Positions 1 to 64,000 of a stretch of DNA of 64,000 nucleotides are shown here, in pieces (within the stretch, counting starts at the first letter, position 1; the number at the start of each line of letters is the position of its first letter). Made by a program: the position numbers and the translations under genes. This DNA is from a virus (taxonomy: Duplodnaviria; Heunggongvirae; Uroviricota; Caudoviricetes). Below the pieces are notes generated by a model that searched no databases, was not told the origin of the DNA, and saw nothing but the letters and a program-made list of their open reading frames with translations. The stretch lies in the IMG/VR virus record IMGVR_UViG_3300044712_002452, positions 75,336 to 139,335 of that record; one strand, written 5' to 3'.

Positions 1-199
1 ATACTACATCTATTTTCATTTGATCGATAGTATCTCGGAGAACCGTTAAGAGTTCAATAACTTCTTTTTTCGCTTCTTCGTTTTTAAGCTCAACGGCATT
101 AGTCACCAACATTTCAAGGACTTGTTTAGAACCAGGTGTCAAATGCATTGTTTCAAAACCCAAATCGATGATTTTTTGAATAAACTGTTGTTCAGTCAT
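1..199 (-). CDS. hypothetical protein, partial (N-terminal part in window, gene continues past position 1)
   Basis: Minus-strand ATG at 199..197 gives MTEQQFIQKIIDLGFETMHL..., open to the window edge. The dNMP-kinase gene stop lies 5 nt upstream. Confidence 0.4.
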   Translation of the reverse strand, partial: MTEQQFIQKIIDLGFETMHLTPGSKQVLEMLVTNAVELKNEEAKKEVIELLTVLRDTIDQMKIDVV

Positions 200-203
200 G
201 ACG

Positions 204-965
204 TTAATTTTTCATTTTTAACAGATGCCTATGAACACCGGTTACTTGTGTATAAAGGTCTTTTAAAGAACCCGTGTTATCTATGTACAAATCAAATCTC
301 AAATGATCAATAGCTGTCTCGGATTCATGCTTTTGAGCATATTGATCACCGATGTTGCGATTGACCCGAAGCGTGAAGCTATTTTTTCGCTTTTTTACCG
401 CTTCGTATTCATTGGGAAAACGTAAATCCGAAATTATCCAATTAGGAAAATCACAATTAGCGTAATCAAAGTCATTTTCCGTATAGGATACTCTTTTTGA
501 AGGATTCAGGGCTAAGTATTGAGCAAACAATACATTCACCCAGGCGTCTTGATGCAAGTGATTCCGAATGGCATCAGTGCCCAGCTTTTGCAAGAATTCC
601 CGGTAGGTCATATTGCGCTTTTTTTCAAAAATTTTACCGGGAATTACGCGAAGCTCATCTGGGATATCCCATACTTCAGGTAAACTGGCTTTTTTGAATT
701 CCTGAGATTCAAAGCAAGATTCATCCACATTGAGCATCAGGGCCGCCACTTTTTTTACACCCGCCGCAAATTTTTTGATTACGAACGGGTTTTCTAAAGT
801 GCTATACGGGTCAATTCCCGTTTCCATTCGTTGTAAAGCATCCTGGTAGTCTTCATAACTGGGTTTTAAATTCAGATCAGGATTACTCAAATTAAAAAGA
901 TATTGTAGCATAGATGCCACGGTGTCTTTTCCGGATCCCATATATCCGGATATCGCAATAATCAT
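204..965 (-). CDS. P-loop kinase, deoxynucleoside-monophosphate kinase-like
   Basis: N-terminal Walker A, IAISGYMGSGKDT, resembles the T4 gp1 dNMP kinase start. 253 aa. Adjacent to dCTP deaminase. Confidence 0.55.
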   Translation of the reverse strand: MIIAISGYMGSGKDTVASMLQYLFNLSNPDLNLKPSYEDYQDALQRMETGIDPYSTLENPFVIKKFAAGVKKVAALMLNVDESCFESQEFKKASLPEVWDIPDELRVIPGKIFEKKRNMTYREFLQKLGTDAIRNHLHQDAWVNVLFAQYLALNPSKRVSYTENDFDYANCDFPNWIISDLRFPNEYEAVKKRKNSFTLRVNRNIGDQYAQKHESETAIDHLRFDLYIDNTGSLKDLYTQVTGVHRHLLKMKN

Positions 966-969
966 AGGT

Positions 970-1530
970 TTAATTTTTGAAGTTTAGATGCATTTTACTT
1001 TCTTGAACGCCCGTTTGATTGTGGTATTTACTACCGGTTTTTTGATCGTAGCTTTCTTCAATAACGCCTTCGACCCGAGCAAATTCCAGTTGGCAGATTT
1101 TCATGTTAGGGTACACTTTAATTGGAACGGTGGCCACCAATTCAAGCACTAATGAACCGGTAAAGCCGGGGTCAATAAAACCCGCCGTAACATGCACAAA
1201 TAGACCTAATCTACCCAATGAACTTTTTCCTTCTACTTTGGCCCGTATATTACCTTTTACGCCAATTTTTTCGTTGCAGGCGTAGAGATACACGTTACCG
1301 GGCTCCAGTATATACCCTTCGTCTGGAATAACGAATTCTTTACAAATATTTGGCTTCCGTGGATCCAGATGAGGTATTTTATCATCATTTTTTTGACGCA
1401 TGTAAACTTTAAATGCGGGCGCCAGGGTTAGATCTACGCTGCAGGGATTGATGTGGTCCAGATTTAAACCGTCAATAATGATATTGCCGGCCATGATTTC
1501 TTTTTTGATAATGGAGTCTGATAATATCAT
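970..1530 (-). CDS. dcd: dCTP deaminase (Dcd/dUTPase superfamily)
   Basis: 186 aa beginning MILSD.II. The GKSSLGRLG..H...GFIDPGF pattern is typical of Dcd. Confidence 0.7.
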   Translation of the reverse strand: MILSDSIIKKEIMAGNIIIDGLNLDHINPCSVDLTLAPAFKVYMRQKNDDKIPHLDPRKPNICKEFVIPDEGYILEPGNVYLYACNEKIGVKGNIRAKVEGKSSLGRLGLFVHVTAGFIDPGFTGSLVLELVATVPIKVYPNMKICQLEFARVEGVIEESYDQKTGSKYHNQTGVQESKMHLNFKN

Positions 1531-2189
1531 GATTTTGATTCGGTTAGGTTTGCACCCAATTTGTTTAAAAATGTGATTTTCTTCATCTTGTACGCTTTTG
1601 GAGCGGTTCTTTGTGGAGTAGACCCAGTTGGATCTGTATAGAATACAGTCACCAAACCGTTGATGTCGGCAAATTTTTCTACATACAAAGATTTTCGGGT
1701 AACTACTTCTTTAACTTTGATATGCGCTTGTTTAGGATCATTCAACAGGACAACGCTGCTTAGATTATGTTCTTTGATCCAATCGATTACCGCTTCTCCG
1801 TGCCGCCCATTAATGATAGCATTGGTAGCTGTTTGTTGACTCAGCTTTTCAAAAGATATCCAAAAATTGAGATCATAAGAACCGCTTCGCAATGTTGAAC
1901 AAACCGGATTATTGGCATTTACACCATAATGATAATCCACTAAAATCATGAGTCCGCTTGGATCGCTATAGCCATTAAGAATATCAATTTTTATTTTTCC
2001 GACTCCCGGTATTTTGCTGATGGCGGTATAAGATCCATCGTGCATGTTCAAAATTTGCAAATCGCTATAAGTTTTTAATAGCTTGGTATGTTTTTCAAAA
2101 AAAGATTTATCGTTCGTAAATTCTTCAGCTTTTTTATAAGCCGATTTGAAAAGATTACGAACTTGATCTTTGGAAGAATATGTATCCAT
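1527..2189 (-). CDS. hypothetical protein in nucleotide-metabolism cluster
   Basis: 220 aa ORF translationally coupled to dcd (4-nt overlap). No recognisable motif. Confidence 0.5.
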   Translation of the reverse strand: MDTYSSKDQVRNLFKSAYKKAEEFTNDKSFFEKHTKLLKTYSDLQILNMHDGSYTAISKIPGVGKIKIDILNGYSDPSGLMILVDYHYGVNANNPVCSTLRSGSYDLNFWISFEKLSQQTATNAIINGRHGEAVIDWIKEHNLSSVVLLNDPKQAHIKVKEVVTRKSLYVEKFADINGLVTVFYTDPTGSTPQRTAPKAYKMKKITFLNKLGANLTESKS

Positions 2190-2210
2190 AGTTCATTTGA
2201 TTTTGTGAGT

Positions 2211-2426
2211 TTAACGCCAGATTTCAGTATTGTCGGATTTGGACTTTAATTTGATTAAACCTAATTGTTTCAGCTTATCAACTGTAGCTTTTTTTAGCTG
2301 AACGGGTTTGTCATAATCACTGTGTAACATATAGGATTTTTTTTCATTTTCACAGGTAATATGGATTTCGTGATCCCATAATAGTTTATCCAGTATTCGA
2401 AGCTGCTCGTTTGATAAAATAGACAT
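2211..2426 (-). CDS. hypothetical small protein
   Basis: 71 aa ORF in the same-strand gene array. Confidence 0.35.
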   Translation of the reverse strand: MSILSNEQLRILDKLLWDHEIHITCENEKKSYMLHSDYDKPVQLKKATVDKLKQLGLIKLKSKSDNTEIWR

Positions 2427-2429
2427 ATA

Positions 2430-2669
2430 CTACGTTTGTGATTTTTTAATGAGCCTTTTAACCAAGTCTTTAAAAGAGTTTCGACTTTTTCTACCGTAGC
2501 GTCTTTTATCATCACCGATTTTTTCAAGCTTAGCTTCCAAATTGTTGAAGAGTTCAATTCCGGATTGAGCTTCTTCTTTGCTATTCCATTCTAAAGCGTC
2601 GTTTAAATCAAATTTCGAGTATTCAATAGCCGCAGCTAATAAACGCGCTTCATCTTTTGTGATGTTCAT
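2430..2669 (-). CDS. hypothetical small protein
   Basis: 79 aa ORF, tightly packed. Confidence 0.4.
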   Translation of the reverse strand: MNITKDEARLLAAAIEYSKFDLNDALEWNSKEEAQSGIELFNNLEAKLEKIGDDKRRYGRKSRNSFKDLVKRLIKKSQT

Positions 2670-2679
2670 AAAATAATAT

Positions 2680-3105
2680 TTACAACGTTTTCAGTCTTTC
2701 CAATACATCTTTCCCAGTATGTCCATCAAAAGGATATTTTGCTGATTCGACTTCGGGTATTTTGAACAAATCCCAATCTTTTGCTTCGTAATGGTTAGAT
2801 ATTTGCCCTGTTGGAAGCATAGCGACAACAATAAACCACCCACCACCAAAACAAAGTTCACCGTCATGGTGTTTCCAAGACTTGTGTACATCATACATAG
2901 GTTGTTCTATGCTCCCATCAGGTTGATTGGTTCTGAATTTTGCCCACTCGTTGAATAGTGCAGCATTGTACACTTTTCTAAACTCATATAATTCGTCAAA
3001 AGTGTGATACCCGTCTGAAATTTTACCTTTCAAACCACCAACGCCTAAGCTATCGACTTCTCTTTGAACATTTGCCAAAAGTGTTTCTCTTAAATATTCA
3101 AGCAT
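2680..3105 (-). CDS. hypothetical protein
   Basis: 141 aa ORF. Confidence 0.45.
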   Translation of the reverse strand: MLEYLRETLLANVQREVDSLGVGGLKGKISDGYHTFDELYEFRKVYNAALFNEWAKFRTNQPDGSIEQPMYDVHKSWKHHDGELCFGGGWFIVVAMLPTGQISNHYEAKDWDLFKIPEVESAKYPFDGHTGKDVLERLKTL

Positions 3106-3107
3106 AT

Positions 3108-3350
3108 TTATATATTTTGCTCAGTTTTACAATACGGTATTCTTTTGAAGTTTAAATAACCTTTGGGTTTGTTCCAAATAAGCCCGATATAACCGGCGTA
3201 ATACCCCCAACAAACACCTATACCTAAAATCAAAACTTTACCAACCGCCGCTTTAACAAAAAATAGATATGGAGTAATTGCAAAATCTTCTTTATTTGTT
3301 CGGGTATCTTGAAACCCGCCAGTAAATTCAGGGGTGTACGGTTTGCTCAT
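3108..3350 (-). CDS. small membrane protein
   Basis: 80 aa with a hydrophobic helix, VLILGIGVCWGYYAGYIGLIW. Confidence 0.4.
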   Translation of the reverse strand: MSKPYTPEFTGGFQDTRTNKEDFAITPYLFFVKAAVGKVLILGIGVCWGYYAGYIGLIWNKPKGYLNFKRIPYCKTEQNI

Positions 3351-3403
3351 TTTCTTGCTTTTAATGATTTGAATTAGTTATTCAATACCCTTCCAACGTT
3401 GCT

Positions 3404-4012
3404 CTATAATAGGGTTAACAATTCGGGGTTCTCGTGAATGTTGCCGATGACTTCGGCATTTTCTTCTTTGGTCTCATTTCTATAATGCTCAAGTGTTTGC
3501 TTTAATGATTTTATGGCACCCATCAAAGAAGGTAATCTCATAGCTGCCAGTCTTCCAAGGTTAGCCAGTTCTTTATCAGTCCACTTTTTGTCAAACAATT
3601 TTTGAGGTGCGCGCTCTTGCCAAAACTTAGGTATATCCGGGTAATTCCCCGGCTTGTAGAGATACAGTCCAGCAAAAGCGGGGATCTTCTCTAGCGCTAC
3701 ATCTTTGAGGCTATCTGGCACGGCGTATGAAAAGTATTTGAGTCTGCCAAAGTATAGCTCTATGCCTGTCTTGCCGTTATAGAATACTTCGTTTATTCGT
3801 GCATGATGCTTTTTCTTAAAGTCTGCAAGCAAATCTGACCTACTTACCTTTATTTCGTAGCAATGAGCATATCCTGAATTGGTTACGGCTAGCACATCAG
3901 CCTCAAAGCTTACCAAGCCGCTTATCTCTGTTACATTTGGCACTATGATAGTAGACCTGATTTTATAGCTTCCCATGATAGCCAGCTCTATATCTAAACA
4001 ATTCACTTTCAT
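3404..4012 (-). CDS. PD-(D/E)XK nuclease-like protein
   Basis: EADVLAV...CYEIKVSRSDL matches the D...E-x-K core of the restriction-endonuclease-like fold (MmcB-like). Confidence 0.45.
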   Translation of the reverse strand: MKVNCLDIELAIMGSYKIRSTIIVPNVTEISGLVSFEADVLAVTNSGYAHCYEIKVSRSDLLADFKKKHHARINEVFYNGKTGIELYFGRLKYFSYAVPDSLKDVALEKIPAFAGLYLYKPGNYPDIPKFWQERAPQKLFDKKWTDKELANLGRLAAMRLPSLMGAIKSLKQTLEHYRNETKEENAEVIGNIHENPELLTLL

Positions 4013-4027
4013 AACTCTATTTTAGAA

Positions 4028-4453
4028 TTAACACCAATAACTGATTTTCCAATAATACCCGTTGTTTAAAGGGAAAAGTAAATACCCTGAATAATTATCT
4101 TCACAAGCCCCGGTTTTTTGCCAAACTAAACTGTGAAACTCACCATTATCATCTTGCCTCATGTAATCAATATCTTCTCCAAAAAGTACAGAATAAGAGA
4201 CATCACCTTTTATTTTGTAGAAATCGTGACTTGGATAAAAACAACTTTTATAATCTGATTTTTCAACTTGCACATAACCTTCGTGTTTCCATTCAATGCC
4301 ATCAAGTTCCATTAAATCAAAGTCGTAGTTAATATGCTTTTTTACAAATTCGATAGCTTCTTCGTTTAACTTGGCGATACGCTCATATTCGATTTTCATG
4401 GTTTGGTGAAATTCAGACAAAGCTTTTTCAACTTGTTCTTTTGTGGGTGTCAT
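4028..4453 (-). CDS. hypothetical protein
   Basis: ORF 4028..4501. The start is probably the internal Met of MTPTKEQ, which avoids a long overlap. Confidence 0.4.
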   Translation of the reverse strand: MTPTKEQVEKALSEFHQTMKIEYERIAKLNEEAIEFVKKHINYDFDLMELDGIEWKHEGYVQVEKSDYKSCFYPSHDFYKIKGDVSYSVLFGEDIDYMRQDDNGEFHSLVWQKTGACEDNYSGYLLFPLNNGYYWKISYWC

Positions 4454-4457
4454 AACT

Positions 4458-4766
4458 CTATTTTGTTTTAAACTGAGAAAAATCGAGTGTAGGGTTTGCA
4501 ATTTCTATTTCACTCTCACTTAAACGCCATTTATCTCCATTTTCATTTTGACACAAAAAACTGTTTTGTAATTCATCACAGTCAATTATTTTCACAATTT
4601 CTTCTATATCAAACCCATGTGCGCTTATACAATCTGTTACAATTACTATCATTCCGATTTCAAATTTTTTCCTTTTCTCATTCACCAATTCCAGTAGCCG
4701 ACTGAAAGATATTTGCTCACTCTCATACTCATTCAGCCATTGTCTTAGTTGTGTTGCTGTTATCAT
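4458..4766 (-). CDS. hypothetical protein (MITATQL N-terminus)
   Basis: ATG at 4766 overlaps the TGA stop of the upstream small gene (ATGA). The -1 frame stays open upstream to 4832. Confidence 0.45.
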   Translation of the reverse strand: MITATQLRQWLNEYESEQISFSRLLELVNEKRKKFEIGMIVIVTDCISAHGFDIEEIVKIIDCDELQNSFLCQNENGDKWRLSESEIEIANPTLDFSQFKTK

Positions 4767-5002
4767 TCGGATAATAGTTTGTTGTTTTGCAATATTTTTT
4801 TTCTTTCCCATCCTCCATTTGGCCTTTGACATTTACTACATTTGCATTTGCCTATAACAAATCTGCCGCATCCAATAGCGTATGTATAGCCTGCATCAAT
4901 TCTTTGTTGATACCAACCTTTATCTATCCAAGATTGCAATGTTGATGGCTTTACTATTCTTGTAGTACCTGAATAATTAACTAGTTGTGTTGCTGTTATC
5001 AT
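4746..5002 (-). repeat. 21-bp direct repeats TAGTTGTGTTGCTGTTATCAT (4746-4766 and 4982-5002) flanking the small Cys-rich gene
   Basis: Exact 21/21 match. Each copy encodes MITATQL at the start of a gene. Confidence 0.7.
4763..5002 (-). CDS. small Cys-rich zinc-ribbon-like protein, paralog A
   Basis: C-terminus WIDKGWYQQRIDAGYTYAIGCGRFVIGKCKCSKCQRPNGGWERKK. About 80% identical to the protein at 41815..42045. Start is either MITATQL (5002) or MKK (5026). Confidence 0.5.
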   Translation of the reverse strand: MITATQLVNYSGTTRIVKPSTLQSWIDKGWYQQRIDAGYTYAIGCGRFVIGKCKCSKCQRPNGGWERKKILQNNKLLSE

Positions 5003-5528
5003 TTGCTTTAGGTTTGATTTTTTCATTTACTTTTTTGATTATCGCCTCACCGAGATACTTTCGATATATCTCGGCTGTGGCTTGTCGGTTGGCATCCGCA
5101 GCCGCAGCAGCCCTCGCAGCCCACGAAGCAGCACTCGCAGCACTCGCAGTAGCCCACGAAGCAGCACTCGCAGCCCTCGCAGCCCAATCAGCAGCCGCAG
5201 TAGCCATCGTAGCCCCCCACGAAGCAGCACTCGCAGCAGCCATCGCCTCTTGCAATTCACGCTCTGTCGCTTTTCCTTCACCGTATGCTATGGCTGTATC
5301 TACGGCTTTTAGACTTCGTTCATCTTTCATTAGGTGTCTAACCGTGTTCGCAGCGTGTCCTGCGGCTAAGCATCTTAGTTGCATTGGCAGTTCTAATTTA
5401 TCTGCCAACCACCCCATCCAGTATCCTCTCTCGCACTCTTGTACTGCTTGCTCTATGGTTTTTTCGCCCACCCATTTACGGGCTTCGGAACAGGCGTTTA
5501 ATTCGGTTAGTAATTGTTGTAAATTCAT
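4977..5528 (-). CDS. hypothetical protein with Ala/Ser/Trp-rich tandem repeat
   Basis: 183 aa. Residues about 95-150 are imperfect AASAASWA repeats, encoded by 33-bp tandem DNA repeats at about 5100-5250. Confidence 0.5.
   Translation of the reverse strand: MNLQQLLTELNACSEARKWVGEKTIEQAVQECERGYWMGWLADKLELPMQLRCLAAGHAANTVRHLMKDERSLKAVDTAIAYGEGKATERELQEAMAAASAASWGATMATAAADWAARAASAASWATASAASAASWAARAAAAADANRQATAEIYRKYLGEAIIKKVNEKIKPKANDNSNTTS
5100..5250 (-). repeat. imperfect 33-bp tandem repeats (about 4 units) inside CDS 4977..5528
   Basis: Unit CACGAAGCAGCACTCGCAGC(A/C)CTCGCAG(T/C)AGCC starts at about 5122, 5155, 5185 and 5219. Confidence 0.6.
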
Positions 5529-5604
5529 TGTCCTTCTTTTTTCAGGTTAATAAATCCCTCTGTTGGGGGTTCAATCGGGTCGGGGTGGATGGAGTGTAGT
5601 TCTG

Positions 5605-6000
5605 CTAGAGCATAACTGTAATAAGATTGCCAAAACTTACCCCCCCCGAAAAACTCATAATTATTCCCGTTTGATTTTCATGAAATTTCGCCCAGTAATA
5701 CTTTCCCTCTACCCCCTCAAACGGCTTAGGTTCGGGGAGCAGGATGAGGTCGTATTCGCTTTTTATGCCTTGTTTACAATAATACCCATTATTACCTACG
5801 GGAACAGACTTGAAATTGCCTTCTTCGGTAACGTAGAAAATCACTCCCCGCTTCTCAAAATACTTCCACTCCACAGGCTTTCCCGTTCCCCTTTGCGCCA
5901 CCCTTTCAGGCTGCTTCAGTGCAATTTGAAGGTCAAAGTCAATGCACTCTTGTTGCGGTTCAATTGAGCCTAATCCTTCGTTTAGTCCTTCGTATGCCAT
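5605..6000 (-). CDS. hypothetical protein
   Basis: 131 aa ORF. Confidence 0.45.
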   Translation of the reverse strand: MAYEGLNEGLGSIEPQQECIDFDLQIALKQPERVAQRGTGKPVEWKYFEKRGVIFYVTEEGNFKSVPVGNNGYYCKQGIKSEYDLILLPEPKPFEGVEGKYYWAKFHENQTGIIMSFSGGVSFGNLITVML

Positions 6001-6011
6001 ATTATTTGTTT

Positions 6012-6320
6012 TTATAAACGGAAATATATATCTCTTAAAACTGCATCTATTTCAGAAGATTTTCCTTTTAAAGAGTTTAATAACAATTGAATATCTTCAA
6101 GCTCCTTTTTTGGGAGAAAAACAATTTCAGCTTTAAAAGTTATTATATCAGGGTGACGACTTTCATCTCGTTCAATAAAATTTTCACCAAGATCCTCAGA
6201 CAGCTTCTTGACTAGAGAATTGATTATTTCTTTTTTTATAATTTTTTCTCTATCACCTTTATGTAAATTAAGGTGCTCAAAACTTTGAGTATTTATTTGG
6301 TATTCGGCTTTTAGTCTCAT
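6012..6320 (-). CDS. hypothetical protein
   Basis: 102 aa ORF. Confidence 0.4.
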   Translation of the reverse strand: MRLKAEYQINTQSFEHLNLHKGDREKIIKKEIINSLVKKLSEDLGENFIERDESRHPDIITFKAEIVFLPKKELEDIQLLLNSLKGKSSEIDAVLRDIYFRL

Positions 6321-6388
6321 AAACTATGTTTTATAAATGTATTCTTTAAGTCTTCCTATTTCTAGGGCAACCAGTTCATGAATGGGTG

Positions 6389-6820
6389 TCATTTCGTTTT
6401 ATTTAGTTGGTTTAAAATATGATTTCTGCATATTTCTACAACACGTTTACAGTCAACTATATCAAACATGCCTATATGACAATATTTTTCATTTATACCC
6501 ATTTCTTTTGATAGCCATAAATAGGCTTTTTTACGATTGGTGACATCGGGTATATATTGAGGCCAAATACGATTAATTAATGATGTTTTGGCAATTTGGT
6601 CAAAGTAATAATGAGCTTCTTTTTTAGCTTCTCGCAGTTCTTTATTGGCCACAATTCCTAAAGCTGTATCGGTTCCTTTATGAACTCCAACGTAAGCATC
6701 ACAACTTCGGCACAAATAAATCATTCCATAGCTTTTACCGTATATGCAACTACTATCCACGTATTCTGTTGGTCGGTTGCAATAATGGCATATTTTTCCA
6801 CTGATGATATCGGAGTTCAC
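6389..6820 (-). CDS. zinc-ribbon protein
   Basis: CHYCNRP...CRSCDAY, two CxxC pairs. Confidence 0.45.
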   Translation of the reverse strand: MNSDIISGKICHYCNRPTEYVDSSCIYGKSYGMIYLCRSCDAYVGVHKGTDTALGIVANKELREAKKEAHYYFDQIAKTSLINRIWPQYIPDVTNRKKAYLWLSKEMGINEKYCHIGMFDIVDCKRVVEICRNHILNQLNKTK

Positions 6821-6845
6821 AGAATTAATTTAAAATGAGAAAAAA

Positions 6846-6866
6846 GGGGGGGAACTAAGCCCCCCG
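6846..6866 (-). terminator. rho-independent terminator
   Basis: GGGGGGGAACTAAGCCCCCC, then a T-run on the minus strand. Confidence 0.55.
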
Positions 6867-6873
6867 ATTTACT

Positions 6874-7092
6874 TTAAGCCGTTGCTGCTTTTACGGCCCA
6901 CATTGCGGCTTCTTCATAAGCTGTTTGCGCCAATGATGCTAACCGACCGTCTTTTTCCTTCAATTCTTCGCAAAGGTTGATTAGTTCAGCACTTTTTTGC
7001 TTAATCTTGTCAACAACTCCATCCGAAGAAGGATTGAAAGTTGTTCTTACTCTTTGCTCGCCGATACTGTTGGCTTTAATTTTATCGCTCAT
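6874..7092 (-). CDS. hypothetical small protein
   Basis: 72 aa ORF followed (in transcript direction) by a strong terminator hairpin at 6846-6866. Confidence 0.4.
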   Translation of the reverse strand: MSDKIKANSIGEQRVRTTFNPSSDGVVDKIKQKSAELINLCEELKEKDGRLASLAQTAYEEAAMWAVKAATA

Positions 7093-7323
7093 AACCTTTA
7101 GGGTTTTTTAAGGTCGCCCAAACCTGGATGATTAAATTCTGGAATTATCAATGTCTTTTTCTTTTTTGTATTTCTTTTTCCATTTTCTCAGATCATATAG
7201 AATAAAACCTGATAGCAAGGCTAATGTGGTGCACAAGTAAAACACAATGATTTGAGAAGATTCAGAACCAATAAAAGGTTCAGTTATCGGAGTTTCCATT
7301 TTCGTCAATTTTGAGTTTAAGGT

Positions 7324-7713
7324 TTAGGTTTTAGGTACCGTATGCTTTTTGTAAAACTCTTCCAACGTAGTAATCAATTCATCGTAGAGTCCAATTGGAC
7401 ATTGAAATACCAATTCTTGCAGCATCATTACATCACCCAAATGAGTCAAATTGCTCACTGAATCCCGAATCAGCCGGCGATCATCGCTGGTGGCCAAAAT
7501 ATCCAAAACTTGTTCAACGGCTAAATTGGTTTTATGAGCCGCTTGATTGATTTTAGATTTATCAGTACCCGTAATATTGTGCAATACCGGAGTCCATTCA
7601 AGTCGGATCTGAATTGATTTAATAGTCAAAAGCAAGTAAGTAATTAACTGCGCCAGGTTGTCTTCAGTTTTAACCGAAGATGTGTACAATTCCATTTTGC
7701 TATTTGTGTTCAT
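7324..7713 (-). CDS. hypothetical protein
   Basis: 129 aa ORF. Confidence 0.4.
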   Translation of the reverse strand: MNTNSKMELYTSSVKTEDNLAQLITYLLLTIKSIQIRLEWTPVLHNITGTDKSKINQAAHKTNLAVEQVLDILATSDDRRLIRDSVSNLTHLGDVMMLQELVFQCPIGLYDELITTLEEFYKKHTVPKT

Positions 7714-7728
7714 TGGACAAAGGATGAA

Positions 7729-8142
7729 TTAATAAATGCCGATTTGATGACCCAGCTTTAACAGCAAATTGATTTGCTTGACAATTTGTTTGGGATGTTT
7801 TAACTGAGTACGAACGATTTCATGAATGATGAATAGAATTCGGTTTATCACCGTTTCATTGACATGAAAATCCGGATTTGGGTGATACAGCGTTGTAGAA
7901 TCCCAGCGTATGTCATGATAATAATACAGTACGTCAATAAGCAAACAAATAGTCCAGTTGATTTCTGTTTCTATTGCTGATTTAGGATCTAAAAATCTTA
8001 ATCCGCCAATTTGAATGATTGCTTTAAGGCTCAATTCTTCAAGCTTATACGGACCGATATTTTGTAAAAGATTTTCGGGTTTTAATCCGAGTGCGTATTC
8101 ATCATAGATCCGCAAATGTTTGGCATTTGAGATTGTTTCCAT
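7729..8142 (-). CDS. hypothetical protein
   Basis: 137 aa ORF. Confidence 0.4.
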   Translation of the reverse strand: METISNAKHLRIYDEYALGLKPENLLQNIGPYKLEELSLKAIIQIGGLRFLDPKSAIETEINWTICLLIDVLYYYHDIRWDSTTLYHPNPDFHVNETVINRILFIIHEIVRTQLKHPKQIVKQINLLLKLGHQIGIY

Positions 8143-8152
8143 AAGTTTTGTT

Positions 8153-10231
8153 TTAGTTGAATAAGCCGAGTTCTACTTGTTGGTAAACTTTCGATTTTTC
8201 AGGTTTGATGTTGGATAATTTCACCCCTTTTAAATCGGATATTTCTTTGTAGATATTGTTTCGATAAAATTCTAAATCCACTTGATAATCCGCCCAATTT
8301 TGGTGTTCCGGAATTTTATTTACTTCTAATTGTAGCAACTTGCCGGCATGCACTTGTAGCTTTCTTTCATCTTGAGTGTTTATTTTCACCAGCTTTTGGC
8401 CTTGACGAGACATATAATAACGTACCGTACTGGGCATTTTTTTAGGTTTATTCCGACTATCCCGCAGATCGTAGCTCCAGAGTTCCCAATCACCCGATGC
8501 CCGAACGGCGCCAATAAAATCGTAGATTTCTCGGATATCTGAGAGATAGGTTTCCACCGGAATACCGTGGATGAAATAAAAATAGACGGCTTTCGGAATA
8601 CACAGAAAACTTCGGTTCTTGTGCAGAACAGAAACCACTCCTTTTTCCATTTCATACCACTCAAAGCGACCTTTACACTTAGTAGCTTGATATGCCATTA
8701 AATCGTCAATTTGCTTAAAGCGATAGTGAGGATTGCTTTTACGGACTTTTTGATACTCTTCGACAGTTTTGCACTTTTTCCAATCAAATACCGCGATATA
8801 GCTGTTTACATCCCAGATAAGCATTTCTGCATATTCATCAAATTCTAGCACCAACTGGGTTTTTTCCTGCCAGGCGGCGCATATCTGATCATAGAGTGCT
8901 TTATACTTGCGTGGAATAGCAAACTCCATACCATCCGTATTTTGCATCAAAGGAATCGCTGCCGGAATCGCTAACATTAATTCTTCAAAAAGCATCATCA
9001 AGAGTAACTGGCCGTTCAGTGTTACGCGCATCCCTAATTCGGGATCATAAAGAAAGCTGGTGGCATCGATACTCAATCCAAAAGTGGCATTCAAAATGAT
9101 CTTGAGTACGTAATTGGTCGGGTCCGACTTAGGAATAGCAATTCGCTGCTCATAGAACCATTCATAAAGTTCATTGAACTCTTTTACCGGTAAATGTGCC
9201 GGTGCCCATTTATTTCGAATGATCAAATTCGGATAATAGGATTTTACATCCAACGTGGCAATAAAGTATTCATCGTTTATCCGGTAATGGCCCGGACGCG
9301 CTCCGTGTACACCACCTAATGCAAATTTGATATCAGATCCGTGAAGATTGGTTTTAAATGAATACTTTTTTTCTCGTTCTTCTTTAGTCAACTGAACCGT
9401 GTAGTCAATTACAAGATTGCTAAACCATTTGTGTACAGCTTGAAACTCGGGAGTTTTAAAAGACACATAGGGTAAAATGATGTCTTTAGCTATTACTTTA
9501 TCCCGGGGAGTCCGTTTTTGTTTGAGTACCTTTTTAGATATCTTCAACTTTTCAGACAAGAAATGCAAAAATAGTTCTTTGCTGATACGGGGTTCAGAAG
9601 CATTCATCAAATTGATACCGTACTTGTGTGTCAAGCTTTGGCGCAAATGAATCTGCTCTTTACTTTTTTGCATGATAAACTTTGTACTCTCTACATCATT
9701 TATGCAGTACTCATCGACGATTTGTATGTCTTCCCAAGTATGAATTTCAGTATCGTGGTGAATTGGCATGGGTTGAAGATTTCTCCAGCCAGTCGCAAAT
9801 TGTAACCATTTAAGCGACACCATTTTTTGATCCCAATGATTCATTTTCATCAAATCGATGTGTCGAATCGGAAAATCCCTGGGGCTATGTAATCGGTATT
9901 CTTTTTTCCGAGATCGTTCAATGTGTTCTGCGGCCATTTTAGCCATCACTCGGGCAATGGTATCACCATCGGGTTCATCTATTAACCTGGTTCCTTCGAG
10001 CGTTAAATCCTGGAGCATATCGCAGACAAGCTGCATATCAAACTCTTCACCATTGAAATCAACCAACCAACCGTTTTGTTGAATCAATTCTCCTAAAAAA
10101 GCAATTAGCTTCGGGTAATCATTTCTCAATCGGTGAACTATGAAAACCTTTGTTTCATCACTCGATGTAGAAATAAACCGAGCCAAAAACAAATTTTTTA
10201 GGGTTTCAAAGTCAAACACCCATTGTTTCAT
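8153..10231 (-). CDS. DNA polymerase, family B
   Basis: Exo I VFDFET. Motif A LDVKSYYPNLII (DxxSLYPS-like). Motif B KIILNATFGLS (KxxxNSxYG-like). TDG in the motif C position. 692 aa. Confidence 0.7.
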   Translation of the reverse strand: MKQWVFDFETLKNLFLARFISTSSDETKVFIVHRLRNDYPKLIAFLGELIQQNGWLVDFNGEEFDMQLVCDMLQDLTLEGTRLIDEPDGDTIARVMAKMAAEHIERSRKKEYRLHSPRDFPIRHIDLMKMNHWDQKMVSLKWLQFATGWRNLQPMPIHHDTEIHTWEDIQIVDEYCINDVESTKFIMQKSKEQIHLRQSLTHKYGINLMNASEPRISKELFLHFLSEKLKISKKVLKQKRTPRDKVIAKDIILPYVSFKTPEFQAVHKWFSNLVIDYTVQLTKEEREKKYSFKTNLHGSDIKFALGGVHGARPGHYRINDEYFIATLDVKSYYPNLIIRNKWAPAHLPVKEFNELYEWFYEQRIAIPKSDPTNYVLKIILNATFGLSIDATSFLYDPELGMRVTLNGQLLLMMLFEELMLAIPAAIPLMQNTDGMEFAIPRKYKALYDQICAAWQEKTQLVLEFDEYAEMLIWDVNSYIAVFDWKKCKTVEEYQKVRKSNPHYRFKQIDDLMAYQATKCKGRFEWYEMEKGVVSVLHKNRSFLCIPKAVYFYFIHGIPVETYLSDIREIYDFIGAVRASGDWELWSYDLRDSRNKPKKMPSTVRYYMSRQGQKLVKINTQDERKLQVHAGKLLQLEVNKIPEHQNWADYQVDLEFYRNNIYKEISDLKGVKLSNIKPEKSKVYQQVELGLFN

Positions 10232-10326
10232 AGAAATAATAATTTGATGTGAAAAAAAAGGGTGATCTGGTAAATCACCCTTATAAACAGGAACACCTAC
10301 CTTGCATCTGAAAGGGTAGTGTATTT

Positions 10327-10881
10327 TTACACCTTTTTCAAAGATGTTTTAATCTCTGCCTTTTTTGCGGCTAATTCAGCAGCGGCTTTTTCGGCTGCAG
10401 CTTTTTCATCCGCTAATTTTTTCTCATACCGGGCCTGCATGATGGCTGTGGCTTCGGTTTTAAAGTCTGAATAAGTTTCTTCGGTTACTTCTTTGAGCGT
10501 TGCAAAATCAAAATTGAAAGTGTCTGGATTCATAGGCGTGACATACTTCATCAAAAACACTTGAATTTCTGAAGCATCGATGATTTGATACTCATCGTAG
10601 TTTTCAATTTCGGCATACTCTTTACGAGTACCTCGGCTGTCTGAAATTTCGTTACCGTAACTATCCAAAACATCCCGCAGGATTAAATTGCGTTTTTTGG
10701 TTTTTCCAACCAATACAAGCTTTTTGAAAATCGGATCGTAAAAGCCCTTTACAAAAGGACAATCATTGGATACCGGAATAAGGGTAAAAGATTCAAATGT
10801 GCGCTCCCAAATGGTTTTTACTGCGTACATCTGAAAGGGTGCCGGAGCAAGAAAAGGTCCCGGGGCAGTTGAATTAGACAT
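10327..10881 (-). CDS. hypothetical protein
   Basis: 184 aa. Two promoter-motif copies lie upstream at 10908-10939 and a terminator downstream at about 10254-10282. Confidence 0.5.
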   Translation of the reverse strand: MSNSTAPGPFLAPAPFQMYAVKTIWERTFESFTLIPVSNDCPFVKGFYDPIFKKLVLVGKTKKRNLILRDVLDSYGNEISDSRGTRKEYAEIENYDEYQIIDASEIQVFLMKYVTPMNPDTFNFDFATLKEVTEETYSDFKTEATAIMQARYEKKLADEKAAAEKAAAELAAKKAEIKTSLKKV

Positions 10882-10907
10882 AAAAATGGTTTGTAAATGT
10901 GGTTTAA

Positions 10908-10939
10908 TTCTACAAATATAGAATTGCCAAATCTACAAA
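10908..10939 (-). promoter_or_regulatory. two tandem TTTGTAGA(A/T)TT motif copies upstream of gene 10327..10881
   Basis: Minus strand reads TTTGTAGATTTGGCAATTCTATATTTGTAGAA. Confidence 0.45.
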
Positions 10940-10966
10940 CCAAATTTATATCTATAAAGTTAAACT

Positions 10967-11569
10967 TTATATTTCGGCAGCGGGATCCGCTTTGGATACT
11001 GCATTTTTTTTCAGTACTTCTGATCCAAAAGTCAACCCCCGGTAAGTCTCCCGATCCAGATCATACACATTGCACAGTTCTCCAACCTGTCGGATGATTG
11101 CTTCATCTACGTCGAGCAAAAAAGCGTACACGCCAAAGAATTGCTCCGGATAGATAAAAGTCTCCATATAAGCATATTCTCCCGAATTTGGACCGTAGTA
11201 ATACCGAATACGCTCTTTCAGGTGCGGAGATAGCTGAGAATACCGTCCGTCCAAAAACCGCCCCCAATCCCGCTCAAAGGATGTCATATCGTAGATATGC
11301 GCATGCCCGGTCTGCGTTAAAACCGTCTTTTCATACAATAGCGAGGCTTTGAGTACATGCTCTTCGTACAAAAGGAATTCGGGTGTATTGAGCTCAGGCA
11401 TTCGTTTGTCCACAACCAAAATCAAGCGGCAGTCTTCGGGTTTATAGTGTCCTTCCCAGGCAATAAAGCTGCTCAAACTGCGGACGTGCATGTTGTTTAC
11501 CGTACCGATCGCCGGTAGCAAAAAGCTCCGGCTCTTTTGAAAATACTTGCTGTAAGGTTTTGAAATCAT
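10967..11569 (-). CDS. hypothetical protein
   Basis: 200 aa ORF. Confidence 0.45.
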   Translation of the reverse strand: MISKPYSKYFQKSRSFLLPAIGTVNNMHVRSLSSFIAWEGHYKPEDCRLILVVDKRMPELNTPEFLLYEEHVLKASLLYEKTVLTQTGHAHIYDMTSFERDWGRFLDGRYSQLSPHLKERIRYYYGPNSGEYAYMETFIYPEQFFGVYAFLLDVDEAIIRQVGELCNVYDLDRETYRGLTFGSEVLKKNAVSKADPAAEI

Positions 11570-11593
11570 AGTGTTTTCGGGAGAGGTTTGTAA

Positions 11594-12682
11594 TCAGAGA
11601 ACTACCATCTTTTCAGCAAATTCGAAGGGTAAGTCAAATTGACGTTGTTTGTAATGGTAATCCGCTCTAAAAATCACTTCTTTTTTGAAGCGATCCTCCC
11701 ATTGTTTCAAAGTTTCAGAACGTACTTTGAAATTATAGGTGTTCAACAGATTATCGATCACCAGAAACGAAAAGCTGATTTCGTACCCTTTGCTCATTAG
11801 GTCTATGTGCTTGTAAGAAACAAGCAATTTGTACATAATGGCTTGTGCCCAATAGTTGTAGTTTTCCAACGATTCAACAAAATATTTCAATTCCCGGCCA
11901 ATGGTTTTCACATCGGTAATATGGATGATCTTTTTGTTGTGATCGATCACATAATTATCCAAAATACCTTTGATTCCAAACGCATAGTGCTTTAATTCGT
12001 AATTGATTTCTTGCTCATAAAAGCACTCGCGCCCTTCATTTTCGCTTTGATCCAAGCCCAGCAAAGTCATATACTCCGGAATGGCTTTGATTTTATCGAC
12101 TGCTTTACGGGCGTAACTGTCGATACCTTCATCGATTACGGTTTTACCCTGAGCCACCAACAAATAGTTCCAATAGGATTCATTGGCTGCACTCATCATC
12201 TTTTCCATTCTTTTGTCGTCACCGGTTTTGGCAACCACCCCGTTTTTATCGGCTTTATCGTCTTTAAGGGCTTGCCAATAGTCTAATTCGACCATTTTTT
12301 TGAGCATCAGCGCGCGGTAGCTGTACAAAGTGATCACGCCTTGATTGGTTTTACGCACTGAATCATTGTAGGCTTCATAAGCCGCATCTATTACCGCTTT
12401 GGCGTCACCGCTCGGTAAATTGGTCGGCATGACTACAAATTGCTTTCGATACTCATTTTCGGTGAGTAGTAAAGCGTGGATGGCTCTTCCGATTAACAAA
12501 TACCGGTCTTCTTTGATTTCTTTGAGTTTTAATACATACTCATCGAAAAAAGTCGCCGGGTTGTACAACAGTTTGCTCAATGAACTAAACGAAAAGAAAA
12601 ACTTTTTGGCAAAGAACTCTTCCGTTAAAATTCGGATTTCTTCTGGACTTAACTGTTCCCGTTTTGTAATCACTGTGGACAT
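11594..12682 (-). CDS. PD-(D/E)XK family exonuclease (recombination-type)
   Basis: IKGILDNYVIDHNKKIIHITDVKT matches the D...D/E-x-K core. 362 aa, sized like phage RecB-family exonucleases. Confidence 0.5.
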   Translation of the reverse strand: MSTVITKREQLSPEEIRILTEEFFAKKFFFSFSSLSKLLYNPATFFDEYVLKLKEIKEDRYLLIGRAIHALLLTENEYRKQFVVMPTNLPSGDAKAVIDAAYEAYNDSVRKTNQGVITLYSYRALMLKKMVELDYWQALKDDKADKNGVVAKTGDDKRMEKMMSAANESYWNYLLVAQGKTVIDEGIDSYARKAVDKIKAIPEYMTLLGLDQSENEGRECFYEQEINYELKHYAFGIKGILDNYVIDHNKKIIHITDVKTIGRELKYFVESLENYNYWAQAIMYKLLVSYKHIDLMSKGYEISFSFLVIDNLLNTYNFKVRSETLKQWEDRFKKEVIFRADYHYKQRQFDLPFEFAEKMVVL

Positions 12683-12744
12683 TGTGGTTGGTTTAAAATA
12701 GAAAAATCGCTTGGGTAGCGATTTTTATAGGTGAATAAATATTT

Positions 12745-13233
12745 TTAAATTCCTGGTTTCAGCATCAAATCGCGGCGGTAAAACTTACCCAAGATGTTAT
12801 CGTTGTAGCTTTCGTAAAACAATACGCCGTATTTGAACTGATAATAGATTTCGAAAAAAGTGAGTTGCTTTTTGGTCAGGCAGATTTGAAGAATTTCCCT
12901 TGAAAACTGTTCTTTACCTTGCTTTTTTACGTCTTCGATCAAAGCTGCAGCACTTCCGTAATAGTTTTTCCAGTTGCTTTCTTTACATACGGTTTTGTAG
13001 GATTTCCGACGTTTATCGGTAGATAGCTCTTTTTGAGAAAGAGCCACTTTGAGATTAGAAAACAAATTTTTTTTTCCGATGTAAAATTTCCCGGTTTGTA
13101 GATTTGTAATCTTGTATACAAAACCAAAAGGTTGAACCGGCGTACCAGGTACAACGCTATCCAAAATATTTGCTAAATCATTGATTATTAGAACAGGCTT
13201 ACCTTTATACATCCAAGAAAGTTGCTGACTCAT
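12745..13233 (-). CDS. GIY-YIG endonuclease (free-standing homing-endonuclease-like)
   Basis: FGFVYKITNLQTGKFYIGKK is a canonical GIY...YIG motif. Own promoter motifs at 13247-13261 and own terminator at 12703-12737. Confidence 0.7.
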   Translation of the reverse strand: MSQQLSWMYKGKPVLIINDLANILDSVVPGTPVQPFGFVYKITNLQTGKFYIGKKNLFSNLKVALSQKELSTDKRRKSYKTVCKESNWKNYYGSAAALIEDVKKQGKEQFSREILQICLTKKQLTFFEIYYQFKYGVLFYESYNDNILGKFYRRDLMLKPGI

Positions 13234-13247
13234 GTAATACGATATTT

Positions 13248-14330
13248 CTACAAATCTACAATAAAATGATTTATTTGTAGATTTATATTCATCGTTTTAT
13301 GAAGTTGATTCAAGAGTTCTTTACGACAAATAGAACGTTTGATTTTTTCGGTACATTCAGCCATATCTTTAATCTTAAATTGATCATTGGGTACCGGTGG
13401 TTTAAAAATGATAGGTAGTACATTCAATTCGGATCGGTATTTTTCCATGGCTTGCAGGCCGGCTGCATCCGTATCCAGTAACGTAAACACCCGATTGTTG
13501 TACCGTTGTTTTAAACCTATAATAACGGGTTCTCCCAGCAAAGTAGTTTCGCTATGTGGCGCTACGAAATCAATGCCCAGGTTTAGTTCACTCATGGCCA
13601 TTCCATCTTTGAGAGAAGCCATAATCAAACAAGACTTGTTGATTTCAGGATTGAGCTGGTCATATCCTTGCAAATAATCGAATATCTTGATGAATTTTCC
13701 TTGCGATTTACCAGGGCTGTAAATTTTGTACAATTCTCCGTTTTTGGTAAAATATCCATAAATCAATCCCGCTTGTTCAGATACCGCAAAATAGTCTTCG
13801 TATTTATTTTTGTTCACCATCACATAATAACTCAGAGGTCGAACATTAAACCGATCTAAAGTAGCGGAACTGATTTTTGGTTTGGACCAAAATTGAATAT
13901 CCAGGCTATTCCAAGAACGTACTTGATAGGCTGAGACTTCGTATTTACTTGAAACCGTGGCGTTTTCCGCTTTGGGTGTGATGGGTTTAACACAACCGCC
14001 GCTACTCAGATATTTTTGATAATCCTGGATGATGTATTGAATAGTTAACCCATAGGAAAACGAGTGACCGTATTGTTGTTCAAGTAAATAGCGCACAAGC
14101 TGAACATGATTGCCTTTTTTTCCGGTCGAAAAATCATTCCATCGCCATTTTTGAATATCCGTCGCAAAGAAAATAAACATGCTGGGTTCATTGTCACCGG
14201 CATTAAAAAGGCTTTTCATCCTGGCCGTTTTCCCTTCGATAAGGGGTTCATCTAATCCGCAATATTGTTCATAAACCCAAGTTTCCGGTACTTCATCTAT
14301 ACTTAAAATGACGTGTTGTAACTGTAGCAT
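13248..14330 (-). CDS. DNA primase, TOPRIM domain
   Basis: TOPRIM-like E...DxD: LGIDFVAPHSE...VFTLLDTDAAG. Sits next to the DnaB-like helicase. Confidence 0.5.
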   Translation of the reverse strand: MLQLQHVILSIDEVPETWVYEQYCGLDEPLIEGKTARMKSLFNAGDNEPSMFIFFATDIQKWRWNDFSTGKKGNHVQLVRYLLEQQYGHSFSYGLTIQYIIQDYQKYLSSGGCVKPITPKAENATVSSKYEVSAYQVRSWNSLDIQFWSKPKISSATLDRFNVRPLSYYVMVNKNKYEDYFAVSEQAGLIYGYFTKNGELYKIYSPGKSQGKFIKIFDYLQGYDQLNPEINKSCLIMASLKDGMAMSELNLGIDFVAPHSETTLLGEPVIIGLKQRYNNRVFTLLDTDAAGLQAMEKYRSELNVLPIIFKPPVPNDQFKIKDMAECTEKIKRSICRKELLNQLHKTMNINLQINHFIVDL

Positions 14331-14348
14331 CTGTTGAGCATTTAGAAC

Positions 14349-14389
14349 GGAAAAAAGAGCTCTTAGTGAGTTTTACCCCACTAAGAGCT
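14349..14389 (-). terminator. rho-independent terminator
   Basis: 13-bp stem AGAGCTCTTAGTG/ACTAAGAGCT, followed on the minus strand by CTTTTTTCC. Confidence 0.55.
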
Positions 14390-14416
14390 ACTTTTAAAAT
14401 AATGAATATTCCGTGA

Positions 14417-15304
14417 TTACAACAATTCAAAATCCGGCGCCGGCGTCCAGCCACCTACGGGTTCAGGGGCACTATCTTGTTGCGGATAGAGCATGTTTCC
14501 GGAAGATTGCGGAGCGGCTGCAGGCTGTGGAAACTGCGGATGCGGGGCAGTACCCACTTGACTAGCGGCTGCGGCCACAGCTTGTCTAAACGCGGGTGCC
14601 GGTGCCGCGGCTTGAGCCACACTGGCGTTGGGATCATTAGCTGCAGCAGTGCCCGCCGGAACCTTTACATACAAGTGACTTTTGTTCTTGTCTAAAGGAT
14701 GGGTTGGCAAATAATCCGCAACTTTTCTTGGATTAGCGGTAACCGGCTCGAAAGCAACAGCTGATTGCTTCCAACTGGGCAGATGCAAGTAGTACACTTC
14801 ATGACCATTTTGATTTACCGTTTGTGTACCACAAAGCAACCAATACAACCAGTTGTTTTGATCTTTTAGGATCACACGGTTAAATTCTCTGATCAAATCC
14901 GCGATCGTGCCTGCTTGCAATGAAATCACTTGATCTTCTTTACCCAAAGCTTTACCCAAAGTCCGGAGCGCTTTTTGAGTACTGGTAGTCACAAAGTATT
15001 CTCTACCTTCTGACACTTTATCTTCAAAAGCAAAAGCCGAGTACTTTACCCGAGAACTGCGCCCTTTGAAACGACCCAAACTTTCATTGTCTTTGTCAAT
15101 AAACCATCCTTCAAAAGACGGATCGGTTTCAGGTTGACCTTCCAAAAGCAAAATCAGGTCATAGGTACCTTCTTTAAAGCTCGGTTCCAAGCTTATCTGA
15201 CGAAGGTTAGCGATTACGTTTCCGGGGTGCAAGCTTTTAGGAATAAAAGACGATTCCGTTTTGATTTCATCCCAATTAGACAACTTGTTTGTTACATTCG
15301 ACAT
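14417..15304 (-). CDS. putative ssDNA-binding/annealing protein with disordered Pro/Gln/Ala-rich C-terminal tail ending DFELL
   Basis: Structured N-terminal about 200 aa, then a low-complexity tail. The C-terminal tip ...GGWTPAPDFELL is like SSB-family partner-binding tails. Located in the recombination module. Confidence 0.35.
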   Translation of the reverse strand: MSNVTNKLSNWDEIKTESSFIPKSLHPGNVIANLRQISLEPSFKEGTYDLILLLEGQPETDPSFEGWFIDKDNESLGRFKGRSSRVKYSAFAFEDKVSEGREYFVTTSTQKALRTLGKALGKEDQVISLQAGTIADLIREFNRVILKDQNNWLYWLLCGTQTVNQNGHEVYYLHLPSWKQSAVAFEPVTANPRKVADYLPTHPLDKNKSHLYVKVPAGTAAANDPNASVAQAAAPAPAFRQAVAAAASQVGTAPHPQFPQPAAAPQSSGNMLYPQQDSAPEPVGGWTPAPDFELL

Positions 15305-15352
15305 ACGATTGTGATTTACGATTTACGATTGATTTTTTTTGATTCTTTTTTG

Positions 15353-16357
15353 TTAAGAAAAATCCACTTCCGGGAAGATTTGATTCCAATAGGTTTCACC
15401 TTTCCCGAATAGATTTCCTTCGGCGTCAGCGATATCGCCGTTTTCATCGGTTTGATGCAAGTCAGCGATTTTGATGATTTTACCACCTAAATGACGCGGG
15501 CGAGCATCCAAATCCGTTTCGTCTCTTTTCTGAAAGTCAAGAAATACACCTTTGTCATTACGCACACAAATAGCAATAGCGGGAGCGTGGGCAGTGAATA
15601 TGGTGGGAAGCGCCCCTTCCAAGGCAAGGTCAACGGTCGAAATTTCTTCATCGGTTTTCTTGAGTACCGATTTTTTCATTTTGATATGACCGTTGTAAAT
15701 AATGAACGGAGCCGCGTTCTTTTCAATAAAGTTTTTGATGTTTTCCAATGCTGAGCGGATGTGTTTGGCTCCACCGTAATTATCCGCTTTGCGAATGTCT
15801 GCTTTGATTTTGTTGGGATCTGTGACAAAGTAATTAAACTCCGCCAGCGCTGCTCCATCGACCATGTTTTTAAAATGAGTCAATGTGTCAATTACAAATA
15901 CTGGAAACTTCATTTGATTGATTAATTCCACCAGCGCTTTGTAAGTATCCGGTGAACGGTCTTGTTCAAGCTGATCATACAAAGCTTCAAATTTGCTCAT
16001 ATGATTTACTTTGCGCAATTCCTGCACCACTTCGTACAAAGGCGTTGGAATAAAAGCACCGGTTTTGGTAATCATGTAAGGCGCCGGCAATTTTCCGGTA
16101 GCATCCGGAATTACCCGTGTCAATGACACCACGTTGTTGGCTTTAAAATAAGCCGTTCCCCCTTCACAATCCCCTATGAGAATTTTAGGTACATTGACCA
16201 TATTATCTGTTTTTCCTGTCTTGGGAAAAGAGATAATCACCATACTACGCGGCGACTTTAAAAAAGCATCCGCACTTTGAACCAAATTACCTTCATTATC
16301 CAAAGGCAATCTTCGATACACCGGCGGTTTAGCTGCCGGAGACACAGTTGTTGACAT
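15353..16357 (-). CDS. RecA-like P-loop ATPase (AAA_24/Sak4-like)
   Basis: Walker A IISFPKTGKTD and Walker B VFVIDTLTH. Acidic C-terminus ...EVDFS. Confidence 0.5.
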   Translation of the reverse strand: MSTTVSPAAKPPVYRRLPLDNEGNLVQSADAFLKSPRSMVIISFPKTGKTDNMVNVPKILIGDCEGGTAYFKANNVVSLTRVIPDATGKLPAPYMITKTGAFIPTPLYEVVQELRKVNHMSKFEALYDQLEQDRSPDTYKALVELINQMKFPVFVIDTLTHFKNMVDGAALAEFNYFVTDPNKIKADIRKADNYGGAKHIRSALENIKNFIEKNAAPFIIYNGHIKMKKSVLKKTDEEISTVDLALEGALPTIFTAHAPAIAICVRNDKGVFLDFQKRDETDLDARPRHLGGKIIKIADLHQTDENGDIADAEGNLFGKGETYWNQIFPEVDFS

Positions 16358-16367
16358 TTTTCTTTTT

Positions 16368-17063
16368 TTACGTGTTTTCTCTAATTAATTGATTAATCCA
16401 TGATTTACCGGAGATCGGTTTGCGAAACATTATCGCCATTAGATCTCGGGCTGAAAGTGAATGCATCGGCATATCAACCATATCATATGCCTGTGCATTC
16501 TGTGGAATCTCGTTAACCTGGGGTTTCGGATCCACGGTTTTTTTAACTGGCCCTAATTCCGAAAAAGGGGTTATTTTAAGCAATTCCAACGGATCCTGTG
16601 GAGGACTGGGTGATGGAGACTTAAACTGATTCGGTAAAACAGGGGATGGTGCCGGAGAGGGGGTAGGAATCGATGCTACCGGAGCAGCATTGTTCACCAG
16701 GCCTAACTGCCAGATAATTTTCAATTCTTCAACCGGGAAAAAATACCGTTCGTTGTGTGAAGGGAGCTCGTTGATGTAATAGGGTGAATACGGAAGAAAA
16801 TACAGTTTTCGGTCTTCATCCAAAGGTTCATAATTGTTCCGTAAAAATTCAATGTACAAATTTTTCCCACCGGTCAATTCACTTTTAAAAAGTCCGATAA
16901 CCCGTTTTCCATTGAAATTTTGCGGTATTTTACCTAAAAGCTGATATTCGCTACCTGGGTAACCGGCCGCATGTTCTTCGATGGTACGGGCATAATATTT
17001 TTCCATCTCAAGCAAACGCTCATACCGATAGGTTTTTAAATCGACAGGGTTTAAGTTACTCAT
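16368..17063 (-). CDS. hypothetical protein with Pro-rich linker
   Basis: 231 aa. Central PSPAPSPVLPNQFKSPSPSPPQDP stretch. Confidence 0.45.
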   Translation of the reverse strand: MSNLNPVDLKTYRYERLLEMEKYYARTIEEHAAGYPGSEYQLLGKIPQNFNGKRVIGLFKSELTGGKNLYIEFLRNNYEPLDEDRKLYFLPYSPYYINELPSHNERYFFPVEELKIIWQLGLVNNAAPVASIPTPSPAPSPVLPNQFKSPSPSPPQDPLELLKITPFSELGPVKKTVDPKPQVNEIPQNAQAYDMVDMPMHSLSARDLMAIMFRKPISGKSWINQLIRENT

Positions 17064-17072
17064 AAAAATAAT

Positions 17073-18143
17073 TTACGGCTGATTTAAAATTTGTGACATG
17101 CTCAAAGGTTTGAAATTTCCTAAAGGCATATTTGCTGAAAAAGCTTGATTGTGCAGATTGGATGCATTTTTTTGATTCTGCGCAATTTGAGCAGCCAAGT
17201 ATTTAGGATCATCTAATGGGTCGTATTCTACCATGCGCATATTGTGAAAATGAGCATCCAAAAAGAACATATCGATTGCACCGTTCCGCATTTTATTGAC
17301 GTGCACGGCAATGGTGTTATTAGTCACTGGGTATTTATGCGGTCCGTATTCTTTGATAGAGTGCTTACCCGGCCGGTTTAACATCAACAGCATATCGGTA
17401 TGCATCAATAAAGCGTCTGATCCGTACAAATCGGAATCCAACAAATAGTTTCCGGCACTGGCATTTTTTAATCGATCGCTGGATTCTGAATTTCGGTTTA
17501 ACTGAGAAAGTACAAAGAAGATCACCGGATAACGGCGTTTCATACGGGTCAAAGCTTCACCGAGTTTATGCAAAATCAACATATTGTCAGTATCGGTACC
17601 GTTTTTCAAAAACAACAAAGCATGGTCAATGGTGACAATCATAGGCTTATTGTAAGCTTTAAAGAAATCATCTACCATTTTTTCAAAATTGGCCACCGTT
17701 TTAGGGTCTTGCGCTACGTAGATATGCTCATACGAACGGTTAATCATGTAATGTTCTGCTGCTTTGAGATCCACATCATCCAATCGAACCCCTTTGGCAC
17801 TGGCCAGCTCTTGAATCGATTTACCAATTCCTGCACTGATGTCTCGTAAACCCATGGTTCGATAAATCATTTCCCATTGACAATCCAAAACCGCAAAATC
17901 CTGACCCGGATTTAACGCAAAAGCAGATCGGGTAAACTGATTGACAAATAGAGTTTTTCCGGTACCGGGTCGAGCACCTAATACGTTGATAGTATTCCAC
18001 TCAACCCCATCAATACCCAAATTATTCAAAGTCGGCCAAGGTGTCAATAAAGACTTAATATGACCGTCGCGCCGCCCCATAATGTAAGCGAGCGATTCTT
18101 TATAGACATCTGAAATATGTACCCAATCTGCAACAGGAAGCAT
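17073..18143 (-). CDS. replicative helicase, DnaB-like RecA-fold C-terminal domain
   Basis: Walker A LGARPGTGKT. DnaB H3/H4-like LLDSDLYGSDALLMHTDMLLMLNR. Arg finger MRNG. Confidence 0.7.
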   Translation of the reverse strand: MLPVADWVHISDVYKESLAYIMGRRDGHIKSLLTPWPTLNNLGIDGVEWNTINVLGARPGTGKTLFVNQFTRSAFALNPGQDFAVLDCQWEMIYRTMGLRDISAGIGKSIQELASAKGVRLDDVDLKAAEHYMINRSYEHIYVAQDPKTVANFEKMVDDFFKAYNKPMIVTIDHALLFLKNGTDTDNMLILHKLGEALTRMKRRYPVIFFVLSQLNRNSESSDRLKNASAGNYLLDSDLYGSDALLMHTDMLLMLNRPGKHSIKEYGPHKYPVTNNTIAVHVNKMRNGAIDMFFLDAHFHNMRMVEYDPLDDPKYLAAQIAQNQKNASNLHNQAFSANMPLGNFKPLSMSQILNQP

Positions 18144-18147
18144 ATTA

Positions 18148-18333
18148 TTATTTTAAATATATTTTATGTACCTCACGTTCAAAAAAATAAAATAGAGAAA
18201 CAATAAAATCAATTACAACCATTTCCCAAATTTTGAGTTTTCCGCCTAAAAGCATATTGATTATCGTAAAAGCCGCGACGGAAAATATAATCGAGTTCAA
18301 TAATATAAGAACCGCTCGTTTTAAATAATTCAT
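18148..18333 (-). CDS. small membrane protein
   Basis: 61 aa, two hydrophobic segments. Confidence 0.35.
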   Translation of the reverse strand: MNYLKRAVLILLNSIIFSVAAFTIINMLLGGKLKIWEMVVIDFIVSLFYFFEREVHKIYLK

Positions 18334-18536
18334 TCTTGGTCAATTAAAGATGTGTAATCGGGTTCAGTGGCCAGCCAATACTTGAATTCAGCTACTTGGA
18401 TTTCAGGTTTAAACTGATGTCCTAATTTTTCTTTGGCGTACTTGTGATAAGCTTCCCGAATTTTGGTCTTTTTAAATCCGTATTCGTCACTCATTAAAGT
18501 CACCAAATCTTCAGGGATTTCTAAGATGATGTTCAT
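18330..18536 (-). CDS. hypothetical small protein
   Basis: 68 aa, translationally coupled to neighbours. Confidence 0.35.
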   Translation of the reverse strand: MNIILEIPEDLVTLMSDEYGFKKTKIREAYHKYAKEKLGHQFKPEIQVAEFKYWLATEPDYTSLIDQE

Positions 18537-19126
18537 GAAAAAAATGGACTTTGGGTGTTTTTTAAAATAGTAGTCAGCGTTAAAGTGTGAACGGCTTGAA
18601 TTTTTGCGTCTTCGTACCCATTATGAATCGGTTTGGGTACATAGATTTCAGAATCGAACAAACTCGTCAGTGTTCGGTAACACATTTCGTTTCTAAATTC
18701 CCATGGAAGCGGTTGATCCGGCTGATATTTATCGTAGTACGATTTCAATAAGCGTAAATCGAAACTGGGTGATTTAGCCCATAAATAAGTTGATTCCATC
18801 GGGTGCATATTTAAAAATGCCCGAAATTCCGATAGCTGCAAATTATTCACATTGGATATATGCAGGGATTCAAGATATTCTTCTTTGAGCTTTTTGGCAT
18901 CTTTACCAATCCACCAAGCTAAGGTATCCAAACCCATAGTAAAACCATCTTTAAGGCTTTCCCGAACATTGAGTTTTCGATTAAAATTCGCTATCGGGTC
19001 CAGTTTGTTTTCTTTGATAGAAAATCCAACTGCCCCAATTTCAGTAATAATGGCTCCAGGTTTGTTGTCCAAAGTTTCAATGTCTACCATGATATGGTGA
19101 CCTTCCAAAAGTTTTTTACTTAGCAT
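18533..19126 (-). CDS. DEDD-family 3'-5' exonuclease (DnaQ-like)
   Basis: Exo I IMVDIETLD and Exo III H-x4-D, HNGYEDAK. Confidence 0.6.
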   Translation of the reverse strand: MLSKKLLEGHHIMVDIETLDNKPGAIITEIGAVGFSIKENKLDPIANFNRKLNVRESLKDGFTMGLDTLAWWIGKDAKKLKEEYLESLHISNVNNLQLSEFRAFLNMHPMESTYLWAKSPSFDLRLLKSYYDKYQPDQPLPWEFRNEMCYRTLTSLFDSEIYVPKPIHNGYEDAKIQAVHTLTLTTILKNTQSPFFS

Positions 19127-19743
19127 GATTGGTGTTGATTTAAAAGAATTTGTTGAACGTTTTCAGGTAATTCGTGTGGATACTGACCGTCTAAGATTCG
19201 TTGATACATATCGGCCAGCGGACTAATAATGGATTTACTGTCTTTGTCGTGTCGTAGTATAAAATACTGCGAACAATGACTAAAAGCAAAATCTTCCTGC
19301 GTTTTGATTTCCAGATACCAGGCTGTAGCCAGTAAAATGATATCCCATTCTACCATAGAGGTAAACATGGTAAAAAAGCTTTGAAAGGTTTTTTTGAGAA
19401 TCAGCGCCGGCTGCCGAGCATATTTACCACTGTCCAATAATTTTGCAGGCCACATCATCCGATAATATTCAATTAAAGCATCTGGAATTTCAATATCCGA
19501 AGGTTTCTTAGCTTTTGGCTTTTTGACTTTAATAGGCGGTGCCGGGAAGAGCTGACTTAACGCCAACTCCCCCTGTTCCGTAATGGAAGCACCTTGCATC
19601 AGACCCTTGTTTACCAAGGCGGCATACTCTTTATTAATGTCAATATCTAAGGGTTGAACTCTTTCTTTATAACACAACATCAGATAAATCTGGTTGGGTG
19701 TTAATTTGAAGGGTTTCGCACTTAGCAGAAATTTCTTTAGCAT
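19120..19743 (-). CDS. hypothetical protein
   Basis: 207 aa. Start uncertain; it may be the internal Met near 19680. Confidence 0.4.
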   Translation of the reverse strand: MLKKFLLSAKPFKLTPNQIYLMLCYKERVQPLDIDINKEYAALVNKGLMQGASITEQGELALSQLFPAPPIKVKKPKAKKPSDIEIPDALIEYYRMMWPAKLLDSGKYARQPALILKKTFQSFFTMFTSMVEWDIILLATAWYLEIKTQEDFAFSHCSQYFILRHDKDSKSIISPLADMYQRILDGQYPHELPENVQQILLNQHQSC

Positions 19744-20344
19744 ACAGGATTTCCAACTCTGTTAAGATTCTTTCGTAGATATTTTGGATAATAGGCTCTT
19801 CTTGGATCCAATCAGACCCAATCTGTAAATTGTGAATAACGGTACTGTGATCCCGGGGTTTCCGAAAGGAATTACCCAATTCTTTGAGTGAAGTAACCGA
19901 ACTGTACGTATGCGCAATCATAGCAAAACAATAGCGATAGTACAGGTATTCTCTTTCCCGATTGTAAGCCGTGACCATAATAGGGTTCAATCCATCTTGT
20001 GCAGCAATTTTTTCAACGATATCTCGAACTTGTTTGACCGGAAAGTGTTTTCTCGGTAATTCGGTCATTTTGTACCAAACTTCAGGGGCAATTCCGACTT
20101 TTTCAAAGAAAGCTTTTTTAAATTCACGGATCATTTTATCCGCCATGATGCGCTGATATTCACGGACTTCAGCCAGTTCAATATTGGTCAATTTGTCGGG
20201 ATCCGTTTTGAGTTTTTTAAACGAAAGCTCGTATTTAGGAATTCGTTCTTCTCGAGCCATTTTTACTTGATCCTGATAGTTTTGTCGTTGGTACCCTCTT
20301 CCGGGTACAAAAACCCGTTTTTTTCGTGTTCGGTGTAAGGTCAT
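19667..20344 (-). CDS. DnaA C-terminal (domain IV) DNA-binding domain homolog
   Basis: REYLYYRYCFAMIAHTYSSVTSLKELGNSFRKPRDHSTVIHN aligns with E. coli DnaA domain IV, R..ARQ.AMAL....[20 protein letters not shown]. ATG at 20344 verified; the promoter motif at 20391-20401 lies upstream. Confidence 0.6.
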   Translation of the reverse strand: MTLHRTRKKRVFVPGRGYQRQNYQDQVKMAREERIPKYELSFKKLKTDPDKLTNIELAEVREYQRIMADKMIREFKKAFFEKVGIAPEVWYKMTELPRKHFPVKQVRDIVEKIAAQDGLNPIMVTAYNREREYLYYRYCFAMIAHTYSSVTSLKELGNSFRKPRDHSTVIHNLQIGSDWIQEEPIIQNIYERILTELEILYAKEISAKCETLQINTQPDLSDVVL

Positions 20345-20390
20345 GGGGCATATTTTACTGATTGATAGATTAATTTTGTATATTTTATTA

Positions 20391-20425
20391 AGTCTACAAA
20401 TGTAACGGGTTATATTTGTAGAATT
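20391..20425. promoter_or_regulatory. divergent promoter pair carrying TTTGTAGA motif in both orientations
   Basis: AGTCTACAAATG faces the minus gene whose start is 20344. TATATTTGTAGAATT faces the plus gene whose start is 20466. TATATTTG matches the Bacteroidetes -7 element TAnnTTTG. Confidence 0.55.
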
Positions 20426-20465
20426 ATTTTTTTCACTTATTTTTTTTTGTCCAATACCTAATTCT

Positions 20466-20798
20466 ATGAGCGTGAATAACTTAACTGGATTTAAAGCTTG
20501 GTTGACTCCGGTTATCGGAAGTGTACTGTGGTTTTTTATTTGGAGAGATTTATCAGAGCTACGCAGCGATGTAAAAATTCTCTTAGAAAACAAAACCGAA
20601 TCCAGTGGAGAGATTAAAATACTCAAAGAAGATATGCAGCGGGTAAAGGACCGATTGTGGTACAATCCTTCTTCACAAACCCCAGTTTCACAGACGGCTT
20701 TTATCAATACACCCGATAATGCGCGTCAAAAAGGGCCTATGTATCCAAAATGTCGCAAAGGCTATGCGGCATTCATCCATAAAGAAGATGAAGATTAA
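20466..20798 (+). CDS. membrane protein, first gene of lysis cassette (holin-like candidate)
   Basis: N-terminal TM VIGSVLWFFIW. Sits directly upstream of spanin and lysozyme. The promoter motif TATATTTGTAGAATT lies 45 nt upstream. Confidence 0.4.
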   Translation: MSVNNLTGFKAWLTPVIGSVLWFFIWRDLSELRSDVKILLENKTESSGEIKILKEDMQRVKDRLWYNPSSQTPVSQTAFINTPDNARQKGPMYPKCRKGYAAFIHKEDED

Positions 20799-20818
20799 TC
20801 CTTATAAATCAATCAACT

Positions 20819-21478
20819 ATGAAAACCATTCAATTATTTAAGTCTACTTTGAAAACCACTATTCCCAATCTGATGATTGGGCTTTCACTTTTAATGTTTG
20901 CTCTATGGGTACTGGCATCCGGGTGTCAAACGGCTGTAAAAAAAGTTTTGCGGGATCCTGAAAAGTTCAATCAAGTCGCAGATGAAGTGTTTCGTAGGGG
21001 TTTATGCGTCAATGATACGATCGTAACCTACGATACTTCTGGCTACCGAGTGGTTTTTGACACGATTTATACAATTTCTGATACAGGTAGGATTTCTTTA
21101 GAAGGGTTTATTCCAATGATTAACACGGATTCAAGAGATTTTATGAAGCCTGGGGAATTACTTTACAAGCCGGCGGCTACTCCAAAACCGGTTATTCGAA
21201 CCGTTTATCGAGATCGTGATATTATTAAAACACTGACAGTCAAAGACCAAAAAGAACTGGAAACCGCTAAAAAAGACCATGCTAAAGAAATATCCGTGTT
21301 AGAAAAGCGAAAAAATGCCGAGATCAACGCTTTAACGGCAGAACTCAAGCATGTGCGCGGGGTACTCCGAAAGACATCGCTGGTATTATATCCTTTGCTG
21401 ATACTTATATTGATTTGGGGCGGTATTCGGCTTTATCGATTTATTGCTAAGCTGAGCATTCCGGTACCTTTCATTTAA
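20819..21478 (+). CDS. unimolecular-spanin-like lipoprotein
   Basis: Signal peptide plus lipobox LASGC at the N-terminus, and a C-terminal TM LVLYPLLILILIWGGIRLY. Located between holin-like gene and endolysin. Confidence 0.45.
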   Translation: MKTIQLFKSTLKTTIPNLMIGLSLLMFALWVLASGCQTAVKKVLRDPEKFNQVADEVFRRGLCVNDTIVTYDTSGYRVVFDTIYTISDTGRISLEGFIPMINTDSRDFMKPGELLYKPAATPKPVIRTVYRDRDIIKTLTVKDQKELETAKKDHAKEISVLEKRKNAEINALTAELKHVRGVLRKTSLVLYPLLILILIWGGIRLYRFIAKLSIPVPFI

Positions 21479-21489
21479 TACATATCCTT

Positions 21490-21954
21490 ATGAAAGCCAG
21501 TGAAAAAGGGTTAAATCTAATCAAAGAGTTCGAAGCTTTTCGATCTAAAGCCTATTTGTGCCCAGCAGGCGTACCCACCATTGGATATGGTAGCACTTTA
21601 TGGCCAGACGGTAAAAAAGTACGTTTGGGGGAAACAATCACCCTGGATGGAGCTTTAAAGCTACTGAGTATAGAAGCCACGTTCAAAGGTGCTGAAATTC
21701 TAAAATACCTGCATCCTACTCAAATCAATCAGAATCAGTTTGATGCTCTGGTTTCATTTGTATTTAATGTAGGGGTGAAGAATTTTCAAATTTCAAACTT
21801 GGCTCAAAAAGTCAAGAAGAATCCGAACAATCCGCTTATTCGGAATGAATTCATGCGCTGGAATAAACATCGGGATCCTAAAACCCGCCAACGTATAGTA
21901 AGTCGGGGGTTAACTCGCCGGCGAGGGCGAGAAGCCGATTTATACTTCAGTTGA
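21490..21954 (+). CDS. endolysin, T4-type lysozyme (GH24)
   Basis: GLNLIKEFEAFRSKAYLCPAGVPTIGYG matches the GH24 catalytic Glu region and the PTIGYG signature. Confidence 0.85.
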   Translation: MKASEKGLNLIKEFEAFRSKAYLCPAGVPTIGYGSTLWPDGKKVRLGETITLDGALKLLSIEATFKGAEILKYLHPTQINQNQFDALVSFVFNVGVKNFQISNLAQKVKKNPNNPLIRNEFMRWNKHRDPKTRQRIVSRGLTRRRGREADLYFS

Positions 21955-21961
21955 AAATAAA

Positions 21962-21992
21962 AATCCCCGGTGTAAAAGCCGGGGATTTTCGT
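21962..21992. terminator. bidirectional terminator between convergent lysozyme and CobT-like genes
   Basis: AAAAATCCCCGG-TGTAAAAG-CCGGGGATTTT. Confidence 0.6.
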
Positions 21993-24172
21993 TAAATCAC
22001 ATACCCATTTTTATCAATGTTTCGAATACGGTTTCCATCGAACACACAAATTTGACCTCGGGATTGATACTCTTCAACGTTTTTAAAATCGCTGAAATCA
22101 GATCCCGGTAATCCGATAAAATAAGCGTGTGGTGAATAGTAGCATAAATCACTTTCGGCATCGGTAATCACGATACTATTACGCTTGGTTCGCAAAATAT
22201 TGCGCAATACGTCATCCATATTAGTACCATAATTTCCGTCACTGACACTGATTACATTGATCAAATTGAGCTTAACCTCTCTTACATCATCACCAAAAAC
22301 GAATAGTTCTTGAATCAACTCACGTTTAAACAATTTGAATAGCAGGGTTTTGGCAAACATGATCCGCGACATACCAATCGAATGTATTTCATGCCCCATC
22401 GATCCTGAAATATCAATGTAGACATCAATTTTACCTCTTTTGAACTGTTCACGATTTTGGATATCTTCTATGAAGCCGGCGCGAAGTACGGGATGTAGAT
22501 AATGCAAATTTTGGGTATTGTGCAATCGACCTTTTTCAATGAAACCTTCGTAAACCGGTTTACTTAGAGACGAAAAGTAATTCAAAGACTTGTTGAGCAA
22601 GTTTTTGATCAAATTAACGACTTGTTTATCGTTCATTTGTATCTCTGAAAGCTGATTTACCAATTCTTTTATGTGATTTGGGTCATAGGTTTTCAATTCT
22701 TGTGCGGCAGAACGAACAGTATTTGAACCTATATTTTTAAAGGATTCATCCAAATCCGATTTATCATGCATCTTAGATATGTTCTTAAATTCTTCTTTAA
22801 GATCATTATCCAGTTTTTCAAACAAAGGCTTTACAATCGGATTATTTATAAACTCATCCAAAGATTTTGAAAACGGATCAATTAAATCGTTACCCAAACC
22901 CTGGCCCGATTGTTCAGCTTGATTATCAGCGGGTGAATCTCCCATTTCATGAGGATTTGTATCGGCATCTTCACTGTCACCTTCTTGATCGCCGTCTCCG
23001 GTTTGTGTAGAATCACCTGAATCACCAGAATCACCTGAATCATCATCAGACCCATCATCAGAAGCATTATCAGATTCCTCATCGTAGTCATCATTGACGT
23101 CTTCATCGGAGTTTCCGTCAGCATCGGTATCTGAACTATCGTTACTTTGATCGTTTTGATCTGAATCGTTTTGACCAGGTAAATCCATTTCAATCGGGTC
23201 TTCACCATCACCGTCCGATTCATCGAAATCATCAAAATCCATTTGCATTTCGCTTTCAGAATCCCGGCTTTCGTCTCCATCTTCGCCCGGTTGATCAGAT
23301 TCACCGTTTTCATCGGATGGATTTGAAGAATCTGAAGTATCTGCAGGCATCTGATTATCCAAACCGTCTTGTGAGTCATTTGAATTCGATTGATGATCGC
23401 CGGAATCATCATTTTTTGACGTTTCCTCAGAATCATTGTCCGATGAATCATCGGATTGAGGTTTGGGTTGTTTAGGATTAGACTCTTGCGCTTTTTTTTG
23501 TTTTTCTAGTTTCCGAATTTCTTTTTTTGCTTTGTCTTTTGCCTTTTCTACACTTTCATCCGATATATTCTTGTTTTCTTTGATTTTTTTCAATAATTCT
23601 TTGATTTCTTCAGCTAAGTCTTGATTAGATTGACTTATAGACTCATCCAATTGAATCAAGGATATAAAAAACTTCAGATAAGTAGTTTTTACTGAAAAAA
23701 GTGAGAACAAGCTATTCGAATGGGTCATGATTTTCAAACTGGGCTCATTCATTTTCTGAAGAAAACTAAAAGCTGCTTGATTGGTTGGACATCGATTGGC
23801 AAAATGCATATTGGAAAGCTTGTTGTAAAACATATTCCACATATCATAGTGAAATGAGTTTTGAAAGCTTTTTTCGTATAAAACTCCAATTTGATTCACT
23901 TTTTTTTTTATTCTCGCACTGTTTTCTTGGGGAAAAATTTTTGTTAAATCATTAAGCAACAAACCTTCGTAATTGCGAAAATAACTGTCTAACCCTTTTT
24001 GAATACTTTTTCGCACCATTATGCCGGGAGCAGGTCTAACCAACTGTGGATTTAGATCCGCTTTCATTCGAATGCGACTCATGAAATCAAATGTTTTGAC
24101 TTGATGAATCGGTTCGTTTTCAATCAAACTTTGATTGTTAAGTTTGGATTTAATTAATGCCGTTGTTGTCAT
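21992..24172 (-). CDS. vWA-domain protein, CobT-like, with long acidic low-complexity tract
   Basis: C-terminal MIDAS motif DISGSM (vWA). Central region of about 200 aa is mostly D/E/S/N. The start is probably the internal Met MTTTALIK, because ORF start 24208 lies inside a terminator hairpin. Confidence 0.55.
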   Translation of the reverse strand: MTTTALIKSKLNNQSLIENEPIHQVKTFDFMSRIRMKADLNPQLVRPAPGIMVRKSIQKGLDSYFRNYEGLLLNDLTKIFPQENSARIKKKVNQIGVLYEKSFQNSFHYDMWNMFYNKLSNMHFANRCPTNQAAFSFLQKMNEPSLKIMTHSNSLFSLFSVKTTYLKFFISLIQLDESISQSNQDLAEEIKELLKKIKENKNISDESVEKAKDKAKKEIRKLEKQKKAQESNPKQPKPQSDDSSDNDSEETSKNDDSGDHQSNSNDSQDGLDNQMPADTSDSSNPSDENGESDQPGEDGDESRDSESEMQMDFDDFDESDGDGEDPIEMDLPGQNDSDQNDQSNDSSDTDADGNSDEDVNDDYDEESDNASDDGSDDDSGDSGDSGDSTQTGDGDQEGDSEDADTNPHEMGDSPADNQAEQSGQGLGNDLIDPFSKSLDEFINNPIVKPLFEKLDNDLKEEFKNISKMHDKSDLDESFKNIGSNTVRSAAQELKTYDPNHIKELVNQLSEIQMNDKQVVNLIKNLLNKSLNYFSSLSKPVYEGFIEKGRLHNTQNLHYLHPVLRAGFIEDIQNREQFKRGKIDVYIDISGSMGHEIHSIGMSRIMFAKTLLFKLFKRELIQELFVFGDDVREVKLNLINVISVSDGNYGTNMDDVLRNILRTKRNSIVITDAESDLCYYSPHAYFIGLPGSDFSDFKNVEEYQSRGQICVFDGNRIRNIDKNGYVI

Positions 24173-24232
24173 TTTACAATAGTTGAAAAAAGAGCCGATT
24201 GAACTCAATCGGCTCTTTTATGTGATTGATTA

Positions 24233-25375
24233 TTAAACCGTAAACTGATCCGGTACATGGTTTACACCAACTTGTAGCTTACTGGCCATTTCATCGGCAA
24301 TTTTGCTGACATACAGAGCAATCTCATCTACTTCTTCTTCTGTGATGCTGTTGCTAAACTTCAACTTTTGAATTTCATCACCGATTTTAGTAAATTCAAG
24401 ATTTAGCTCTTCCTGGGTTTTGAACGTATAGATCATTTCAGCCATTTGCATCAGCTTCTTCATAGAAGCGCTGTACAAATCATCCACAATTTGAGTGGCG
24501 GCTTCTTTATTGATCATGATCTCGGTCGTTTTTACCACGGCATCTCGCATGGAACAAGACCAAATTTTGGCGATATTCCGTATCAAAGTAGGGGTATAGG
24601 TAAGCGTTCGATCCGAGCAATGATCATATCCGACCTTCAAAAAAGCTTTCAAGTGATCTTTTTGCAATTTTTGATTCACTTCGGTTTTATTGGGTACACC
24701 TAAAATAAAGTGATTTCGATTGCTGCGATCACCGTTCAGCAGGTATTTTTCCATGACATCTTCGTTCAGGCGCTCTACATTGTATTTGAGCACAAATCGA
24801 TCCCAAAACGGATTTTTGCCATCCGATTCATCCGCCGGAATTTCATTGACTGCCGCGACAAAGAGTTTCCATTTACAAGGTATTTTGTCTTTACCGTTGA
24901 AAAGAAAACGTTCGTTCATAACGCCCAGCAGCGCATTTCTGATTTCACTGCTACCTTTATCGATCTCATTGATCACAATTACTTCGGCTTCTGTGATAGG
25001 AGCCAAATGTTGAAACTTGTTTTCGGTCAGCAATTTTTCCAAATCGATCGTACCTTTTACGGCACTTTGATTGGTACCTTCATCAGTTTCCAGAATAAAC
25101 ACGGATTTATTAAACCCCCGCATGGCATTTTCTATGGCCGGCCGGTCAACCGGATTGATGCCGCGTAAAGCATAAGATTTAGCGTAATCCAAAATGGCCC
25201 GGGTTTTAGCGGTTCCCGGATCACCAATTAGTAACAAAGGTAAAGAACAGGCTTCAGCTAAAGCCAACATGCGAAATACTTCTTCTTTACCAACCAGGTT
25301 CGAGTGTATGCTACGCATATCCTGAACGGGTTCTGAAGTCAAAATAGTGGGTTTTGGTGCGATTGTTTCTTGCAT
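24233..25375 (-). CDS. MoxR-family AAA+ ATPase, CobS-like
   Basis: Walker A LLLIGDPGTAKT, Walker B VIVINEID. 380 aa. Confidence 0.65.
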   Translation of the reverse strand: MQETIAPKPTILTSEPVQDMRSIHSNLVGKEEVFRMLALAEACSLPLLLIGDPGTAKTRAILDYAKSYALRGINPVDRPAIENAMRGFNKSVFILETDEGTNQSAVKGTIDLEKLLTENKFQHLAPITEAEVIVINEIDKGSSEIRNALLGVMNERFLFNGKDKIPCKWKLFVAAVNEIPADESDGKNPFWDRFVLKYNVERLNEDVMEKYLLNGDRSNRNHFILGVPNKTEVNQKLQKDHLKAFLKVGYDHCSDRTLTYTPTLIRNIAKIWSCSMRDAVVKTTEIMINKEAATQIVDDLYSASMKKLMQMAEMIYTFKTQEELNLEFTKIGDEIQKLKFSNSITEEEVDEIALYVSKIADEMASKLQVGVNHVPDQFTV

Positions 25376-25395
25376 TTTTCTTTTTTTATGAACGT

Positions 25396-25875
25396 TTACA
25401 GTAATTCAAATCCTTCGATTTCACCCTGATCGGTATCGTCTTGGGAAGGTGTGCCCGCAATAGGCGGAAGGAAACCGGAATTTTCATTTGAATTTTCAGG
25501 CGATAGATCAGTTTCCAAATTCGCTTGTTTAGCTTCGATATCCGGCAGTTGTTCGGTATGGGCACTGAGATCCACCTCATCCAAAGCTTTAGCGCTACGT
25601 TTAGTGCCTTGTGTAACAATGGTCGGTTTATCGATTTCTGTGGGTTTGATTTCTTCCAATCCATTAGAAGGGGTATCATCCACCAACAAAAATTTGACTT
25701 CCGCGGGTTTCAGGTCTTTAAGCAAGGGATGACTAAAGAAGATTTTGGCTTCTTTATCGGTCATTCCGTACTTTTTCTGGATGCTGCCAAAGCCGACATC
25801 ATCTTGTTGAAATTTTACCATGCCGGCTTCTAAGTCCGATACGATCTGACTGAGGGTAATTTTAATTTGAGCCAT
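25396..25875 (-). CDS. hypothetical protein with acidic C-terminal tail ending EGFELL
   Basis: ATG at 25875 verified (MAQIKITL). The ORF-track start 26076 overlaps the upstream gene. The C-terminus shares the FELL tip with the 14417..15304 protein. Confidence 0.45.
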   Translation of the reverse strand: MAQIKITLSQIVSDLEAGMVKFQQDDVGFGSIQKKYGMTDKEAKIFFSHPLLKDLKPAEVKFLLVDDTPSNGLEEIKPTEIDKPTIVTQGTKRSAKALDEVDLSAHTEQLPDIEAKQANLETDLSPENSNENSGFLPPIAGTPSQDDTDQGEIEGFELL

Positions 25876-25903
25876 GATTGTTTCTTTGGTTTTGAACGTG
25901 TGA

Positions 25904-26704
25904 TTAAATAGCAGGAGCTGAAGCTGGTTGATAGAAGCTGATCGCGCTGAAGGGGTCTTTGCTGATGAGCTGTTCGTTGATTCGGGTAAATAATCGGTCC
26001 GGGTTCCAGCCACTATTTGCATAAGTTGCTCCAACGAGTGGGTGTGTTCGAGTAAAGACGGTGTGCTTGGTTTCATCGATGTACACAGTTAATGTTTGCG
26101 CTTTAGCCCCCAGGAAAACGAAAATCAATCCGTCTTTCCGGCTTGAAAGCTCATGTAATAAATAGGCGATAAAAGGCTGCCAGATTTCGGCATGGGTGTG
26201 GTGTTTACCGATTTCTACCGTCAATGGATAATTTAACAGTAACACGCCTTGTTTTGCCAAATAAGTCAAATCTTGAGCATACTTAAACTCTTCTTCCGGA
26301 ATGATTTCGCCCAAAGCGTCTGTACGAACGCCCATCATAAATTGCTGCAGGGCCAAATGAGGTTCATTTTCAGGAAAATTGCTGCAGCTAAAAAGCATAC
26401 CGTCCGACTGATTGGGTAAATTATAGGGGTCGTTTCCAACAATTACCACCTTGAGTTGGTCGATCGGACAGTTTTCAAAAGCTGCAAAAGTGGTTTTTAA
26501 AGGCGGCGTAAACCGTTTTCCACTCACAGACAAAGACTGCAGAGATTTCAAAATTTGAACCATTTCATCACTGAAAAGGAACGTTTTCAAGAAATCCCGC
26601 CATCCGGAAGCCGTTAGTTTATCAGCTAATTTGGCAGCTATGTCTTTAAAATACTGCGGATTGGTGCTAGGCGCGGCGGGCGCTACGGGAGTTTGTGTCT
26701 TCAT
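25904..26704 (-). CDS. uracil-DNA glycosylase superfamily protein (family-1-like)
   Basis: VVIVGNDPY...SDG resembles the UNG GQDPYH water-activating loop. THPLVGA resembles HPSPLS. Confidence 0.5.
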   Translation of the reverse strand: MKTQTPVAPAAPSTNPQYFKDIAAKLADKLTASGWRDFLKTFLFSDEMVQILKSLQSLSVSGKRFTPPLKTTFAAFENCPIDQLKVVIVGNDPYNLPNQSDGMLFSCSNFPENEPHLALQQFMMGVRTDALGEIIPEEEFKYAQDLTYLAKQGVLLLNYPLTVEIGKHHTHAEIWQPFIAYLLHELSSRKDGLIFVFLGAKAQTLTVYIDETKHTVFTRTHPLVGATYANSGWNPDRLFTRINEQLISKDPFSAISFYQPASAPAI

Positions 26705-26710
26705 TTTTTA

Positions 26711-26727
26711 TTTATATTTGTAGAATT
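26711..26727 (+). promoter_or_regulatory. promoter, TATATTTGTAGAATT
   Basis: 27 nt upstream of the ATG at 26743. A TTTG lies about 18 nt further upstream. Confidence 0.5.
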
Positions 26728-26742
26728 AACAAAACGATTAAT

Positions 26743-27081
26743 ATGTCTACTGTACAAGTGATTAAACCGGAAACCATCTTATCTGTAGAGATTTCTGGCT
26801 ATATGTTGCAAAAACTGCAAGGGAACTTATTGAGCTTCTATAATGCTTTACCTGCTGAAAAACAAAAGGCTCTTCAAGAGATTCTTTCAGATGAAAAACG
26901 CATTTTAGAAGACCAAGATGAAACGCTGGATATAGCGGTCAATTTGATGGCCATCATTACGGCAGCCGAAGAATATGCTCGTGAAAAAGGATTAATTGTA
27001 GAAGAAGAATTTATCATTCCTGACCCAGAATTGGAAAACTCCGATTTGAAACAAAATCCATCCACTGTTGAACAATCGTAA
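26743..27081 (+). CDS. hypothetical protein
   Basis: Start MSTVQV, 27 nt downstream of the TATATTTGTAGAATT promoter motif. Confidence 0.45.
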   Translation: MSTVQVIKPETILSVEISGYMLQKLQGNLLSFYNALPAEKQKALQEILSDEKRILEDQDETLDIAVNLMAIITAAEEYAREKGLIVEEEFIIPDPELENSDLKQNPSTVEQS

Positions 27082-27418
27082 TCATCATTGAAATTTGTTC
27101 TTTTGAACAGTTTTTAAACGATACTAATTCTTCATCACCGGTTTGATTGATTTCAATTAACCCGGTCCTTTTTTTCAACTCTTCTTTGATATCTTCTACT
27201 GAATTACCGGTTTCCATTGATAACTCACGGATGCTTTTGTACAACTTGTTAATGTGAGCCCTGGAAACATTTGAACCGGTAGATAATTGCATATTTACTT
27301 CAACTTGATCCCCCAGCGATAAAGCCTTTTTGAACGCATCATAAAGGACTTTATCTTTGGGGGTTTCAGGCACCATTCCGATATCCGTCTTCTTCATTTT
27401 GAATGTAACTTTTGACAT
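27014..27418 (-). CDS. hypothetical protein
   Basis: 134 aa. Its 3' end overlaps the convergent plus-strand gene by about 68 nt. Confidence 0.4.
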   Translation of the reverse strand: MSKVTFKMKKTDIGMVPETPKDKVLYDAFKKALSLGDQVEVNMQLSTGSNVSRAHINKLYKSIRELSMETGNSVEDIKEELKKRTGLIEINQTGDEELVSFKNCSKEQISMMITIVQQWMDFVSNRSFPILGQE

Positions 27419-27427
27419 CGTGTGGTT

Positions 27428-28735
27428 TTAAAGTTGAACTTCAGTCTGCTGCAGCGCAGGATTGGTAATAAAGCCTTGACCGTACACGTATTGTTCACCC
27501 GTTGCACACGGTATAGCGTGGCTAACAGGCAATCCATAACAATCGGTGATGCGGTTGGTTTTAGGATAAAAATGATAGATCTTTTCAGAATTGAAATCTT
27601 TGAAAGCGTTTTCACACCAGATTTCATCGATCGTATTATCATAACAAAACACATGCAGCAAAGAAGTAAAAGCTGGATCCATTCGCAAAAACCGACCTAA
27701 GCGCTGTGAACTTTGCCTTTCATTGGAATACGCATGCAAAACGATGCCTTCTCGAAGGTTTTTAAAATTCATCCCTTCTTTGAGCTGGGCAATACTGACT
27801 AGGATGCGGTTGTTACCATCTTCAAAGCTTTTCAGATTGCTTTTTTGATCTTGCGCCGTCATACCTGAATGGTAAATAGCGCTGCCGGCATATTCAGCCA
27901 AATGATTAGCTTGATCTTTGGTATTAACAAACACCAAAGTTTTGTCCTTCATGTTACGCAACACAAATTTGGCATAGTTTAATTTGGATTCATATCCCAG
28001 TAGTGCACTCAATCGATAGATTCGCAAATTTTCCAGTTGCTTTTCCTTTTCATTACTGAAAATCAGCAATTTTTTAGCTGACTCTCTTTTTTCCAATTCT
28101 AGCTCGTTGATCTTGTTAGTAAAATACTCGTAGTTCTGCTTTTCTGAAATATTGAACGTTTGGCTGTTTTGCCCACGAATGGCGATATAAGGCCGTGTAC
28201 CCAAGGGAATGTGATGGATCAAGATGCGATAATCGTTTAAAACATCTTTTTGAATCGCATTATCGGTTTTGTATTCATACATCACCGGCGCATAGGTGTT
28301 CACCATATACCCTTTGTCGCTGGTTTTGTAACGCGGCGCCGAACCGGTCAGTCCTAAAATCGGACCGCCGTATTGAGCCAAAATGAAATCATGACTATCT
28401 TTTACCAACGAATGAATTTCATCCAAATAAAGCTTTTTGTAATCGCTTAGTTTGGTTTTGGATAAAGAGCGATAAGTCACAAAATCAATGGCTTTCAATA
28501 GATATTCATAGCCGTGTTCCAGCGCATCGGTTTTCCAGGTATCGATAATAGCAATTTTAGGAATCACCACCAAAAATCGACTGTCGGAGTTGTAATTCCG
28601 AGCCATGTCTTTAATTCCCAACAAGGTTTTTCCGCCACCCATCGTGATCGCAGCGGTGCATCGGTAATTTTGAGCAATAACAGCTAAGGCTTCTTCTTGA
28701 ATCTTGGTTTTAATAGCAGCAGTTAAATGGCTCAT
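27428..28735 (-). CDS. SF2 DEAD/DEAH-box helicase (UvsW-like size)
   Basis: Motif I ITMGGGKT, motif II LYLDEIHS, motif III LGLTGS, motif VI QRLGRFLR. Confidence 0.7.
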   Translation of the reverse strand: MSHLTAAIKTKIQEEALAVIAQNYRCTAAITMGGGKTLLGIKDMARNYNSDSRFLVVIPKIAIIDTWKTDALEHGYEYLLKAIDFVTYRSLSKTKLSDYKKLYLDEIHSLVKDSHDFILAQYGGPILGLTGSAPRYKTSDKGYMVNTYAPVMYEYKTDNAIQKDVLNDYRILIHHIPLGTRPYIAIRGQNSQTFNISEKQNYEYFTNKINELELEKRESAKKLLIFSNEKEKQLENLRIYRLSALLGYESKLNYAKFVLRNMKDKTLVFVNTKDQANHLAEYAGSAIYHSGMTAQDQKSNLKSFEDGNNRILVSIAQLKEGMNFKNLREGIVLHAYSNERQSSQRLGRFLRMDPAFTSLLHVFCYDNTIDEIWCENAFKDFNSEKIYHFYPKTNRITDCYGLPVSHAIPCATGEQYVYGQGFITNPALQQTEVQL

Positions 28736-28737
28736 GT

Positions 28738-29235
28738 TTAATTGTAGTTAAATGAATTAACGTTTTCGATGATATTTCGCAGAGAATTATCTCGATTCTC
28801 AAATTTGTTTTTAACGGCCATCCGACGGTACAATTCTTTTTGGGTACGACTACCGTATTCGCTATTGAATAAAGCTTTCAAAGCTTGGTACTGTTTGTCA
28901 ATTTGATTGTATCGGCCCTGCAGATTTTTTAATTGAGAATGGGTCTTTGATAACTCCAATTTTTTGTGATTGAGTTCAGTTTCATAGCTTTCCAACTGAT
29001 TCACCAATACATGATTGCGGGCATCTAATTTGATGTTTTCAGTCATCAAATTTTCAATCTGAGCTTCTTTTTCGACACAAATAGATCGAAAATATTCACT
29101 GAGTTCAATGTAATACTTTAGGTTTTCCACATAGCTCACTGAAACCAACTGACGATTATAAATCGTAAAGTGATTCAGCGTGATCCATTCGATCAACTTA
29201 CAAAAAAGGTGACTGATTTTCTTTTTCATTTTCAT
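28738..29235 (-). CDS. coiled-coil hypothetical protein
   Basis: ORF 28738..29442 overlaps the HNH gene. Start is probably the internal MKMKKK. Confidence 0.4.
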   Translation of the reverse strand: MKMKKKISHLFCKLIEWITLNHFTIYNRQLVSVSYVENLKYYIELSEYFRSICVEKEAQIENLMTENIKLDARNHVLVNQLESYETELNHKKLELSKTHSQLKNLQGRYNQIDKQYQALKALFNSEYGSRTQKELYRRMAVKNKFENRDNSLRNIIENVNSFNYN

Positions 29236-29647
29236 TGTTTGAGTTAATAGATAACCGAGAAGCAGACAATTCGAGAATAGTGGCTTCTTTGGGATGTTCT
29301 TCGATCCAATCGTGACAGCTTCGGCAGACTGGTTTCCAGGTGTTTGTAGCCAGTAAGTATATTCCTCTACCGCGGGCGTGATGAACGTCCGTAGCCTGGT
29401 AGGTACAAACTGGTAATTGGGCACAACAGATTTGGTTTTCATCTTTTGAAAAAAAATCGGTTCTGAGTTCTAAATAAAGTTTGTCTTCCTCGATTTTTTT
29501 GACTCCTTTGGGGGCAATCGATTTAACCGGATTTTTTTTCAACCAGCAAGGCTGACAATACTTTTCACGACCTTTGGATTTCCAAATTCTGCGAGGCTTT
29601 TGACAGCCATCGCAGAATTTTAGTTTGACCCCTACAGTAGTACTCAC
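29198..29647 (-). CDS. HNH endonuclease
   Basis: CDGCQKP...CQPCW zinc knuckle, plus HHARGRG...CRSCHDWIEEH (HNH His-Me finger). Confidence 0.55.
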   Translation of the reverse strand: MSTTVGVKLKFCDGCQKPRRIWKSKGREKYCQPCWLKKNPVKSIAPKGVKKIEEDKLYLELRTDFFSKDENQICCAQLPVCTYQATDVHHARGRGIYLLATNTWKPVCRSCHDWIEEHPKEATILELSASRLSINSNNENEKENQSPFL

Positions 29648-29650
29648 GCT

Positions 29651-30175
29651 TTAAAAGTTTACTTTGTCAATATCGATATCGGATTCTTTAGGATCATTTT
29701 TAGGCGTCGGCTCTTTTCTTTTGGATTTGCCGCCACCCACCGGCGTAAGCACGGGTTTAATGGGCGCACCGTTGTTTGAGTCATAACCGTTGTAATTTCC
29801 GTCATTGTTGTATCCGTTTTTTCGATTTTGGACGCAGATTTCACACTGGCATTTACCTACATGGGCCAGTTCTGGTTCGGCTTCTGCAATCAACTCACCA
29901 TAAGGTCCGAGGATTTCCAAAATCTCACCCGTGATATTGATTTCTTCTACCAAGTCCTGCTTCTTTTTTTCGATCAAATTGCGGGAACCGCTCAAACTGA
30001 TTTCAATTGAATCCAAATTGATTTTATCCAGTTTGACTTTCAATCGATCAGAAGCTATTTTCATCTCTGAAACCGTGTTGAGCAAAAACATCAGGTGTTT
30101 ATTGGATAAGCCACCGAAAGGTTTTTGGTTTTCTGATTTTTGTGTATCCATATTACTGTAGTTTACCGCCGGCAA
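29651..30175 (-). CDS. hypothetical protein
   Basis: 174 aa with a Gly/Asn-rich C-terminal region. Confidence 0.4.
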   Translation of the reverse strand: MPAVNYSNMDTQKSENQKPFGGLSNKHLMFLLNTVSEMKIASDRLKVKLDKINLDSIEISLSGSRNLIEKKKQDLVEEINITGEILEILGPYGELIAEAEPELAHVGKCQCEICVQNRKNGYNNDGNYNGYDSNNGAPIKPVLTPVGGGKSKRKEPTPKNDPKESDIDIDKVNF

Positions 30176-30731
30176 TAGCGGGATGATGAAGGAAAAGTTT
30201 GTTTTTGGTGAATATGCGCACCAGCATTTTTTCAGTGATACCCAGTTGTCGGTAATTGAACCGGGAAGCCGCTAAATCGCTGGCATGCATACGATCGGTG
30301 ATCGTGATTAAAGGTGAGTCTTCTTTTACTGTGTGATAAGCCAAAAACATCAAATAAGCATCAACCCATTTGATTAAATGGCTACGCTTTAAATTTTGCA
30401 GAATTTCCCGGGCTTTGATGTAGCGTACTTTGATTTCGTACTGCATCATTAAAGGGAGTGAATTGAAAAACTGCAGATCATAAGCGTGCATACCGTAAAG
30501 CAGCGCTTTCATTACCGGCGGATGGCTGTTTTTAAGATCTCGTACCGGAGGTAAAAGATTTTCATCCATGGGCCGTGAATGCAAGTAACACAACTGTTGA
30601 TCACTGTTTTCCCCATAAAAAGTAGTAAACCGGGATGTCACATGGACACAAGCCAGGGTTTTTTGTTTTTGGGGTTTACTAGCTACAGAGCGAAGGGATT
30701 TCTTCGCTGGTGCGAGTGTTTGTGGGCTCAT
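30153..30731 (-). CDS. hypothetical protein
   Basis: 192 aa ORF. Confidence 0.45.
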   Translation of the reverse strand: MSPQTLAPAKKSLRSVASKPQKQKTLACVHVTSRFTTFYGENSDQQLCYLHSRPMDENLLPPVRDLKNSHPPVMKALLYGMHAYDLQFFNSLPLMMQYEIKVRYIKAREILQNLKRSHLIKWVDAYLMFLAYHTVKEDSPLITITDRMHASDLAASRFNYRQLGITEKMLVRIFTKNKLFLHHPAIAGGKLQ

Positions 30732-30857
30732 TTTTGTTAAATTGAGGGTGTAAAAATAAAGGAATATGTAGATTTATTTGTCAATTTACAGATTTATTTG
30801 TAGAATAAAGACAACAAAAAGCCGCTTGGTGTAAGCGGCCTGTAAATGACAAAGGGA

Positions 30858-31193
30858 TTATTCGCAATCTCCGGTATTCAGTTCTTCAAACTGATCATCT
30901 TCACTGGGAGATTCCTGAGAAAAGTCGTCGGCTGGTATTTCGTCTATATCTTCGAAAGAGGGGAGTTGTTTTTTGATTTCAGCCGGTATCTGAGAACGAA
31001 CCGAAGTGAGAGAAGAGCTGGCAAAAGGGTCGTTGATGTGGTCGCCGGCGTTGATGCTCATCAAATATTGATAATCTAAATCTTCCATATCTAAGTAAAT
31101 GGAAATTGGAATATCAATACAGTTTCCATTGGGTAAACTGACTATGGCCATAAAGGGTAAGGATATTGAATAACATAATGGATTACTATCCAA
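30858..31193 (-). CDS. small highly acidic protein (DNA-mimic / anti-restriction candidate)
   Basis: C-terminal half is D/E-rich: FEDIDEIPADDFSQESPSEDDQFEE. The annotated start appears to be TTG. Terminator hairpin at 30818-30840. Confidence 0.45.
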   Translation of the reverse strand: MDSNPLCYSISLPFMAIVSLPNGNCIDIPISIYLDMEDLDYQYLMSINAGDHINDPFASSSLTSVRSQIPAEIKKQLPSFEDIDEIPADDFSQESPSEDDQFEELNTGDCE

Positions 31194-31261
31194 AGTTATT
31201 TATTCTACAAATTAAAGATCAAACTTTACTCTTAATATGGTTATAAGTCAGCTACATATGG

Positions 31262-31468
31262 CTAAACGGTTGAAAAAGCTTCCGGTTTAGAACTTTTTAG
31301 ATGTTCAAATACCTGTTTCCAGTACATTTTTCGTTCGGCGGCCAGGTCCAAATTCAATTTTTCTTTCAATTCTGCGATCTCCCGGCGCAGTTGTTGATTT
31401 TCGGAAGTCAAACGAATCATATGGTTGTGAATGATTTGTTCTTGACTTAAAGGTGGAACCAAAGTCAT
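31262..31468 (-). CDS. small coiled-coil protein
   Basis: 68 aa, heptad-like ENQQLRREIAELKEKL. Confidence 0.35.
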   Translation of the reverse strand: MTLVPPLSQEQIIHNHMIRLTSENQQLRREIAELKEKLNLDLAAERKMYWKQVFEHLKSSKPEAFSTV

Positions 31469-31565
31469 GTGTTTAAGGTTTGATAAGGTTTAATAAAAAA
31501 CCCGGAACAAAACGCAGCAAAGCGCTTTATTTCCGGGCGGTATAAGAAAGGTAAGCAGAGGATAT

Positions 31566-31937
31566 TTAATAATCGATCACAATGCGATTTTGGTCGATGT
31601 TGATGGCTTTAGCCCCGCGGATCCGAATGCTACAGTTTCCGATTTGAAATTCACTGACATCTTTTAAAGGCGAAATCACCGGTTTACTGACAGGCGCAGG
31701 CTCAGGGGTTACCGTTTTGTCTTGAATGAGTTCAAAAATACGAGAACCGGCTGATTTTTTGAATGGAGCGCCTCGGTGAACCTGGGGCAATCGCAATCCA
31801 TCTTTTTTCCATAACCCCTTGTAATAATGAACCGTAGATACCGCGATTCCCATTCGGTCCGCGATTTCTTGAGGGGTTATAGATTGTTCAACCAGCTTTC
31901 TGATTTGACCCAATTCTTCAGGATTAAGTCGTTTCAT
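31566..31937 (-). CDS. helix-turn-helix DNA-binding protein
   Basis: ITPQEIADRMGIAVSTVHYY is an HTH. Promoter motif variant at 31959-31970, terminator at 31503-31543. Confidence 0.55.
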   Translation of the reverse strand: MKRLNPEELGQIRKLVEQSITPQEIADRMGIAVSTVHYYKGLWKKDGLRLPQVHRGAPFKKSAGSRIFELIQDKTVTPEPAPVSKPVISPLKDVSEFQIGNCSIRIRGAKAINIDQNRIVIDY

Positions 31938-32004
31938 GTTAGTTCATTTGAAGTCTTAAAATAGCAATTCTACATAAATATAGTGTAATTCTATAACAAA
32001 CGTG

Positions 32005-32565
32005 TTAATTTGTCGTTTTGTTTAGAAATACATGCTGGATTTGAAGATATTTTTTAAGTCTTCCATACAGTTCATCCGTTGGTTTTTGGGTAAAATACTC
32101 GTTTCCGTAGATCATTTCTTCTTTGCTTTCTTCCCAACGTTTAAGGGTTCGCATGTGTTTCCAGGTATCATCGAGTTCATGAATTTGCGGGTATTTGCCC
32201 ACCGGCTCAAAATACTGAAACAGCAAGGTTTTATGGTTACGCCCGATATCAATGATAATATTTTTTTTCGGATCCGTGGCGTGAATCAAATGCAGCCAGG
32301 CATGGTTGTATTCTACGTATCTACCTTTTTGTTGGTCTTCAAATTCACCATGAAAAATGCGGGTTTCTTTGTATCCGGATTGATTTCCGGGAAACAATAT
32401 GATTTCATCGATCAGTAAAGCTGTGAGAAAAGCCGTTTGCCGGCAGCAATTTCGTTGCCATTCGTTAAAATGAACCGGATTGTAATGGTGAAACATTTCA
32501 GTGATAGAAGGTTTCACGACATAAAAAAGCAAGGTTTTTAATTTTTCAAATTGTTCAGTAGTCAT
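32005..32565 (-). CDS. hypothetical protein
   Basis: 186 aa ORF. Confidence 0.45.
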   Translation of the reverse strand: MTTEQFEKLKTLLFYVVKPSITEMFHHYNPVHFNEWQRNCCRQTAFLTALLIDEIILFPGNQSGYKETRIFHGEFEDQQKGRYVEYNHAWLHLIHATDPKKNIIIDIGRNHKTLLFQYFEPVGKYPQIHELDDTWKHMRTLKRWEESKEEMIYGNEYFTQKPTDELYGRLKKYLQIQHVFLNKTTN

Positions 32566-32587
32566 AAAAAAGGTTTAAAATAAAAAC

Positions 32588-32612
32588 CCCGGACCAGGAA
32601 TAGTCCGGGGGA
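32588..32612 (-). terminator. terminator of tmRNA gene
   Basis: CCCCGGAC-caggaatagt-CCGGGGG, followed on the minus strand by TTTTTATTTT. Confidence 0.55.
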
Positions 32613-32634
32613 ACAACACCATTAAAAAACTCCG

Positions 32635-33143
32635 TGGAGCCGGGGGGAGTCGAACCCCCGTCTTGATAAGAATCCCCATTAGCATACTCTTACGTGCGTA
32701 GTACTGAAGTGTCCACCGCGCTACCTTCCGGCTTTGCTTTGTCTGTATTCTTCTGCACCGTAGTTAGGGCTGCTGGTTAAAGCAACCTCCACCACCAACT
32801 TTTGAGAAAAGCTGGAAAACGAATCGGAGTTAGCCTATCCGATAACCAGATTGTATGCCGAATCTCACGGCGCAACTTCGGTACTATTAGTTTGGCGTAC
32901 GCCACTCTCCCTACCAATCTGTATATAGTTTTGCGACTTTCTGTTCCACCACTGTCGCCGCGGGATCGCAAATTAAGCTGCTACAGCTTCATTCTGGAAG
33001 ATGCTTGCCAAGATGGCTTCACCTTCAGCGATGCGGGAAATCTTTGATTTGCCGTTTATAGAATTCCATGGATTGCAGGCACATGGCGCCCTTACACGAT
33101 GCTAACGTTGATCACGAATCAATCAAATTCCAAAGTCGGCCCC
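32635..33143 (-). ncRNA. ssrA: tmRNA (ssrA)
   Basis: On the minus strand the 5' end GGGGCCGACUUUGGAAUUUGAUUGAUUCGUG parallels the E. coli tmRNA 5' end. The 3' end GACGGGGGUUCGACUCCCCCCGGCUCCA has a T-arm plus acceptor, and the 7-bp acceptor pairs GGGGCCG/CGGCUCC. An internal reading frame ends ...QNEAVAA-UAA, like YALAA. A rho-independent terminator follows at 32588-32612. Length about 509 nt; 5' end is less certain. Confidence 0.6.
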
Positions 33144-33156
33144 GTTTAAATCCGGA

Positions 33157-33600
33157 TTAATTCAATCCGGATTCTAATTGAAATGCGTCCATACGACCCA
33201 ATATGAAACAAAAGCATTCCAGCGTCATTTCACGCACATGGGAAGTATGGTATTCAGCATATTGTGGATTGACTTGAACCAAGAAATATACATTGGCCAA
33301 GTCTATCATTTCTTGATACTGCGTAAGACTCATTACCATTTCTAAACAACCAATTCCATAGTACAAATACTTCAAATTGTGAGCAGATTGATACTTTGGA
33401 TTGGATTCAAATTCACGCATAATCGCCTCGATATCAGGTTTGATAATCTCGGTTGGATTGGACCCAATGGGTACAGATTTTGGATTCAGAAAATTGGATT
33501 CAAAAAAATGAACAAAAAGCGTTCGGTAAATTTCTACTTGTAAGTCTTCTTTTGAAAAATGGCATACTTCTTGCAATTTTTCTTCAATCGGTTGAGTCAT
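33157..33600 (-). CDS. hypothetical protein
   Basis: 147 aa ORF. Confidence 0.45.
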   Translation of the reverse strand: MTQPIEEKLQEVCHFSKEDLQVEIYRTLFVHFFESNFLNPKSVPIGSNPTEIIKPDIEAIMREFESNPKYQSAHNLKYLYYGIGCLEMVMSLTQYQEMIDLANVYFLVQVNPQYAEYHTSHVREMTLECFCFILGRMDAFQLESGLN

Positions 33601-33640
33601 AAGGTTAATTAACTATCGGTTTATAATTGGGGTTTATTTA

Positions 33641-34132
33641 TTAGGACAAGGAAGTTTGGTTTTGTGGCAGCAAGTATAGGTAAGCATAGCTCATATCAAC
33701 TACATATTGAATGTTCTGAGTGCTATTCCATTGCTGAAAAGCTTCATTTACATGCTCCATGGCTTCAATTAAAGTCCATTGGTTTACTTTAACCAAATGA
33801 GCTAATACGTGAGGCATTCTACCGTTGATATGGGCCAGTCCGGCATGTTTAACTTGATGGCACTCAGGACAAAGGGCTATAACGCCCGTCAGGGTTTGGA
33901 TTCGTTTTTCATGATCGATTTCCCATTTTTCGTGGCATTCGACCGGATGATTTCGACCCTGATTTTTACCATTGTCGTCGCAGATTTCGCACACATAACC
34001 GGCATTGCGATAACAGTTTTTACGAACATAATCCCATTCTAAAGCGCTTAATTCTTTTCGTAAATTGATGTATTGGGTTTTTGCCGGTACCAGCTCACAA
34101 ACAAGTTTAGGTAGGTTATTTGGGTACTGCAT
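33641..34132 (-). CDS. Cys/His-rich zinc-finger protein (HNH-like)
   Basis: CEICDDNG...HPVECHEKWEIDHE...ALCPECHQVKH. Confidence 0.45.
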   Translation of the reverse strand: MQYPNNLPKLVCELVPAKTQYINLRKELSALEWDYVRKNCYRNAGYVCEICDDNGKNQGRNHPVECHEKWEIDHEKRIQTLTGVIALCPECHQVKHAGLAHINGRMPHVLAHLVKVNQWTLIEAMEHVNEAFQQWNSTQNIQYVVDMSYAYLYLLPQNQTSLS

Positions 34133-34440
34133 GTCGGATAATTATTGGTTTAAGGTTGTCAAATATATATGCTTTATAGATATATCGTTGTAATTTGTAG
34201 ACATTTATTTTTTCTCCAAAAAGTAGATTTAATCTCCAAAATACAACCTGTTTTTCTGGATGTTTAAACATCTATTTGTTCAAAAAATTCTAATAGATTG
34301 ATTTTGACACAATTGAAAATTGAATTTCTTGCACAGAATCGAAAAATTTTAAAACCTACAAGAATACATTTTGAAGATTTAAACCTGAATTTGAGGGAAA
34401 AAAGTCTTTTTCGGATATCAAATTGCCTAAATCAAATTTT

Positions 34441-34698
34441 TTAAAACGCAAGTTCATCTTGCCGTTTGTATGCATCAGGATCTGCGATTTCTTCTTCGAA
34501 TTGTTTTTTTAACCGGGCCGTATCGGCATTAAGTTCTTCCAGTTTACCAGTTAACAAATCGATATTCCAGATTTCAGGGGTTTCAGTAGATACGGGATCT
34601 GACAAATACAGGGATTCATTGTGCATTTTTAAACACAAAGCCGACAGTTCAGCTGATTTAGCTGCGACACATAATAAGGGATGGGGGAGTTGACTCAT
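34441..34698 (-). CDS. hypothetical protein
   Basis: ORF 34441..34812. Start is probably the internal MSQLPHP. Confidence 0.3.
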   Translation of the reverse strand: MSQLPHPLLCVAAKSAELSALCLKMHNESLYLSDPVSTETPEIWNIDLLTGKLEELNADTARLKKQFEEEIADPDAYKRQDELAF

Positions 34699-35050
34699 GG
34701 CGTAAATTTTGAGAATTAGAGATTTTTGTATCGATCGCGGGCATTGATGTCCAGCGGTTGATCTTTGCCGGCAACAAGCGCAGCGTAAATCCAAATGAAC
34801 AACCCTGCGCATAAAATAGTACCCGTTAATAAGTATTTAAGTTCCATAGGTGCTTTTTTTTGAATTGAAAGAATCTGAAACTTTGGTTTTTTGGGCGTTT
34901 TGTGCCCGGCGGTTGCGCCAGTCTATGCCGTATATAATATACCACAGGGCGCCGAGTAATGCAATCTTCATTTGGAGAGTTTTAGTCTACGAATATAAAT
35001 AAATCTACACAATAAATATGTAGATTTATTTAATTTTTTTTTGAAACGCG

Positions 35051-35542
35051 TTACAGCCGTCCTTCATCGGCAAAGCTGAAATAACTTGATTCTGTTAGAA
35101 TGATATGATCCAGCAATTGAATATCCAGTAATTTACCGGCGTCTTTGATTTTTGAAGTCAGTGATTGGTCGGCTTGACTGGGTGATAAATTTCCGCTGGG
35201 GTGATTGTGACAAATAGCCAAAGCAGTAGCGTTACAAAGCAATGCTTGTGCGTACAGCAATCGGGGATCCATTACGGTACCTGTGACGCCACCGGTGCTT
35301 AAGCAAGTGTATCCAACCATTGTATTTGCCCGATTGAAAAATATAGCATAAGCGCATTCCTGGATATTAATTAGATCCTGATCGAAAATCATTCTAAAAA
35401 GCTCAACTAAAAAAGGGCTTGTGTTAACCGTAGACAAATTGCCGTATTTTGCAAATTCTTCCATGAAGCAATTCTCTGATTTTAAAGAAAGCTTTTTGAA
35501 TAACTTGGATTCCAGCATAGATTCATCGAATATTAAAGTGCT
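35051..35542 (-). CDS. RadC-like JAB/MPN domain protein
   Basis: JAMM motif HNHPSGNLSPSQAD. Start is probably the internal Met (ORF track 35617). Confidence 0.65.
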   Translation of the reverse strand, partial: STLIFDESMLESKLFKKLSLKSENCFMEEFAKYGNLSTVNTSPFLVELFRMIFDQDLINIQECAYAIFFNRANTMVGYTCLSTGGVTGTVMDPRLLYAQALLCNATALAICHNHPSGNLSPSQADQSLTSKIKDAGKLLDIQLLDHIILTESSYFSFADEGRL

Positions 35543-35625
35543 CATAATTGATTGATTTGTTGTAAAAAAAAGAGCCTGCAGAGCATAATTGCTGGCAGGC
35601 TCAAACACCAAAACCAAAATAGATA

Positions 35626-36066
35626 CTATAGTTCTTTGCGATTGTAGAGTTTAGCGAAATCAGAAACAATCGTAAACACTGCTTGAATTTCTTCTTCAAA
35701 TACGTCGGTATAAAGAGTCTCAAAAGAGTTTTTGTAAGCCGGCGTTATTCGACAATGATAGCCTTTTGCCATAGAATCGTACAGTGTATCAAACTCATCT
35801 ACTTTTTCCAAACTGCAAATGAATTTTTTGGCTTCCGCCAACCAGTTCAAATCTGAGTCGAAGTACAAATTACTCAATAATTTTTTTTCAACGTATTTTT
35901 TATCGTTTGATCCGCAACTCCAAGTTTTTGATTTATGATATAGATTGTAACAAGTTCCCTTGTAATAAACCGGAGTATTGACAAGGCTGAACCATTCTTC
36001 TATCTTAAAAACACCAAGCATCAAAGATATTTGCTTATTGCGTTCTTGTATTTCTTGTTGTTTCAC
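35626..36066 (-). CDS. hypothetical protein
   Basis: 146 aa. Terminator at 35578-35605. Confidence 0.45.
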   Translation of the reverse strand: MKQQEIQERNKQISLMLGVFKIEEWFSLVNTPVYYKGTCYNLYHKSKTWSCGSNDKKYVEKKLLSNLYFDSDLNWLAEAKKFICSLEKVDEFDTLYDSMAKGYHCRITPAYKNSFETLYTDVFEEEIQAVFTIVSDFAKLYNRKEL

Positions 36067-36433
36067 GTTCTTTAAGTTTAGTTATTAACTCTTGTTTTTG
36101 TTCCGGAGAAAGTATAAAACCGTTGTAAGAAATCTTTAAATGGTTCACACTTCCAAACTGTTTTACAAATAGTAAAAATCCTCCCGCCCCAGTCATAGCA
36201 TGTCCTATTCGTACACTAAACACATCACCTTCGTGATATATAGTAACGTCAGGTTCTTTACCATCAAAAAACTCTTTCATAGCTTCTCTCAGATCTTGCT
36301 CTGTAAAAGAAAGATTCTTCTTTTTTCTCTTTTCTTTTGGCAACAACTTCCATAGTACGTAACCAAAAAAAGCTGCACCAATAAGTATTCCAGTAAATAC
36401 TCCAATAGTTGTAAGTATTAATACATCGTTCAT
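36035..36433 (-). CDS. membrane-anchored hypothetical protein
   Basis: N-terminal TM ILTTIGVFTGILIGAAFFGYVLW. Confidence 0.4.
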   Translation of the reverse strand: MNDVLILTTIGVFTGILIGAAFFGYVLWKLLPKEKRKKKNLSFTEQDLREAMKEFFDGKEPDVTIYHEGDVFSVRIGHAMTGAGGFLLFVKQFGSVNHLKISYNGFILSPEQKQELITKLKERETTRNTRTQ

Positions 36434-36458
36434 TACTCAGGGGATTTAAAATTAAAAA

Positions 36459-36791
36459 TCAGGGTTTTCTGTCAACTATAACCATTCCCATTTCAGGATG
36501 ATATTGAATCGCACATTGATACTCCGCAGCTAATTGATAAAACTTTTCAAGAAACTCTTTATGCTTTTCGTTGATCGTATTTTTATCTAGTTCAATTTTT
36601 TGACTTTCTAAACCGGCCCGACGTAAACCTATCTCAATGCCGCGTTTAATGCCTAAATGCCATGTACTTCTCATGTCATTTTTGGTGTATTTTGTTGTTC
36701 CAAAAATTAAACCTAAAATACCATCGCTTTCTGTGAAAGATATATCACCGCTTATTTCTTCTTTAAAGATTTTATTAATTCGTAAGTCCAT
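36459..36791 (-). CDS. hypothetical protein
   Basis: 110 aa ORF. Confidence 0.4.
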   Translation of the reverse strand: MDLRINKIFKEEISGDISFTESDGILGLIFGTTKYTKNDMRSTWHLGIKRGIEIGLRRAGLESQKIELDKNTINEKHKEFLEKFYQLAAEYQCAIQYHPEMGMVIVDRKP

Positions 36792-37360
36792 TACTTGTAG
36801 TTTAGGATTTGAAAATTATCATCTACTTCAATGATTGAAATATGACTTAAGCTTTCTATGAACTGCTCTTTGTTAGGATAGTACTTAGAGTTGGCATGCG
36901 CCATTCCAGCTAAAAATGTTTTTTCCAAATCTTCTTGAGTGTATTCATTTGGGTTTGATTTCCAACCTTTTTTGAAAGCTTTAAAAAATTTCCTAAAACC
37001 AAAAATACCTCTATTACCTACGATACTTGCTCTTTTCTCGTCATCTTTATTCAAAGGTTCTTTGTATTGAGATAGTGCTAGTTTTTCAACATATTTATCC
37101 AAATTAATAACTGGTGTATCTTGAAAAAGAGATATACTTTGTGCAACTATTTTGCTTCCGGCATCTTCGTCAGCAACCCAATAAATAAGTATATCTGATT
37201 CAACAGGTCGGTATGTTTTATTTCCCTGTTTTAAGAAAGTTTTGTTGGTAATTTTTTTCATGCTATACTTTTTTCCAGTGAATGTTTTCGAGTCCAATAA
37301 GATCGTCAATTTCTTCAACATAGACTTCCCATACCAACCTTCTATTTTCACCGTTATCAT
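36791..37360 (-). CDS. hypothetical protein
   Basis: 189 aa ORF. Confidence 0.45.
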   Translation of the reverse strand: MITVKIEGWYGKSMLKKLTILLDSKTFTGKKYSMKKITNKTFLKQGNKTYRPVESDILIYWVADEDAGSKIVAQSISLFQDTPVINLDKYVEKLALSQYKEPLNKDDEKRASIVGNRGIFGFRKFFKAFKKGWKSNPNEYTQEDLEKTFLAGMAHANSKYYPNKEQFIESLSHISIIEVDDNFQILNYK

Positions 37361-37493
37361 CAGATATCATTACCTGTTGAGCATCTGACACAGTAAAAGT
37401 ATCAAGTTTCAAAGTAGCTATTTTGATAAACGCATCTTTAGATAATAGTTCGTACCCTGCGCTTAATAATTTGATTTTATCTCCGGTTTTCAT
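37263..37493 (-). CDS. hypothetical small protein
   Basis: 76 aa. Overlaps the upstream gene by about 98 nt, so the true start is unclear. Confidence 0.3.
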   Translation of the reverse strand: MKTGDKIKLLSAGYELLSKDAFIKIATLKLDTFTVSDAQQVMISDDNGENRRLVWEVYVEEIDDLIGLENIHWKKV

Positions 37494-37531
37494 ATCAAAT
37501 GCTTTAAAATGTGATCAAATGCCGTTGAAAA

Positions 37532-37753
37532 CTATAATTTTTCAAGCTCCGCTTTTATGGTGCACCAGTAGTTTGTCTTTTCAGAACTCTCGGCATTATC
37601 GGCTAGAAGTACTACGGCTACTAAAGCGGATTTTTTAGCAATGCTTTTATTTACCAGGTAAATATTTACCGGGTTGCCATCAGCATCAGTCGCCTCTTTT
37701 ACAAAATGTCGAAACTTATCCCGAAAAGCTATGGCTTGTTCTTTTAAAGTCAT
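37532..37753 (-). CDS. hypothetical small protein
   Basis: 73 aa ORF. Confidence 0.35.
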   Translation of the reverse strand: MTLKEQAIAFRDKFRHFVKEATDADGNPVNIYLVNKSIAKKSALVAVVLLADNAESSEKTNYWCTIKAELEKL

Positions 37754-38133
37754 ATCAGATGTTTTAGAATGTGATCAAATGCTGCGGAATAAGCTTCTTG
37801 TGGTGAATTTGGTGAGTCATAATTAGCTGCAATAACTTCCCATCTGGGAATAATAGTGTCACTTTTTTTGTGAAACTGTGTCCAAAATTCGCCTTTATAA
37901 TTTTGTTCGCATGATATAAAAATACCGTGATTAACTCTCAACCATTCAACAACTTGGTGTTGTTCAGGTATTGAGTAATAAGGTACTTCAGATTGGTAGT
38001 GATTCCAATCATAAGTATCCCAAAAAAATTCTGCATCAGGTAGACATAATGGCAAAATTGTTTCATCTCCAATTTTTGCAGATTTCTGTCTATATGCTAA
38101 CGTAGGTACATCAAATCCTTTTTCTTTAAGCAA
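37750..38133 (-). CDS. hypothetical protein
   Basis: 127 aa ORF. Confidence 0.45.
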   Translation of the reverse strand: MLKEKGFDVPTLAYRQKSAKIGDETILPLCLPDAEFFWDTYDWNHYQSEVPYYSIPEQHQVVEWLRVNHGIFISCEQNYKGEFWTQFHKKSDTIIPRWEVIAANYDSPNSPQEAYSAAFDHILKHLI

Positions 38134-38190
38134 TTTTGCTTGTTAAAGTGTTACGTAATGTGCCATAATTATTTATTTTTTTTTGATTGA

Positions 38191-38260
38191 AGCATGTCAG
38201 GGAATCGAACCCCGCTATTAGTCACCCGCCCAATAATCATCATCCAAGACGAACATGCTG
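38191..38260 (-). other. tRNA-like 70-nt element (T-arm plus acceptor-like 3' end; not a canonical tRNA)
   Basis: Minus strand AGCAUGU...CGGGG-UUCGAUU-CCCUG-ACAUGCU-U has a terminal 7-bp pairing and a GGGGUUCGAUUCCC T-arm, but no canonical D or anticodon arms. Confidence 0.25.
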
Positions 38261-38324
38261 AAAAAAAGACCATTCAGGAGAGTAAATACCAACCCGAATG
38301 GTCATTTAAAATTGTGATACCCGG

Positions 38325-39128
38325 TTAATTAACCGTTTTTAGTAAAGACACCGGCGCGTTTCCGTATAACGGTGTTTTCCCATCCCATTTTTCAATAAAC
38401 TGCTGCTGAAGTAACTGAGGTGTGATACCGCTACTTCGAATTTTGTTTTGCTCAGCTTGGAGCATTTCAAGTTCATTTCTTTTACGCTGCTCTAAAATTT
38501 GTTGATCCAGTACACTGACGTTCGTATTGACTTCATTTCGACTATCGATCTTGGCTTTTACTTTTTCGCTGAAATCCAAATTAGCGGAAAACGTAATCAA
38601 TTCAAGACCTTTGTTTTTAAATGACTCTTTTACTAAATCTTGGATCCGTTGTTCAAACTTTAGCGAGCCACCGTTGGCCATTAAGGTATCAGTAGTATAT
38701 TTTCGGCTTTCTTCTTTAATCAAATCGTATATGTGAGGTTCCAGTACTTTATCTTCCAAAGCTTCCATAAATGAATCGTTGCTACCTAACCGGGCGTTTT
38801 GAAATACTACGTCAACGGCTGCGGACTCAATGATCTTGTAACTGTACAAAGGTTTTGCTGTGAATTCGGTATTATCGGCTGCTTTAAGATGCAATACACT
38901 TTCTCCAAAATTGGCTCTTTGTTCAAAAGCAGGTACTTGAAATAATTCAGATCCCGGAGCAATCGTGTTCACTCGTCCTTTTTCTACTGTGTAATCAGAT
39001 TTTGATTTACCGTAGTTTGACATCAGAACACCGTAATAGTTTGGTGCAACCCGTTCACAAGAAGTGAAGGATACCATTGAAATACAAAGTGCTAATAAGG
39101 TAATAGCTACCGTTCGAAATTTTCGCAT
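38325..39128 (-). CDS. lipoprotein, possibly SPFH/band-7-like
   Basis: Signal peptide plus lipobox FTSC. 267 aa. Terminator hairpin at 38265-38300. Confidence 0.45.
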   Translation of the reverse strand: MRKFRTVAITLLALCISMVSFTSCERVAPNYYGVLMSNYGKSKSDYTVEKGRVNTIAPGSELFQVPAFEQRANFGESVLHLKAADNTEFTAKPLYSYKIIESAAVDVVFQNARLGSNDSFMEALEDKVLEPHIYDLIKEESRKYTTDTLMANGGSLKFEQRIQDLVKESFKNKGLELITFSANLDFSEKVKAKIDSRNEVNTNVSVLDQQILEQRKRNELEMLQAEQNKIRSSGITPQLLQQQFIEKWDGKTPLYGNAPVSLLKTVN

Positions 39129-39133
39129 AATGC

Positions 39134-39304
39134 TTATTGGTTTTTGTTATTAGAAAAATAGTTGATGAAATGGTTAACGATGAAAATAATGCCGAATACT
39201 CCGACACCGATTCCAATCCAAGGATGGGCACGATTAAATAACCATCCGCAGAATCCAATAAAAGCCAGGATTCCAATGACTGTAAATGCACTTTTCAGAA
39301 ACAT
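39134..39304 (-). CDS. small membrane protein (56 aa, not in ORF track frame)
   Basis: MFLKSAFTVIGILAFIGFCGWLFNRAHPWIGIGVGVFGIIFIVNHF has two TM helices. Confidence 0.35.
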   Translation of the reverse strand: MFLKSAFTVIGILAFIGFCGWLFNRAHPWIGIGVGVFGIIFIVNHFINYFSNNKNQ

Positions 39305-39334
39305 TTGTTTTGTTGGTTTTAAATTAAAAAATAG

Positions 39335-39518
39335 TACCGAGGACAGGATTCGAACCTGTATGCCGCACTTCTAGCATTTATCATTTCTGCCGACTTTCCA
39401 ATCCTAAGTAGGTCAGAATCTAGTTGTCCCACTGACTAATGGCTTTCATCAGATTTTTAATGCTTAGGGTATGGGGTGCTGCTGAATCTCATGCGTCTAC
39501 CAATTTCGCCACCTCGGC
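39335..39518 (-). tRNA. tRNA-Leu-like gene interrupted by an about 120-nt insertion
   Basis: 5' part GCCGAGGUGGCGAAAUUGGUAGACGCAUGAGAUUCAG matches the canonical tRNA-Leu start (acceptor, D-arm, CAG in the anticodon-loop position). 3' part ACAGGUUCGAAUCCUGUCCUCGGUA is a T-arm plus the acceptor CCUCGGU, complementary to GCCGAGG. The two parts are 184 nt apart. Confidence 0.4.
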
Positions 39519-39668
39519 ATATCTAATGTTTTGTAATCCTTTTGTGCGATTAAATCCACAAGCCTCGCAAGCATATTAAGCTCACCTTCCTTACAAAACA
39601 CTAGAACGTAAATTCCCCAATATTTAAAGGAGTCATAATTTTTTGCGCCATGTAATTTAGTTTTGGTT

Positions 39669-40187
39669 TTAAAAATCATGCGGTGTCAGCAACTTAATCC
39701 AATTATCCAATAATCTGCAGATTTCAGTTTTTGTTGCCTCATCTGTCAGGTGATGCTTTTGAAACTTTTCATATTTATCTAATAGATTTTTTGGAGCTTG
39801 TTTGTAAGTAATATGCTCATAGTAAATTAAAGTACTCTTCAAATTTCCGGTTCTTACCGAGTTCATCATACACGCTAAATCGTTTGAAATACTTTTATAT
39901 TTTTTTGAATTATTATCAAAAACTAAATAAGGTATATCATAAAGCGGTACCGATTCTTTATCAATTTTCCAAAGCTCTTTAAGTTTTTCGTCTGGTACAA
40001 ATCCCAGAATAGCAGCTCCGCCTAAACAAGCTGTACATGCCAAATTACCCTTCAGACTTAACCATGTAAGCATATAAAACTTAAAGCCGTGTTTGTCCAA
40101 CCGTTTAACGTCTTGTTTTACGGATTCCAGTAGTTCACATATGGTAAACTCTCCAATATTATCTAAAGTCATAATTCTTTGTGCCAT
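39669..40187 (-). CDS. hypothetical protein (MAQRIMTLDNIGEF N-terminus)
   Basis: 172 aa. Its first about 16 codons and 20-nt upstream region are duplicated at 39600-39668. Confidence 0.5.
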   Translation of the reverse strand: MAQRIMTLDNIGEFTICELLESVKQDVKRLDKHGFKFYMLTWLSLKGNLACTACLGGAAILGFVPDEKLKELWKIDKESVPLYDIPYLVFDNNSKKYKSISNDLACMMNSVRTGNLKSTLIYYEHITYKQAPKNLLDKYEKFQKHHLTDEATKTEICRLLDNWIKLLTPHDF

Positions 40188-40264
40188 GTAATTTGGTTTT
40201 GGTGTAAAAAAAAATATGAAACAAATGAGTTCTGTACAGTTTGCACAGAACTCATTGAAAACGA

Positions 40265-40468
40265 TCAGTTTTCAGATTCCCAATAACAAACAGCTTCATC
40301 TTTTTTAAATGTGAAATTTTTCACAAGATAAAAACCTCTGTAGGGGCTTTTATCTTCATTTGGCAATCTGATAGACAAATTGGTATTATCTGAAAATCCG
40401 TTACTAAAAGTGAAATTGGTTTCACTTTTCACGATCATTCCAGTTGATAATTGAGCATAGTATGCCAT
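40265..40468 (-). CDS. hypothetical small protein
   Basis: 67 aa. Terminator hairpin at 40227-40257. Confidence 0.4.
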   Translation of the reverse strand: MAYYAQLSTGMIVKSETNFTFSNGFSDNTNLSIRLPNEDKSPYRGFYLVKNFTFKKDEAVCYWESEN

Positions 40469-40479
40469 AACGGTTGGTT

Positions 40480-40836
40480 TTAAAATTCTGGTTTATCGAC
40501 ACTTTCTTGATATTGTTTTCTGACCAATTCAGCCATATTCAATTTCAAGCGATCATTTTCTTTTTTCAACTCTTCGATTCGTTTTAACGGTTCGGCATTT
40601 GCGCCGGCGCCTGCCCATACCGAAACAATTTCTACTTTCTCATCGGTATCTACGTTGATAAAACCAATGTGTGTGATCATGGGTCGGTTTTCATCAGCTA
40701 CTTTTAAAATCATTTTAAACAAATCCACCAAAGGATTCAATATATCCGTTCTGGTGAGCGATGGGTTTTTGAAAAAATAGATTCCGATAGAAATTGCATT
40801 GACTATACGCCAATAAAAGTTTTTGATTTTCTGCAT
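40480..40836 (-). CDS. hypothetical protein
   Basis: 118 aa with a C-terminal coiled coil. Confidence 0.45.
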   Translation of the reverse strand: MQKIKNFYWRIVNAISIGIYFFKNPSLTRTDILNPLVDLFKMILKVADENRPMITHIGFINVDTDEKVEIVSVWAGAGANAEPLKRIEELKKENDRLKLNMAELVRKQYQESVDKPEF

Positions 40837-40861
40837 GACGGTTGATTTGTGAATTTTGGTT

Positions 40862-41065
40862 TTAAGTTTTCCATTTGATGCGGAAGATGGCGGTGTCTTG
40901 TTTGTCTATGCCAGGCCGTAGAATATTTGGGCACATTACAACTGCACCGATAGATGCATAATTACTAACCATTATGTCTTGTATCTCCCTTTCTTCGCCT
41001 TTGTATGTTTCTGTATCGTCTATTATTCGATACCCCGGCTTCATGTCTTGTATTGGGTAGCTCAT
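40862..41065 (-). CDS. hypothetical small protein
   Basis: 67 aa ORF. Confidence 0.35.
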   Translation of the reverse strand: MSYPIQDMKPGYRIIDDTETYKGEEREIQDIMVSNYASIGAVVMCPNILRPGIDKQDTAIFRIKWKT

Positions 41066-41077
41066 GGGTGGTAGTTT

Positions 41078-41821
41078 TTAACTTTTATCGATCACAATGA
41101 TTTTACCCCCTACTAAAGTTCCACTGTTTTTGAAAGCGCCTTTTTCGATATCAATAACGGTGGCGTTTAAATCGATCATTGAACTTCTGAAATCAATTTG
41201 CTTTTTTTGACTTCCAAAAGTCCAACTTTCAGAAGTAATACAAACTAACCGACCGCCATCGGCAAGACAGTTATACATCATTTTAAGATGATCAATGTCT
41301 TGGTTATTGGTGAAAGGCGGATTAGCAATGATTTTGGTGTACTTTTTACCGGCATGCTGCAAAAAATCCGCACCGATTAAGTTGAAACGCAATCCGCTTT
41401 TATTCAAAACGATTTGGTTTACATCCATCAGTTCGTAACAATCGGGTACGACATCACAAACTTTATTGATTGCTTTTATGATGGCTCCTTGGCCGGCGCT
41501 GGGTTCCAAAATGGTATCCGTAGGCTTCAAATCCGCTAATTGAACCAATTGGTCCGCCAAAAAATCGGGTGTAGCAAAAAATTGAAACTCTTTTTTCAAA
41601 TTTCTTTGTTCGCCATTGGCTATTTGGGCCAGTAAATCCGAAGGATCTTTTTGAAATACGAATCCAGCGGTTTTCCCACCTTTCCATTTACCCCCAATAA
41701 GTTCTAAAGATTTAGCCACTTCCAGGTATAACTTGCGGTCTAATTGACCCGCAGGTAGTTTTACGATAGATCCGTCTACAGTACAATTTTGCAGTACGGC
41801 TTCTTTTGTGGTCATCAGCAT
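41078..41821 (-). CDS. DNA N6-adenine methyltransferase (orphan, gamma-type motif order)
   Basis: AdoMet motif I ILEPSAGQGAI, then catalytic motif IV IIANPPF. Start MLMTTKE overlaps the stop of the upstream small gene. The -1 frame is open upstream to 41920. Confidence 0.7.
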   Translation of the reverse strand: MLMTTKEAVLQNCTVDGSIVKLPAGQLDRKLYLEVAKSLELIGGKWKGGKTAGFVFQKDPSDLLAQIANGEQRNLKKEFQFFATPDFLADQLVQLADLKPTDTILEPSAGQGAIIKAINKVCDVVPDCYELMDVNQIVLNKSGLRFNLIGADFLQHAGKKYTKIIANPPFTNNQDIDHLKMMYNCLADGGRLVCITSESWTFGSQKKQIDFRSSMIDLNATVIDIEKGAFKNSGTLVGGKIIVIDKS

Positions 41822-42045
41822 GTAATTTTGTTGTTTTGCAATACTTTTTTTCTTTCCCAGCCACCATTGGGCCGAGAGCACCGGCTGCAGGCACACGGAT
41901 CGATCGTAAACCGACCGCATCCCAGGTTATATCGATAGCCGGCGTCAATGCGCTGTTGGTACCATCCTTTGTCAATCCAAGATTGAAGGGTACATGGTTT
42001 TAGAACGCGGGTGACGCCGGCGTAATGAGTGGGAGAGTTCATCAT
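41815..42045 (-). CDS. small Cys-rich zinc-ribbon-like protein, paralog B
   Basis: WIDKGWYQQRIDAGYRYNLGCGRFTIDPCACSRCSRPNGGWERKK. Paralog of 4763..5002. Confidence 0.5.
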   Translation of the reverse strand: MMNSPTHYAGVTRVLKPCTLQSWIDKGWYQQRIDAGYRYNLGCGRFTIDPCACSRCSRPNGGWERKKVLQNNKITC

Positions 42046-42344
42046 TGTTCAAGGCTTTGGTTTTCTAAAACGGTTTGCTCTGACTCATTTTGGCTCATGT
42101 CAGAAAGCGTTTGAAAACCCATTCCACAAACCATATGAAAGCCGGTTTCATCTTCAATCACATCGCCTACGCTGGTACTACGGCATGGATTTTCCAAATT
42201 CCAGTGTAATACAAAATTTTGACTCATACGGAAAGCGTCATCTAATGATTCAGCTTCTACGGTTCCCACAAATTCACGGGGTTGATCAGCGACAGGCATA
42301 AAACGGTTTTCACCGGTGGCGTGCCAAATACGATAAGTTTTCAT
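42042..42344 (-). CDS. hypothetical protein
   Basis: 100 aa ORF. Confidence 0.4.
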   Translation of the reverse strand: MKTYRIWHATGENRFMPVADQPREFVGTVEAESLDDAFRMSQNFVLHWNLENPCRSTSVGDVIEDETGFHMVCGMGFQTLSDMSQNESEQTVLENQSLEQ

Positions 42345-42577
42345 GATTGGTGTTTTAGTGATTCAAAAAATGATTTTCCTGAAAAATTGTAATCCTTCCA
42401 GGTCCATTTTGTCTCACCGTTTATTTCAGTTTTCATGGGCAATTTGACGGTGTTGCTATATGTGCTTATCATGATAATATCGTTTCCGTCATCGAGCAAT
42501 TTTTCAACCATTTTTATAGGAAAACTACCCTGAAAAAGCATTATTGAACCGTCGGTTCGATTTAAAATCTGGTACAT
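42341..42577 (-). CDS. hypothetical small protein
   Basis: 78 aa ORF. Confidence 0.4.
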   Translation of the reverse strand: MYQILNRTDGSIMLFQGSFPIKMVEKLLDDGNDIIMISTYSNTVKLPMKTEINGETKWTWKDYNFSGKSFFESLKHQS

Positions 42578-42591
42578 AGTGAGAGTTTAGG

Positions 42592-43083
42592 TTAATACCG
42601 AAAACTGGTAAAATGGATGATTCCGCCGGTTGTTACTTTTTGTCCTACTTTAAACCAATCGGCAAAGTCGTGTAATGTGAGACCGTCGTTTTTTGCGATT
42701 TCGATCGGAGATACGTAGACTACATTTCGCGTAATTTCAGGATAAATAGATATTTTATCATGGCTCATCCCGTATTCGTCGATTCTAACCCGTTGAATTC
42801 CGATGTCGTGCTCTTTTGTTAAGCGCTCAATTTCGAACTGAGGTGAATTATACGGAGCGCCCGACCACTGGCGGAGGGATATTTCGGCCAGGCCTTTTCG
42901 CACTTCAATAATGCGTTTCCGCCAAAGTTCATAGTTTTCCCGGATCGTGTGAATTTTTTCACGGCGCGCAATTTTCTCCGCGAAATACGTGGGATTGCCA
43001 GCTTGAGAGTGTTTAGTTGGGAATTTTTTTGATATAATTAGAACAAATGTTTTCATGATTGGTGTTTTAATAGTGAACTCCAC
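42592..43083 (-). CDS. hypothetical protein
   Basis: 163 aa ORF. Confidence 0.45.
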   Translation of the reverse strand: MEFTIKTPIMKTFVLIISKKFPTKHSQAGNPTYFAEKIARREKIHTIRENYELWRKRIIEVRKGLAEISLRQWSGAPYNSPQFEIERLTKEHDIGIQRVRIDEYGMSHDKISIYPEITRNVVYVSPIEIAKNDGLTLHDFADWFKVGQKVTTGGIIHFTSFRY

Positions 43084-43285
43084 GCATTTCTACGCAGAGT
43101 TCACCAAATTATTTAATCGTGGTCATAATAATTACAATCCACAACTGTGTACCCTTGACCCCAAGCTATGTTACAAGCTTGTTTTCTGTTTTGAGCAGAA
43201 ATATCCAACACACACCTTCCATTTGGTGTATAAACACCTACGTTATAAGAATACATTTTGAATGATTTTAATGGTGACGTTATTT

Positions 43286-43612
43286 TTACAATAATTCAGT
43301 TGCGGCGTAACCCATTATTTGATCCAATGAGCCCATTTTGCAAAATCCGTCTTTGAATTGGATAGCAAAATTTTGTGAACCAAAGCGAATAGTGTCTTCA
43401 AATACTACTACTACTTTGTTATCCATATAGCGGGTTCTTGAAAGAACGTTTTCAATTTCTGAAAACACTTTTCTTGGAACACCGACGCATTCCCTGAATT
43501 TCATTTGGGCTGTTTCATATGGAAAATACCCAACGGCATTGAAGCCTGAAAAATTGATAGGTTCTTCAAATTTGATGAAACTCTTTTTTTGCATGATTGC
43601 ACTTAATAGCAT
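43286..43612 (-). CDS. hypothetical protein
   Basis: 108 aa ORF. Confidence 0.4.
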   Translation of the reverse strand: MLLSAIMQKKSFIKFEEPINFSGFNAVGYFPYETAQMKFRECVGVPRKVFSEIENVLSRTRYMDNKVVVVFEDTIRFGSQNFAIQFKDGFCKMGSLDQIMGYAATELL

Positions 43613-43818
43613 AAATCAGTGTTTTAATGGTTAAAAATGATTCCGCGGGCGAAAAAAAAACAGCTATAGATCCGGTGGCTTAACGTGGTGATTACTCAAC
43701 TTGGTAATCACATTTCAAAGAACTAAGCTCTTTCACGCTGTCGATTTGACTATCCGACTTTCAAGGCTCTCGGTTTTATTGAGCCGCTTTACTATAGCTG
43801 TTAAACTGCTCCGATTTC

Positions 43819-44175
43819 TTATTTAGGAAGCCGGCTTTCAATTTGTTCTAGCGTGTAATGATTTATCACTTCGAAAAAGTGGTCGATTTTTTGCTGATCA
43901 TAAAGATTTCGTCCACGGCCAAGCTTGTTTATTTCTTCGGTTATAATCCCGTGTTTTTGATCGATTACAATCCCGTGCGTATGATCAATTTTTTCGATAA
44001 ATGCCGACGCGGCCTTGCGAATTTCGGCGATTTCTGATCCGGCATTCTTTATGTAGTATTGCTTTCCGGAGGTTTTAATTGTTCGCACGGCGCGTTCGAT
44101 CCGATCTTCAATTTCTTCGATGATTTCAGAAGTGCTAAATTCTTCGAGATCGATATCAACATTGATATTTGCCAT
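43819..44175 (-). CDS. hypothetical protein
   Basis: 118 aa ORF. Confidence 0.4.
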   Translation of the reverse strand: MANINVDIDLEEFSTSEIIEEIEDRIERAVRTIKTSGKQYYIKNAGSEIAEIRKAASAFIEKIDHTHGIVIDQKHGIITEEINKLGRGRNLYDQQKIDHFFEVINHYTLEQIESRLPK

Positions 44176-44192
44176 AGTCCAAGATTAGAAGG

Positions 44193-44420
44193 TTAAGAAA
44201 TGGTTCTGTTTATGTAAACATTAAAAATTATCGAACCTACACCCGGAACATCTAAATGCGGGCTGACTTTATCAATAATCTCCAGACAGGCATCATGAAT
44301 TACCAGAAGCTCTGTTTTGCTCTCAGTCAGTAGCTTTTCATCAGTGCTATCGTTTAAGGTTTTGCTATGGTACTCAGCTCGCTCATTGATAGCGTCGAAC
44401 AGGGTTTTTAAGTCGTACAT
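44193..44420 (-). CDS. hypothetical small protein
   Basis: 75 aa ORF. Confidence 0.35.
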   Translation of the reverse strand: MYDLKTLFDAINERAEYHSKTLNDSTDEKLLTESKTELLVIHDACLEIIDKVSPHLDVPGVGSIIFNVYINRTIS

Positions 44421-44474
44421 TGGTTTTGGGTTTATATGATAAATTTTATTTTCAGCCGGCGGGCGTATAATTGA

Positions 44475-44714
44475 TTAAATGATTCCGGCCTCTTCGAGTT
44501 CATCGATCCTGAACATTGGGAGCGAATCAAATTTAGAGGACACTTTGGACACCGGATCGGCAAGAGCTATAACGTCGCTCCCCGCAATAATATCTCTTGC
44601 AAGGTCTTCTGTTGCAACAAGAACGCGATGCATTTCGCCGAATTTTATTAACCGAGCGGCGGTTTCTCCAGGCATTTCGATTTCAATCGTAATAGTGACT
44701 TTTTTGTTTTCCAT
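44475..44714 (-). CDS. hypothetical small protein
   Basis: 79 aa ORF. Confidence 0.35.
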   Translation of the reverse strand: MENKKVTITIEIEMPGETAARLIKFGEMHRVLVATEDLARDIIAGSDVIALADPVSKVSSKFDSLPMFRIDELEEAGII

Positions 44715-44796
44715 TATTTTAGTGTTTGAATTATAGTTTGGGATTTATGCCCAGCGCGGGCGGTGTATACCCTTATGCTTCACTTTCTCTTTCACC

Positions 44797-45042
44797 TTAA
44801 ACTGATACAGCTTTATCATCACTTACATATAACACTATAGCTGAAGTCATAAGATCAGCATCAAAATCACGGTACACCTTAATAAACTTATCTTCATCGT
44901 CTACAAGAACCCTAACATCTACTTTACCACAGATTTTAATCCTTCCTAAGTAAAAAGGAAATGATAGATCATGTGTAGACATAAGCCTATTACAATAAGC
45001 TTTACACCATTCAGGACTATAAACAGATTTAGCAGTATACAT
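44797..45042 (-). CDS. hypothetical small protein
   Basis: 81 aa ORF. Confidence 0.35.
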   Translation of the reverse strand: MYTAKSVYSPEWCKAYCNRLMSTHDLSFPFYLGRIKICGKVDVRVLVDDEDKFIKVYRDFDADLMTSAIVLYVSDDKAVSV

Positions 45043-45310
45043 CGTCCAGTAGTTTTGATTCGTTTTAATCTGAATATTAATTTCAGACTATATATGATTT
45101 AGCCATATATGCAGCCCCTATAACATGAATAACTCTGCAAATATAGATTTATTTCGGAGATTAAGAAGATACCCGTTTTTTTGTTCCCCCATACACACTC
45201 GCACACGATTGATTGTGAGATTTCTTAGGGGATATGTATGTATGTTCCACGAAATCGTGTGATTTCAGGTTTCAAGATGAGCCGTGGGCGCAGCTTTGGA
45301 AAAAAATAAG

Positions 45311-45345
45311 GGTTTCACGGTGTCTATGTTTTCCGTGAAACCCTT
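45311..45345 (-). terminator. terminator ending the GC-rich island transcript
   Basis: GGGTTTCACGG-tgtctatgttttc-CGTGAAACCC, an 11-bp stem. The minus strand follows with TTATTTTTTTCC. Confidence 0.55.
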
Positions 45346-45608
45346 ATAATCATTGAATAATTGCGAGATGGCACACGCAAGATGAGCCACCAGCGCGGGT
45401 TTAGATAATACTGCGTACTCCTTGTGGGGTTGCGCAGTGGTAAAGTGGCACACGGGATACCCTGAAGATGCGGTACGATGTGCGCACGATAGTTGAGCGA
45501 AGCAATTGCAAGTATGCAATGCTCGCTAATAAAACCCGCCTGCAAGGCTACGCAACGCTGGACGAAGCGTTACGTAGCTTTAGACTTGCTGCGGGGTCCG
45601 ATTGGGCA

Positions 45609-46268
45609 CTATGCGCCGGCTTCGGTAAGCTTTGCCATTGCTTCTTTTTTGGCTTTCAACTCCTGCGCGCGGAGCATTCTTTGCTCCTGCAGGTTCACCT
45701 TGGCTTTGGCTTCGATGTCCACGTTGAATGCGCGGGCTTCAGCCTTGTAGGTGGCGCTGGTTTCCATGGCTGCCATGGCTGCTCTACCGAAGCTCCATTG
45801 ACCTACGACGTCGCCGTTCTTGTTCAGGGTCTGCCCTGTCAAGTAACCGTACAGCTCTTTCTGCGGGAAGCGGTCGTCGTACTTCTGACCCGTTTCAGGG
45901 TTTACGCGACCTTCGGAAACGGCTTTCAATTTGAACACCGTACCCGCCAAGCTGTCGAGCAACGTATCGTCGTCTACGTTCAGCTTGTTGTTCTTCATTC
46001 GCAACGCTGATGCGTGGATGTCGAGCGTCTTGCTCACAATGTTACCGTCAACCACGGCTTCGATTAGAAAGCGCTTGTGGTCTTGATAGCCGGTTTCCAC
46101 GTAAGCGAGAATCTTGAAGCTCTCGACTACGCCTTCTTGGCTGGCATTAGGGTCGGGTGATGACCCTGCGGCTGCGGCGGCTGCTTCTGCAGCTTCCCGG
46201 GCTTTCTTTTGAGCGGCGGTCTCTGCTGCGAATAATTTTCTGACACTGGCTGCTTTTGCTTGTTGCAT
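45609..46268 (-). CDS. hypothetical protein encoded in GC-rich island
   Basis: 219 aa, Ala/Lys-rich termini. Codon usage and GC are clearly higher than in the surrounding genes. ATG at 46268 verified. Confidence 0.5.
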   Translation of the reverse strand: MQQAKAASVRKLFAAETAAQKKAREAAEAAAAAAGSSPDPNASQEGVVESFKILAYVETGYQDHKRFLIEAVVDGNIVSKTLDIHASALRMKNNKLNVDDDTLLDSLAGTVFKLKAVSEGRVNPETGQKYDDRFPQKELYGYLTGQTLNKNGDVVGQWSFGRAAMAAMETSATYKAEARAFNVDIEAKAKVNLQEQRMLRAQELKAKKEAMAKLTEAGA

Positions 46269-46304
46269 AGCTTTTACAATTTAAAATGATAAATAAAAGA
46301 GTAC

Positions 46305-46320
46305 GGACCTTATTCTTTAA
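46305..46320 (-). promoter_or_regulatory. GACCTTATTCTTTAA motif, copy 1 of 4
   Basis: 37 nt upstream (in the minus sense) of the gene whose start is 46268. Other copies at 46531-46546, 47675-47690 and 48168-48180. Confidence 0.4.
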
Positions 46321-46645
46321 TTTTTCGAAGAAAAATTAGAGAAGAAAATACGGCGAACGATCCCGTAACAAATGTGCTCTCCAGCCCGGTGTTCTGTTCA
46401 CCCAAAACATAAAGCTCCCCTTTTTAGCTCACGCCTGCCGGAGCACAACACACAGATACGCTCAGTTTACTCACGATCACACCGCTCGCGGTGTACGTTA
46501 GTTTCTCACTAAAGCGTTACTACAGAACAAGAACCTTATTCTTTAAACTTACAACGTAAGTTTAGTGGAGAATCTGTGTGAACGATCGGAGTGTGGGTTG
46601 AGGTAAAGAAACGCCCCGAATGGTTAGTTCGGAGCGTTTGGGTGA

Positions 46646-47011
46646 TTATAGTGCGACTTCTATTAGCGCTTCTTGTTCAGCTATCGCCGGCATACCTTCA
46701 AGGGTTTTGCGATAGTCGGTTACCAATACTGTTTGCGTACCTGGAATCACGGCTTCAAAGGTTTCGCTGCCGTCGGGGTGTTGGAATCGAAACTCAGCGT
46801 AGGTAATTTCGTGATTCAGCTCGGAGATATACGCCCGCTTGATTTCTAAGCCTACGATTTGGAATTGCTTATCCTTTAGTTTTTTACTGGAATTAAAATG
46901 ATGCATTAATCCGGCTAATAAAGCGTTTCCAAAATCATTACCTGGAATATTAAGTTCCGCTGCATTGTAATACCCTGTTTCAGCAAATTGATTGCTTTTA
47001 AGTACTGACAT
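46646..47011 (-). CDS. hypothetical protein
   Basis: 121 aa ORF. Confidence 0.45.
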   Translation of the reverse strand: MSVLKSNQFAETGYYNAAELNIPGNDFGNALLAGLMHHFNSSKKLKDKQFQIVGLEIKRAYISELNHEITYAEFRFQHPDGSETFEAVIPGTQTVLVTDYRKTLEGMPAIAEQEALIEVAL

Positions 47012-47084
47012 TGTATTTGATTGAGAGTTTAAAAATTAGGATGAAAAAAAAGCGGCACCGAAATAATATCGATGCCGCTGTGAG

Positions 47085-47654
47085 TTAAAACGGAAAGTCG
47101 TCGTCTTCAGCCTGATTGGACGGATTAGCAACGGGCTTGGGAGTCATTGAATTCGCATTCTTAGCCGCCTTTTGAGTAGCTCTATGATGCTCATTCAATT
47201 CTCGCATTTGCGTTGTTTCCAAAGACTTTTCAACTTGCTTGATACCGTACGCATCGACCAGGGCTAAAAAGCTGTCGGATGGTGTGATGATATCAATGGT
47301 TCGATTGTCGAAGGTCCAAATCGTAACGGGTCCGCCGAACTTGGAAAGCTTTTTTCCTTCGATGTACTCGTTCAAATCTTTAACGGGTTCGGAGTTAAAG
47401 ACTTTTACTTCGCCGCCTTTGCTGATGTACTCGAAAGAAATGGTTTCCAAAAGCTCGATGTGGGTGCCTTGACCGAACTTGAGCAATGCCGCCGAAGTAA
47501 TGGGAAGATTACCCAAATAACGACGAATGGTGGAAACGTGCAGCTTGACGTCGAATTGTTTCTCGCCCGCAATCGCGCGAAAAATAAAAAAGATACCGTC
47601 GTTGCTGAAATTGCGTAAAAACGCTTTGAGTGTGAAACCTGTGAACTTGTGCAT
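47085..47654 (-). CDS. hypothetical protein with SSB-like acidic C-terminal tip (..AEDDDFPF)
   Basis: ATG at 47654 verified (MHKFTGF). The C-terminal DDDFPF closely resembles the bacterial SSB DDDIPF tip. Terminator at 47051-47079. Confidence 0.45.
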   Translation of the reverse strand: MHKFTGFTLKAFLRNFSNDGIFFIFRAIAGEKQFDVKLHVSTIRRYLGNLPITSAALLKFGQGTHIELLETISFEYISKGGEVKVFNSEPVKDLNEYIEGKKLSKFGGPVTIWTFDNRTIDIITPSDSFLALVDAYGIKQVEKSLETTQMRELNEHHRATQKAAKNANSMTPKPVANPSNQAEDDDFPF

Positions 47655-47769
47655 AACTGTGTATTTTAGTGTGCGACCCTTATTCTTTAAGCAGCAACTT
47701 GTTGCGCTTAGTTGAAACCCAGCGATTAAAAAACATTGCACTGTATCACTACAATGCAATGTGCTTGGA

Positions 47770-48051
47770 TTAAAACGCAATGCGTGGCGCATCACCGCTC
47801 AAGTCCATAAAGAATGTACCTGAGTTGCCCCGAACATTAAACTTTAATCCTGAACCGTCTTCAAACTCAATCATTTGAATCGGTTCATTCATCAACTGTG
47901 ATGCAGCCCGAATGCCTGCAATCATCGCTTCTGGTGTCATACCTGGTTTGTCTTTCATAATCCTTATTTTAATGGATGAATAAACGTGCAAAACATTCCC
48001 GTATCGGTTGTAAAGACCAATACGGAAATGTGAAAGGGTCGAAGCGGGCAT
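47770..48051 (-). CDS. hypothetical protein
   Basis: 93 aa. Preceded by a 27-aa hydrophobic peptide ORF at 48056..48139. Confidence 0.4.
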   Translation of the reverse strand: MPASTLSHFRIGLYNRYGNVLHVYSSIKIRIMKDKPGMTPEAMIAGIRAASQLMNEPIQMIEFEDGSGLKFNVRGNSGTFFMDLSGDAPRIAF

Positions 48052-48454
48052 AGCATTACGCTTTATCCCACTGCAGGGCTTCGGCTAATAGCACCAAAAC
48101 GCCGTACATAAAGACGTACTTTTTCATTGTACTCTTCATTTAAGTGAAACAATACGAACCTGTCAACGACCTTATTCTTTCAAGGCTCAACTTGTTGAGA
48201 CTTGAGTTACAGACATTGACCATAACTTTCCTAAAAAATCCTAAGCATTTGGTTTTCCCGGCAAACGGGCGCACGATTGGTTTGAAGGGTAGGGGGTAGG
48301 CCCCAAACATTTTTACCCCGGGGGGCTTTTTACTAGGTACCCCACACTGACTGGGGATTACAAAATTTTTCGGGGTAAAATTTTTTTTGGGGTGGTGAAA
48401 TAAAAAAGAGCTTCTTTTTGGGAAGCCCTTTTTCGGTGGTTGGTTTTCAGTTGA

Positions 48455-49252
48455 TCATAGGGAAATATCTTCTTTGTCCTGATTGGGATTTGAGATCAGG
48501 TTGCTGGGTAGGTATTGTGGATCGGCTTGTCCGGTGGTTTTATCGAACCATTCTTTGAGTCCGTAGTATCGGGTATCGCTAAAGAGTATGATGCTGTTCA
48601 GGGTACCGGCCAGTAGCTTTTGTCTTTTAGTATAGGCTTTTGGGTGTTTGAGCATATGCTCCGTTACGCGGCACATTTTATTCAGGCTCTTTTCCAGGCG
48701 GTATAGTTTGGAATGAAGGCTTCCGCCTCCTTGGGTGGGTTGGCTCAGGTGTTCGTTGAGTTCCGGGTATTGGGTGGTTACGATGCTCAGGATGTCTAAG
48801 GACGACATCATGATACCGCGTTCTTTGATGATCTTGTATAAGATGGATCCGTAGTAAAAGCGGGATTTGGTTTTGATGTCATTGAGTTCGGCTTGTACGA
48901 CGGCTATGTTGATATCCGGTGATGGGTTTGGAAGGTTGTCGGTTTCCGCCGGTTCGGTAGGGGGTACCGGACCGCAAGATTCAGTCGGTTCGTTTTTGGG
49001 TGTTTGTTCGGATGTGGTGGTAGGTATTTGCTTGGATGCGGCGATCAGGGCATTTCGGATTACGGTTGCCAGTTGCAGCTCACCATTTAACGCCTGGCTG
49101 CGGGCAATCAGGGGATTTATCAAATAGTCGATTTCTTGGATTTCCGTTTTCAGGGTGTCTATCTGCGCGTTGACTTTTTTTAAGACAAACCGAAACTCTT
49201 CGGGCGATGATTGATGGGGATGCTCACAAGCGGTAAATTTTGAAGTATTCAT
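48455..49252 (-). CDS. hypothetical protein (last minus-strand gene before the switch region)
   Basis: 265 aa with a predicted coiled coil. Promoter motifs at 49275-49300. Confidence 0.5.
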   Translation of the reverse strand: MNTSKFTACEHPHQSSPEEFRFVLKKVNAQIDTLKTEIQEIDYLINPLIARSQALNGELQLATVIRNALIAASKQIPTTTSEQTPKNEPTESCGPVPPTEPAETDNLPNPSPDINIAVVQAELNDIKTKSRFYYGSILYKIIKERGIMMSSLDILSIVTTQYPELNEHLSQPTQGGGSLHSKLYRLEKSLNKMCRVTEHMLKHPKAYTKRQKLLAGTLNSIILFSDTRYYGLKEWFDKTTGQADPQYLPSNLISNPNQDKEDISL

Positions 49253-49274
49253 GTTTTATACTTTAGGTGGAAAC

Positions 49275-49350
49275 AAATCTACAACTTAAATCTACATTTC
49301 CAAATTTATTTGTAGAATAATTTTGCGGTTTCAATTTAGTTTGTAGATTT
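49275..49350. promoter_or_regulatory. cluster of four TTTGTAGA-family motifs (two per orientation) at the edge of the switch region
   Basis: AAATCTACAAC and AAATCTACATTT on the minus side. TTTGTAGAATAA and TTTGTAGATTT on the plus side. Confidence 0.45.
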
Positions 49351-49418
49351 GCATCCAGCAATCGTGGGAGCTTAACCGGGGGCGGTTGAGATCCTTTATG
49401 TTGGGGTACAAGTTTCGT

Positions 49419-49452
49419 TAATTTTGTGTTTTAGGGACCGACCTGCGTTTTT
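49419..49452 (+). terminator. plus-strand rho-independent terminator inside the non-coding switch region
   Basis: GACCTGCG-ttttta-CGCGGGTC then TTTTTTTTG. No plus-strand CDS lies upstream of it. Confidence 0.5.
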
Positions 49453-50251
49453 ACGCGGGTCTTTTTTTTGCCTAAAAATCAAGTCTCTAAAATAATTTTG
49501 TAGATATAAAAACCGTTTGTAGATTTGTTGCCCAACATAGGATTGTTTATCAATCCATCGGTTGATGTATGTTCGGCTGCGCTATCGCCCCCGCTTTAAA
49601 ACTTGGTGACAAGTAGGGTTACGGGAATTCGGTAGGGTACCCGATGTCGGTTCTGCCGGCGCTTAAAGCACAAATTGAGGTACGTAAAATCCATGGGTCT
49701 GCTTTGATTAAAACATTATTCAAGGTTCGTTTCGGGGGAAACTAAGATTCATCTCTTGTAAAGGTTCACGGGTAAAACCGGGAACGGACAAACAAACTCT
49801 CTGAGGCTTTAAGGGTATATCAACCGCTGATCAAGCAACCGGGAAAAATTAAACCCGGTTGCTTTATACCAGGAGCGAACCCGCTCGTGTTAACCCTCGG
49901 TATATACTTCTTACAATAGGTCTTGTATGTTTTGAGTAAGGTTAGAAAAATTGACTGTATCCTTCGAATGTACTTGCTTTCAGGACCTATCCCACGCACG
50001 CACACGCGTAAGCACCCATTCCAATCGTAAAAATTTTTCCCCGCCGGCATGGGCCGGACATAAAAAAGCCCCAAGATAAATAGCTCGGGGCGTATGGTGA
50101 TATCCTGAACTTCACCATTGACCTACAACAAAAATAAAAAAATAAATGTAGGAAAGAAAATTAATTCGCTTTTTATTGTAGATATATTTTGTAGATTAAA
50201 ATACTATTTGTATGTTCGTATTATCTATTCTCTGAATTCAAGTTAAAATCC

Positions 50252-50524
50252 ATGTCTAATACAAACCAACCTACGCAAGATCAGGCTGCCGATTCAAAAG
50301 TCAGTTTTGAACAGCAGTGTGCGCGTTTGGATCAGCAAATAGCTTTGCTATCGCGTATGAGCCAAATAGCCAAAGAAAAATCCCTGATCGAAGAATATCG
50401 AGTTAAAGAATTACGGGCGCGGATAGAATACATCCACTATACGCAGCCTAATCCTGAAGATCAGGATGCTAAAAAAACCGATGAGAAACCAACCGAAAAT
50501 CCAAACCCTACGCCTGAATCATGA
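50252..50524 (+). CDS. hypothetical protein (first plus-strand late-module gene)
   Basis: 90 aa. Promoter motifs at 50177-50201. Confidence 0.4.
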   Translation: MSNTNQPTQDQAADSKVSFEQQCARLDQQIALLSRMSQIAKEKSLIEEYRVKELRARIEYIHYTQPNPEDQDAKKTDEKPTENPNPTPES

Positions 50525-50934
50525 GCCAAATTGTTAGTCTAAAAAAAGAACTTTCCCGTTTTGATACCGTGGAATTGCAAATTATCGTCTTGACAGCCTT
50601 GGATAAAGTGCGCTTGTCAGCCGGGGAAATCACCTGTTTGACGTATCTGGCCATAGCTCAGCATGATTGCAAGCCGGGCGAAGAATTGCTAATATCTGAA
50701 TTTTCAGATTACATCAAAAACGAAGAGCAGTTTTCTTCTCATATGGTGGTTCGCAATATTTTCACTTCGCTGATTCGAAAAGGATACGTCCATCCGGATC
50801 CGGCCAGGTCCAAAAAGAAATTGCGCATGACCGATAAACTCGCGCTGGGCGCGTCTTCCGTGTGTATGCTCGATTACAAGTTTAAAACTTCACCCAACCG
50901 TGCTGTCACCCAAGAAACCCAAAGCGCGAACTAA
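50521..50934 (+). CDS. hypothetical protein
   Basis: 137 aa, translationally coupled. Confidence 0.45.
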   Translation: MSQIVSLKKELSRFDTVELQIIVLTALDKVRLSAGEITCLTYLAIAQHDCKPGEELLISEFSDYIKNEEQFSSHMVVRNIFTSLIRKGYVHPDPARSKKKLRMTDKLALGASSVCMLDYKFKTSPNRAVTQETQSAN

Positions 50935-51298
50935 ATTGTTTGCGCAGCAACGAAACCTGACTGAACAACAAGCGCAAGCTTTGGTGAACGGGCTTTTTGA
51001 CAACGTTCGAAAAAAAATGAGTAACTTATCCTATCCGGCAATTCAACTCAATGGGTTGGGTATTTTTTCTGTGCGGGAAGCACCTTTACGAAAGCAGTAC
51101 AGAAAAGCCATGGAGTTAATTCAAAAACATCCCAAGCCAAAAGGGTTGGTTTATCATCATGTGCAAAAAGCCAAAGACGATGCGGGCATTTTAGGATCCT
51201 GTATTGAACAAATCAATCAGGAACGAAAAAGAGCTTCGGCCATCAAAGAAAAAAAGAAAAGCTATGAACAAAGAAAGTCTGATACAGATTTGGGCTAA
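50900..51298 (+). CDS. HU/IHF-like DNA-binding protein candidate
   Basis: LTEQQAQALVNGLFDNVRKKMS...AIQLNGLGIFSVRE resembles the HU pattern L.GFG.F.VRER. Lys-rich tail. Confidence 0.35.
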   Translation: MLSPKKPKARTKLFAQQRNLTEQQAQALVNGLFDNVRKKMSNLSYPAIQLNGLGIFSVREAPLRKQYRKAMELIQKHPKPKGLVYHHVQKAKDDAGILGSCIEQINQERKRASAIKEKKKSYEQRKSDTDLG

Positions 51299-51605
51299 AA
51301 AAAATATGATCCTGGAAGGGATCAAAAACAATATCTTCAAAAAAGAAGATGTGGAAATCATCGCCCGGGAACGAATGGAAATCTGTCGAACCAACACTTG
51401 TGGGTTTTATGATTCCCAAGGGATTTCTGAAAAAGTAATCGTCAAAGGGGTTCCTTCTTGCGCCCACTGCGGGTGCAATCTGGGTATCGCTACCCGTTCG
51501 CTGGCGTATAGCTGCCCGGTGGGAAAGTGGGAGCGGGTGCTGACCGATATGGAAGAAGCCTATTTGAATGAGAAATTGATGATGGGCAAACCTGAGAGTT
51601 TGTAG
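51264..51605 (+). CDS. Cys-rich small protein
   Basis: CRTNTCGFYD...CAHCGCNL...SCP. Start is probably MNKESL. Confidence 0.4.
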   Translation: MNKESLIQIWAKKNMILEGIKNNIFKKEDVEIIARERMEICRTNTCGFYDSQGISEKVIVKGVPSCAHCGCNLGIATRSLAYSCPVGKWERVLTDMEEAYLNEKLMMGKPESL

Positions 51606-51714
51606 CTTTAATTTTGTACATTCGCAGAAGGTACTGGTAATACCGTTATACTGCAAACAGGAAATACTGAATCGCATCTTCAAAGGGTAGTTGTTAAACC
51701 AACAACAAACCCGC

Positions 51715-52560
51715 ATGGCTATAAAATTCATTGCTGACAATCACAGTTACGTAAGTACGGATGGCGCTGGCATCAACTGGCTTTCGGCTACCACTTTTGT
51801 GTCGGCTTTTAAACAACCCTTTGACGCCAAAGGAACGGCAGAAAAAGTCGTACGAAAAAAAGCCTCCAAATGGTACGGCCTTAAACCTGATGAAGTGATT
51901 GCGCTCTGGGATAAAGAATCCAAACGAGCCACCGATTTAGGTACTTTTTACCACAATGAACGGGAGCGGGATATCTGCGCTTCTGAAACCATTTCCTTTG
52001 GGGGCTTTGATGAACTCCCCGTCATCAAACCGTTGAACGGTGAAACGGGTGAAAAGCTGGCGCCGGAACAAAAACTGGACCCAGGCATTTATCCGGAGCA
52101 TTTTGTGTACCTCAAATCCGCCGGCCTCTGCGGTCAAAGCGATATGTGCATTGTCACACCGGACAAGAAAGTTCATATTGTCGACTACAAAACCAATAAA
52201 AGCATTGACATGCAAAGCTTTAAAAATTGGGATGGAACGAGCAAAAAGATGAAGTTTCCGGTGAGTCATTTGGACGATTGCAATTTTAACCACTACGCCC
52301 TGCAGCTTTCGCTGTATATGTTCGTAGTCTTGAAACACAACCCTTTGCTCAACCCGGGCACGCTGACTTTACATCATATTTTGTTTGAAGAAAGCGGGCG
52401 GGATCAATACGATTACCCCATCACGCGCAGGCTCGCCGATGGTTCACCCATTGTAAAAGATGTGGTGCCGTATTCATTGCCGTACCTGAAATCTGAAATC
52501 ATCCAGATGATGCAGCACTATAAGGCATTTCCCGAAGAAATCCGTAACGCAAAAAAATAA
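51715..52560 (+). CDS. PD-(D/E)XK nuclease family protein
   Basis: QSDMCIVTPDKKVHIVDYKT matches the D...D-x-K core. Confidence 0.5.
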   Translation: MAIKFIADNHSYVSTDGAGINWLSATTFVSAFKQPFDAKGTAEKVVRKKASKWYGLKPDEVIALWDKESKRATDLGTFYHNERERDICASETISFGGFDELPVIKPLNGETGEKLAPEQKLDPGIYPEHFVYLKSAGLCGQSDMCIVTPDKKVHIVDYKTNKSIDMQSFKNWDGTSKKMKFPVSHLDDCNFNHYALQLSLYMFVVLKHNPLLNPGTLTLHHILFEESGRDQYDYPITRRLADGSPIVKDVVPYSLPYLKSEIIQMMQHYKAFPEEIRNAKK

Positions 52561-52731
52561 CCAGCATGCAACATTTTATCATTTGTTCGGTACCTGGATT
52601 CATTATTGATCTTTTGCTCACTTGCTTTATTGTTTACCTGACCTGGGATTTTTTAAATAACTCGAACGACAACGAACCGCCGGCATCCGGTAGCGGATTA
52701 AGCGTGGGGTAATAAAATCATCATTCGACCT

Positions 52732-53250
52732 ATGTTAATCAAACTATTTACCGTAGAAAACTCAATAGTAATACCCACCGAGCATTGCTATTCTTTGCCA
52801 ACCCTACGGCGAATTATGGATAAGTACCCGGAAGACTATATGAAAGTCTACGCTTTTCTCTTTTACATGACTTGCCCCAATCCGGATCTGAATCCTTTTT
52901 TTAACATGCCGGAAACCGATCGGGAAGAAATGGTGCTCAAAGAACTGAATTGTTCAGGCTTTACTTCTGAAGATGATGAAGTCCAGGAAGGACTCAGGCT
53001 TTGTGAAAAGCTTTATGAAACCCTAACTGTTCGAGCCTACAAAGGATTTAAGACTATGATTGATCGACTGGCCTTGTACATGGAAACCACGTCTATCGAA
53101 CATGGAAAAGACGGAAACCTGACAGCGTTGGTCAATGCCGCCAAAAACTTTGATGCTATTCGACAATCCTTCAAGGGTGTTGAAAACGACCTGAAAGAAG
53201 AACAGCAAGCGCTGGTGCGCGGCGGGCAAGAGATTGCCTACGATATGTAA
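52732..53250 (+). CDS. hypothetical protein (small terminase candidate by position)
   Basis: 172 aa, two genes upstream of TerL. No motif support. Confidence 0.35.
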   Translation: MLIKLFTVENSIVIPTEHCYSLPTLRRIMDKYPEDYMKVYAFLFYMTCPNPDLNPFFNMPETDREEMVLKELNCSGFTSEDDEVQEGLRLCEKLYETLTVRAYKGFKTMIDRLALYMETTSIEHGKDGNLTALVNAAKNFDAIRQSFKGVENDLKEEQQALVRGGQEIAYDM

Positions 53251-53281
53251 TTTTATTTGTTATCCTTTTATATTCTATTTT

Positions 53282-53668
53282 ATGCAAAACCTTAGTTATT
53301 TAGCGCACTTGATGGAAAACACGCAGCCGTTTTTTGACGTGCTTCCTGAAATGGGCAACGGTAAGCTTTTTATGCGACACCACGATTCAGAAAAAAAACT
53401 GAATGAGCAGAACTTGATGGGTACCGTTTTAGAAATTGAAATCGGTATCGATATACCTGATACGCAAGAATCTTTTGTGCTTATTAAAGAATCGTATATC
53501 CGTAATGACAATGATTTGGGAATGACTGACCTTGAAATTTTGGATCAGATAGCTTCTAAAATCATCATTGACAATTTCCGGTTTGCCATGGCTCAACAGG
53601 TTGTGATGCGACGCAAAGCAGCTTTAGAATCAAGTGTTTTGGTAGATAAACCAATGGTTGGACAGTAA
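53282..53668 (+). CDS. hypothetical protein
   Basis: Start MQNLSYL. Immediately upstream of TerL. Confidence 0.4.
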   Translation: MQNLSYLAHLMENTQPFFDVLPEMGNGKLFMRHHDSEKKLNEQNLMGTVLEIEIGIDIPDTQESFVLIKESYIRNDNDLGMTDLEILDQIASKIIIDNFRFAMAQQVVMRRKAALESSVLVDKPMVGQ

Positions 53669-53705
53669 AAGTCCAATGAGCCTTATATACTAAGGATTAA
53701 CCATT

Positions 53706-53720
53706 AATCCTTATCCTATG
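53706..53720 (+). promoter_or_regulatory. late-gene start-context motif AATCCTTATCCTATG
   Basis: The same motif abuts the ATG of terL (53718), the portal gene (55958, ATATCCTATG), the capsid gene (60176) and the gene at 63812. Confidence 0.45.
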
Positions 53721-55943
53721 AATCCTATCCTAACTGCGGCGGCAACGCCGTTTAAAGAAGTGCCGTATCTGGATGCCGATACCGGCATTTGGTCCACTCG
53801 ACTTTTTGACACCCGAGAACATTTTGTTTCCTTTCTCTGGTCTTGTTTCAAAGAACCGGGCAAATATGAGTTCGATCAGTCCGTTTTTAATATCAATGAA
53901 GAAGGCCGGAAATTTCAAGCCCGTAATTATTACACTTCACTGGTTCCCAAAACCAAAGACTGGAAGCATTACTGGGATACCCAAAAGCTTCGCTCCCGTC
54001 AAGGGGTCGTTTTAACCCACCAAGGGAAGACCTGGTATTTTACGCGGGATTACTACATGTGGTTGAACTTCTTACCCATCTACCACAAAGAAAAAAAGGT
54101 GTTTGCTTTTCCGGCTATTCGAGACGTTCAATATCATATTGCGCTATTCGAAACGATCGCTGAATACACTTTTAAGCATGTGGTATTGCTTAAAAAACGG
54201 CAGATTGCCTCTTCTTATTTCCACGCCGGCAAGCTCATCAACGGCTTTTGGTTTGAAGAAGGATTTGTGGGTAAGATGGGTGCTTCGCTTAAAGACTACA
54301 TCAATGAAAAAGGTACTTGGCTGTTTTTAAACGAATACTCCAACTTTCTCAACACCCACACGGCTTGGTACCGGCCTATGAATCCGGGAAAAGTGTTTGC
54401 TTGGGTGCAGCAAGTAGAAGTCAAAAACAACGGGCGTACGCAAACGCGCGGTTTGAAATCCCGCATTTCGGGTATGTCTTTTGAAAAAGACCCGACCAAT
54501 GGTGTAGGTGGACCTTGTACTTTTTTCTTCCATGAAGAAGGGGGTATTGCGCCACAAGCCGATACTACTTATGAGTTCATTCGACCCGCTATGCAGGATG
54601 GATTTATCACAACCGGTCTATTTGCTTTAGCGGGTTCAGTGGGTGATCTGGATCAATGTAAGCCGCTGGAAAAATACTTGAAGAACCCAATGGGGAACGG
54701 ATTTTTAGGGGTGGAAACAGATCTCTTTAATTCCAAAGGGGAACGCCGGGTATGCGGTTTGTTTATTCCCGAACAGTGGGGTATGCCGCCATTCATTGAC
54801 CCATATGGAAACTCCATGGTGAAAGAAGCCTTGGAAGCCATTATGGAACAACGGGCGGAATGGAAAAAAGACTTGGAGCCGCAGGAATATCAACTGCGGA
54901 TTTCGCAGGGGCCCATTAACATTGAAGAAGCCTTTGCTACCCGAAAGCTCTCCAAATTTCCGGCACATATCCTGCAAGCCGAAATTCAAAAAATAGAAGA
55001 CAAGACTTATCCCACTGAATACCTGGAACTCTACCGAACCGAACAAAACAAGATTCAGGCGCGTACCAGCCGGCGAACGCCGATCGTGGATTTTCCCATC
55101 AGTGCCAAAACCGAAAACAAAGAAGGGGTGCTAGTAGTGCACGAGCGGCCGGTGGAAAATGCGCCTTGGGGAAGCTACTATGCATCCATTGACCCGGTAG
55201 GTGAAGGTAAAACCACAACCTCGGATTCGCTTTGTACTATTTACGTTTACCGGGTTCCGACCGAAGTAGCGGTGTACCGCTCGGATGGCTCGCTCAATCA
55301 CACCCGTATTGATGGGGATTATGTGGTCGCGCATTGGTGCGGACGTTACGATGATATCAAAGACACCCACGAAATGCTGGAAATGATCATTGAGTGGTAC
55401 AATGCTTGGGCGCTAGTGGAAGCCAACGTCAGCTTGTTTATCAATTACATGATCACCCAGAAAAAGCAAAAATACTTGGTACCCAAAGACCAGATTGTTT
55501 TCTTAAAAGAACTGAGTGCCAACCAATCGAGCTATCAGGATTACGGATGGAAAAACACCGGCACTTTTTTCAAAACCAATTTGCTGAGTTATCTCATTGA
55601 GTTTATCAAAGAAGTGGTGAACAACGACTTTGACGAAAACGGAAAGGTAATAGAAGCCAGTAAAAAATTTGGGGTTTGCCGGATTCGAGATAAAATGGCT
55701 TTGGTAGAAGCCCTGGCTTATCAGGATGGACTCAACGTGGACCGATTGGTGGCACTGGCCGCTCTGATTGCTTTTGTCAAATTGCAGACTGCCAACCGAG
55801 GTTACAAGAAAATCAAAGAGTATGAAACCCCTTTGGTAGATACTCAAAAAAAGGCTAATTTATTAGTAAGGCAACCTTTTCGAAATCTGGAACGTGGGCG
55901 ATCCACGCAGGGTATTCGTAGACGACCTTTCAAAAATTTATAA
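53718..55943 (+). CDS. terL: terminase large subunit
   Basis: Deviant Walker A VLTHQGKT (T4 gp17 has SRQLGKT). C-terminal RNaseH-like nuclease motifs YASIDPVGEG and WALVEANVS. Gene order TerL-portal-scaffold-MCP. Confidence 0.65.
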   Translation: MNPILTAAATPFKEVPYLDADTGIWSTRLFDTREHFVSFLWSCFKEPGKYEFDQSVFNINEEGRKFQARNYYTSLVPKTKDWKHYWDTQKLRSRQGVVLTHQGKTWYFTRDYYMWLNFLPIYHKEKKVFAFPAIRDVQYHIALFETIAEYTFKHVVLLKKRQIASSYFHAGKLINGFWFEEGFVGKMGASLKDYINEKGTWLFLNEYSNFLNTHTAWYRPMNPGKVFAWVQQVEVKNNGRTQTRGLKSRISGMSFEKDPTNGVGGPCTFFFHEEGGIAPQADTTYEFIRPAMQDGFITTGLFALAGSVGDLDQCKPLEKYLKNPMGNGFLGVETDLFNSKGERRVCGLFIPEQWGMPPFIDPYGNSMVKEALEAIMEQRAEWKKDLEPQEYQLRISQGPINIEEAFATRKLSKFPAHILQAEIQKIEDKTYPTEYLELYRTEQNKIQARTSRRTPIVDFPISAKTENKEGVLVVHERPVENAPWGSYYASIDPVGEGKTTTSDSLCTIYVYRVPTEVAVYRSDGSLNHTRIDGDYVVAHWCGRYDDIKDTHEMLEMIIEWYNAWALVEANVSLFINYMITQKKQKYLVPKDQIVFLKELSANQSSYQDYGWKNTGTFFKTNLLSYLIEFIKEVVNNDFDENGKVIEASKKFGVCRIRDKMALVEALAYQDGLNVDRLVALAALIAFVKLQTANRGYKKIKEYETPLVDTQKKANLLVRQPFRNLERGRSTQGIRRRPFKNL

Positions 55944-55957
55944 TCCGGAGATATCCT

Positions 55958-58735
55958 ATGAGAGTACTCAATGCGCTGCAAATCAAAAATGGAGTCGGTG
56001 TCGGTCAAAGACGCTCCGGTACAACTTTGCTTACCCGACCCCTAAACTTCGTATCTGAAACGGAGAAAGATGAAGACTGGGCTATGGATCACATGGACTG
56101 GCTGGAAGAAGAAGGTATCAATCAGATTCGGCGTAAAGCGCCCAGCATGCTCAAAAAGTATCGATTGGCGCAAGGGGTGATTGATCGCAGCGATTATATT
56201 CCCGATGAATCCTGTAATGAGCATGCGGAACTCATTGACTTGCTCACCCGCAACGAAGAAAACACACCCAGCAAACTAAAATTCTATCCCATCATACCCA
56301 ATGTGATGCGGATCCTGCTTACCGAATTTGCCAAACGTCGATCCAAATTAGAGTTTCGGGCCATTGATACTTTATCTCAAAACGAGATCATCCGCAAAAA
56401 GACCAGTGAAATTGAAGAAGTCTTGATGTCAGAAGCTTACCAGAAGCAGCTTTTGTCGATGATGGAAATGGGTTATCAGCCGGATGATGAAGAAGTGGTA
56501 CAAGCCCTTAGTGCGGACAATTTAAAAAAACTCCCTGAAATTGAAGAGTATTACCGCCGGGATTATAAAAGCGACTATGAACTCTGGGCCAATGTCCAGC
56601 ATGCCGCAGATGTCGAGCGTTTTTGTTTTGATGAAAAAGAATTAATCGCTTACGGTGATTACCTGACAGTTGGAGAACAATATTGGCATTACCGGATGAT
56701 GGAAGACGACTATGAAGTGGAACTCTGGAATCCGGTGTTTACGTTTTCGCATAAAAGCGTCGACAAAAAATATGTGAGCGAAGGCAATTTTGTCGGAAAT
56801 ATTCAGCTCATGCCTTTTGCAGATGCCATTGACGCCTATGGTTATTTGATGGGTGACATGGATTTTGAAGATATGGAGCAACGCAATTTCCGGCACGTTT
56901 CGGGAAATAGCAATCTGTACAGCTCTAACACCCAAAATGACGGGTCGATGTACGACAGTTCCAAGTCTTATGAATGGAATACCAATCTGCCGGGCGTGGC
57001 CATGCGCCAATACTTAGATGCCCGCGGACGGTTTAACTCTTCGGATTTTATGGATGAGATTATCAATGGTTCCGGATACCAGGATCCCTTTGATACTTAT
57101 TCCGAAGATTTGGTGCGGGTATCTACAATGTATTGGATCTCCCAGCGAAAAGTGGGTATTCTAACTGAACAGCTCGGGCCGGGCATGCCGGTGACTAAAC
57201 TTGTGACTGAACAATTTAGTGTTACCCATCAGCCTATTTACAATACCACGGTTTTCACTGAAAAAAGCGAACTCAATTTGGTGTATGGTCAGCACGTAAA
57301 CTGGTTCTGGATCAAAGACCTTTGGGGTGGCGTGAAGATTTCACCCAATATGGCACCGGCCCGGCTGCGTGGTAGCAATACTTCTTTTGAACCGATTTAC
57401 CTGGGTATCGATTCCAAGAAACCCAGTCGCATGCGGTTTCAACCCAAAGGATATTCCGGTAAATATTCGGTTTGTCTGCCAGTAGAAGGATTGACAGGTA
57501 CGGCCCGAAATTCGGAAATCCGCACGCCGGTCGATTTAATGACCCCTTCTCAACTGCAATTCAATATGGTCAATAACCAAATTGCAGATATCATGATCGA
57601 TGAGAAAGGACAAGTGATGTTGCTCGATCATAATGCTTTACCCAAAAATTCAATGGGTGAAGAGTGGGGGCATGGTAATTTGGCAAAAGCCTATGCGGCT
57701 ATGCAAGATTTTGGAATCTTGCCTTTGGATACCGTGATTTCCAATACCGAAAACGCTTTGAATTTCTCTCACTACCAGGTGTTGAATTTCGAAGAAACCA
57801 ATCGTTTGCTCGGTAGAATACAACTGGCCGCTTATTTCAAGCAAGAAGCTTATTCAACTCTGGGTATCAACCCGCAGCGTATTGGCGGTGAAACCGGCCG
57901 GCAAACAGCTAAAGGCGTAGAAGAAAACCTCAACGCTTCTTACAACCAAACGGAAACTTGGTTTATCGAACACTGTGATCATTTGATGCCTCGGGTTCAC
58001 CAAATGCGGACCAATTTTGCTCAATACTATCATTCATCTAAATCCAGTTTTCGACTGCAAGTACTGACTTCCAATAGTCAGCGCAAGATGTTTGAGTTCT
58101 CCGGCGAACAATTAAACGGGCGGGATATTCACGTGTACGCGGTTACCAAAAGCAATCGCCGGGAAACTATGCGTAAACTCGAGTCTTTGGCCATCAACAA
58201 CAATACGACCGGCGGATCCTTGAATGATTTGGGATCACTGATGAACGCAGAAAGCCTGATCGAAATGACGGATGCTCTGGCACGGATTGAACAAAAGCAA
58301 CAGGCGGCGCTGGAAGCTGAGCGTGCCCACGAAAAAGAAATTGAACAGATGCGCATGCAAGAGCAAGCCGCTATTCGGGATAAAGAACTGGCCCAAGAGA
58401 AACAAATTGCAGACGATAAAAACAAGACCGATATCATCACCAGCGAAATCAAAGCGGCGGGATATGGTTCTATGGAAGATATCAATGCCAATCAGCAAAG
58501 TGATTACCTGGATGCCCTTGACCGGATTCAGGCTTCCGAGCAGTACCGGGATACCATGGACTTTAAACGGGAGCAAGAGCGCAATAAGATTCAAGTGGCT
58601 AGAGAGCAACTGAACCAGAAAATGCAGGATCGTGCGAGCAAAGAGCGGATTGCTGACAAACAACTTCAGGTTGCACGTGAAAACAAAAACAAGTACGACG
58701 TAGAAAAAAAGAAAAAAGCTAACGCAAAAAAATAA
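55958..58735 (+). CDS. portal protein with Lys/Glu/Gln-rich coiled-coil C-terminal extension
   Basis: 925 aa, lies between TerL and scaffold. The last about 150 aa are a highly charged coiled coil. Confidence 0.5.
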   Translation: MRVLNALQIKNGVGVGQRRSGTTLLTRPLNFVSETEKDEDWAMDHMDWLEEEGINQIRRKAPSMLKKYRLAQGVIDRSDYIPDESCNEHAELIDLLTRNEENTPSKLKFYPIIPNVMRILLTEFAKRRSKLEFRAIDTLSQNEIIRKKTSEIEEVLMSEAYQKQLLSMMEMGYQPDDEEVVQALSADNLKKLPEIEEYYRRDYKSDYELWANVQHAADVERFCFDEKELIAYGDYLTVGEQYWHYRMMEDDYEVELWNPVFTFSHKSVDKKYVSEGNFVGNIQLMPFADAIDAYGYLMGDMDFEDMEQRNFRHVSGNSNLYSSNTQNDGSMYDSSKSYEWNTNLPGVAMRQYLDARGRFNSSDFMDEIINGSGYQDPFDTYSEDLVRVSTMYWISQRKVGILTEQLGPGMPVTKLVTEQFSVTHQPIYNTTVFTEKSELNLVYGQHVNWFWIKDLWGGVKISPNMAPARLRGSNTSFEPIYLGIDSKKPSRMRFQPKGYSGKYSVCLPVEGLTGTARNSEIRTPVDLMTPSQLQFNMVNNQIADIMIDEKGQVMLLDHNALPKNSMGEEWGHGNLAKAYAAMQDFGILPLDTVISNTENALNFSHYQVLNFEETNRLLGRIQLAAYFKQEAYSTLGINPQRIGGETGRQTAKGVEENLNASYNQTETWFIEHCDHLMPRVHQMRTNFAQYYHSSKSSFRLQVLTSNSQRKMFEFSGEQLNGRDIHVYAVTKSNRRETMRKLESLAINNNTTGGSLNDLGSLMNAESLIEMTDALARIEQKQQAALEAERAHEKEIEQMRMQEQAAIRDKELAQEKQIADDKNKTDIITSEIKAAGYGSMEDINANQQSDYLDALDRIQASEQYRDTMDFKREQERNKIQVAREQLNQKMQDRASKERIADKQLQVARENKNKYDVEKKKKANAKK

Positions 58736-58806
58736 TTTTTTGTAGAATTTGAAATTTATTCTACAAATGATTATATTATAATTGTAGATAAAACCAACTA
58801 TTTGAT

Positions 58807-60123
58807 ATGAGTCAAAATCAAAGCGGAGCATCCGTGGTGGTTCAGGCTGCCGACGACAACGTAATCGATGATTTGTTTAATTCCATGCCGGGGTCAGATA
58901 ACATCATCAACGATCCAGGAGCAGGCGATAATGGTCCAGATGATTTGACCGAACCAAAAAACTTGTTGAGTAAACCAACACCATCGGCTATTGATCAGAT
59001 TTTTGGAGACACCCCTCGGCCGGCAGCAGTGGTAAAAGGAACGGTAAGTACTGAAACGGACGAGTTGCTCAACGATATCACCGGAGATGCGTCAAATAAC
59101 TCAGATGAAAATGGGGGTGATCCTGACCAAAAAGATACCGGTGGAAAAACAGGTTCTAAAACACCGCTGGTGAATTTCATCAAAAAGGGAGTAGAAGCGG
59201 GAACCATGCAACCCTTTGATGATTACGATGCTGAAAAAAGTTCTTTGGATGAATACCTGGCTTCTTTGACCTATGCGGAATTAGAAGAGTTGTTGGAAGC
59301 CAATAGCAGTTTGGAAAAAACGCAACTGAAAGAAACGGTTGAAAAAGAGTTCTTGGAAAATTTGCCGCGTGAAATGCAGTACGCACTGCGCTACATCGCT
59401 GAAGGGGGTACGGATATGCAAACCTTGTTTGCTTCATTGGCTCAGGCTCAACAATTGACCAATTTGGATGTAAGCAACGCCGAACACCACAGCGAAATCG
59501 CCCGACAGTATTTGCACGCAACCAATTATGGTACGCCTGAAGAGATTGAGCAAGAAATTTCCGATTGGGAAAAAGCCGGGGTATTAAATCGGAAGGCTGC
59601 GCAGTTCAAACCGAAACTGGATGCCATGCAGGATCAAATCTTGCAGGACAAGGTGGCTGAACAAGCAAGAGCCAAACAGAAAGCAAAAGAGCAAACCGAG
59701 CTTTATTTTAATAATGTGTATGAGGCTTTAAAGCCCGGTCTGATTGGAGAAGTGAAGATTGATAAGCGCATGCAGCAGTCTTTGTATGATGGATTGACCC
59801 AGTTCAATTTCCCATCTAAAAGCGGGAAAATGACCAATGAGTTAGGTCACTTGATTGAAAAGCATCAGTTCGAAGAACCCAATTTGGCTTTGCTGGCCGA
59901 AGCCCAATGGTTACTCAGAGATCCGGAAGGATACCGAGCTGAATTGTTGAAACTGGGTTCCGCTAAATCGGCCGCTGAAGCGCAGCAAGAATTGAATAAA
60001 GAGCAGAGTCGAAAATTAGCGGGAAGTGGAAAAACCGCTGAGACAACCGGTAAGCCTGCCACCGTAGAAAAAAAGGTAAGCAAACCGGCGATCACCCGGT
60101 CGGTATTAAGCCGAAAGTTTTGA
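58807..60123 (+). CDS. scaffolding protein candidate
   Basis: 438 aa, acidic N-terminus and helical/coiled-coil content. Lies between portal and capsid genes. Confidence 0.45.
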   Translation: MSQNQSGASVVVQAADDNVIDDLFNSMPGSDNIINDPGAGDNGPDDLTEPKNLLSKPTPSAIDQIFGDTPRPAAVVKGTVSTETDELLNDITGDASNNSDENGGDPDQKDTGGKTGSKTPLVNFIKKGVEAGTMQPFDDYDAEKSSLDEYLASLTYAELEELLEANSSLEKTQLKETVEKEFLENLPREMQYALRYIAEGGTDMQTLFASLAQAQQLTNLDVSNAEHHSEIARQYLHATNYGTPEEIEQEISDWEKAGVLNRKAAQFKPKLDAMQDQILQDKVAEQARAKQKAKEQTELYFNNVYEALKPGLIGEVKIDKRMQQSLYDGLTQFNFPSKSGKMTNELGHLIEKHQFEEPNLALLAEAQWLLRDPEGYRAELLKLGSAKSAAEAQQELNKEQSRKLAGSGKTAETTGKPATVEKKVSKPAITRSVLSRKF

Positions 60124-60175
60124 TCTGAAAACCTATGAAAAATTATATTAATCAATAATCCTTAATCCTTATCCT

Positions 60176-61801
60176 ATGGCAACTCCCGTTCTTAATAACG
60201 GTATTTTCTTGCGGGAAGTTTCTTACGAAACTACCGCCCATGTGGATTCTTATCACCTCTACAACCTCATCGGGAAAGATGCCATGACGGATCTGGGTCC
60301 GGTAGAGTTGTTTGCCCACGCGCAAAAGGTAGAAATACCTTTGTATCAGATGGCAAGCTTTGGCGGTAAGAATGTCATCATGGTTCAAAACAGTCGTGGT
60401 GAATTCAAATGGGATATTCCCATTCTGCAAGATTTGCCAACGTTCATGGAAGACATCGAACCCGGTAACACCGAAAAGGGTCGTGATGGTAGCACCTTCA
60501 AAGTGAAAGTAAGCCGTCGGGCCTTCTCTCACGGAGATGTGTTTTCTTATGACAAATACAACGGTGTCGAAATTTACATCACCGATGAAGACATCCTGGA
60601 TGGTGGTGATAAAGCCGTGATTTACACGTGTCGCTTGGTCAACAACGACAACGCGAAGTTTCTGGACAACAAGTACATCAAGCATGGTACCAAGTTGTTC
60701 CGTAAGACTTCTGCCAAATCCGGCGAGTACGGTGAGAAGTTCTCTGATTTGGGTAACCAAACGGCCGGACACCGTGAGTACTACAACTATGTAGGGGGTG
60801 CCGAAGCACACTGTCATTTCCATATTTCGTCTAAGGCGGATATGATGGCAAAAGGTGGTTTGCTCAACAATGGCCGGGTGCCGGTAACGGAACTCTGGCG
60901 TTCATTCGACAGCAACTTGGATCCTTCCATCCGCAGCTTGGATGAAATGGCCAAAAAAATGGGTAAGGACTACATGAAAAAGTCTTACGAAAAAGGTACT
61001 CTGGTACGCAATTTCGTGACCACCATCGAATCCAAGTGTATTCAAAAAGTCGCCAACGACATCGAAAGTTACGCGATGTGGGGTCATGGTGGTCGTCTGC
61101 GTCAAGACGGGCCTGATGATTTCCGTTTGAGCGTAGGTCTTTGGAAGCAATTGGATAACGCCTGGAAGAAGAAGTATAACAAAGGTGCTTTCACCATGGA
61201 CTTCTTCAAGGGTGAAATTTTCAACTTCTTCGCAGGTCGCGTAAGTTTTGAAGGTCCGGATCCTAAGCGTAAACTGATCGTTCAAACCGGTATAGCGGGT
61301 ATGCGCGTAGTAAGTGCTGCCATCGAGCGTTATGCATTCGCTTCCAATCTGGTGATGAATGCTACGGAGCTGGGTGCGATCACCGGTAAGGGTATGAACC
61401 TAGACTTCGGTTTTGCGTTCACTTCTTTCACCATTCCGTATCTGGCAAACGTTCAGTTCGTATTGAACCCTGCTTTTGACAGCGTTCATACCAACGATAT
61501 TGAAAACCCGATCATTGACGGTCATCCGCTGAGCTCTTACAGCTTTGTGATCTTTGACGTTACCGATCAAGGTTCTGACAATATCTTCTTGCTCAAATGG
61601 GCGCATGACCATGAATTGAAGTGGTTCTACCAAAATGGTACCATGGACTACATGGGTCGTTCAACCGGATTTGCATCTACCGGCCTGTTCTCAGGTTACA
61701 AGGTGTATATGCAACAAACCATGCCGGCCATTTGGGTTAAAGACCCAACTCGCGTGTTGAAGATCGTGATGACCAATCCGATCACAGGCGGTTCACTGTA
61801 A
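60176..61801 (+). CDS. major capsid protein candidate
   Basis: 541 aa. Highly-expressed-gene codon bias (GGT/CGT/AAG). Followed by the strongest terminator in the window. Confidence 0.55.
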   Translation: MATPVLNNGIFLREVSYETTAHVDSYHLYNLIGKDAMTDLGPVELFAHAQKVEIPLYQMASFGGKNVIMVQNSRGEFKWDIPILQDLPTFMEDIEPGNTEKGRDGSTFKVKVSRRAFSHGDVFSYDKYNGVEIYITDEDILDGGDKAVIYTCRLVNNDNAKFLDNKYIKHGTKLFRKTSAKSGEYGEKFSDLGNQTAGHREYYNYVGGAEAHCHFHISSKADMMAKGGLLNNGRVPVTELWRSFDSNLDPSIRSLDEMAKKMGKDYMKKSYEKGTLVRNFVTTIESKCIQKVANDIESYAMWGHGGRLRQDGPDDFRLSVGLWKQLDNAWKKKYNKGAFTMDFFKGEIFNFFAGRVSFEGPDPKRKLIVQTGIAGMRVVSAAIERYAFASNLVMNATELGAITGKGMNLDFGFAFTSFTIPYLANVQFVLNPAFDSVHTNDIENPIIDGHPLSSYSFVIFDVTDQGSDNIFLLKWAHDHELKWFYQNGTMDYMGRSTGFASTGLFSGYKVYMQQTMPAIWVKDPTRVLKIVMTNPITGGSL

Positions 61802-61810
61802 TTCATCAAT

Positions 61811-61850
61811 GAAGTGTCGCAGCCTTAAACAAGCTACGGCACTTCATTTT
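61811..61850 (+). terminator. rho-independent terminator after major capsid gene
   Basis: GAAGTGTCGCAGC...GCTACGGCACTTC, 12/13-bp stem, followed by ATTTTAT. Confidence 0.6.
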
Positions 61851-61854
61851 ATAA

Positions 61855-61926
61855 AGCGGGGTAGAGCAGAGGTAGCTCGTTAGGCTCATAACCTAAAGGC
61901 CGGTGGTTCGATCCCATCTCCCGCTA
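61855..61926 (+). tRNA. tRNA-Met (CAT anticodon; elongator or Ile-lysidine type)
   Basis: Cloverleaf: acceptor AGCGGGG/TCCCGCT, D-arm GAGC-AGAGGTA-GCTC, anticodon arm TTAGG-CTCATAA-CCTAA, T-arm GGTGG-TTCGATC-CCATC. Confidence 0.75.
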
Positions 61927-61958
61927 CTGATTCGATAAACCAACACAACCACTTCACT

Positions 61959-62984
61959 ATGTCAAAGTCATTTGAAGAAATGATCAGCGATGATAAGCTG
62001 AGTCAGCCACAATCTGAAATTTTCATTCGTCCTTTTGTAGAAAAGGGTAAACTGAACATGGGGCTTGAACGATACGAGCAAGTTCTTTTTGAAGGCTGTT
62101 TTCACGAAGAAACTCTTTCTTGCTTAGAGTCAAACGGTATCAAGCGTTACTTGACCGGTCTTGACGAATTTGCCCCTGAAATCAAACGCTTACCTACGGA
62201 AGAGCGTGTAGCTAAAGTCAAACAAATTCGCGCAACGGTAGCGGAACTGGAAAAAGTGCTGGCCGGAAATGTGCTGGATGTAGAAAGTGCTGATTTTTGG
62301 AAAGATGTGCAAATTTTGACCCCTAAGAATTATGATTTTTGGGAAACGGTAAAAGTGAAATTGGGTAACGAGCCAACGTTACTGGATACCAACAATCCCA
62401 TCGATATCATCAAGTTGGCAGCCATCGAAGCCGGCGGATTCAGCATCATCGCCAAAGATTTGGAAACCGCCCGTAAAATGGCGATTGCCCCTAAATTTTA
62501 CCTGGACAAGCGAGAAGATACCGCCACTTATGTGACCGAGCCTAAAAAACTATACGGTCGTTGTCAATCAGAGCTAATGAAGCTCTACGATAAGATGCCC
62601 AACAAGATGTTCATGATCTGTAAGGTCTTTGATATCAACGGCACTCAGTTGAAAAAAACAACTTCTCCGGATGTCGTGTACAATTACTTGTACGATACGC
62701 TGGATGGTACGCGCGGTGAGTCCAGAAACCTGAATAAAACGCACACTATGTTTTTGGACTTGTGTGCGCAAAACATGGAAGTATTGACCATGCGGGCTAT
62801 TATTCGGGATGGATCCCACTGGAAAAAAGTGCACACCAAAGCTGACGGCTTTATTTACCATACGGCTACCAATACCATGATGGGTAAAAATCCCAGTGAC
62901 GTATTGGAGTTTTTGAAAAACCCGCTCAATGAAGCGGTGTTGCGTGAGCTGCAGGATGAAGTAGAGCAAATCTGGAAACGCTAA
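61959..62984 (+). CDS. hypothetical structural-module protein
   Basis: 341 aa ORF. Confidence 0.45.
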   Translation: MSKSFEEMISDDKLSQPQSEIFIRPFVEKGKLNMGLERYEQVLFEGCFHEETLSCLESNGIKRYLTGLDEFAPEIKRLPTEERVAKVKQIRATVAELEKVLAGNVLDVESADFWKDVQILTPKNYDFWETVKVKLGNEPTLLDTNNPIDIIKLAAIEAGGFSIIAKDLETARKMAIAPKFYLDKREDTATYVTEPKKLYGRCQSELMKLYDKMPNKMFMICKVFDINGTQLKKTTSPDVVYNYLYDTLDGTRGESRNLNKTHTMFLDLCAQNMEVLTMRAIIRDGSHWKKVHTKADGFIYHTATNTMMGKNPSDVLEFLKNPLNEAVLRELQDEVEQIWKR

Positions 62985-63003
62985 TTCAATTTGAATAACT
63001 GAT

Positions 63004-63714
63004 ATGACCATTCAACTTTTACAGATCAAGTTTCAACAGCGGCTTAACAAGCTGGCTTCTCAGGATTTCGACAATATTGAATCCTGGCAAATTGTTGAAG
63101 CTTATGATAAAGCCGAACTGCAAGTAGTTCGGGATCTGTTGGATGGAAAAACGCTTAAAAGAGATGGCCAAGGTTCGTCACTATTTTCGGTGACGGACCT
63201 TCAGCCTTTAATTACACCCAATCATACCTTAAACGGTACGGATCAGGGTGACTATTTTGTTTCTTTGCCCTTACCGGAAAATTTCATGCAGTGGGTGGAT
63301 GTTTCTGTAAAAGCCCAATCGGGTTGTTGCCCTGGAGAAAAAAGAAACCTTACTTGTTGGTTGGTACCGATTGAAAAAAAATCGTTGTGGGAAAAGGATG
63401 AATCCTTTAAAGCTAGTTTCTATTTTGCTGAAACCTTTGCATACCTGGCTTCCAATCAAATTCATATTTGTCAGCAAGATGAGTTTAAAGTGTGCGAAGC
63501 GGTTTTGTCATACTATCGCTTGCCCCGCGGGATTCAAATTGCCGGAACGATTTCTCCGTCTACCGGAAAAATGGCGATTAAAGACACGCTTCCCGAATTA
63601 AAAGATGATTTGGTAGAACTGATCATTGATCAAGCGGTGGCTATTATTGCAGCAGATACCGAGAATTGGAATCAAGCACAAAGAGCCGGTCAAAACGTAG
63701 CGCAACACGTGTAA
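63004..63714 (+). CDS. hypothetical structural-module protein
   Basis: 236 aa ORF. Confidence 0.45.
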   Translation: MTIQLLQIKFQQRLNKLASQDFDNIESWQIVEAYDKAELQVVRDLLDGKTLKRDGQGSSLFSVTDLQPLITPNHTLNGTDQGDYFVSLPLPENFMQWVDVSVKAQSGCCPGEKRNLTCWLVPIEKKSLWEKDESFKASFYFAETFAYLASNQIHICQQDEFKVCEAVLSYYRLPRGIQIAGTISPSTGKMAIKDTLPELKDDLVELIIDQAVAIIAADTENWNQAQRAGQNVAQHV

Positions 63715-63811
63715 AATATTTTTTTTCTAAAAATCAAAAGCCTTCTATTTTTTGATTATATTCTAATTGCAAGCTTTACTTAAACTTTTTATTTTATAAA
63801 ACCCTTATCCT

Positions 63812-64000
63812 ATGAGTCATTTTCCCAATGCGTTTAAAAAGGTTTTTGTTGTTACGGATTTCTTGAATGCCGGTGCAACTAAAACCCATCAACTGACTAA
63901 AAATCAGTTTGCGTTCTACGATTTCAATACTTGGGCCTTGGTGCCTACAGCCGAAGCTACTCAAGCCCAACACCCGTTGGTTCGTTTGGTAGCGGGTAAT
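63812..64000 (+). CDS. hypothetical protein, partial (continues past window end)
   Basis: ATG directly preceded by CCCTTATCCT. MSHFPNAFKKVFVVTDFLNAG... Confidence 0.4.
   Translation, partial: MSHFPNAFKKVFVVTDFLNAGATKTHQLTKNQFAFYDFNTWALVPTAEATQAQHPLVRLVAGN

What the first reader, a model, noticed from the sequence alone, without database searches (positions are those of the whole stretch)
4746..5002. Exact 21-bp direct repeats, each encoding MITATQL, flank the small Cys-rich gene: insertion or gene-cassette signature
ATGATAACAGCAACACAACTA occurs at the start of the Cys-rich gene and again at the start of the next gene 236 bp downstream. The pattern fits insertion of the small gene just after codon 7 of a pre-existing gene with duplication of the target. 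It also fits recombination between the two paralogous loci; locus 2 lacks the repeat.
Basis: seen in the sequence. Interest (0 to 1): 0.6.

Follow-up and report, generated by a model that had tools for sequence, protein, structure and literature searches.

The report
Duplicated gene start marks gene insertion
A small cysteine-rich gene was spliced into a phage genome just after the seventh codon of a resident gene, copying 22 bases of that gene's start, and similar start-codon-spanning repeats flank other small genes in this and other phage contigs.

Summary
The exact repeat is 22 nt, not 21: AATGATAACAGCAACACAACTA at 5003..4982 and 4767..4746, minus strand, with no matches in shuffled sequence.

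It is an insertion scar:
- Both homologues found for the downstream 102-aa gene begin MITATQLRQW.
- None of about 35 Cys-rich family members inspected begins that way.
- One related contig (L046) has the empty site: the upstream gene's homologue abuts a single copy of the 22-mer and the MITATQL gene.
- The 214-nt insert has no start or stop codon of its own. It uses the ATG of the left copy and the TGA (in ATGA) of the right copy.

It lacks inverted ends, a transposase and room for a promoter, so it is not a transposon or moron. It is not a recent copy of the paralogue at 42045..41815 (67% nt identity, GC 34% vs 50%).

The signature recurs. Two more exact pairs (21 and 15 nt) and two degraded pairs lie in this window. 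L045 has a 20-nt pair and L052 a 57-nt pair. In 394 kb of phage DNA, 13 of 48 isolated repeats span start codons in both copies.

Most likely mechanism: low-homology recombination or template switching, filtered by selection for intact start regions. This resembles PeSL-type shuffling but is not a member. Interest is moderate.

The parts
4982..5003 (-). Repeat R1, upstream copy (AATGATAACAGCAACACAACTA). It supplies the ATG and the first 7 codons (MITATQL) of the Cys-rich ORF. It also encodes part of the C-terminal tail of the 183-aa gene in another frame.
4746..4767 (-). Repeat R1, downstream copy. It holds the native start (MITATQL) of the 102-aa gene. Its ATGA supplies the in-frame TGA stop of the Cys-rich ORF.
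   Evidence: single homologous copy in L046 1410-1431
4768..4981 (-). Inserted segment, 214 nt. It is the body of the Cys-rich ORF (VNYSGTTRIV...NNKLLSE) with no start codon, no stop codon and no non-coding DNA of its own. It is absent from L046 and L045.
4763..5002 (-). Cys-rich ORF cys1, 79 aa. The family has four invariant Cys in CGRF-x4-C-x-C-x2-C. The borrowed residues 1-11 are predicted to be disordered.
4458..4766 (-). Resident 102-aa gene (MITATQLRQWLNEYE...). This is the target gene whose start region was duplicated.
4977..5528 (-). Upstream 183-aa gene with Ala-rich tandem repeats. Its tail reads through R1 copy 1 into the insert and stops at TAA 4979..4977. In L046 its homologue stops at the TGA of the ATGA junction.
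41815..42045 (-). Paralogue cys2, 76 aa, immediately upstream of a DNA methyltransferase gene. It is an old paralogue, not the donor.
43049..43069 (-). Repeat R2, upstream copy (TAAAACACCAATCATGAAAAC). It covers the translation-start region and ATG (MKT) of the 154-aa gene 43056..42592.
42337..42357 (-). Repeat R2, downstream copy. It covers the last codons and TGA of the 78-aa gene, and the ATGA-overlapped start (MKT) of the 100-aa gene 42344..42042. It shows the same signature as R1, 712 nt from its partner.
4450..4464 (-). Repeat R3, upstream copy (AAAATAGAGTTATGA). It is the stop-start junction between the 102-aa gene and the 141-aa gene.
4009..4023 (-). Repeat R3, downstream copy. It is the junction between the 141-aa gene and the 202-aa gene. 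The same TAGAGTTATGA junction occurs three times in L045.
37490..37529 (-). Older, degraded example, downstream copy (40 nt, 85% identical to 37750-37789). It is a relic of the upstream gene's last 10 codons plus ATGA, and now serves as the leader of the MKTGDK... gene.
37750..37789 (-). Older example, upstream copy. It covers the C-terminal codons (AFDHILKHLI*) of the upstream gene plus the ATGA that starts the 73-aa gene 37753..37532.

Best explanation
The 22-nt direct repeat is the scar of a duplicative insertion in the early-gene, small-ORF region of a 139-kb tailed phage.

Shown: the ancestral arrangement (183-aa gene, then the ATGA junction, then the MITATQL gene) survives in a relative. 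In the window lineage, 214 nt encoding the body of a foreign Cys-rich ORF lies between two copies of the 22 nt that span position -1 to +21 of the resident gene. The incoming ORF lost its own first few codons. It is now read from the resident ATG plus 7 codons in the left copy, and it ends at the TGA of the ATGA in the right copy. The resident gene keeps an intact start.

Inferred: the event came from general, low-homology recombination or replication template switching between co-infecting phage genomes. One version is a single step: the polymerase leaves the recipient template just past the start codon and re-enters upstream of it. Another version has two steps: in-frame replacement of the gene body, then unequal crossing-over between the two alleles. 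In this dense, translationally coupled gene array, only products that leave both genes with a complete start region survive. That is why the duplication spans a start codon.

No dedicated enzyme or autonomous element is needed. The two identical copies 236 nt apart should allow occasional precise loss of the gene by homologous recombination.
For: - Exact 22-nt repeat with 0 matches in 100 shuffles.
- Both homologues found for the downstream gene begin MITATQLRQWLNEYE.
- Cys-rich family members (11 aligned, 26 more inspected, 48 clusters in all) have short, unrelated N-termini. The conserved core starts at Y/F-x-G-(S/T)-x-R.
- The AF2 model puts residues 1-11 below pLDDT 50 and the rest at 80-92.
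- Empty site: in L046 the window's left flank aligns up to L046 1431 and the right flank restarts at L046 1410, so both copies map to one 22-mer.
- Both window copies carry A where L046 and L045 carry G (GCA vs GCG). This fits duplication within the window lineage.
- The insert is entirely coding and has no ATG or stop of its own.
- The same DNA is found in an independently made Logan assembly, 100% identical over 5.7 kb.
- The signature recurs with varying length and register. In the window: R2 21 nt, R3 15 nt, and two degraded pairs of 40 and 68 nt. In L045: a 20-nt pair sharing MREI with a true YopX gene. In L052: a 57-nt pair.
- Same-register start matches of at least 15 nt occur in 5 of 247 neighbouring gene pairs and 1 of 3068 distant pairs. 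One of the 5 is a shared late-gene leader, not a cassette repeat.
- 13 of 48 isolated repeats span ORF starts in both copies. The same test with other triplets gives a mean of 1.15.
- In-frame body replacement is documented next door. The window's 202-aa gene keeps only a YopX C-terminal tail.
Against: - The donor of the insert was not found. The best DNA identity is 70-74%, so microhomology at the two joints cannot be checked.
- Only one empty-site relative exists, and it is divergent (72% nt upstream, 93% downstream).
- Polarity rests on family N-termini and parsimony, not on a rooted phylogeny.
- No empty site could be found for R2 or the other pairs.
- The insert corresponds almost exactly to an ORF body, in frame at both ends. 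That is improbable for a single random event unless selection or junction microhomology is invoked.
- The survey loci were not a random sample of phages.
Confidence: 0.75

Rival explanations
1. Short-homology cassette shuffling of the PeSL type. The Cys-rich ORF already carried one copy of the 22-mer on a small circle or an ends-in fragment excised from another genome with the same arrangement. It entered by a single homologous crossover at the resident 22-mer (Campbell-type). The repeats are therefore recombination linkers, not a de novo target duplication.
For: - In T4-type phages, ORFan cassettes flanked by repeated PeSL elements excise as mini-circles. There the crossovers map between the -10 box and the ATG, and the relative has a single element at the empty site (PMC2839356).
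- An 11-nt junction TAGAGTTATGA is reused at 2 junctions in the window and 3 in L045.
- Phage recombinases act on short or diverged homology (PMC3945230, listed; title and abstract only).
Against: - This explains spread but not the origin of the MITATQL-Cys fusion.
- Each repeat pair is unique in sequence. R1, R2, the 40-nt pair and the L052 57-mer share no consensus.
- The repeats are coding or start-region DNA, not promoter plus stem-loop.
- No other genome carrying MITATQL fused to a Cys-rich ORF was found.
Confidence: 0.15
2. A dedicated, enzyme-driven insertion system places start-less ORF cassettes at stop-start junctions and generates the duplication. Candidates are a transposase, an integrase, or a nuclease making staggered cuts.
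For: - The signature recurs in this genome and in unrelated phage contigs.
- R1, R2 and the L045 pair are similar in length (22, 21, 20 nt).
Against: - Across all cases, repeat length ranges from 15 to 68 nt. The offset from the ATG ranges from -54..+3 to -1..+21.
- There are no terminal inverted repeats and no conserved motif at insert ends.
- 22 nt is longer than the target duplications I know for transposons (own knowledge).
Confidence: 0.07
3. The filled arrangement is ancestral, and L046 (with L045) lost the Cys-rich gene by recombination between the repeats. On this view the 'empty site' is a deletion product, not the pre-insertion state.
For: Recombination between 22-nt exact repeats would give exactly the L046 structure.
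Against: - An earlier insertion is still needed to explain why a Cys-rich ORF carries another gene family's N-terminus.
- Both window copies share a base (A) that differs from L046 and L045 (G).
- The copies are 100% identical while the flanks are 7-28% diverged from L046. This argues for a recent event in the window lineage.
Confidence: 0.1
4. The repeat is not a scar. It is a functional element kept identical by selection, for example a shared translational operator or start region. Alternatively, it is an assembly artefact that placed two alleles in tandem.
For: - Both copies sit at translation starts, so co-regulation is conceivable.
- Metagenome assemblers can mis-join variants that share k-mers.
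Against: - The empty site, together with the N-terminus being foreign to the Cys-rich family, shows common descent by duplication.
- The same sequence was recovered in JGI contigs and in a Logan assembly.
- A tandem join needs reads linking the end of the Cys-rich ORF to the 22-mer.
Confidence: 0.04
5. Ectopic recombination between the two paralogous Cys-rich loci within this genome created locus 1.
For: The two loci share a 67-nt stretch at 81% identity at the 3' end. cys2 is marginally the closest known protein relative (74-77% aa).
Against: - Overall DNA identity is 67%, and third-position identity is 42%.
- GC content is 34% vs 50%.
- The N-terminal regions and the flanking genes are unrelated.
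Confidence: 0.03

Closest known systems
PeSL-mediated modular shuffling of ORFan cassettes in T4-type phages (Arbiol et al. 2010, PMC2839356)
   Same: - Small genes of unknown function lie in a variable region and are flanked by direct repeats.
- A close relative carries one repeat copy at the empty site.
- Crossovers fall next to the ATG.
- Precise excision is predicted to be reversible.
   Different: - PeSLs are roughly 100-nt intergenic promoter-plus-stem-loop elements, with about 50 related copies per genome.
- Here each pair is unique and 15-57 nt long. It spans the start codon and coding sequence.
- The cassette brings no promoter, terminator, start or stop.
Illegitimate or relaxed homologous recombination as the source of phage mosaicism. 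The Hendrix/Pedulla model is from my own knowledge. For Rad52-like recombinases: De Paepe et al. 2014, PMC3945230.
   Same: - The joints are at or near gene boundaries.
- Selection removes non-viable products.
- In-frame replacement of gene bodies is seen (202-aa gene vs YopX).
   Different: As far as I know, that literature describes replacement joints. It does not describe a duplication of the resident start region that donates a start codon and a stop codon to an incoming ORF fragment.
Morons (own knowledge: Juhala/Hendrix 2000)
   Same: An extra gene is inserted between two genes that are adjacent in a relative.
   Different: A moron carries its own promoter and terminator. This insert is 214 nt of pure coding sequence and depends on the resident start region.
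Target-site duplication by transposable elements
   Same: Exact direct repeats of target sequence flank the inserted DNA, and the empty site has one copy.
   Different: - There are no inverted ends and no transposase.
- 22 nt is far longer than the transposon target duplications I know.
- Length varies among the analogous cases.
Campbell-type or 'ends-in' integration and integron cassettes
   Same: A single crossover of a circle carrying one copy of a short site would give a repeat-cassette-repeat structure. The cassettes are promoterless and depend on their context for expression.
   Different: No attC-like structure, integrase or common site is present. The 'site' is a different piece of resident gene start at each locus.

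Membership tests
Transposable element (IS / MITE) | Terminal inverted repeats at the ends of the insert | tested here: not met
   An inverted-repeat search of 4650-5100 finds no pair at the insert ends.
Transposable element (IS / MITE) | Encoded transposase, or family copies elsewhere that could be mobilised in trans | tested here: not met
   - The only ORF is the 79-aa Cys-rich protein.
- It has no Pfam match above the curated cut-off and no PHROG match.
- The only other copy in the window is 67% identical.
Transposable element (IS / MITE) | Short target duplication of fixed length | tested here: not met
   The repeat here is 22 nt. Analogous pairs are 15, 20, 21, 40, 57 and 68 nt.
Moron | Own promoter and terminator flanking the inserted gene | tested here: not met
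   The insert is 214 nt of uninterrupted coding sequence. The promoter/terminator scan gives no excess over shuffles. That scan covers the sigma-70 consensus only.
PeSL-type cassette (T4-type phages) | Cassette flanked by direct repeats, with a single repeat at the empty site of a relative | tested here: met
PeSL-type cassette (T4-type phages) | The repeat is an intergenic early promoter plus stem-loop, belonging to a genome-wide family | tested here: not met
   - The repeat is the start codon plus 6 codons.
- It occurs only twice in the window, even at 3 mismatches.
- The other pairs share no consensus with it.
- For the PeSL definition, see PMC2839356.
PeSL-type cassette (T4-type phages) | Excised mini-circles during infection | not testable with these tools
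   This needs inverse PCR or read-level data.
Site-specific integration (att core duplication) | Integrase or recombinase acting on a defined core, with the same core at all sites | tested here: inconclusive
   The cores differ at every pair. The window was not exhaustively screened for recombinase genes.
Integron gene cassette | attC recombination site (imperfect inverted repeats) at the 3' end of the cassette | tested here: not met
   There is no non-coding 3' segment and no inverted repeat at the cassette end.
Tandem gene duplication (paralogous neighbours) | Homology between the two flanked genes beyond the repeat | tested here: not met
   BLASTP finds only the 7 identical N-terminal residues. 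The 60-nt flanks of the repeat are 43% and 20% identical.
Homing endonuclease gene | Endonuclease domain (LAGLIDADG, GIY-YIG, HNH, and others) | tested here: not met
   No such domain is found in the 79-aa protein.

The most novel reading that the evidence does not exclude
Start-codon-spanning duplications may be the footprint of a widespread and so far unnamed mode of gene gain in phages. In this mode, ORF bodies without their own start or stop are plugged in at stop-start (ATGA-type) junctions. The duplicated junction acts as a universal adaptor: it gives the newcomer a start on the left and a stop on the right, and the result is reversible by recombination between the copies. This could be driven by a specific replication or recombination activity of these phages rather than by random events plus selection.
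Probability: 0.15. Interest if true: 0.75.

Novelty: new variant of a known kind. Interest (0 to 1): 0.42.

Why it matters
How phages gain their many small genes of unknown function is usually inferred from blurred mosaic joints. Here both joints of one recent event are preserved to the base, and an empty site exists in a relative. The newcomer is expressed only by borrowing the resident gene's start codon and first seven codons, and the next start's ATGA as its stop. The same footprint appears at several other junctions in this genome. It also appears in unrelated phage contigs (13 of 48 isolated short repeats in about 394 kb). This gives a simple, searchable marker for recent gene gain. It also predicts reversible loss, and it warns annotators that the first few residues of small phage proteins may be borrowed. 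It does not reveal a new type of mobile element.

Tried and rejected
- DNA and protein searches of the 3-kb region and of the Cys-rich protein against 50,697 deposited phage genomes found no match.
- Scans of IMG/VR for the 102-aa, 100-aa and 154-aa genes and for the 22-mer pattern found nothing.
- The metagenome scan for the 22-mer pattern returned only the L046 contig again.
- GTDB genome scans with the 102-aa family and the Cys-rich family found nothing.
- The upstream 183-aa gene has many IMG/VR relatives, often several copies per contig. None is syntenic with the window.
- I looked for an empty site for the second repeat pair through homologues of the 100-aa gene. Those contigs are not syntenic.
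- I considered programmed -1 frameshifting on the A_AAA_AAA run shared by both Cys-rich genes, which would fuse each to its downstream gene. It does not generalise. In L004 the -1 frame stops after a few codons, and L002 has no A run.
- I rejected the transposon, moron, integron, homing endonuclease and tandem paralogue readings (see the membership test).
- Literature searches for a named description of start-region duplications flanking phage gene insertions found only the PeSL work and general papers on mosaicism.

Full report
**Observation.** All genes around the finding lie on the minus strand. The 21-mer ATGATAACAGCAACACAACTA occurs exactly twice in the 64-kb window, at 4746-4766 and 4982-5002. 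There are no further matches at up to three mismatches and none in 100 shuffles. The exact repeat is 22 nt, 4746-4767 and 4982-5003, because the A before each ATG is shared. The upstream copy opens a 79-aa Cys-rich ORF (5002..4763). The downstream copy opens a 102-aa ORF (4766..4458). The first ORF's TGA overlaps the second ORF's ATG as ATGA. A 183-aa gene (5528..4977) ends 26 nt inside the Cys-rich ORF. The two flanked proteins share only MITATQL.

**Whose N-terminus is it?** The only two homologues of the 102-aa protein in the 5.8-billion-protein collection both begin MITATQLRQWLNEYE.EQISFSRLLELVNE. The Cys-rich family has 12 clusters in the word-indexed search and 48 clusters at 50% identity in the exhaustive search. 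Its members have short, unrelated N-termini, and conservation starts at Y/F-x-G-(S/T)-x-R-I. An AlphaFold model (mean pLDDT 80) leaves residues 1-11 below pLDDT 50. MITATQL therefore belongs to the downstream gene and was acquired by the Cys-rich ORF.

**Empty site.** Contig L046 (NCBI JACCDR012505785.1) carries a homologue of the 183-aa gene (57% aa). An ATGA overlap joins it directly to a MITATQL gene.
- In BLASTN, the window's left flank aligns to L046 up to base 1431, which corresponds to window 4982.
- The right flank restarts at L046 1410, which corresponds to window 4767.
- Both window copies therefore map onto one 22-mer, AATGATAACAGCGACACAACTA.
- The window has an extra 214 nt (4981..4768). 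This segment is pure ORF body, with no start or stop of its own.
- Both window copies have A where L046 and L045 have G. They are 100% identical to each other, while the flanks differ from L046 by 7-28%. The duplication therefore looks recent and specific to the window lineage.
- The same sequence was recovered in a Logan assembly, 100% identical over 5.7 kb, and the exact Cys-rich protein is on record in two JGI contigs. An assembly artefact is therefore unlikely.

**What it is not.**
- There are no inverted repeats at the insert ends.
- Promoter and terminator matches do not exceed chance, and the insert has no non-coding room for them.
- The 79-aa protein has no nuclease or recombinase domain and no fold match.
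- It is not a recent copy of the paralogue at 42045..41815. DNA identity is 67%, third-position identity is 42%, and GC is 34% vs 50%.
- No close donor was found. The best DNA identity is 70-74%.

**The region is a hot spot of in-frame cassette change.**
- In L045 the 183-aa gene is absent. A 27-codon hydrophobic mini-ORF sits at the same boundary, between AAGCAAATGAT and AAGCCAAATGAT, and it uses the resident ATGAT.
- The window's 202-aa gene (4012..3404) matches the YopX profile only over its last 21 residues. L045 has a complete YopX gene at the corresponding place, and the two share their last 60 nt or so at 89% identity.
- The 102-aa family itself differs among the three relatives by whole internal domains.

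**The signature recurs.**
- In the window, the next two longest local exact repeats outside the intragenic tandem repeats also span start codons of nearby genes in the same register.
  - R2 is 21 nt at 43069..43049 and 42357..42337. It encloses a 154-aa gene and a 78-aa gene. The 154-aa gene takes its ATG from the left copy. The 78-aa gene takes its last codons and its stop from the right copy.
  - R3 is 15 nt at 4464..4450 and 4023..4009, with the sequence AAAATAGAGTTATGA.
- Two degraded pairs look like older events: 40 nt at 85% identity and 68 nt at 81% identity.
- In L045, a 20-nt exact pair (TAGAGTTATGAGAGAGATAA) flanks a 67-aa ORF that shares MREI with the YopX gene and has no start or stop of its own.
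- In the unrelated L052, a 57-nt exact pair flanks a 90-aa gene inserted right after the ATG of a Cys-rich family member.
- Same-register matches of at least 15 nt around start codons occur in 5 of 247 neighbouring gene pairs and in 1 of 3068 distant pairs. One of the five is a shared leader of two structural genes, not a cassette repeat.
- In about 394 kb of window plus non-redundant loci, 13 of 48 isolated exact repeats of at least 15 nt contain an ATG that opens an ORF in both copies. The same test with other triplets gives a mean of 1.15.
- Repeat length ranges from 15 to 68 nt. The offset from the ATG varies from -54..+3 to -1..+21.

**Mechanism.**
- Shown: a duplicative insertion after codon 7 of the resident gene, with the incoming ORF using the resident start and the next ATGA as its stop.
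- Inferred: the event arose by low-homology recombination or template switching between co-infecting genomes. It could have been a single step. It could also have been an in-frame body replacement followed by unequal crossing-over between the two alleles.
- Inferred: selection in a densely packed, ATGA-coupled gene array keeps only products in which both genes retain a complete start region. This explains why the duplications span start codons while their lengths and offsets vary.
- A PeSL-like route (a circle or ends-in fragment carrying one repeat copy) could spread such cassettes but does not explain the first fusion (PMC2839356).
- A dedicated enzyme is disfavoured by the variable lengths, the lack of a shared motif and the lack of an associated gene.

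**Comparison and novelty.** The closest described system is PeSL-mediated ORFan shuffling in T4-type phages. The flanking-repeat and empty-site features are met. The defining promoter-plus-stem-loop repeat family is not, so this is not a member. It also fails the tests for transposon, moron, integron cassette, homing endonuclease gene and tandem paralogue. I rate it a new variant of a known kind, namely recombinational cassette gain in phage variable regions. It is unusually clean, and it reuses a resident start and stop in a way I did not find described. Interest is moderate. A specialist would find it neat and useful as a marker, not startling.

**Context.** The window comes from a 139-kb tailed-phage contig that encodes terminase, portal, major head protein, DNA polymerase, primase and helicases. 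The Cys-rich family is a rare phage-only family with four invariant cysteines. In 4 of about 10 distinct contexts it lies just upstream of a DNA methyltransferase gene.

Noticed in passing
window 43049-43069 and 42337-42357 (minus strand): A second exact direct repeat (21 nt, TAAAACACCAATCATGAAAAC; about 29 nt allowing a 2-nt indel) spans the starts of the 154-aa and 100-aa genes. It encloses two genes just upstream of the paralogous Cys-rich locus. The enclosed block takes its first ATG and its last stop from the repeat copies.
   Followed up: partly
window 4450-4464 and 4009-4023; L045 960, 1160, 1563: The stop-start junction TAGAGTTATGA (TAG, AGTT, ATG, A) is reused at two consecutive junctions in the window and three in L045. 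It has stops in two frames and a start in the third, so it behaves like a universal adaptor. Similar AAAGTTATGA junction pairs occur in L027 and L029.
   Followed up: partly
window 3404-4012 (minus strand) vs L045 1167-1565: The 202-aa protein matches PHROG families of unknown function (phrog_2776) and, weakly, a 'DNA repair protein' PHROG. It matches the YopX profile only in its last 21 residues. L045 has a full YopX gene there with the same 3' end. This is an in-frame replacement of a gene body that kept the resident tail.
   Followed up: partly
window 4795-4802 and 41845-41851 (minus strand): Both Cys-rich genes contain an A8 or A7 run (A_AAA_AAA in frame, within ERKK). In both loci the -1 frame stays open into the downstream gene (the 102-aa gene and the methyltransferase). 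A -1 frameshift would therefore fuse them. This is not conserved in homologues (L004 hits a stop; L002 has no run).
   Followed up: partly
window 41078-41824; L002 5361-6089; L049 3611-4794; L053 663-1487: Cys-rich family genes lie immediately upstream, or within about 0.5 kb upstream, of DNA methyltransferase genes of different classes in 4 of about 10 contexts. This may indicate a functional link, such as a regulator or partner. In L054 the neighbour is a TnpB-like gene.
   Followed up: partly
window 4977-5528 (tandem repeats at 5089-5256); L009-L044: The 183-aa gene has Ala-rich tandem repeats with periods of 9, 12, 21 and 33 nt, and it is GC-rich (50% vs 40% for the window). Its family is widespread in IMG/VR phage contigs, often with 2-4 copies per contig and with variable repeat tracts.
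   Followed up: partly
window 39608-39675 and 40144-40211 (minus strand): A 68-nt repeat at 81% identity covers the leader plus the first 15 codons of a 172-aa gene (MAQRIMTLDNIGEFT...). The downstream copy is now only a 16-codon remnant (MAQKIMTPLNIGEFTF*).
   Followed up: partly
window 53686-53720 and 60144-60178 (plus strand): The terminase and major head protein genes share a 17-nt leader ending at the ATG (TTAATCCTTATCCTATG). The portal gene shares a 10-nt stretch with the terminase leader. This is probably a late-gene leader or regulatory motif, not an insertion scar.
   Followed up: no
L052 2594-2650 and 2920-2976: A 57-nt exact direct repeat flanks a 90-aa gene. It consists of the last 18 codons of the upstream gene through to the ATG. 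The 90-aa gene was inserted right after the start codon of a Cys-rich family member in an unrelated phage contig.
   Followed up: partly
window 6874-7092 (minus strand): The 72-aa protein carries a precomputed Pfam Acb2_Tad1_hairpin hit, a family I recall as anti-CBASS/Thoeris nucleotide sponges. It lies in the same small-gene array.
   Followed up: no
window 46298-46346, 46524-46572, 47668-47690, 48164-48183: A motif around TTAAAGAATAAGGT (minus strand) recurs four times within 2 kb. It may be a regulatory element.
   Followed up: no

Follow-up and report, generated by a model that had tools for sequence, protein, structure and literature searches.

Known promoters and operators

The C1 operators of phage P1 form a dispersed, asymmetric operator family, and the late promoters of T4 consist of a single element, TATAAATA, served by a gp55-like sigma. 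In the Bacteroidota, the sigma-A (sigma-ABfr) promoter is said, after work by Bayley in 2000, to combine a -33 TTTG with a -7 TAnnTTTG. The upstream TTTG or TTG stands some 19–21 nt from the -7 box, in which T-12, A-11, T-8, T-7, T-6, and G-5 hardly vary. The -7 element has been refined in F. johnsoniae to TAHHTTTG, which leaves G out at -10 and -9, and lies 4–5 nt from the start site; G is almost never found at -10, and the mean leader is 33 nt (PMC6847099). The crAss-like phage phi14:2 has mapped, rifampicin-sensitive middle promoters of the form TTGnnn-N17-TAnnTTTG followed by TA, such as TATATTTGTATAAAT, and its gp66 is a virion polymerase of 2180 residues (10.1101/2020.03.07.982082).

The DNA considered here is part of a ~139-kb metagenomic phage, uncultured and distantly related to the crAss-like phages, whose host is probably a member of the Bacteroidota; the window analyzed is 64,000 nt long. 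It carries a recurrent word, TTTGTAGAWTT, that may be a promoter element specific to this phage, one that takes the host -7 box as its base and is set out in tandem and divergent arrays, a reading to which we give a probability of roughly 45%. The motif is a real but fairly ordinary type of phage regulatory signal.

A recurrent intergenic word

The exact word TTTGTAGAWTT is found nine times in the window against 0.29 expected, a count reached in none of 100 shuffles, and 35 times (7.6 expected) when up to one mismatch is allowed; TGTAGAAT is found 11 times (2.4 expected). The preliminary description had named equal density in coding and non-coding DNA as one result that would speak against the motif. 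On a curated gene map, in which 12.1% of the window is non-coding, 18 of the 23 occurrences of TGTAGAWT are non-coding, a density 26-fold higher there (binomial p = 5e-13). TGTAGA alone has a non-coding count of 23, compared to 3.5 in Markov-2 simulations, and the most over-represented non-coding 8-mer is TTTGTAGA (15 vs. 0.57). The intergenic word can be written TTTGTAGA(A/T)TT, with about 27 recurrences almost only between genes.

The claim of more than 20 copies holds up, since 27 good copies with the TGTAGA core lie in or abut 13 intergenic spots across 48 kb. Calling the family genome-wide was an overstatement, as there are no copies at 1–10.9 kb or in the 35.1–49.2 kb block of small genes. 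Every interval listed earlier does hold copies, with that placed at 31959–70 moved to 31966–31976. The copies are as follows.

10906..10916, minus: TTTGTAGAATT; with the TATA just before it reads TATATTTG, a perfect -7 box; 27 nt before the start codon (ATG) of gene 10327..10881
10929..10939, minus: TTTGTAGATTT(G); the TAGATTTG within it is a perfect second-register TAnnTTTG; in tandem with 10906, 23 nt further upstream
13095..13105, plus: TTTGTAGATTT; within the SegE-like gene, antisense
13244..13254, minus: TTTGTAGAAAT; 13 nt before the ATG of 12745..13233, a homing endonuclease gene (GIY-YIG, SegE-like)
13252..13262, minus: ATTGTAGATTT; overlapping tandem partner (8-nt offset) of 13244; covers the stop codon of gene 13248..14330
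13274..13284, plus: TTTGTAGATTT; inverted partner of 13252, antisense, within the 3' end of gene 13248..14330
20390..20400, minus: TTTGTAGACTT (TACATTTG box); 48 nt before the DnaA-domain-IV-like gene 19667..20344
20415..20425, plus: TTTGTAGAATT (TATATTTG box); divergent partner of 20390; 43 nt upstream of gene 20466..20798
26717..26727, plus: TTTGTAGAATT (TATATTTG box); 18 nt upstream of gene 26743..27081
30765..30775, plus: TATGTAGATTT; antisense to the flanking minus-strand genes
30797..30807, plus: TTTGTAGAATA; antisense, toward the terminator 30819–30841; the region's best sigma-70-like match (TTGTCA-17-TAGAAT)
31201..31211, minus: TTTGTAGAATA; 52 nt before gene 30858..31151; 5 nt past the copy, a separate perfect -7 box, TAACTTTG
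31966..31976, minus: TATGTAGAATT; 31 nt before the HTH-like gene 31566..31937; TATATT 2 nt upstream of the copy
34194..34204, plus: TTTGTAGACAT; antisense; ~28 nt upstream, on the opposite strand, of the canonical box TATATTTG preceding gene 33641..34132
35001..35011, minus: TGTGTAGATTT; 32 nt upstream of small ORF 34837..34971
35017..35027, plus: TATGTAGATTT; inverted partner of 35001, antisense
49275..49285, minus: GTTGTAGATTT(G) (TAGATTTG box); 25 nt before gene 48455..49252
49288..49298, minus: AATGTAGATTT; tandem partner, 13 nt upstream of 49275
49309..49319, plus: TTTGTAGAATA; divergent from 49288; perfect box TAATTTTG begins 1 nt past TGTAGA
49340..49350, plus: TTTGTAGATTT(G) (TAGATTTG box); heads a candidate small RNA
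49497..49507, plus: TTTGTAGATAT (TAATTTTG box); right behind the small-RNA candidate's terminator
49516..49526, plus: TTTGTAGATTT(G) (TAGATTTG box); 19 nt past 49497; ~550 nt without a convincing ORF downstream
50175..50185, plus: ATTGTAGATAT; 69 nt upstream of gene 50252..50524, the first of the plus-strand structural block
50188..50198, plus: TTTGTAGATTA; tandem partner of 50175; 56 nt upstream of 50252
58739..58749, plus: TTTGTAGAATT; directly 3' of the stop codon of the portal gene; 60 nt before gene 58807..60123
58757..58767, minus: TTTGTAGAATA; 10-bp inverted repeat with 58739, antisense
58781..58791, plus: ATTGTAGATAA; 5 nt after TATATT (TTGAAA-17-TATATT); 18 nt upstream of 58807

Copies are spaced 8–42 nt apart in groups of two to four, in mixed orientation and with some inverted pairs. 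Sixteen of the 27 are sense, 13–69 nt before a start codon, and this favors the promoter reading when set against the mean leader in F. johnsoniae (PMC6847099). Only about half of these sixteen lie within the 25–50 nt that had been described as the rule; four other copies lead into the gene-free stretch 49253–50251, and seven are antisense (13097, 13276, 30767, 30799, 34196, 35019, and 58760) while matching the motif as well as sense copies do. Counting six further copies just outside the window, 22 are sense and 11 antisense, a weak bias in direction. The third of copies that is antisense counts against the promoter reading, and spacings of 8–13 nt would be awkward for separate promoters.

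This layout would also suit operators for a sequence-specific, phage-encoded DNA-binding protein, overlapping or flanking complete promoters and switching them off or on, an explanation that we consider somewhat unlikely but a serious competitor. Variable spacing, both orientations, inverted pairs, and the weak bias all point that way.

Overlap with the host -7 box

Perfect TAnnTTTG boxes are found in 12 of the 27 copies, six ending at the G of TGTAGA and six as TAGATTTG, where local base composition predicts ~0.3 and ~0.2 for the two registers; the other 15 copies have no perfect box. The preliminary description had recognized the first register and missed the second. Across the window, TAnnTTTG occurs 23 times in non-coding and 27 times in coding DNA. 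An operator unrelated to promoters would not need boxes in just two registers.

In the promoter reading, the motif would be the conserved core of the phage's own promoter consensus, elaborating the sigma-A -7 element, and host RNA polymerase would probably read it, perhaps with a phage factor. Initiation at the motif, the form of the polymerase, and the register used are what we infer from the sequence. In form A, TAnnTTTG-TAGAAT, the G of TGTAGA would close the box and the transcript would begin at TAGA or just past it; in form B, TTTG-TAGATTTG, the box would open at the TA of TGTAGA. Copies would then be stacked as tandem and back-to-back promoters, standing in front of leading operon genes, short promoter-gene-terminator units, and one or more small-RNA-like units. 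The order motif, gene, strong terminator is seen at 10327..10881, the SegE-like gene 12745..13233, 30858..31151, 31566..31937, and the small-RNA candidate, and translation starts lack Shine-Dalgarno sequences. TAnnTTTGTA is present in six copies and TATATTTGTAGAATT three times in the window; the close resemblance of TATATTTGTAGAATT to the phi14:2 host-polymerase promoter TATATTTGTATAAAT argues for the promoter reading.

Other details fit it less well. Form A boxes TATATTTG, TACATTTG, and TAATTTTG comply with the no-G rule, one form A box (13247, TAGATTTG) has G at -10, and so do all form B boxes. No -33/-35 element is conserved at a fixed distance, aligned upstream positions reaching at most 0.64 bits with no fixed-offset TTG peak; the -33 element is likewise weak in F. 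johnsoniae (PMC6847099). Both the missing upstream element and the form B G count against the promoter reading. The TTGAAA-17-TATATT arrangement is found only at the promoter after the portal gene (58749–58777) and is not general. Promoters of the classical sigma-70 type are no commoner than chance would give, which is what a Bacteroidota-type host would lead one to expect. TGTAGA lies 0, 1, 2, or 5 nt downstream of -10/-7-like hexamers or overlaps them, and such offsets argue for operators and against the promoter reading, because a fixed core-promoter element should not vary.

Some of the same features would be accounted for by a single-element promoter for a phage-specified machine, be it a sigma-like factor, a protein that modifies host polymerase so that -33/-35 can be dispensed with, or a crAss-type virion RNA polymerase, working beside host-type boxes for multi-stage expression. 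The sole -10-like hexamer common to the copies lies inside the motif (TAGAWT; TAnnnT is matched in 22 of 27), no upstream element is conserved, host-type boxes adjoin or overlap copies at variable offsets, and G at -10 is atypical for host sigma (PMC6847099). About 9 kb left of the window there is also a 2271-residue ORF, a size typical of crAss-like virion polymerases. However, its C-terminal 431 residues match no annotated family, and none of the 92 window proteins, which cover 64 of the ~139 kb, matches a sigma or RNA polymerase family (Pfam, E <= 0.01). Early transcripts of the phi14:2 virion polymerase have no common upstream motif (10.1101/2020.03.07.982082), and the motif here precedes replication-module and late structural genes alike, unlike a single temporal class. 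With the antisense third of the copies added, such a machine appears decidedly unlikely.

A gene-free kilobase

The 1-kb gene-free region 49253–50251 holds eight copies and lies at a switch of gene orientation and GC skew. It includes one further feature.

49346..49472, plus: candidate small RNA of ~120 nt, structured (z = -4.1), with a strong terminator at 49440–49461 and a T-run

The best fold starts at 49346, inside TAGA, an indirect hint that transcription may start 4–5 nt past the box, and no Rfam family was matched by the candidate. The earlier idea that stray copies drive antisense or small RNAs is plausible for 49340–49472, with its motif pair, structured unit, and terminator, and unproven elsewhere.

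Eight copies at such a switch could also mean that the motif acts outside initiation, as origin iterons, as 5'-terminal RNA elements or hairpins, or as relics of duplicated intergenic cassettes. Four unrelated viral contigs (L211, L247, L173, and L269) have tandem, iteron-like arrays of this 11-mer, but the arrays were picked by the search pattern itself and share no genes with the window. Converging pairs (58739/58757, and 18165/18180 in L086) would form hairpins, with changes in the arms of relatives preserving pairing (G-U compatible), yet most copies have no inverted partner. Iterons would be regular direct repeats at one locus beside an initiator gene; here, at least 13 loci over 48 kb give no single origin, and spacing is irregular and orientation mixed. 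The flanks of different copies are mutually unrelated, so simple duplication fails as an explanation. Roles outside initiation are highly improbable.

Conservation in relatives

Upstream of the post-portal gene, TATATT is kept in 75 of 77 relatives, and in 21 of 65 distinct relatives, among them basal lineages as well as one large clade, TGTAGA follows exactly 5 nt behind it, at a position that spans the predicted start site. In 471 upstream regions of relatives, TGTAGA is sense 43 times and antisense 18 times, with a peak 21–40 nt before the ATG. This sense excess and the kept 5-nt position favor the promoter reading. The motif's near-exclusive place in non-coding DNA, the promoter-gene-terminator units, an overlap with -7 boxes far above chance, and the homologous position in relatives together support a promoter-tied cis-element, be it a piece of the promoter or an operator lying over it, where the preliminary description had made no choice among a promoter class, a regulator site, and a host sigma-A site with a phage addition.

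At this same promoter, the near-invariant core is TATATT, and TGTAGA, present in about a third of lineages, looks accessory, as an operator might. The window, L049, and L054 have additional TGTAGA copies 42–54 nt upstream of the one at the start site, which again suits operators. Against the promoter reading, TGTAGA recurs in L001, the closest relative, with neither TTTG nor WTT beside it, and the further upstream copies in L001, L049, and L054 have no TATATT.

A DnaA-like candidate binder

Two genes could supply an operator-binding protein.

19667..20344, minus: encodes a candidate binder that has the DNA-binding fold of the DnaA C terminus (domain IV)
31566..31937, minus: small protein with a weak N-terminal HTH match, the binder proposed earlier

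The HTH match of the second is below the Pfam cut-off, and the preliminary description overlooked the first, which is the better-supported candidate. It scores 32.1 bits against Bac_DnaA_C (curated cut-off 31.5, E = 1.2e-7) and has no AAA+ domain. Four of six base-contacting residues listed in PMC2533591 and PMC7561715 are kept (R399, D433, H434, and H439) and two are changed (T435S and P423K), in an alignment with E. coli and B. subtilis DnaA. As the best candidate for the operator explanation, this protein might read a variant DnaA box and regulate its own gene too: TGTAGAT and the DnaA-box core TGTGGAT agree in six of seven positions, and the gene stands behind a divergent motif pair. The same divergent region carries TGTAGA, TGTAGG, or TGTAAG in six syntenic relatives (L099, L102, L104, L123, L125, and L141), the last with TGTAAG at both plus-strand sites.

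Other evidence goes against such binding. Measured against the full 9-mer TTWTNCACA, the reverse complement of the motif, AAWTCTACA, differs at positions 1 and 2 and at the invariant C6, and canonical DnaA boxes occur about as often as chance predicts (21 vs. 18). Of 77 viral loci with DnaA-C-like proteins, many that have the same SLK...RDHSTVIH signature are not enriched in TGTAGA within 6 kb, and the correlation across phages is weak. Searches turned up no close homologue of the protein, whose binding role is a proposed one.

One could go further and consider TGTAGAWTT a set of variant DnaA boxes, bound genome-wide by the AAA+-less protein as a global promoter switch that includes its own and the late structural promoter and may organize an origin in the gene-free region; this is rather doubtful. 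If it were true, the DNA-reading head of a bacterial initiator would have been re-used by a phage as a transcription regulator, one common to a large uncultured crAss-related group.

Comparison with known systems

The P1 C1 operators and T4 late promoters have no sequence similarity to the motif, and no counterpart of their repressor or gp55-like sigma was identified in the window. Like the motif, they are short asymmetric words found at numerous intergenic places across a large phage genome, some paired or overlapping and some antisense.

DnaA boxes share with the motif their asymmetry, 9-mer size, clustering, both orientations, and presence in promoter regions, including that of the candidate binder's own gene. 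The differences are the altered C6 and positions 1–2, the lack of AAA+ in the phage protein, and sites that are dispersed rather than at one origin.

Unlike Bacteroidota sigma-A promoters, the motif has an invariant TGTAGA straddling the box edge, no conserved -33, 15 copies without a perfect box, and G at -10 in form B. It resembles them in being made of -7-box pieces (TTTG, TA..TTT), in its perfect boxes, in leader-like distances to start codons, in translation starts that lack Shine-Dalgarno sequences, and in sigma-70-type promoters no commoner than chance.

In the phi14:2 middle and late promoters a clear TTGnnn stands 17 nt upstream and neither GA nor WTT is conserved, and multi-copy clusters and antisense copies are not described for that phage (10.1101/2020.03.07.982082). 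The two phages nevertheless belong to the same crAss capsid and portal lineage, the phi14:2 sequence of TAnnTTTG followed by TA is matched here in six copies, and in both the upstream region is A-rich, a motif stands before the post-portal gene, and long intergenic regions are apparently transcribed.

Motif counts and layout

The word TTTGTAGAWTT, with its core TGTAGA, marks a motif family that belongs to the control regions of phage transcription. The family put forward in the preliminary description is real, with 9 exact copies of the word compared to 0.29 expected, and 35 compared to 7.6 when up to one mismatch is allowed. That description had also turned on the difference between coding and intergenic density, and TGTAGAWT proves to be 26 times denser in non-coding DNA (p = 5e-13). 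An unbiased count of non-coding words ranks TTTGTAGA first (15 against 0.57), with no other comparable word. The aligned copies share a stretch of about (A/T)TTTGTAGA(A/T)TT(A/G), and no position further upstream exceeds 0.64 bits. A literature search for the word returned primers only.

Copies with this core number 27, in 13 intergenic spots. A start codon lies 13-69 nt ahead of 16 copies, in their direction, while 4 copies aim into a 1-kb gene-free stretch and 7 are antisense. Six further copies just outside the window are split evenly, three sense and three antisense (counting one inverted pair per flank), so that the overall ratio is 22:11. Neither 1-10.9 kb nor the small-gene array at 35.1-49.2 kb holds a copy. 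Elsewhere, motif, gene and strong terminator together form a unit:

10327..10881, compact unit
12745..13233 (minus strand), SegE-like GIY-YIG homing endonuclease, free-standing, that has a motif cluster of its own
30858..31151, compact unit
31566..31937, compact unit

The cluster of the SegE-like gene overlaps the stop codon of the gene upstream, as expected of an inserted mobile cassette.

The gene-free kilobase (49253-50251) separates divergent gene blocks. It has no homologue in 85 related loci by blastn or nhmmer and no Rfam family match. Within it are a structured small-RNA candidate of ~120 nt with a strong terminator (49346-49472, z = -4.1), ~550 nt that are richer in G+C and where no ORF is convincing, and, on the minus strand, a strong terminator (50068-50091) that no gene precedes.

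The phage, its relatives and its likely host

The window encodes a helicase and an exonuclease as well as the following genes:

8153..10231, DNA polymerase
53718..55943, large terminase
55958..58735, portal
60176..61801, major head protein

Genes up to 49252 use the minus strand, save for two short plus-strand islands, and from 50252 onward they use the plus strand. Portals of Crassvirales, of Cellulophaga phages phi17:2 and phi4:1, and of a Leptolyngbya phage share 21-28% identity with that of the window, and the head protein of relatives carries the Pfam domain Crass_capsid. An identical portal is found on ~139-kb contigs, the other assemblies of the phage are 100% identical, and metagenomic portal homologues number more than 5000, the nearest 52% identical. 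The group is very large, entirely uncultured and distantly akin to the crAss-like phages, with genomes of 120-140 kb. Neither a megablast of 12 kb against GenBank phages nor a scan of viral contigs with the portal protein alone gave a match; the relatives compared here are 80 portal-containing viral loci and five from metagenomes.

The host is likely a member of the Bacteroidota, because one relative has a SusD-like gene, A-rich leaders of the AAAACCAAC type rather than Shine-Dalgarno sites precede start codons, sigma-70-type promoters are not above chance, and TAnnTTTG is strongly concentrated in non-coding DNA, which makes up 12% of the sequence but has 23 of the 50 boxes. Tandem TTTGTAGAWTT pairs, sought in 185,579 species genomes, fall in scattered taxa, with Bacteroidota mildly over-represented among the matches listed, and do not indicate a host clade.

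The host -7 box within the motif

In Flavobacterium johnsoniae, the -7 element reads T-12 A-11 n n T-8 T-7 T-6 G-5; G is almost never found at -10 or -9, the transcription start site is 4-5 nt away, and leaders average 33 nt (PMC6847099). Some copies had earlier been said to embed this TAnnTTTG box. The claim holds for a register in which a perfect box ends at the G of TGTAGA, seen in six copies (TATATTTG three times, TACATTTG, TAATTTTG and TAGATTTG), but it missed a second one, in which the box starts at the TA of TGTAGA (TAGATTTG, six different copies). Perfect boxes in each register are 20-35 times as frequent as expected by chance. The only TAnnnT hexamer common to most copies is TAGAWT itself (22 of 27).

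At a probability of roughly 0.45, we favor the reading that the motif is a promoter consensus specific to the phage, an elaboration of the host -7 box that host polymerase would read. In favor of a promoter element are the motif's exclusivity to non-coding DNA, its spacing from start codons, which resembles that of leaders, the more than expected perfect host boxes in two registers, the unit structure with terminators, and the analogy to phi14:2. It is improbable that a phage-specified form of polymerase reads the motif instead, since none of the 92 window proteins gave a match to a sigma or RNA polymerase domain, although a 2271-residue ORF outside the window, for which no identity was found, leaves some room for one. 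Other roles for the copies are very unlikely, and a small remainder of the probability is unassigned. As it stands, the motif is an ordinary type of phage signal, whose mechanism we infer from sequence. Having such a word defined, as promoter or regulator, yields a first map of the group's transcription units, points out possible small RNAs and mobile cassettes that are self-contained, and offers ready-made parts for Bacteroidota expression.

The post-portal promoter in relatives

Upstream of the post-portal gene, 75 of 77 relatives (portal-linked loci L001-L085) keep AAATTTnTnAAGTTTA, a spacer of ~5 or 16 nt, and (TTG)TATATT. TGTAGA follows TATATT by exactly 5 nt in 21 of 65 distinct sequences, and its place is taken in the others by TATAGA, TGTAAC, TATAAC or TAAGTA, roughly TRTARH. 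This family-wide promoter ends with a AAAACCAAC leader after TRTARH. In the window, it reads TTGAAA-17-TATATT-ATAAT-TGTAGA; if TATATT is the -10-like hexamer, TGTAGA would span the start site. On the portal tree, the basal branches (the window, its closest relative L001, and L004) have the TGTAGA state, as do a single large clade and two tips scattered elsewhere. The idea that TGTAGA replaces TATATT as the -10 in short-spacer relatives was dropped, as each of the two spacer classes includes sequences that have TGTAGA and sequences that lack it. The conserved architecture is a useful landmark for annotation across the phage group.

Across 471 upstream regions of relatives, TGTAGA is sense in 43 cases versus antisense in 18, peaking 21-40 nt before the ATG. 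It lies 4-5 nt past TATAWT in 26 of the 43 sense cases, which are mostly one orthologous promoter and hence not independent. In L001, too, several intergenic regions contain clusters of more than one copy, but the flanks are different (cTGTAGAcc), lacking TTTG or WTT, and two other relatives (L049 and L054) carry an extra copy, ~53 nt before the one at the start site, that lacks any TATATT.

Possible operator sites and a DnaA-like candidate binder

The copies could also be the sites of an operator family, which is possible but less probable than a promoter element. Several features count against a fixed core-promoter element. The offset of TGTAGA from -10/-7-like hexamers varies (two overlapping registers, otherwise distances of 1, 2 or 5 nt on either side). 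Antisense copies make up one third and are as well conserved as sense copies, and copies can lie 8-13 nt apart or in inverted pairs. The late promoter that is orthologous in relatives keeps a near-invariant core, while TGTAGA behaves as an accessory. These features fit operators.

On sequence grounds, a candidate binder of TGTAGA sites is the protein of 19667..20344, a gene fronted by a divergent motif pair. It matches Bac_DnaA_C above the Pfam cut-off, and when aligned with DnaA domain IV reference sequences, it appears to keep R399, D433, H434 and H439, with the changes T435S and P423K; the base-contact residues are from PMC2533591 and PMC7561715. TGTAGAT is one base away from the DnaA-box core TGTGGAT. 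The motif differs from the full DnaA-box 9-mer at three positions, the invariant C6 among them, and canonical DnaA boxes are not enriched. In syntenic relatives, the same divergent region contains copies that read TGTAGA, TGTAGG or TGTAAG, whereas 77 viral DnaA-C-like loci show no general association with TGTAGA. A word search for homologues of 19667..20344 returned only itself, and a PDB sequence search with the protein gave nothing significant. The DnaA-like reading is the one that would be surprising, and the operator reading, if right, would mean a new, DnaA-derived class of phage regulators.

The word in other viruses

A pattern search of viral contigs brought up, for the most part, arrays of tandem repeats and bins of giant viruses, with no genes in common with the window. 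Unrelated contigs (L211/L202, L247, L173, L206, L209, L269 and L267) have iteron-like arrays or intergenic clusters of TTTGTAGA(A/T)TT, with array units of 8, 12, 21-24 and 39 nt; the search pattern partly selected for these arrays and clusters. L267 carries the word in five intergenic clusters, and its proteins are unannotated.

Other genes and RNAs

A candidate phage-encoded tmRNA (32632-33143, minus strand) matches the full Rfam model at 57.1 bits versus a gathering score of 47 and is followed by a strong terminator (32587-32610); ARAGORN made no tmRNA call. At 39335-39518 (minus strand), an Rfam tRNA match over 184 nt (32.5 bits, no ARAGORN call) suggests that a tRNA gene is split by ~110 nt of inserted sequence. 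The gap 38134-38324 contains a second tRNA-like T-arm (GGGGTTCGATTCCC), also without an ARAGORN call, and tRNA-Met (61855-61927) is normal. A leader, AATCCTTATCCT (or CCCTTATCCT), directly precedes the ATG of the terminase (53706-53717) and major head genes (60164-60175) and recurs at ~63800-63811, before the gene after 63714; it may be a translation-start signal common to late genes.

At 6874-7092 (minus strand), a 72-residue protein, with a weaker match in L001, has the Acb2/Tad1 hairpin domain of a family of anti-defense nucleotide sponges. On the same phage, 2-5 kb left of the window (L088 13024-15894), adjacent Prok_Ub, Prok-E2_D and ThiF (E1-like) genes amount to a phage-carried ubiquitin-like conjugation set; the 2271-residue ORF comes after them, on the opposite strand. 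Two good minus-strand ORFs, 25396-26076 and 25904-26704, overlap by 173 nt, which may reflect a mis-set start, a frameshift or a programmed overlap.

Comparison with phi14:2

The middle promoters of the crAss-like phage phi14:2, which were mapped by primer extension and depend on rifampicin-sensitive host polymerase, have a tripartite motif (preprint 10.1101/2020.03.07.982082). Its promoter sequences in the GenBank record consist of an A-tract, TTG(A/C)(C/A), 17 nt and TAnnTTTG. TA follows TAnnTTTG in five of six cases, such as TATATTTGTATAAAT, which precedes both g070 and the post-portal gene g092. Long intergenic regions are found in phi14:2 too, where they are highly transcribed, and TATATTTGTAGAATT of the window differs from TATATTTGTATAAAT at two positions.

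What the first reader, a model, noticed from the sequence alone, without database searches (positions are those of the whole stretch)
19667..20344. Phage protein with a clear DnaA domain-IV (DnaA-box-binding) homology region
The ...SLKELGNSFRKPRDHSTVIHN... segment aligns with the DnaA signature helix-turn-helix, without the AAA+ domain. It could bind host oriC or DnaA boxes to block host initiation or redirect replication, or serve as an origin-binding protein. Related TTATCC-containing motifs recur at late gene starts.
Basis: partly seen in the sequence, partly recalled or inferred. Interest (0 to 1): 0.6.

Follow-up and report, generated by a model that had tools for sequence, protein, structure and literature searches.

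The report
Phage stand-alone DnaA domain-IV protein
A crAss-like phage carries a small protein that is a true copy of the DNA-binding end of the bacterial replication starter DnaA, placed as the first gene of the phage's DNA-replication operon; such proteins are common and already annotated in phages, but what DNA they bind has never been tested.

Summary
Window 19667-20344 (- strand) encodes a 225-aa protein (197 aa if it starts at M29) whose residues ~103-200 are a real DnaA domain IV. Support: Pfam PF08299 above its cut-off, profile match to PDB 1J1V at E 1e-19, and an AlphaFold model that superposes on 1J1V (TM 0.87). It has no AAA+ domain. The DNA-contact residues are kept (R399, R407, D433, H434, T436, H439 equivalents; T435 is S, P423 is K).

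The phage is crAss-like, about 139 kb. In 31 related viral contigs the gene is always first in a conserved replication operon. It overlaps a ~200-aa partner gene, and the operon continues with DnaB-like helicase, primase and polymerase. At least 287 IMG/VR contigs encode relatives, and UniProt already names many "DnaA C-terminal".

Canonical DnaA boxes are not enriched in the phage or near relatives' genes.

My best reading (about 0.4) is a sequence-specific DNA-recognition subunit of the phage replication-initiation module. Rivals are a competitor for host DnaA boxes and a GafA/GafY-like transcription factor. This is a new member of a known kind, of modest interest.

The parts
19667..20344 (-). 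CDS of the stand-alone DnaA domain-IV-like protein (225 aa from the ATG at 20344; the stop codon is included)
   Evidence: ORF list; Pfam PF08299; orthologues in 31 syntenic IMG/VR loci
20258..20260 (-). Alternative start codon (M29), which gives the 197-aa product called by JGI
   Evidence: P0001 is 197 aa and 100% identical over 88% of the query. Orthologues begin at about our residues 57-60, so either start leaves a lineage-specific N-terminal extension.
19826..20026 (-). Core of the DnaA domain IV match (aa 107-173). The whole fold spans about aa 103-200.
19829..19855 (-). Recognition-helix signature R164-D-H-S-T-V-I-H-N172 (= E. coli DnaA R432-A440). The basic-loop arginines R129, R131 and R137 (= R399, R401, R407) lie upstream at 19934-19960.
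   Evidence: hhalign residue mapping; column conservation in 43 and 123 relatives
20345..20465 (.). Divergent 121-bp control region between the replication operon (leftward) and a three-gene cassette ending in a lysozyme gene (rightward)
20389..20426 (.). 18-nt-arm palindrome made of two back-to-back TAnnTTTGTAGA boxes (20393-20404 on -, 20411-20422 on +). These are most likely divergent Bacteroidota sigma-A -7 promoter boxes.
   Evidence: the TAnnTTTG consensus is from PMC9723704
20373..20387 (-). TAAAATATACAAAAT, the window's one-mismatch version of the conserved element CTACA(A/T)TATAATATAC(A/G)AAAT. That element occurs once per locus, 45-80 nt upstream of the orthologous gene, in 27 related loci. 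It is a candidate promoter, operator or origin core.
19120..19743 (-). Partner gene (207 aa; weak N-terminal winged-helix signal). It overlaps the 3' end of the DnaA-IV gene by 77 nt. The same overlap (38-110 nt, same frame offset) is present in all 32 loci.
17073..18143 (-). DnaB_C-type replicative helicase, the third conserved gene of the module
   Evidence: Pfam DnaB_C E 4e-16; phrog_19; best tblastn hits are Crassvirales helicases
8153..16357 (-). Rest of the conserved replication operon: Sak4/AAA_24-like protein (15353-16357), primase (13248-14330), an inserted GIY-YIG endonuclease (12745-13233), PD-(D/E)XK nuclease (11594-12682) and DNA polymerase (8153-10231)

Best explanation
The gene encodes a stand-alone DnaA domain-IV helix-turn-helix protein. 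I read it as the sequence-specific DNA-recognition component of the phage's own replication-initiation module.

Shown:
- The fold and the DNA-reading residues of DnaA domain IV are retained, while the AAA+ motor and domain I are absent.
- The gene is the first cistron of a replication operon conserved in a clade of crAss-like phages.
- It is translationally overlapped with a ~200-aa partner gene that is followed by a DnaB-like helicase.

Inferred:
- The protein binds one or a few specific sites on phage DNA. The best candidate is the conserved element plus flanking TGTAGA boxes in its own 120-bp upstream region.
- It autoregulates the operon there and/or marks a start site.
- Through its family-specific N-terminal helix, and together with the coupled partner, it recruits the phage helicase. 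This would be the logic of initiator-loader-helicase trios such as SPP1 G38P-G39P-G40P or lambda O-P.
- DNA melting would have to come from partners, because the protein has no ATPase.
For: Homology and fold.

Contact residues are conserved in 123 relatives (R399 118/123, R407 122/123, H434 123/123, D433 118, T436 119, H439 112).

Position and synteny:
- The gene is always the first gene, before partner, helicase, primase, PD-(D/E)XK nuclease and polymerase, in 31 IMG/VR loci plus the window.
- The 38-110-nt overlap with the partner gene keeps the same frame offset in all 32 loci.
- In unrelated viral groups relatives sit next to full-length DnaB, primase, ERF, a DnaD-like Lin1244_N protein, or a BT4734-type primase-helicase.

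Annotation: 4 relatives match phrog_30669, named 'replication initiation protein'.

Candidate site: a unique, nearly invariant 16-mer lies 45-80 nt upstream in 27 loci, while the rest of the spacer varies. TGTAGA is about 7-fold enriched in that spacer.
Against: - No iteron array or DnaA-box cluster lies in or next to the gene in the window or in seven orthologous loci.
- DnaA-box-like 9-mers are at chance inside the genes (0.25 per kb against 0.24 per kb outside).
- They are also at chance in about 84 kb of this genome.
- In the L002/L008 phages a clear iteron origin sits beside a different DNA-binding gene (HTH_36), 2 kb from the DnaA-IV gene. There the family member is not the obvious origin binder.
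- Near-invariance of the base-reading residues across phages of many hosts fits a conserved (host) target better than phage-specific origins.
- The conserved 16-mer contains TATAAT and may simply be the operon's promoter.
- The TTTGTAGA boxes behave as generic promoters. They point at downstream genes of both early and late operons.
Confidence: 0.4

Rival explanations
1. Host DnaA-box competitor. The protein is a motor-less DnaA domain IV that occupies DnaA boxes on the host chromosome (oriC, the dnaA promoter and other DnaA-regulated promoters). This would block host initiation or DnaA-dependent regulation and free replication resources for the phage.
For: - Both readers of the DnaA box are kept: the minor-groove arginine (R129 = R399) and the recognition helix D-H-S/T-T..H.
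- They are kept across viral relatives from very different phage groups.
- The phage DNA itself shows no excess of DnaA boxes, so the conserved target may not be on the phage.
- There is no AAA+ domain, so the protein cannot build the unwinding filament.
- The roles of R399/S400 and T435 are as stated in PMC9638019.
Against: - Conserved first position in the replication operon and the frame-conserved overlap with a helicase-associated partner are not needed for a host-shut-off factor.
- The P423 equivalent is not conserved (K in 49, P in 20 of 123), so specificity may differ from DnaA.
- No published phage example was found in the paper library.
- The host and its oriC are unknown.
Confidence: 0.25
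2. Transcription factor. The protein regulates phage transcription from promoter-proximal sites, as repressor or autoregulator of the replication operon or as activator of another class. The precedents are GafA and GafY, DnaA-domain-IV-like proteins that activate gene-transfer-agent genes.
For: - GafY is homologous to DnaA domain IV and binds promoters (PMC9632790).
- The N-terminal DnaA-like domain of GafA is needed to activate RcGTA promoters (PMC9638019).
- The conserved 16-mer and inverted TGTAGA boxes overlap the promoter region of the protein's own operon.
- In the window, TTTGTAGA boxes occur as inverted pairs at several intergenic sites: 13247/13274, 20393/20415 and 58739/58760.
Against: - GafA has lost the R399 equivalent (E8), whereas this family keeps it.
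- No sigma-like or GafZ-like partner is present.
- TTTGTAGA is not enriched in other phages that carry family members, and it matches the host sigma-A -7 box.
- Genomic neighbours are replication and recombination genes in every group examined.
Confidence: 0.2
3. The match is a chance or structural-only resemblance: a generic helix-turn-helix with no DnaA-like DNA recognition.
For: The single-sequence Pfam score is only 0.6 bit above the cut-off, and phmmer against PDB sequences found nothing.
Against: - Profile searches are decisive: E 9.5e-20 to 1J1V and hhalign 98.8%.
- 42 of 43 relatives hit PF08299.
- The model superposes on 1J1V at rmsd 1.7 A.
- The contact residues are invariant or nearly so.
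Confidence: 0.02

Closest known systems
DnaA domain IV (Pfam PF08299 Bac_DnaA_C; E. coli DnaA 374-467, PDB 1J1V)
   Same: - Same fold (TM 0.87, rmsd 1.7 A).
- Same basic-loop arginines and the same D-H-T/S-T-x-x-H recognition helix.
   Different: - No domains I-III, so no ATP binding, no filament formation and no DnaB-binding domain I.
- It has a family-specific N-terminal helix (aa 54-83) and a longer C-terminal helix and tail.
- The P423 equivalent is K.
- No DnaA boxes were found on its own genome.
Phage proteins already annotated 'Chromosomal replication initiator, DnaA C-terminal' or 'DnaA protein' (e.g. Cellulophaga phages phi19:1 and phi19:3, Tenacibaculum phage Gundel_1, Flavobacterium phage tooticki6-1, many uncultured Caudovirales; phrog_30669 and phrog_16091; 'DnaA-like replication initiator' of Bacillus phage Pony, PMC3853050)
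   Same: They are 100-200-aa stand-alone domain-IV proteins of phages, and where I examined the neighbourhood of viral relatives they sit in replication modules. Structural matches have probability 1.0. None has been tested experimentally as far as the library shows.
   Different: - Sequence identity is only 13-26%.
- tblastn of the window protein against 50,697 phage records finds nothing.
- This clade has its own N-terminal helix.
- It has a fixed position as first cistron of a crAss-like replication operon and a conserved overlap with a partner gene.
GafA (Rhodobacter capsulatus) and GafY/HdaB (Caulobacter crescentus CCNA_01111)
   Same: Both are short proteins or domains homologous to DnaA domain IV that act away from oriC. 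They are encoded in or for phage-derived elements (PMC9632790, PMC9638019, PMC7049699).
   Different: - They are transcription activators of GTA clusters and work with a sigma-like or GafZ partner and RNA polymerase omega.
- GafA lacks the R399 equivalent.
- They are alphaproteobacterial chromosomal genes, not part of a replication operon.
Initiator-loader-helicase gene trios of phages (SPP1 G38P-G39P-G40P, lambda O-P plus host DnaB); stated from general knowledge
   Same: The gene order is DNA-binding protein, then small adaptor, then replicative helicase, at the head of the replication operon.
   Different: - The DNA-binding folds are unrelated.
- In those phages the origin repeats lie inside or beside the initiator gene. 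No such repeats are seen here.

Membership tests
Bac_DnaA_C (PF08299) / DnaA domain IV superfamily | Score at or above the Pfam gathering threshold | tested here: met
   32.1 bits against 31.5, E 1.2e-7. 42 of 43 relatives also match, best E 9.8e-22.
Bac_DnaA_C (PF08299) / DnaA domain IV superfamily | Domain-IV fold (helical bundle with helix-turn-helix and basic loop) | tested here: met
   AlphaFold model with pLDDT 86. Foldseek top hit is 1j1v_A at TM 0.87 and rmsd 1.7 A over 98 columns; 3pvp gives TM 0.85.
Bac_DnaA_C (PF08299) / DnaA domain IV superfamily | Basic-loop arginine that enters the minor groove (E. coli R399) and R407 | tested here: met
   R129 and R137 align to R399 and R407. 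They are conserved in 118/123 and 122/123 relatives.
Bac_DnaA_C (PF08299) / DnaA domain IV superfamily | Recognition-helix residues D433, H434, T435, T436, H439 | tested here: met
   D165, H166, S167 (a conservative T to S change), T168 and H171. H is invariant in the family.
Bac_DnaA_C (PF08299) / DnaA domain IV superfamily | P423 of the turn, a base contact in E. coli DnaA (stated from my recollection of Fujikawa 2003; the paper was not readable) | tested here: not met
   K154 in this protein. Across the family the residue is K in 49, P in 20 and S in 14 of 123.
Bac_DnaA_C (PF08299) / DnaA domain IV superfamily | Specific binding to the 9-bp DnaA box TTATNCACA | not testable with these tools
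   This needs EMSA or SELEX. Indirectly, no excess of such boxes is seen on phage DNA.
Chromosomal replication initiator DnaA (TIGR00362 equivalog) | Full-length score and presence of the AAA+ domain III and the N-terminal domain I | tested here: not met
   21.6 bits against a cut-off of 343.9. Only model positions 346-436 are matched, and there is no Bac_DnaA or DnaA_N hit.
Phage or plasmid origin-binding initiators (functional class) | Cluster of repeated binding sites (iterons or boxes) with an AT-rich region in or next to the initiator gene | tested here: inconclusive
   No iteron array is present in the window or in seven orthologous loci. There is only a single conserved 16-mer plus short TGTAGA boxes in the 120-bp spacer. 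About 55 kb of the genome was not seen.
Phage or plasmid origin-binding initiators (functional class) | Gene linked to a helicase or helicase loader at the head of the replication module | tested here: met
   The order DnaA-IV, partner, DnaB_C helicase holds in 32 loci. The gene is adjacent to a helicase or primase in other groups.
GafA/GafY-type GTA activators | Association with a sigma-like or GafZ partner and a GTA or late structural cluster it activates | tested here: not met
   Neighbours are replication genes. No sigma-like domain is detected. The R399 equivalent is retained, unlike GafA E8.

The most novel reading that the evidence does not exclude
Stand-alone DnaA domain-IV proteins, present in hundreds of phage lineages, are decoys or competitors for the host's DnaA boxes. 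They would be motor-less copies of the initiator's DNA-reading head that sit on host oriC and DnaA-regulated promoters to shut down host initiation during infection. That would explain why their base-reading residues stay DnaA-like in phages of unrelated hosts while the phage genomes carry no DnaA-box clusters.
Probability: 0.22. Interest if true: 0.7.

Novelty: new member of a known kind. Interest (0 to 1): 0.3.

Why it matters
Phage proteins consisting of little more than DnaA's DNA-binding head are widespread: at least 287 IMG/VR contigs and many UniProt entries. They are routinely labelled "replication initiator" without any experiment.

This clade offers a clean test case, for four reasons:
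- The gene has a fixed position at the head of a crAss-like replication operon.
- It has a translationally coupled partner.
- A single conserved upstream element is available as a candidate site.
- There are no DnaA boxes on the phage.

Finding what the protein binds would decide between three roles: origin recognition for a major group of Bacteroidota phages (I found no description of one in the one literature search I ran on crAss-like replication origins), host-replication shut-off by initiator mimicry, or transcription control of the GafA/GafY kind.

Tried and rejected
- **Canonical DnaA boxes as the phage target.**
  - At chance in the window (21 against 18.7, none perfect), with no clusters.
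  - No clusters in 20 kb of flanking genome either.
  - At chance around 80 relatives (12 against 9.8) and inside the genes.
  - TTATNCACA at -23 to -26 occurs in only 5 related loci and coincides with the TAnATTTGT promoter box.
  - The two box-like 9-mers inside the gene (19783, 19831) are compatible with chance.
- **CCTTATCCT as a related site.** Rejected, because it abuts ATG codons.
- **TTTGTAGA boxes as operators of this protein.**
  - They are enriched (24 against 6.8) and partly palindromic.
  - However, they contain the Bacteroidota -7 consensus and point at downstream genes of early and late operons.
  - They are also absent from other phages carrying family members. They are most likely promoters.
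- **Word-indexed homology searches.** These returned only the protein itself, both for this gene and for the partner.
- **Phage database searches.** DNA and tblastn searches of 50,697 phage records with the window sequences found nothing.
- **Identity of the 207-aa partner.**
  - No Pfam, PHROG or PDB match.
  - hhalign to the crAss 'ScpB-like' protein upstream of the helicase gave only 3.6% probability.
- **Domain fusions among longer relatives.** Uninformative. P0002 is a false positive made of VWA repeats.
- **C-terminal tail motif (E/Q-P-x-L..L) as an interaction peptide.** Cannot be trusted, because that DNA also encodes the conserved N-terminus of the partner in another frame.
- **Fujikawa 2003 (PMC153737).** Could not be read. 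Contact-residue roles rest on PMC9638019, PMC11511705 and my own knowledge.

Full report
**What is there**

Window 19667-20344 (- strand) is an ORF of 225 codons starting MTLHRTRKK.... JGI's own gene call for the identical sequence starts at M29 (197 aa).

Orthologues elsewhere begin at about our residues 57-60. Either start therefore leaves an N-terminal extension peculiar to this phage. A conserved upstream element lies 34 nt before the ATG at 20344, a spacing similar to that in the closest orthologous subgroup. This mildly favours the long form.

**Is the DnaA homology real?**

Yes. The evidence is as follows.
- The single sequence passes Pfam Bac_DnaA_C narrowly: 32.1 bits against 31.5, E 1.2e-7.
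- It matches only the last ~90 positions of the NCBIfam DnaA model.
- An exhaustive HMMER search of 1.84 billion representatives found 43 further hits at E up to 1e-3. One of these (P0002) is a VWA-repeat false positive; the rest are nearly all stand-alone proteins of 100-200 aa covering our residues ~60-225.
- A profile of these proteins hits E. coli DnaA domain IV (PDB 1J1V) at E 9.5e-20 and B. subtilis DnaA (8BTG) at 3.7e-19.
- hhalign gives 98.8% probability.
- 42 of the 43 proteins hit PF08299.
- An AlphaFold model (pLDDT 86) has 1J1V as best PDB match, with TM 0.87 on the target and rmsd 1.7 A.

The residue mapping is:

| This protein | E. coli DnaA |
|---|---|
| R129 | R399 |
| R131 | R401 |
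| R137 | R407 |
| K154 | P423 |
| D165 | D433 |
| H166 | H434 |
| S167 | T435 |
| T168 | T436 |
| H171 | H439 |

R399 and S400 lie in the minor groove and T435 contacts bases (PMC9638019). The recognition helix and the basic loop are the DNA-contacting parts (PMC11511705).

Across 123 relatives these positions are almost invariant, except P423. Positions 432-439 are partly biased by the scan pattern, but R399 and R407 are not. The unbiased 43-sequence set shows the same conservation. No AAA+ domain and no domain I are present.

**Genomic setting**

The phage is crAss-like.
- The 541-aa protein at 60176-61801 carries the Crass_capsid domain.
- The helicase's best database relatives are Crassvirales helicases.
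- The source contig is 139 kb. By my comparison of the contig coordinates its two ends overlap by about 110 nt, so the assembly is circular.
- The recurrent TAnnTTTG boxes fit a Bacteroidota host.

The gene heads a leftward replication operon: DnaA-IV protein, 207-aa unknown, Rv2179c-like exonuclease, DnaB_C helicase, Sak4-like ATPase, primase, GIY-YIG insert, PD-(D/E)XK nuclease and DNA polymerase. To its right, transcribed divergently, are three genes ending in a lysozyme gene.

**Relatives and synteny**

A scan of IMG/VR found at least 287 viral contigs encoding a relative, and 80 were fetched. I clustered all their ORFs.

In 31 loci plus the window the gene order is the same. A divergent cassette sits on one side, followed by DnaA-IV, the ~192-aa partner, the helicase, further conserved genes, primase, nuclease and polymerase.

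The DnaA-IV gene's 3' end overlaps the partner's start by 38-110 nt. The frame offset is the same in all 32 cases. This suggests translational coupling. It also means the apparently conserved C-terminal tail may be a by-product of the overlapping frame.

Other viral groups place relatives elsewhere:
- directly after a BT4734-type primase-helicase, near ERF and a PD-(D/E)XK nuclease;
- next to full-length DnaB, primase, ERF, a DnaD-like Lin1244_N protein, GapR or a methylase.

BFVD shows many viral proteins already named 'Chromosomal replication initiator, DnaA C-terminal'. These include proteins of Cellulophaga, Tenacibaculum and Flavobacterium phages. The kind is therefore already annotated, and JGI's precomputed Pfam had already flagged this very protein.

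**What DNA might it bind?**

Canonical DnaA boxes are not the answer on the phage.
- In the window there are 21 sites with up to one mismatch against 18.7 expected. None is perfect and there are no clusters.
- There are no clusters in 20 kb of flanking genome.
- There are 12 perfect boxes against 9.8 expected in 1.06 Mb around relatives.
- There is no excess inside the genes.

It directly abuts the ATG of three late genes, including the capsid gene, and it lacks the CACA half of the DnaA box. I regard it as unrelated.

The 121-bp spacer upstream of the gene holds an 18-nt-arm palindrome formed by two TAnnTTTGTAGA boxes. TTTGTAGA recurs 21 times in the window, mostly pointing at downstream genes of both leftward and rightward operons. 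It contains the sigma-A -7 consensus. It is not enriched in other phages that carry family members. I therefore read these boxes as promoters.

More specific is a 16-mer, CTACA(A/T)TATAATATAC.
- It occurs exactly once per locus, 45-80 nt upstream of the orthologous gene, in 27 loci.
- It is nearly invariant while the rest of the spacer varies.
- The window has a one-mismatch version at 20373-20387.
- It could be the operon's promoter, an operator or an origin core; sequence alone cannot tell.

No iterons lie in or beside the gene. In the L002/L008 phages a textbook iteron array lies beside a different HTH gene.

**Mechanism**

Three readings remain.

1. *Replication-initiation recognition subunit* (my choice, about 0.4). 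This rests on the invariant position at the head of the replication operon, the coupling to a partner and helicase, and the replication or recombination neighbours in every group.
2. *Host DnaA-box competitor* (about 0.25). This rests on the near-perfect retention of DnaA's base-reading residues in phages of unrelated hosts and on the lack of boxes on phage DNA.
3. *Transcription factor of the GafA/GafY kind* (about 0.2; PMC9632790, PMC9638019). This rests on precedent and on the promoter-proximal conserved element. However, GafA has lost the R399 equivalent and works with sigma-like partners that are absent here.

None of the three is shown. DNA binding itself is inferred from residue conservation.

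**Comparison and novelty**

The protein is a member of the DnaA domain-IV superfamily. It meets the score, fold, basic-loop and recognition-helix criteria but lacks the P423 equivalent. It is not a DnaA: it has no AAA+ domain or domain I, and its TIGR00362 score is far below the cut-off.

Stand-alone phage versions are widely annotated but untested in the literature I could search. The following appear to be new:
- the definition of this clade, with its N-terminal helix and its place as first cistron of a crAss-like replication operon;
- the conserved overlap with a partner gene;
- the unique upstream element;
- the negative result for DnaA boxes.

This is a new member of a known kind, of modest interest (0.3), with a more interesting but less likely host-mimicry reading.

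Noticed in passing
window 49253-50250: A non-coding stretch of about 1 kb lies at the main strand switch. Two pairs of promoter-like TTTGTAGA boxes (49309/49340 and 49497/49516) are each followed by GC-rich, structured-looking sequence and a hairpin plus T-run (about 49434-49470 and 50064-50095). These look like two non-coding RNAs of about 100 and 550 nt. No Rfam family matched at E below 0.07.
   Followed up: partly
window 53709-53717, 60167-60175, 63803-63811 (+); variants before the ATGs at 55958 and 21490: CCTTATCCT sits immediately before the start codons of late genes, including the Crass_capsid gene. At 60148-60175 it is preceded by four tandem TTAATCC units. It is pyrimidine-rich and not Shine-Dalgarno-like. 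It may be a late-gene leader or translation element; its role is unexplained.
   Followed up: partly
L013-L039, 45-80 nt upstream of the DnaA-IV gene (e.g. L014:1249-1264); window 20373-20387: The 16-mer CTACA(A/T)TATAATATAC is nearly invariant and unique per locus across 27 related phage contigs whose proteins are only about 35-40% identical. It contains TATAAT, which is unusual for Bacteroidota-type promoters.
   Followed up: partly
window 13241-13285, 20389-20426, 58739-58767: TTTGTAGA boxes occur as inverted pairs with 13-19-nt spacers. At 13.26 kb and 58.75 kb one arm has no gene to serve, so divergent promoters do not fully explain the palindromes.
   Followed up: partly
L002:7984-8124 and L008:7984-8097: In an unrelated phage group that also carries a family member, five 23-bp iterons (GAAAAAATCTTCTATACCCCCAT) plus an AT-rich block lie between an HTH_36 gene and a BT4734-type primase-helicase. 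This is a likely replication origin.
   Followed up: no
L091 (same genome, left of the window): 3874-4092, 13024-15894, 19466-20762: The phage also encodes an Acb2/Tad1-hairpin-like small protein (an anti-defence sponge family), a Prok_Ub + Prok-E2_D + ThiF ubiquitin-like cluster, and an ORF of about 2271 aa.
   Followed up: no
window 12745-13233 (-): A GIY-YIG (SegE-like) homing-endonuclease gene is inserted between the primase and the PD-(D/E)XK nuclease gene. It is absent from the syntenic loci. An exonuclease and two small ORFs (18148-19126) are likewise inserted between the partner gene and the helicase.
   Followed up: partly
window ~19638: The end of the JGI contig falls 29 nt past the stop codon of the DnaA-IV gene, and by my coordinate comparison the contig ends overlap by about 110 nt. 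This is a circular-assembly breakpoint, not a biological terminus.
   Followed up: yes
window 19831-19839 (-): The codons for V-I-H of the recognition helix (GTT ATT CAC A) themselves spell TTATTCACA, which matches the relaxed DnaA-box consensus. Across relatives such intragenic boxes are at chance frequency, so this is a curiosity.
   Followed up: yes
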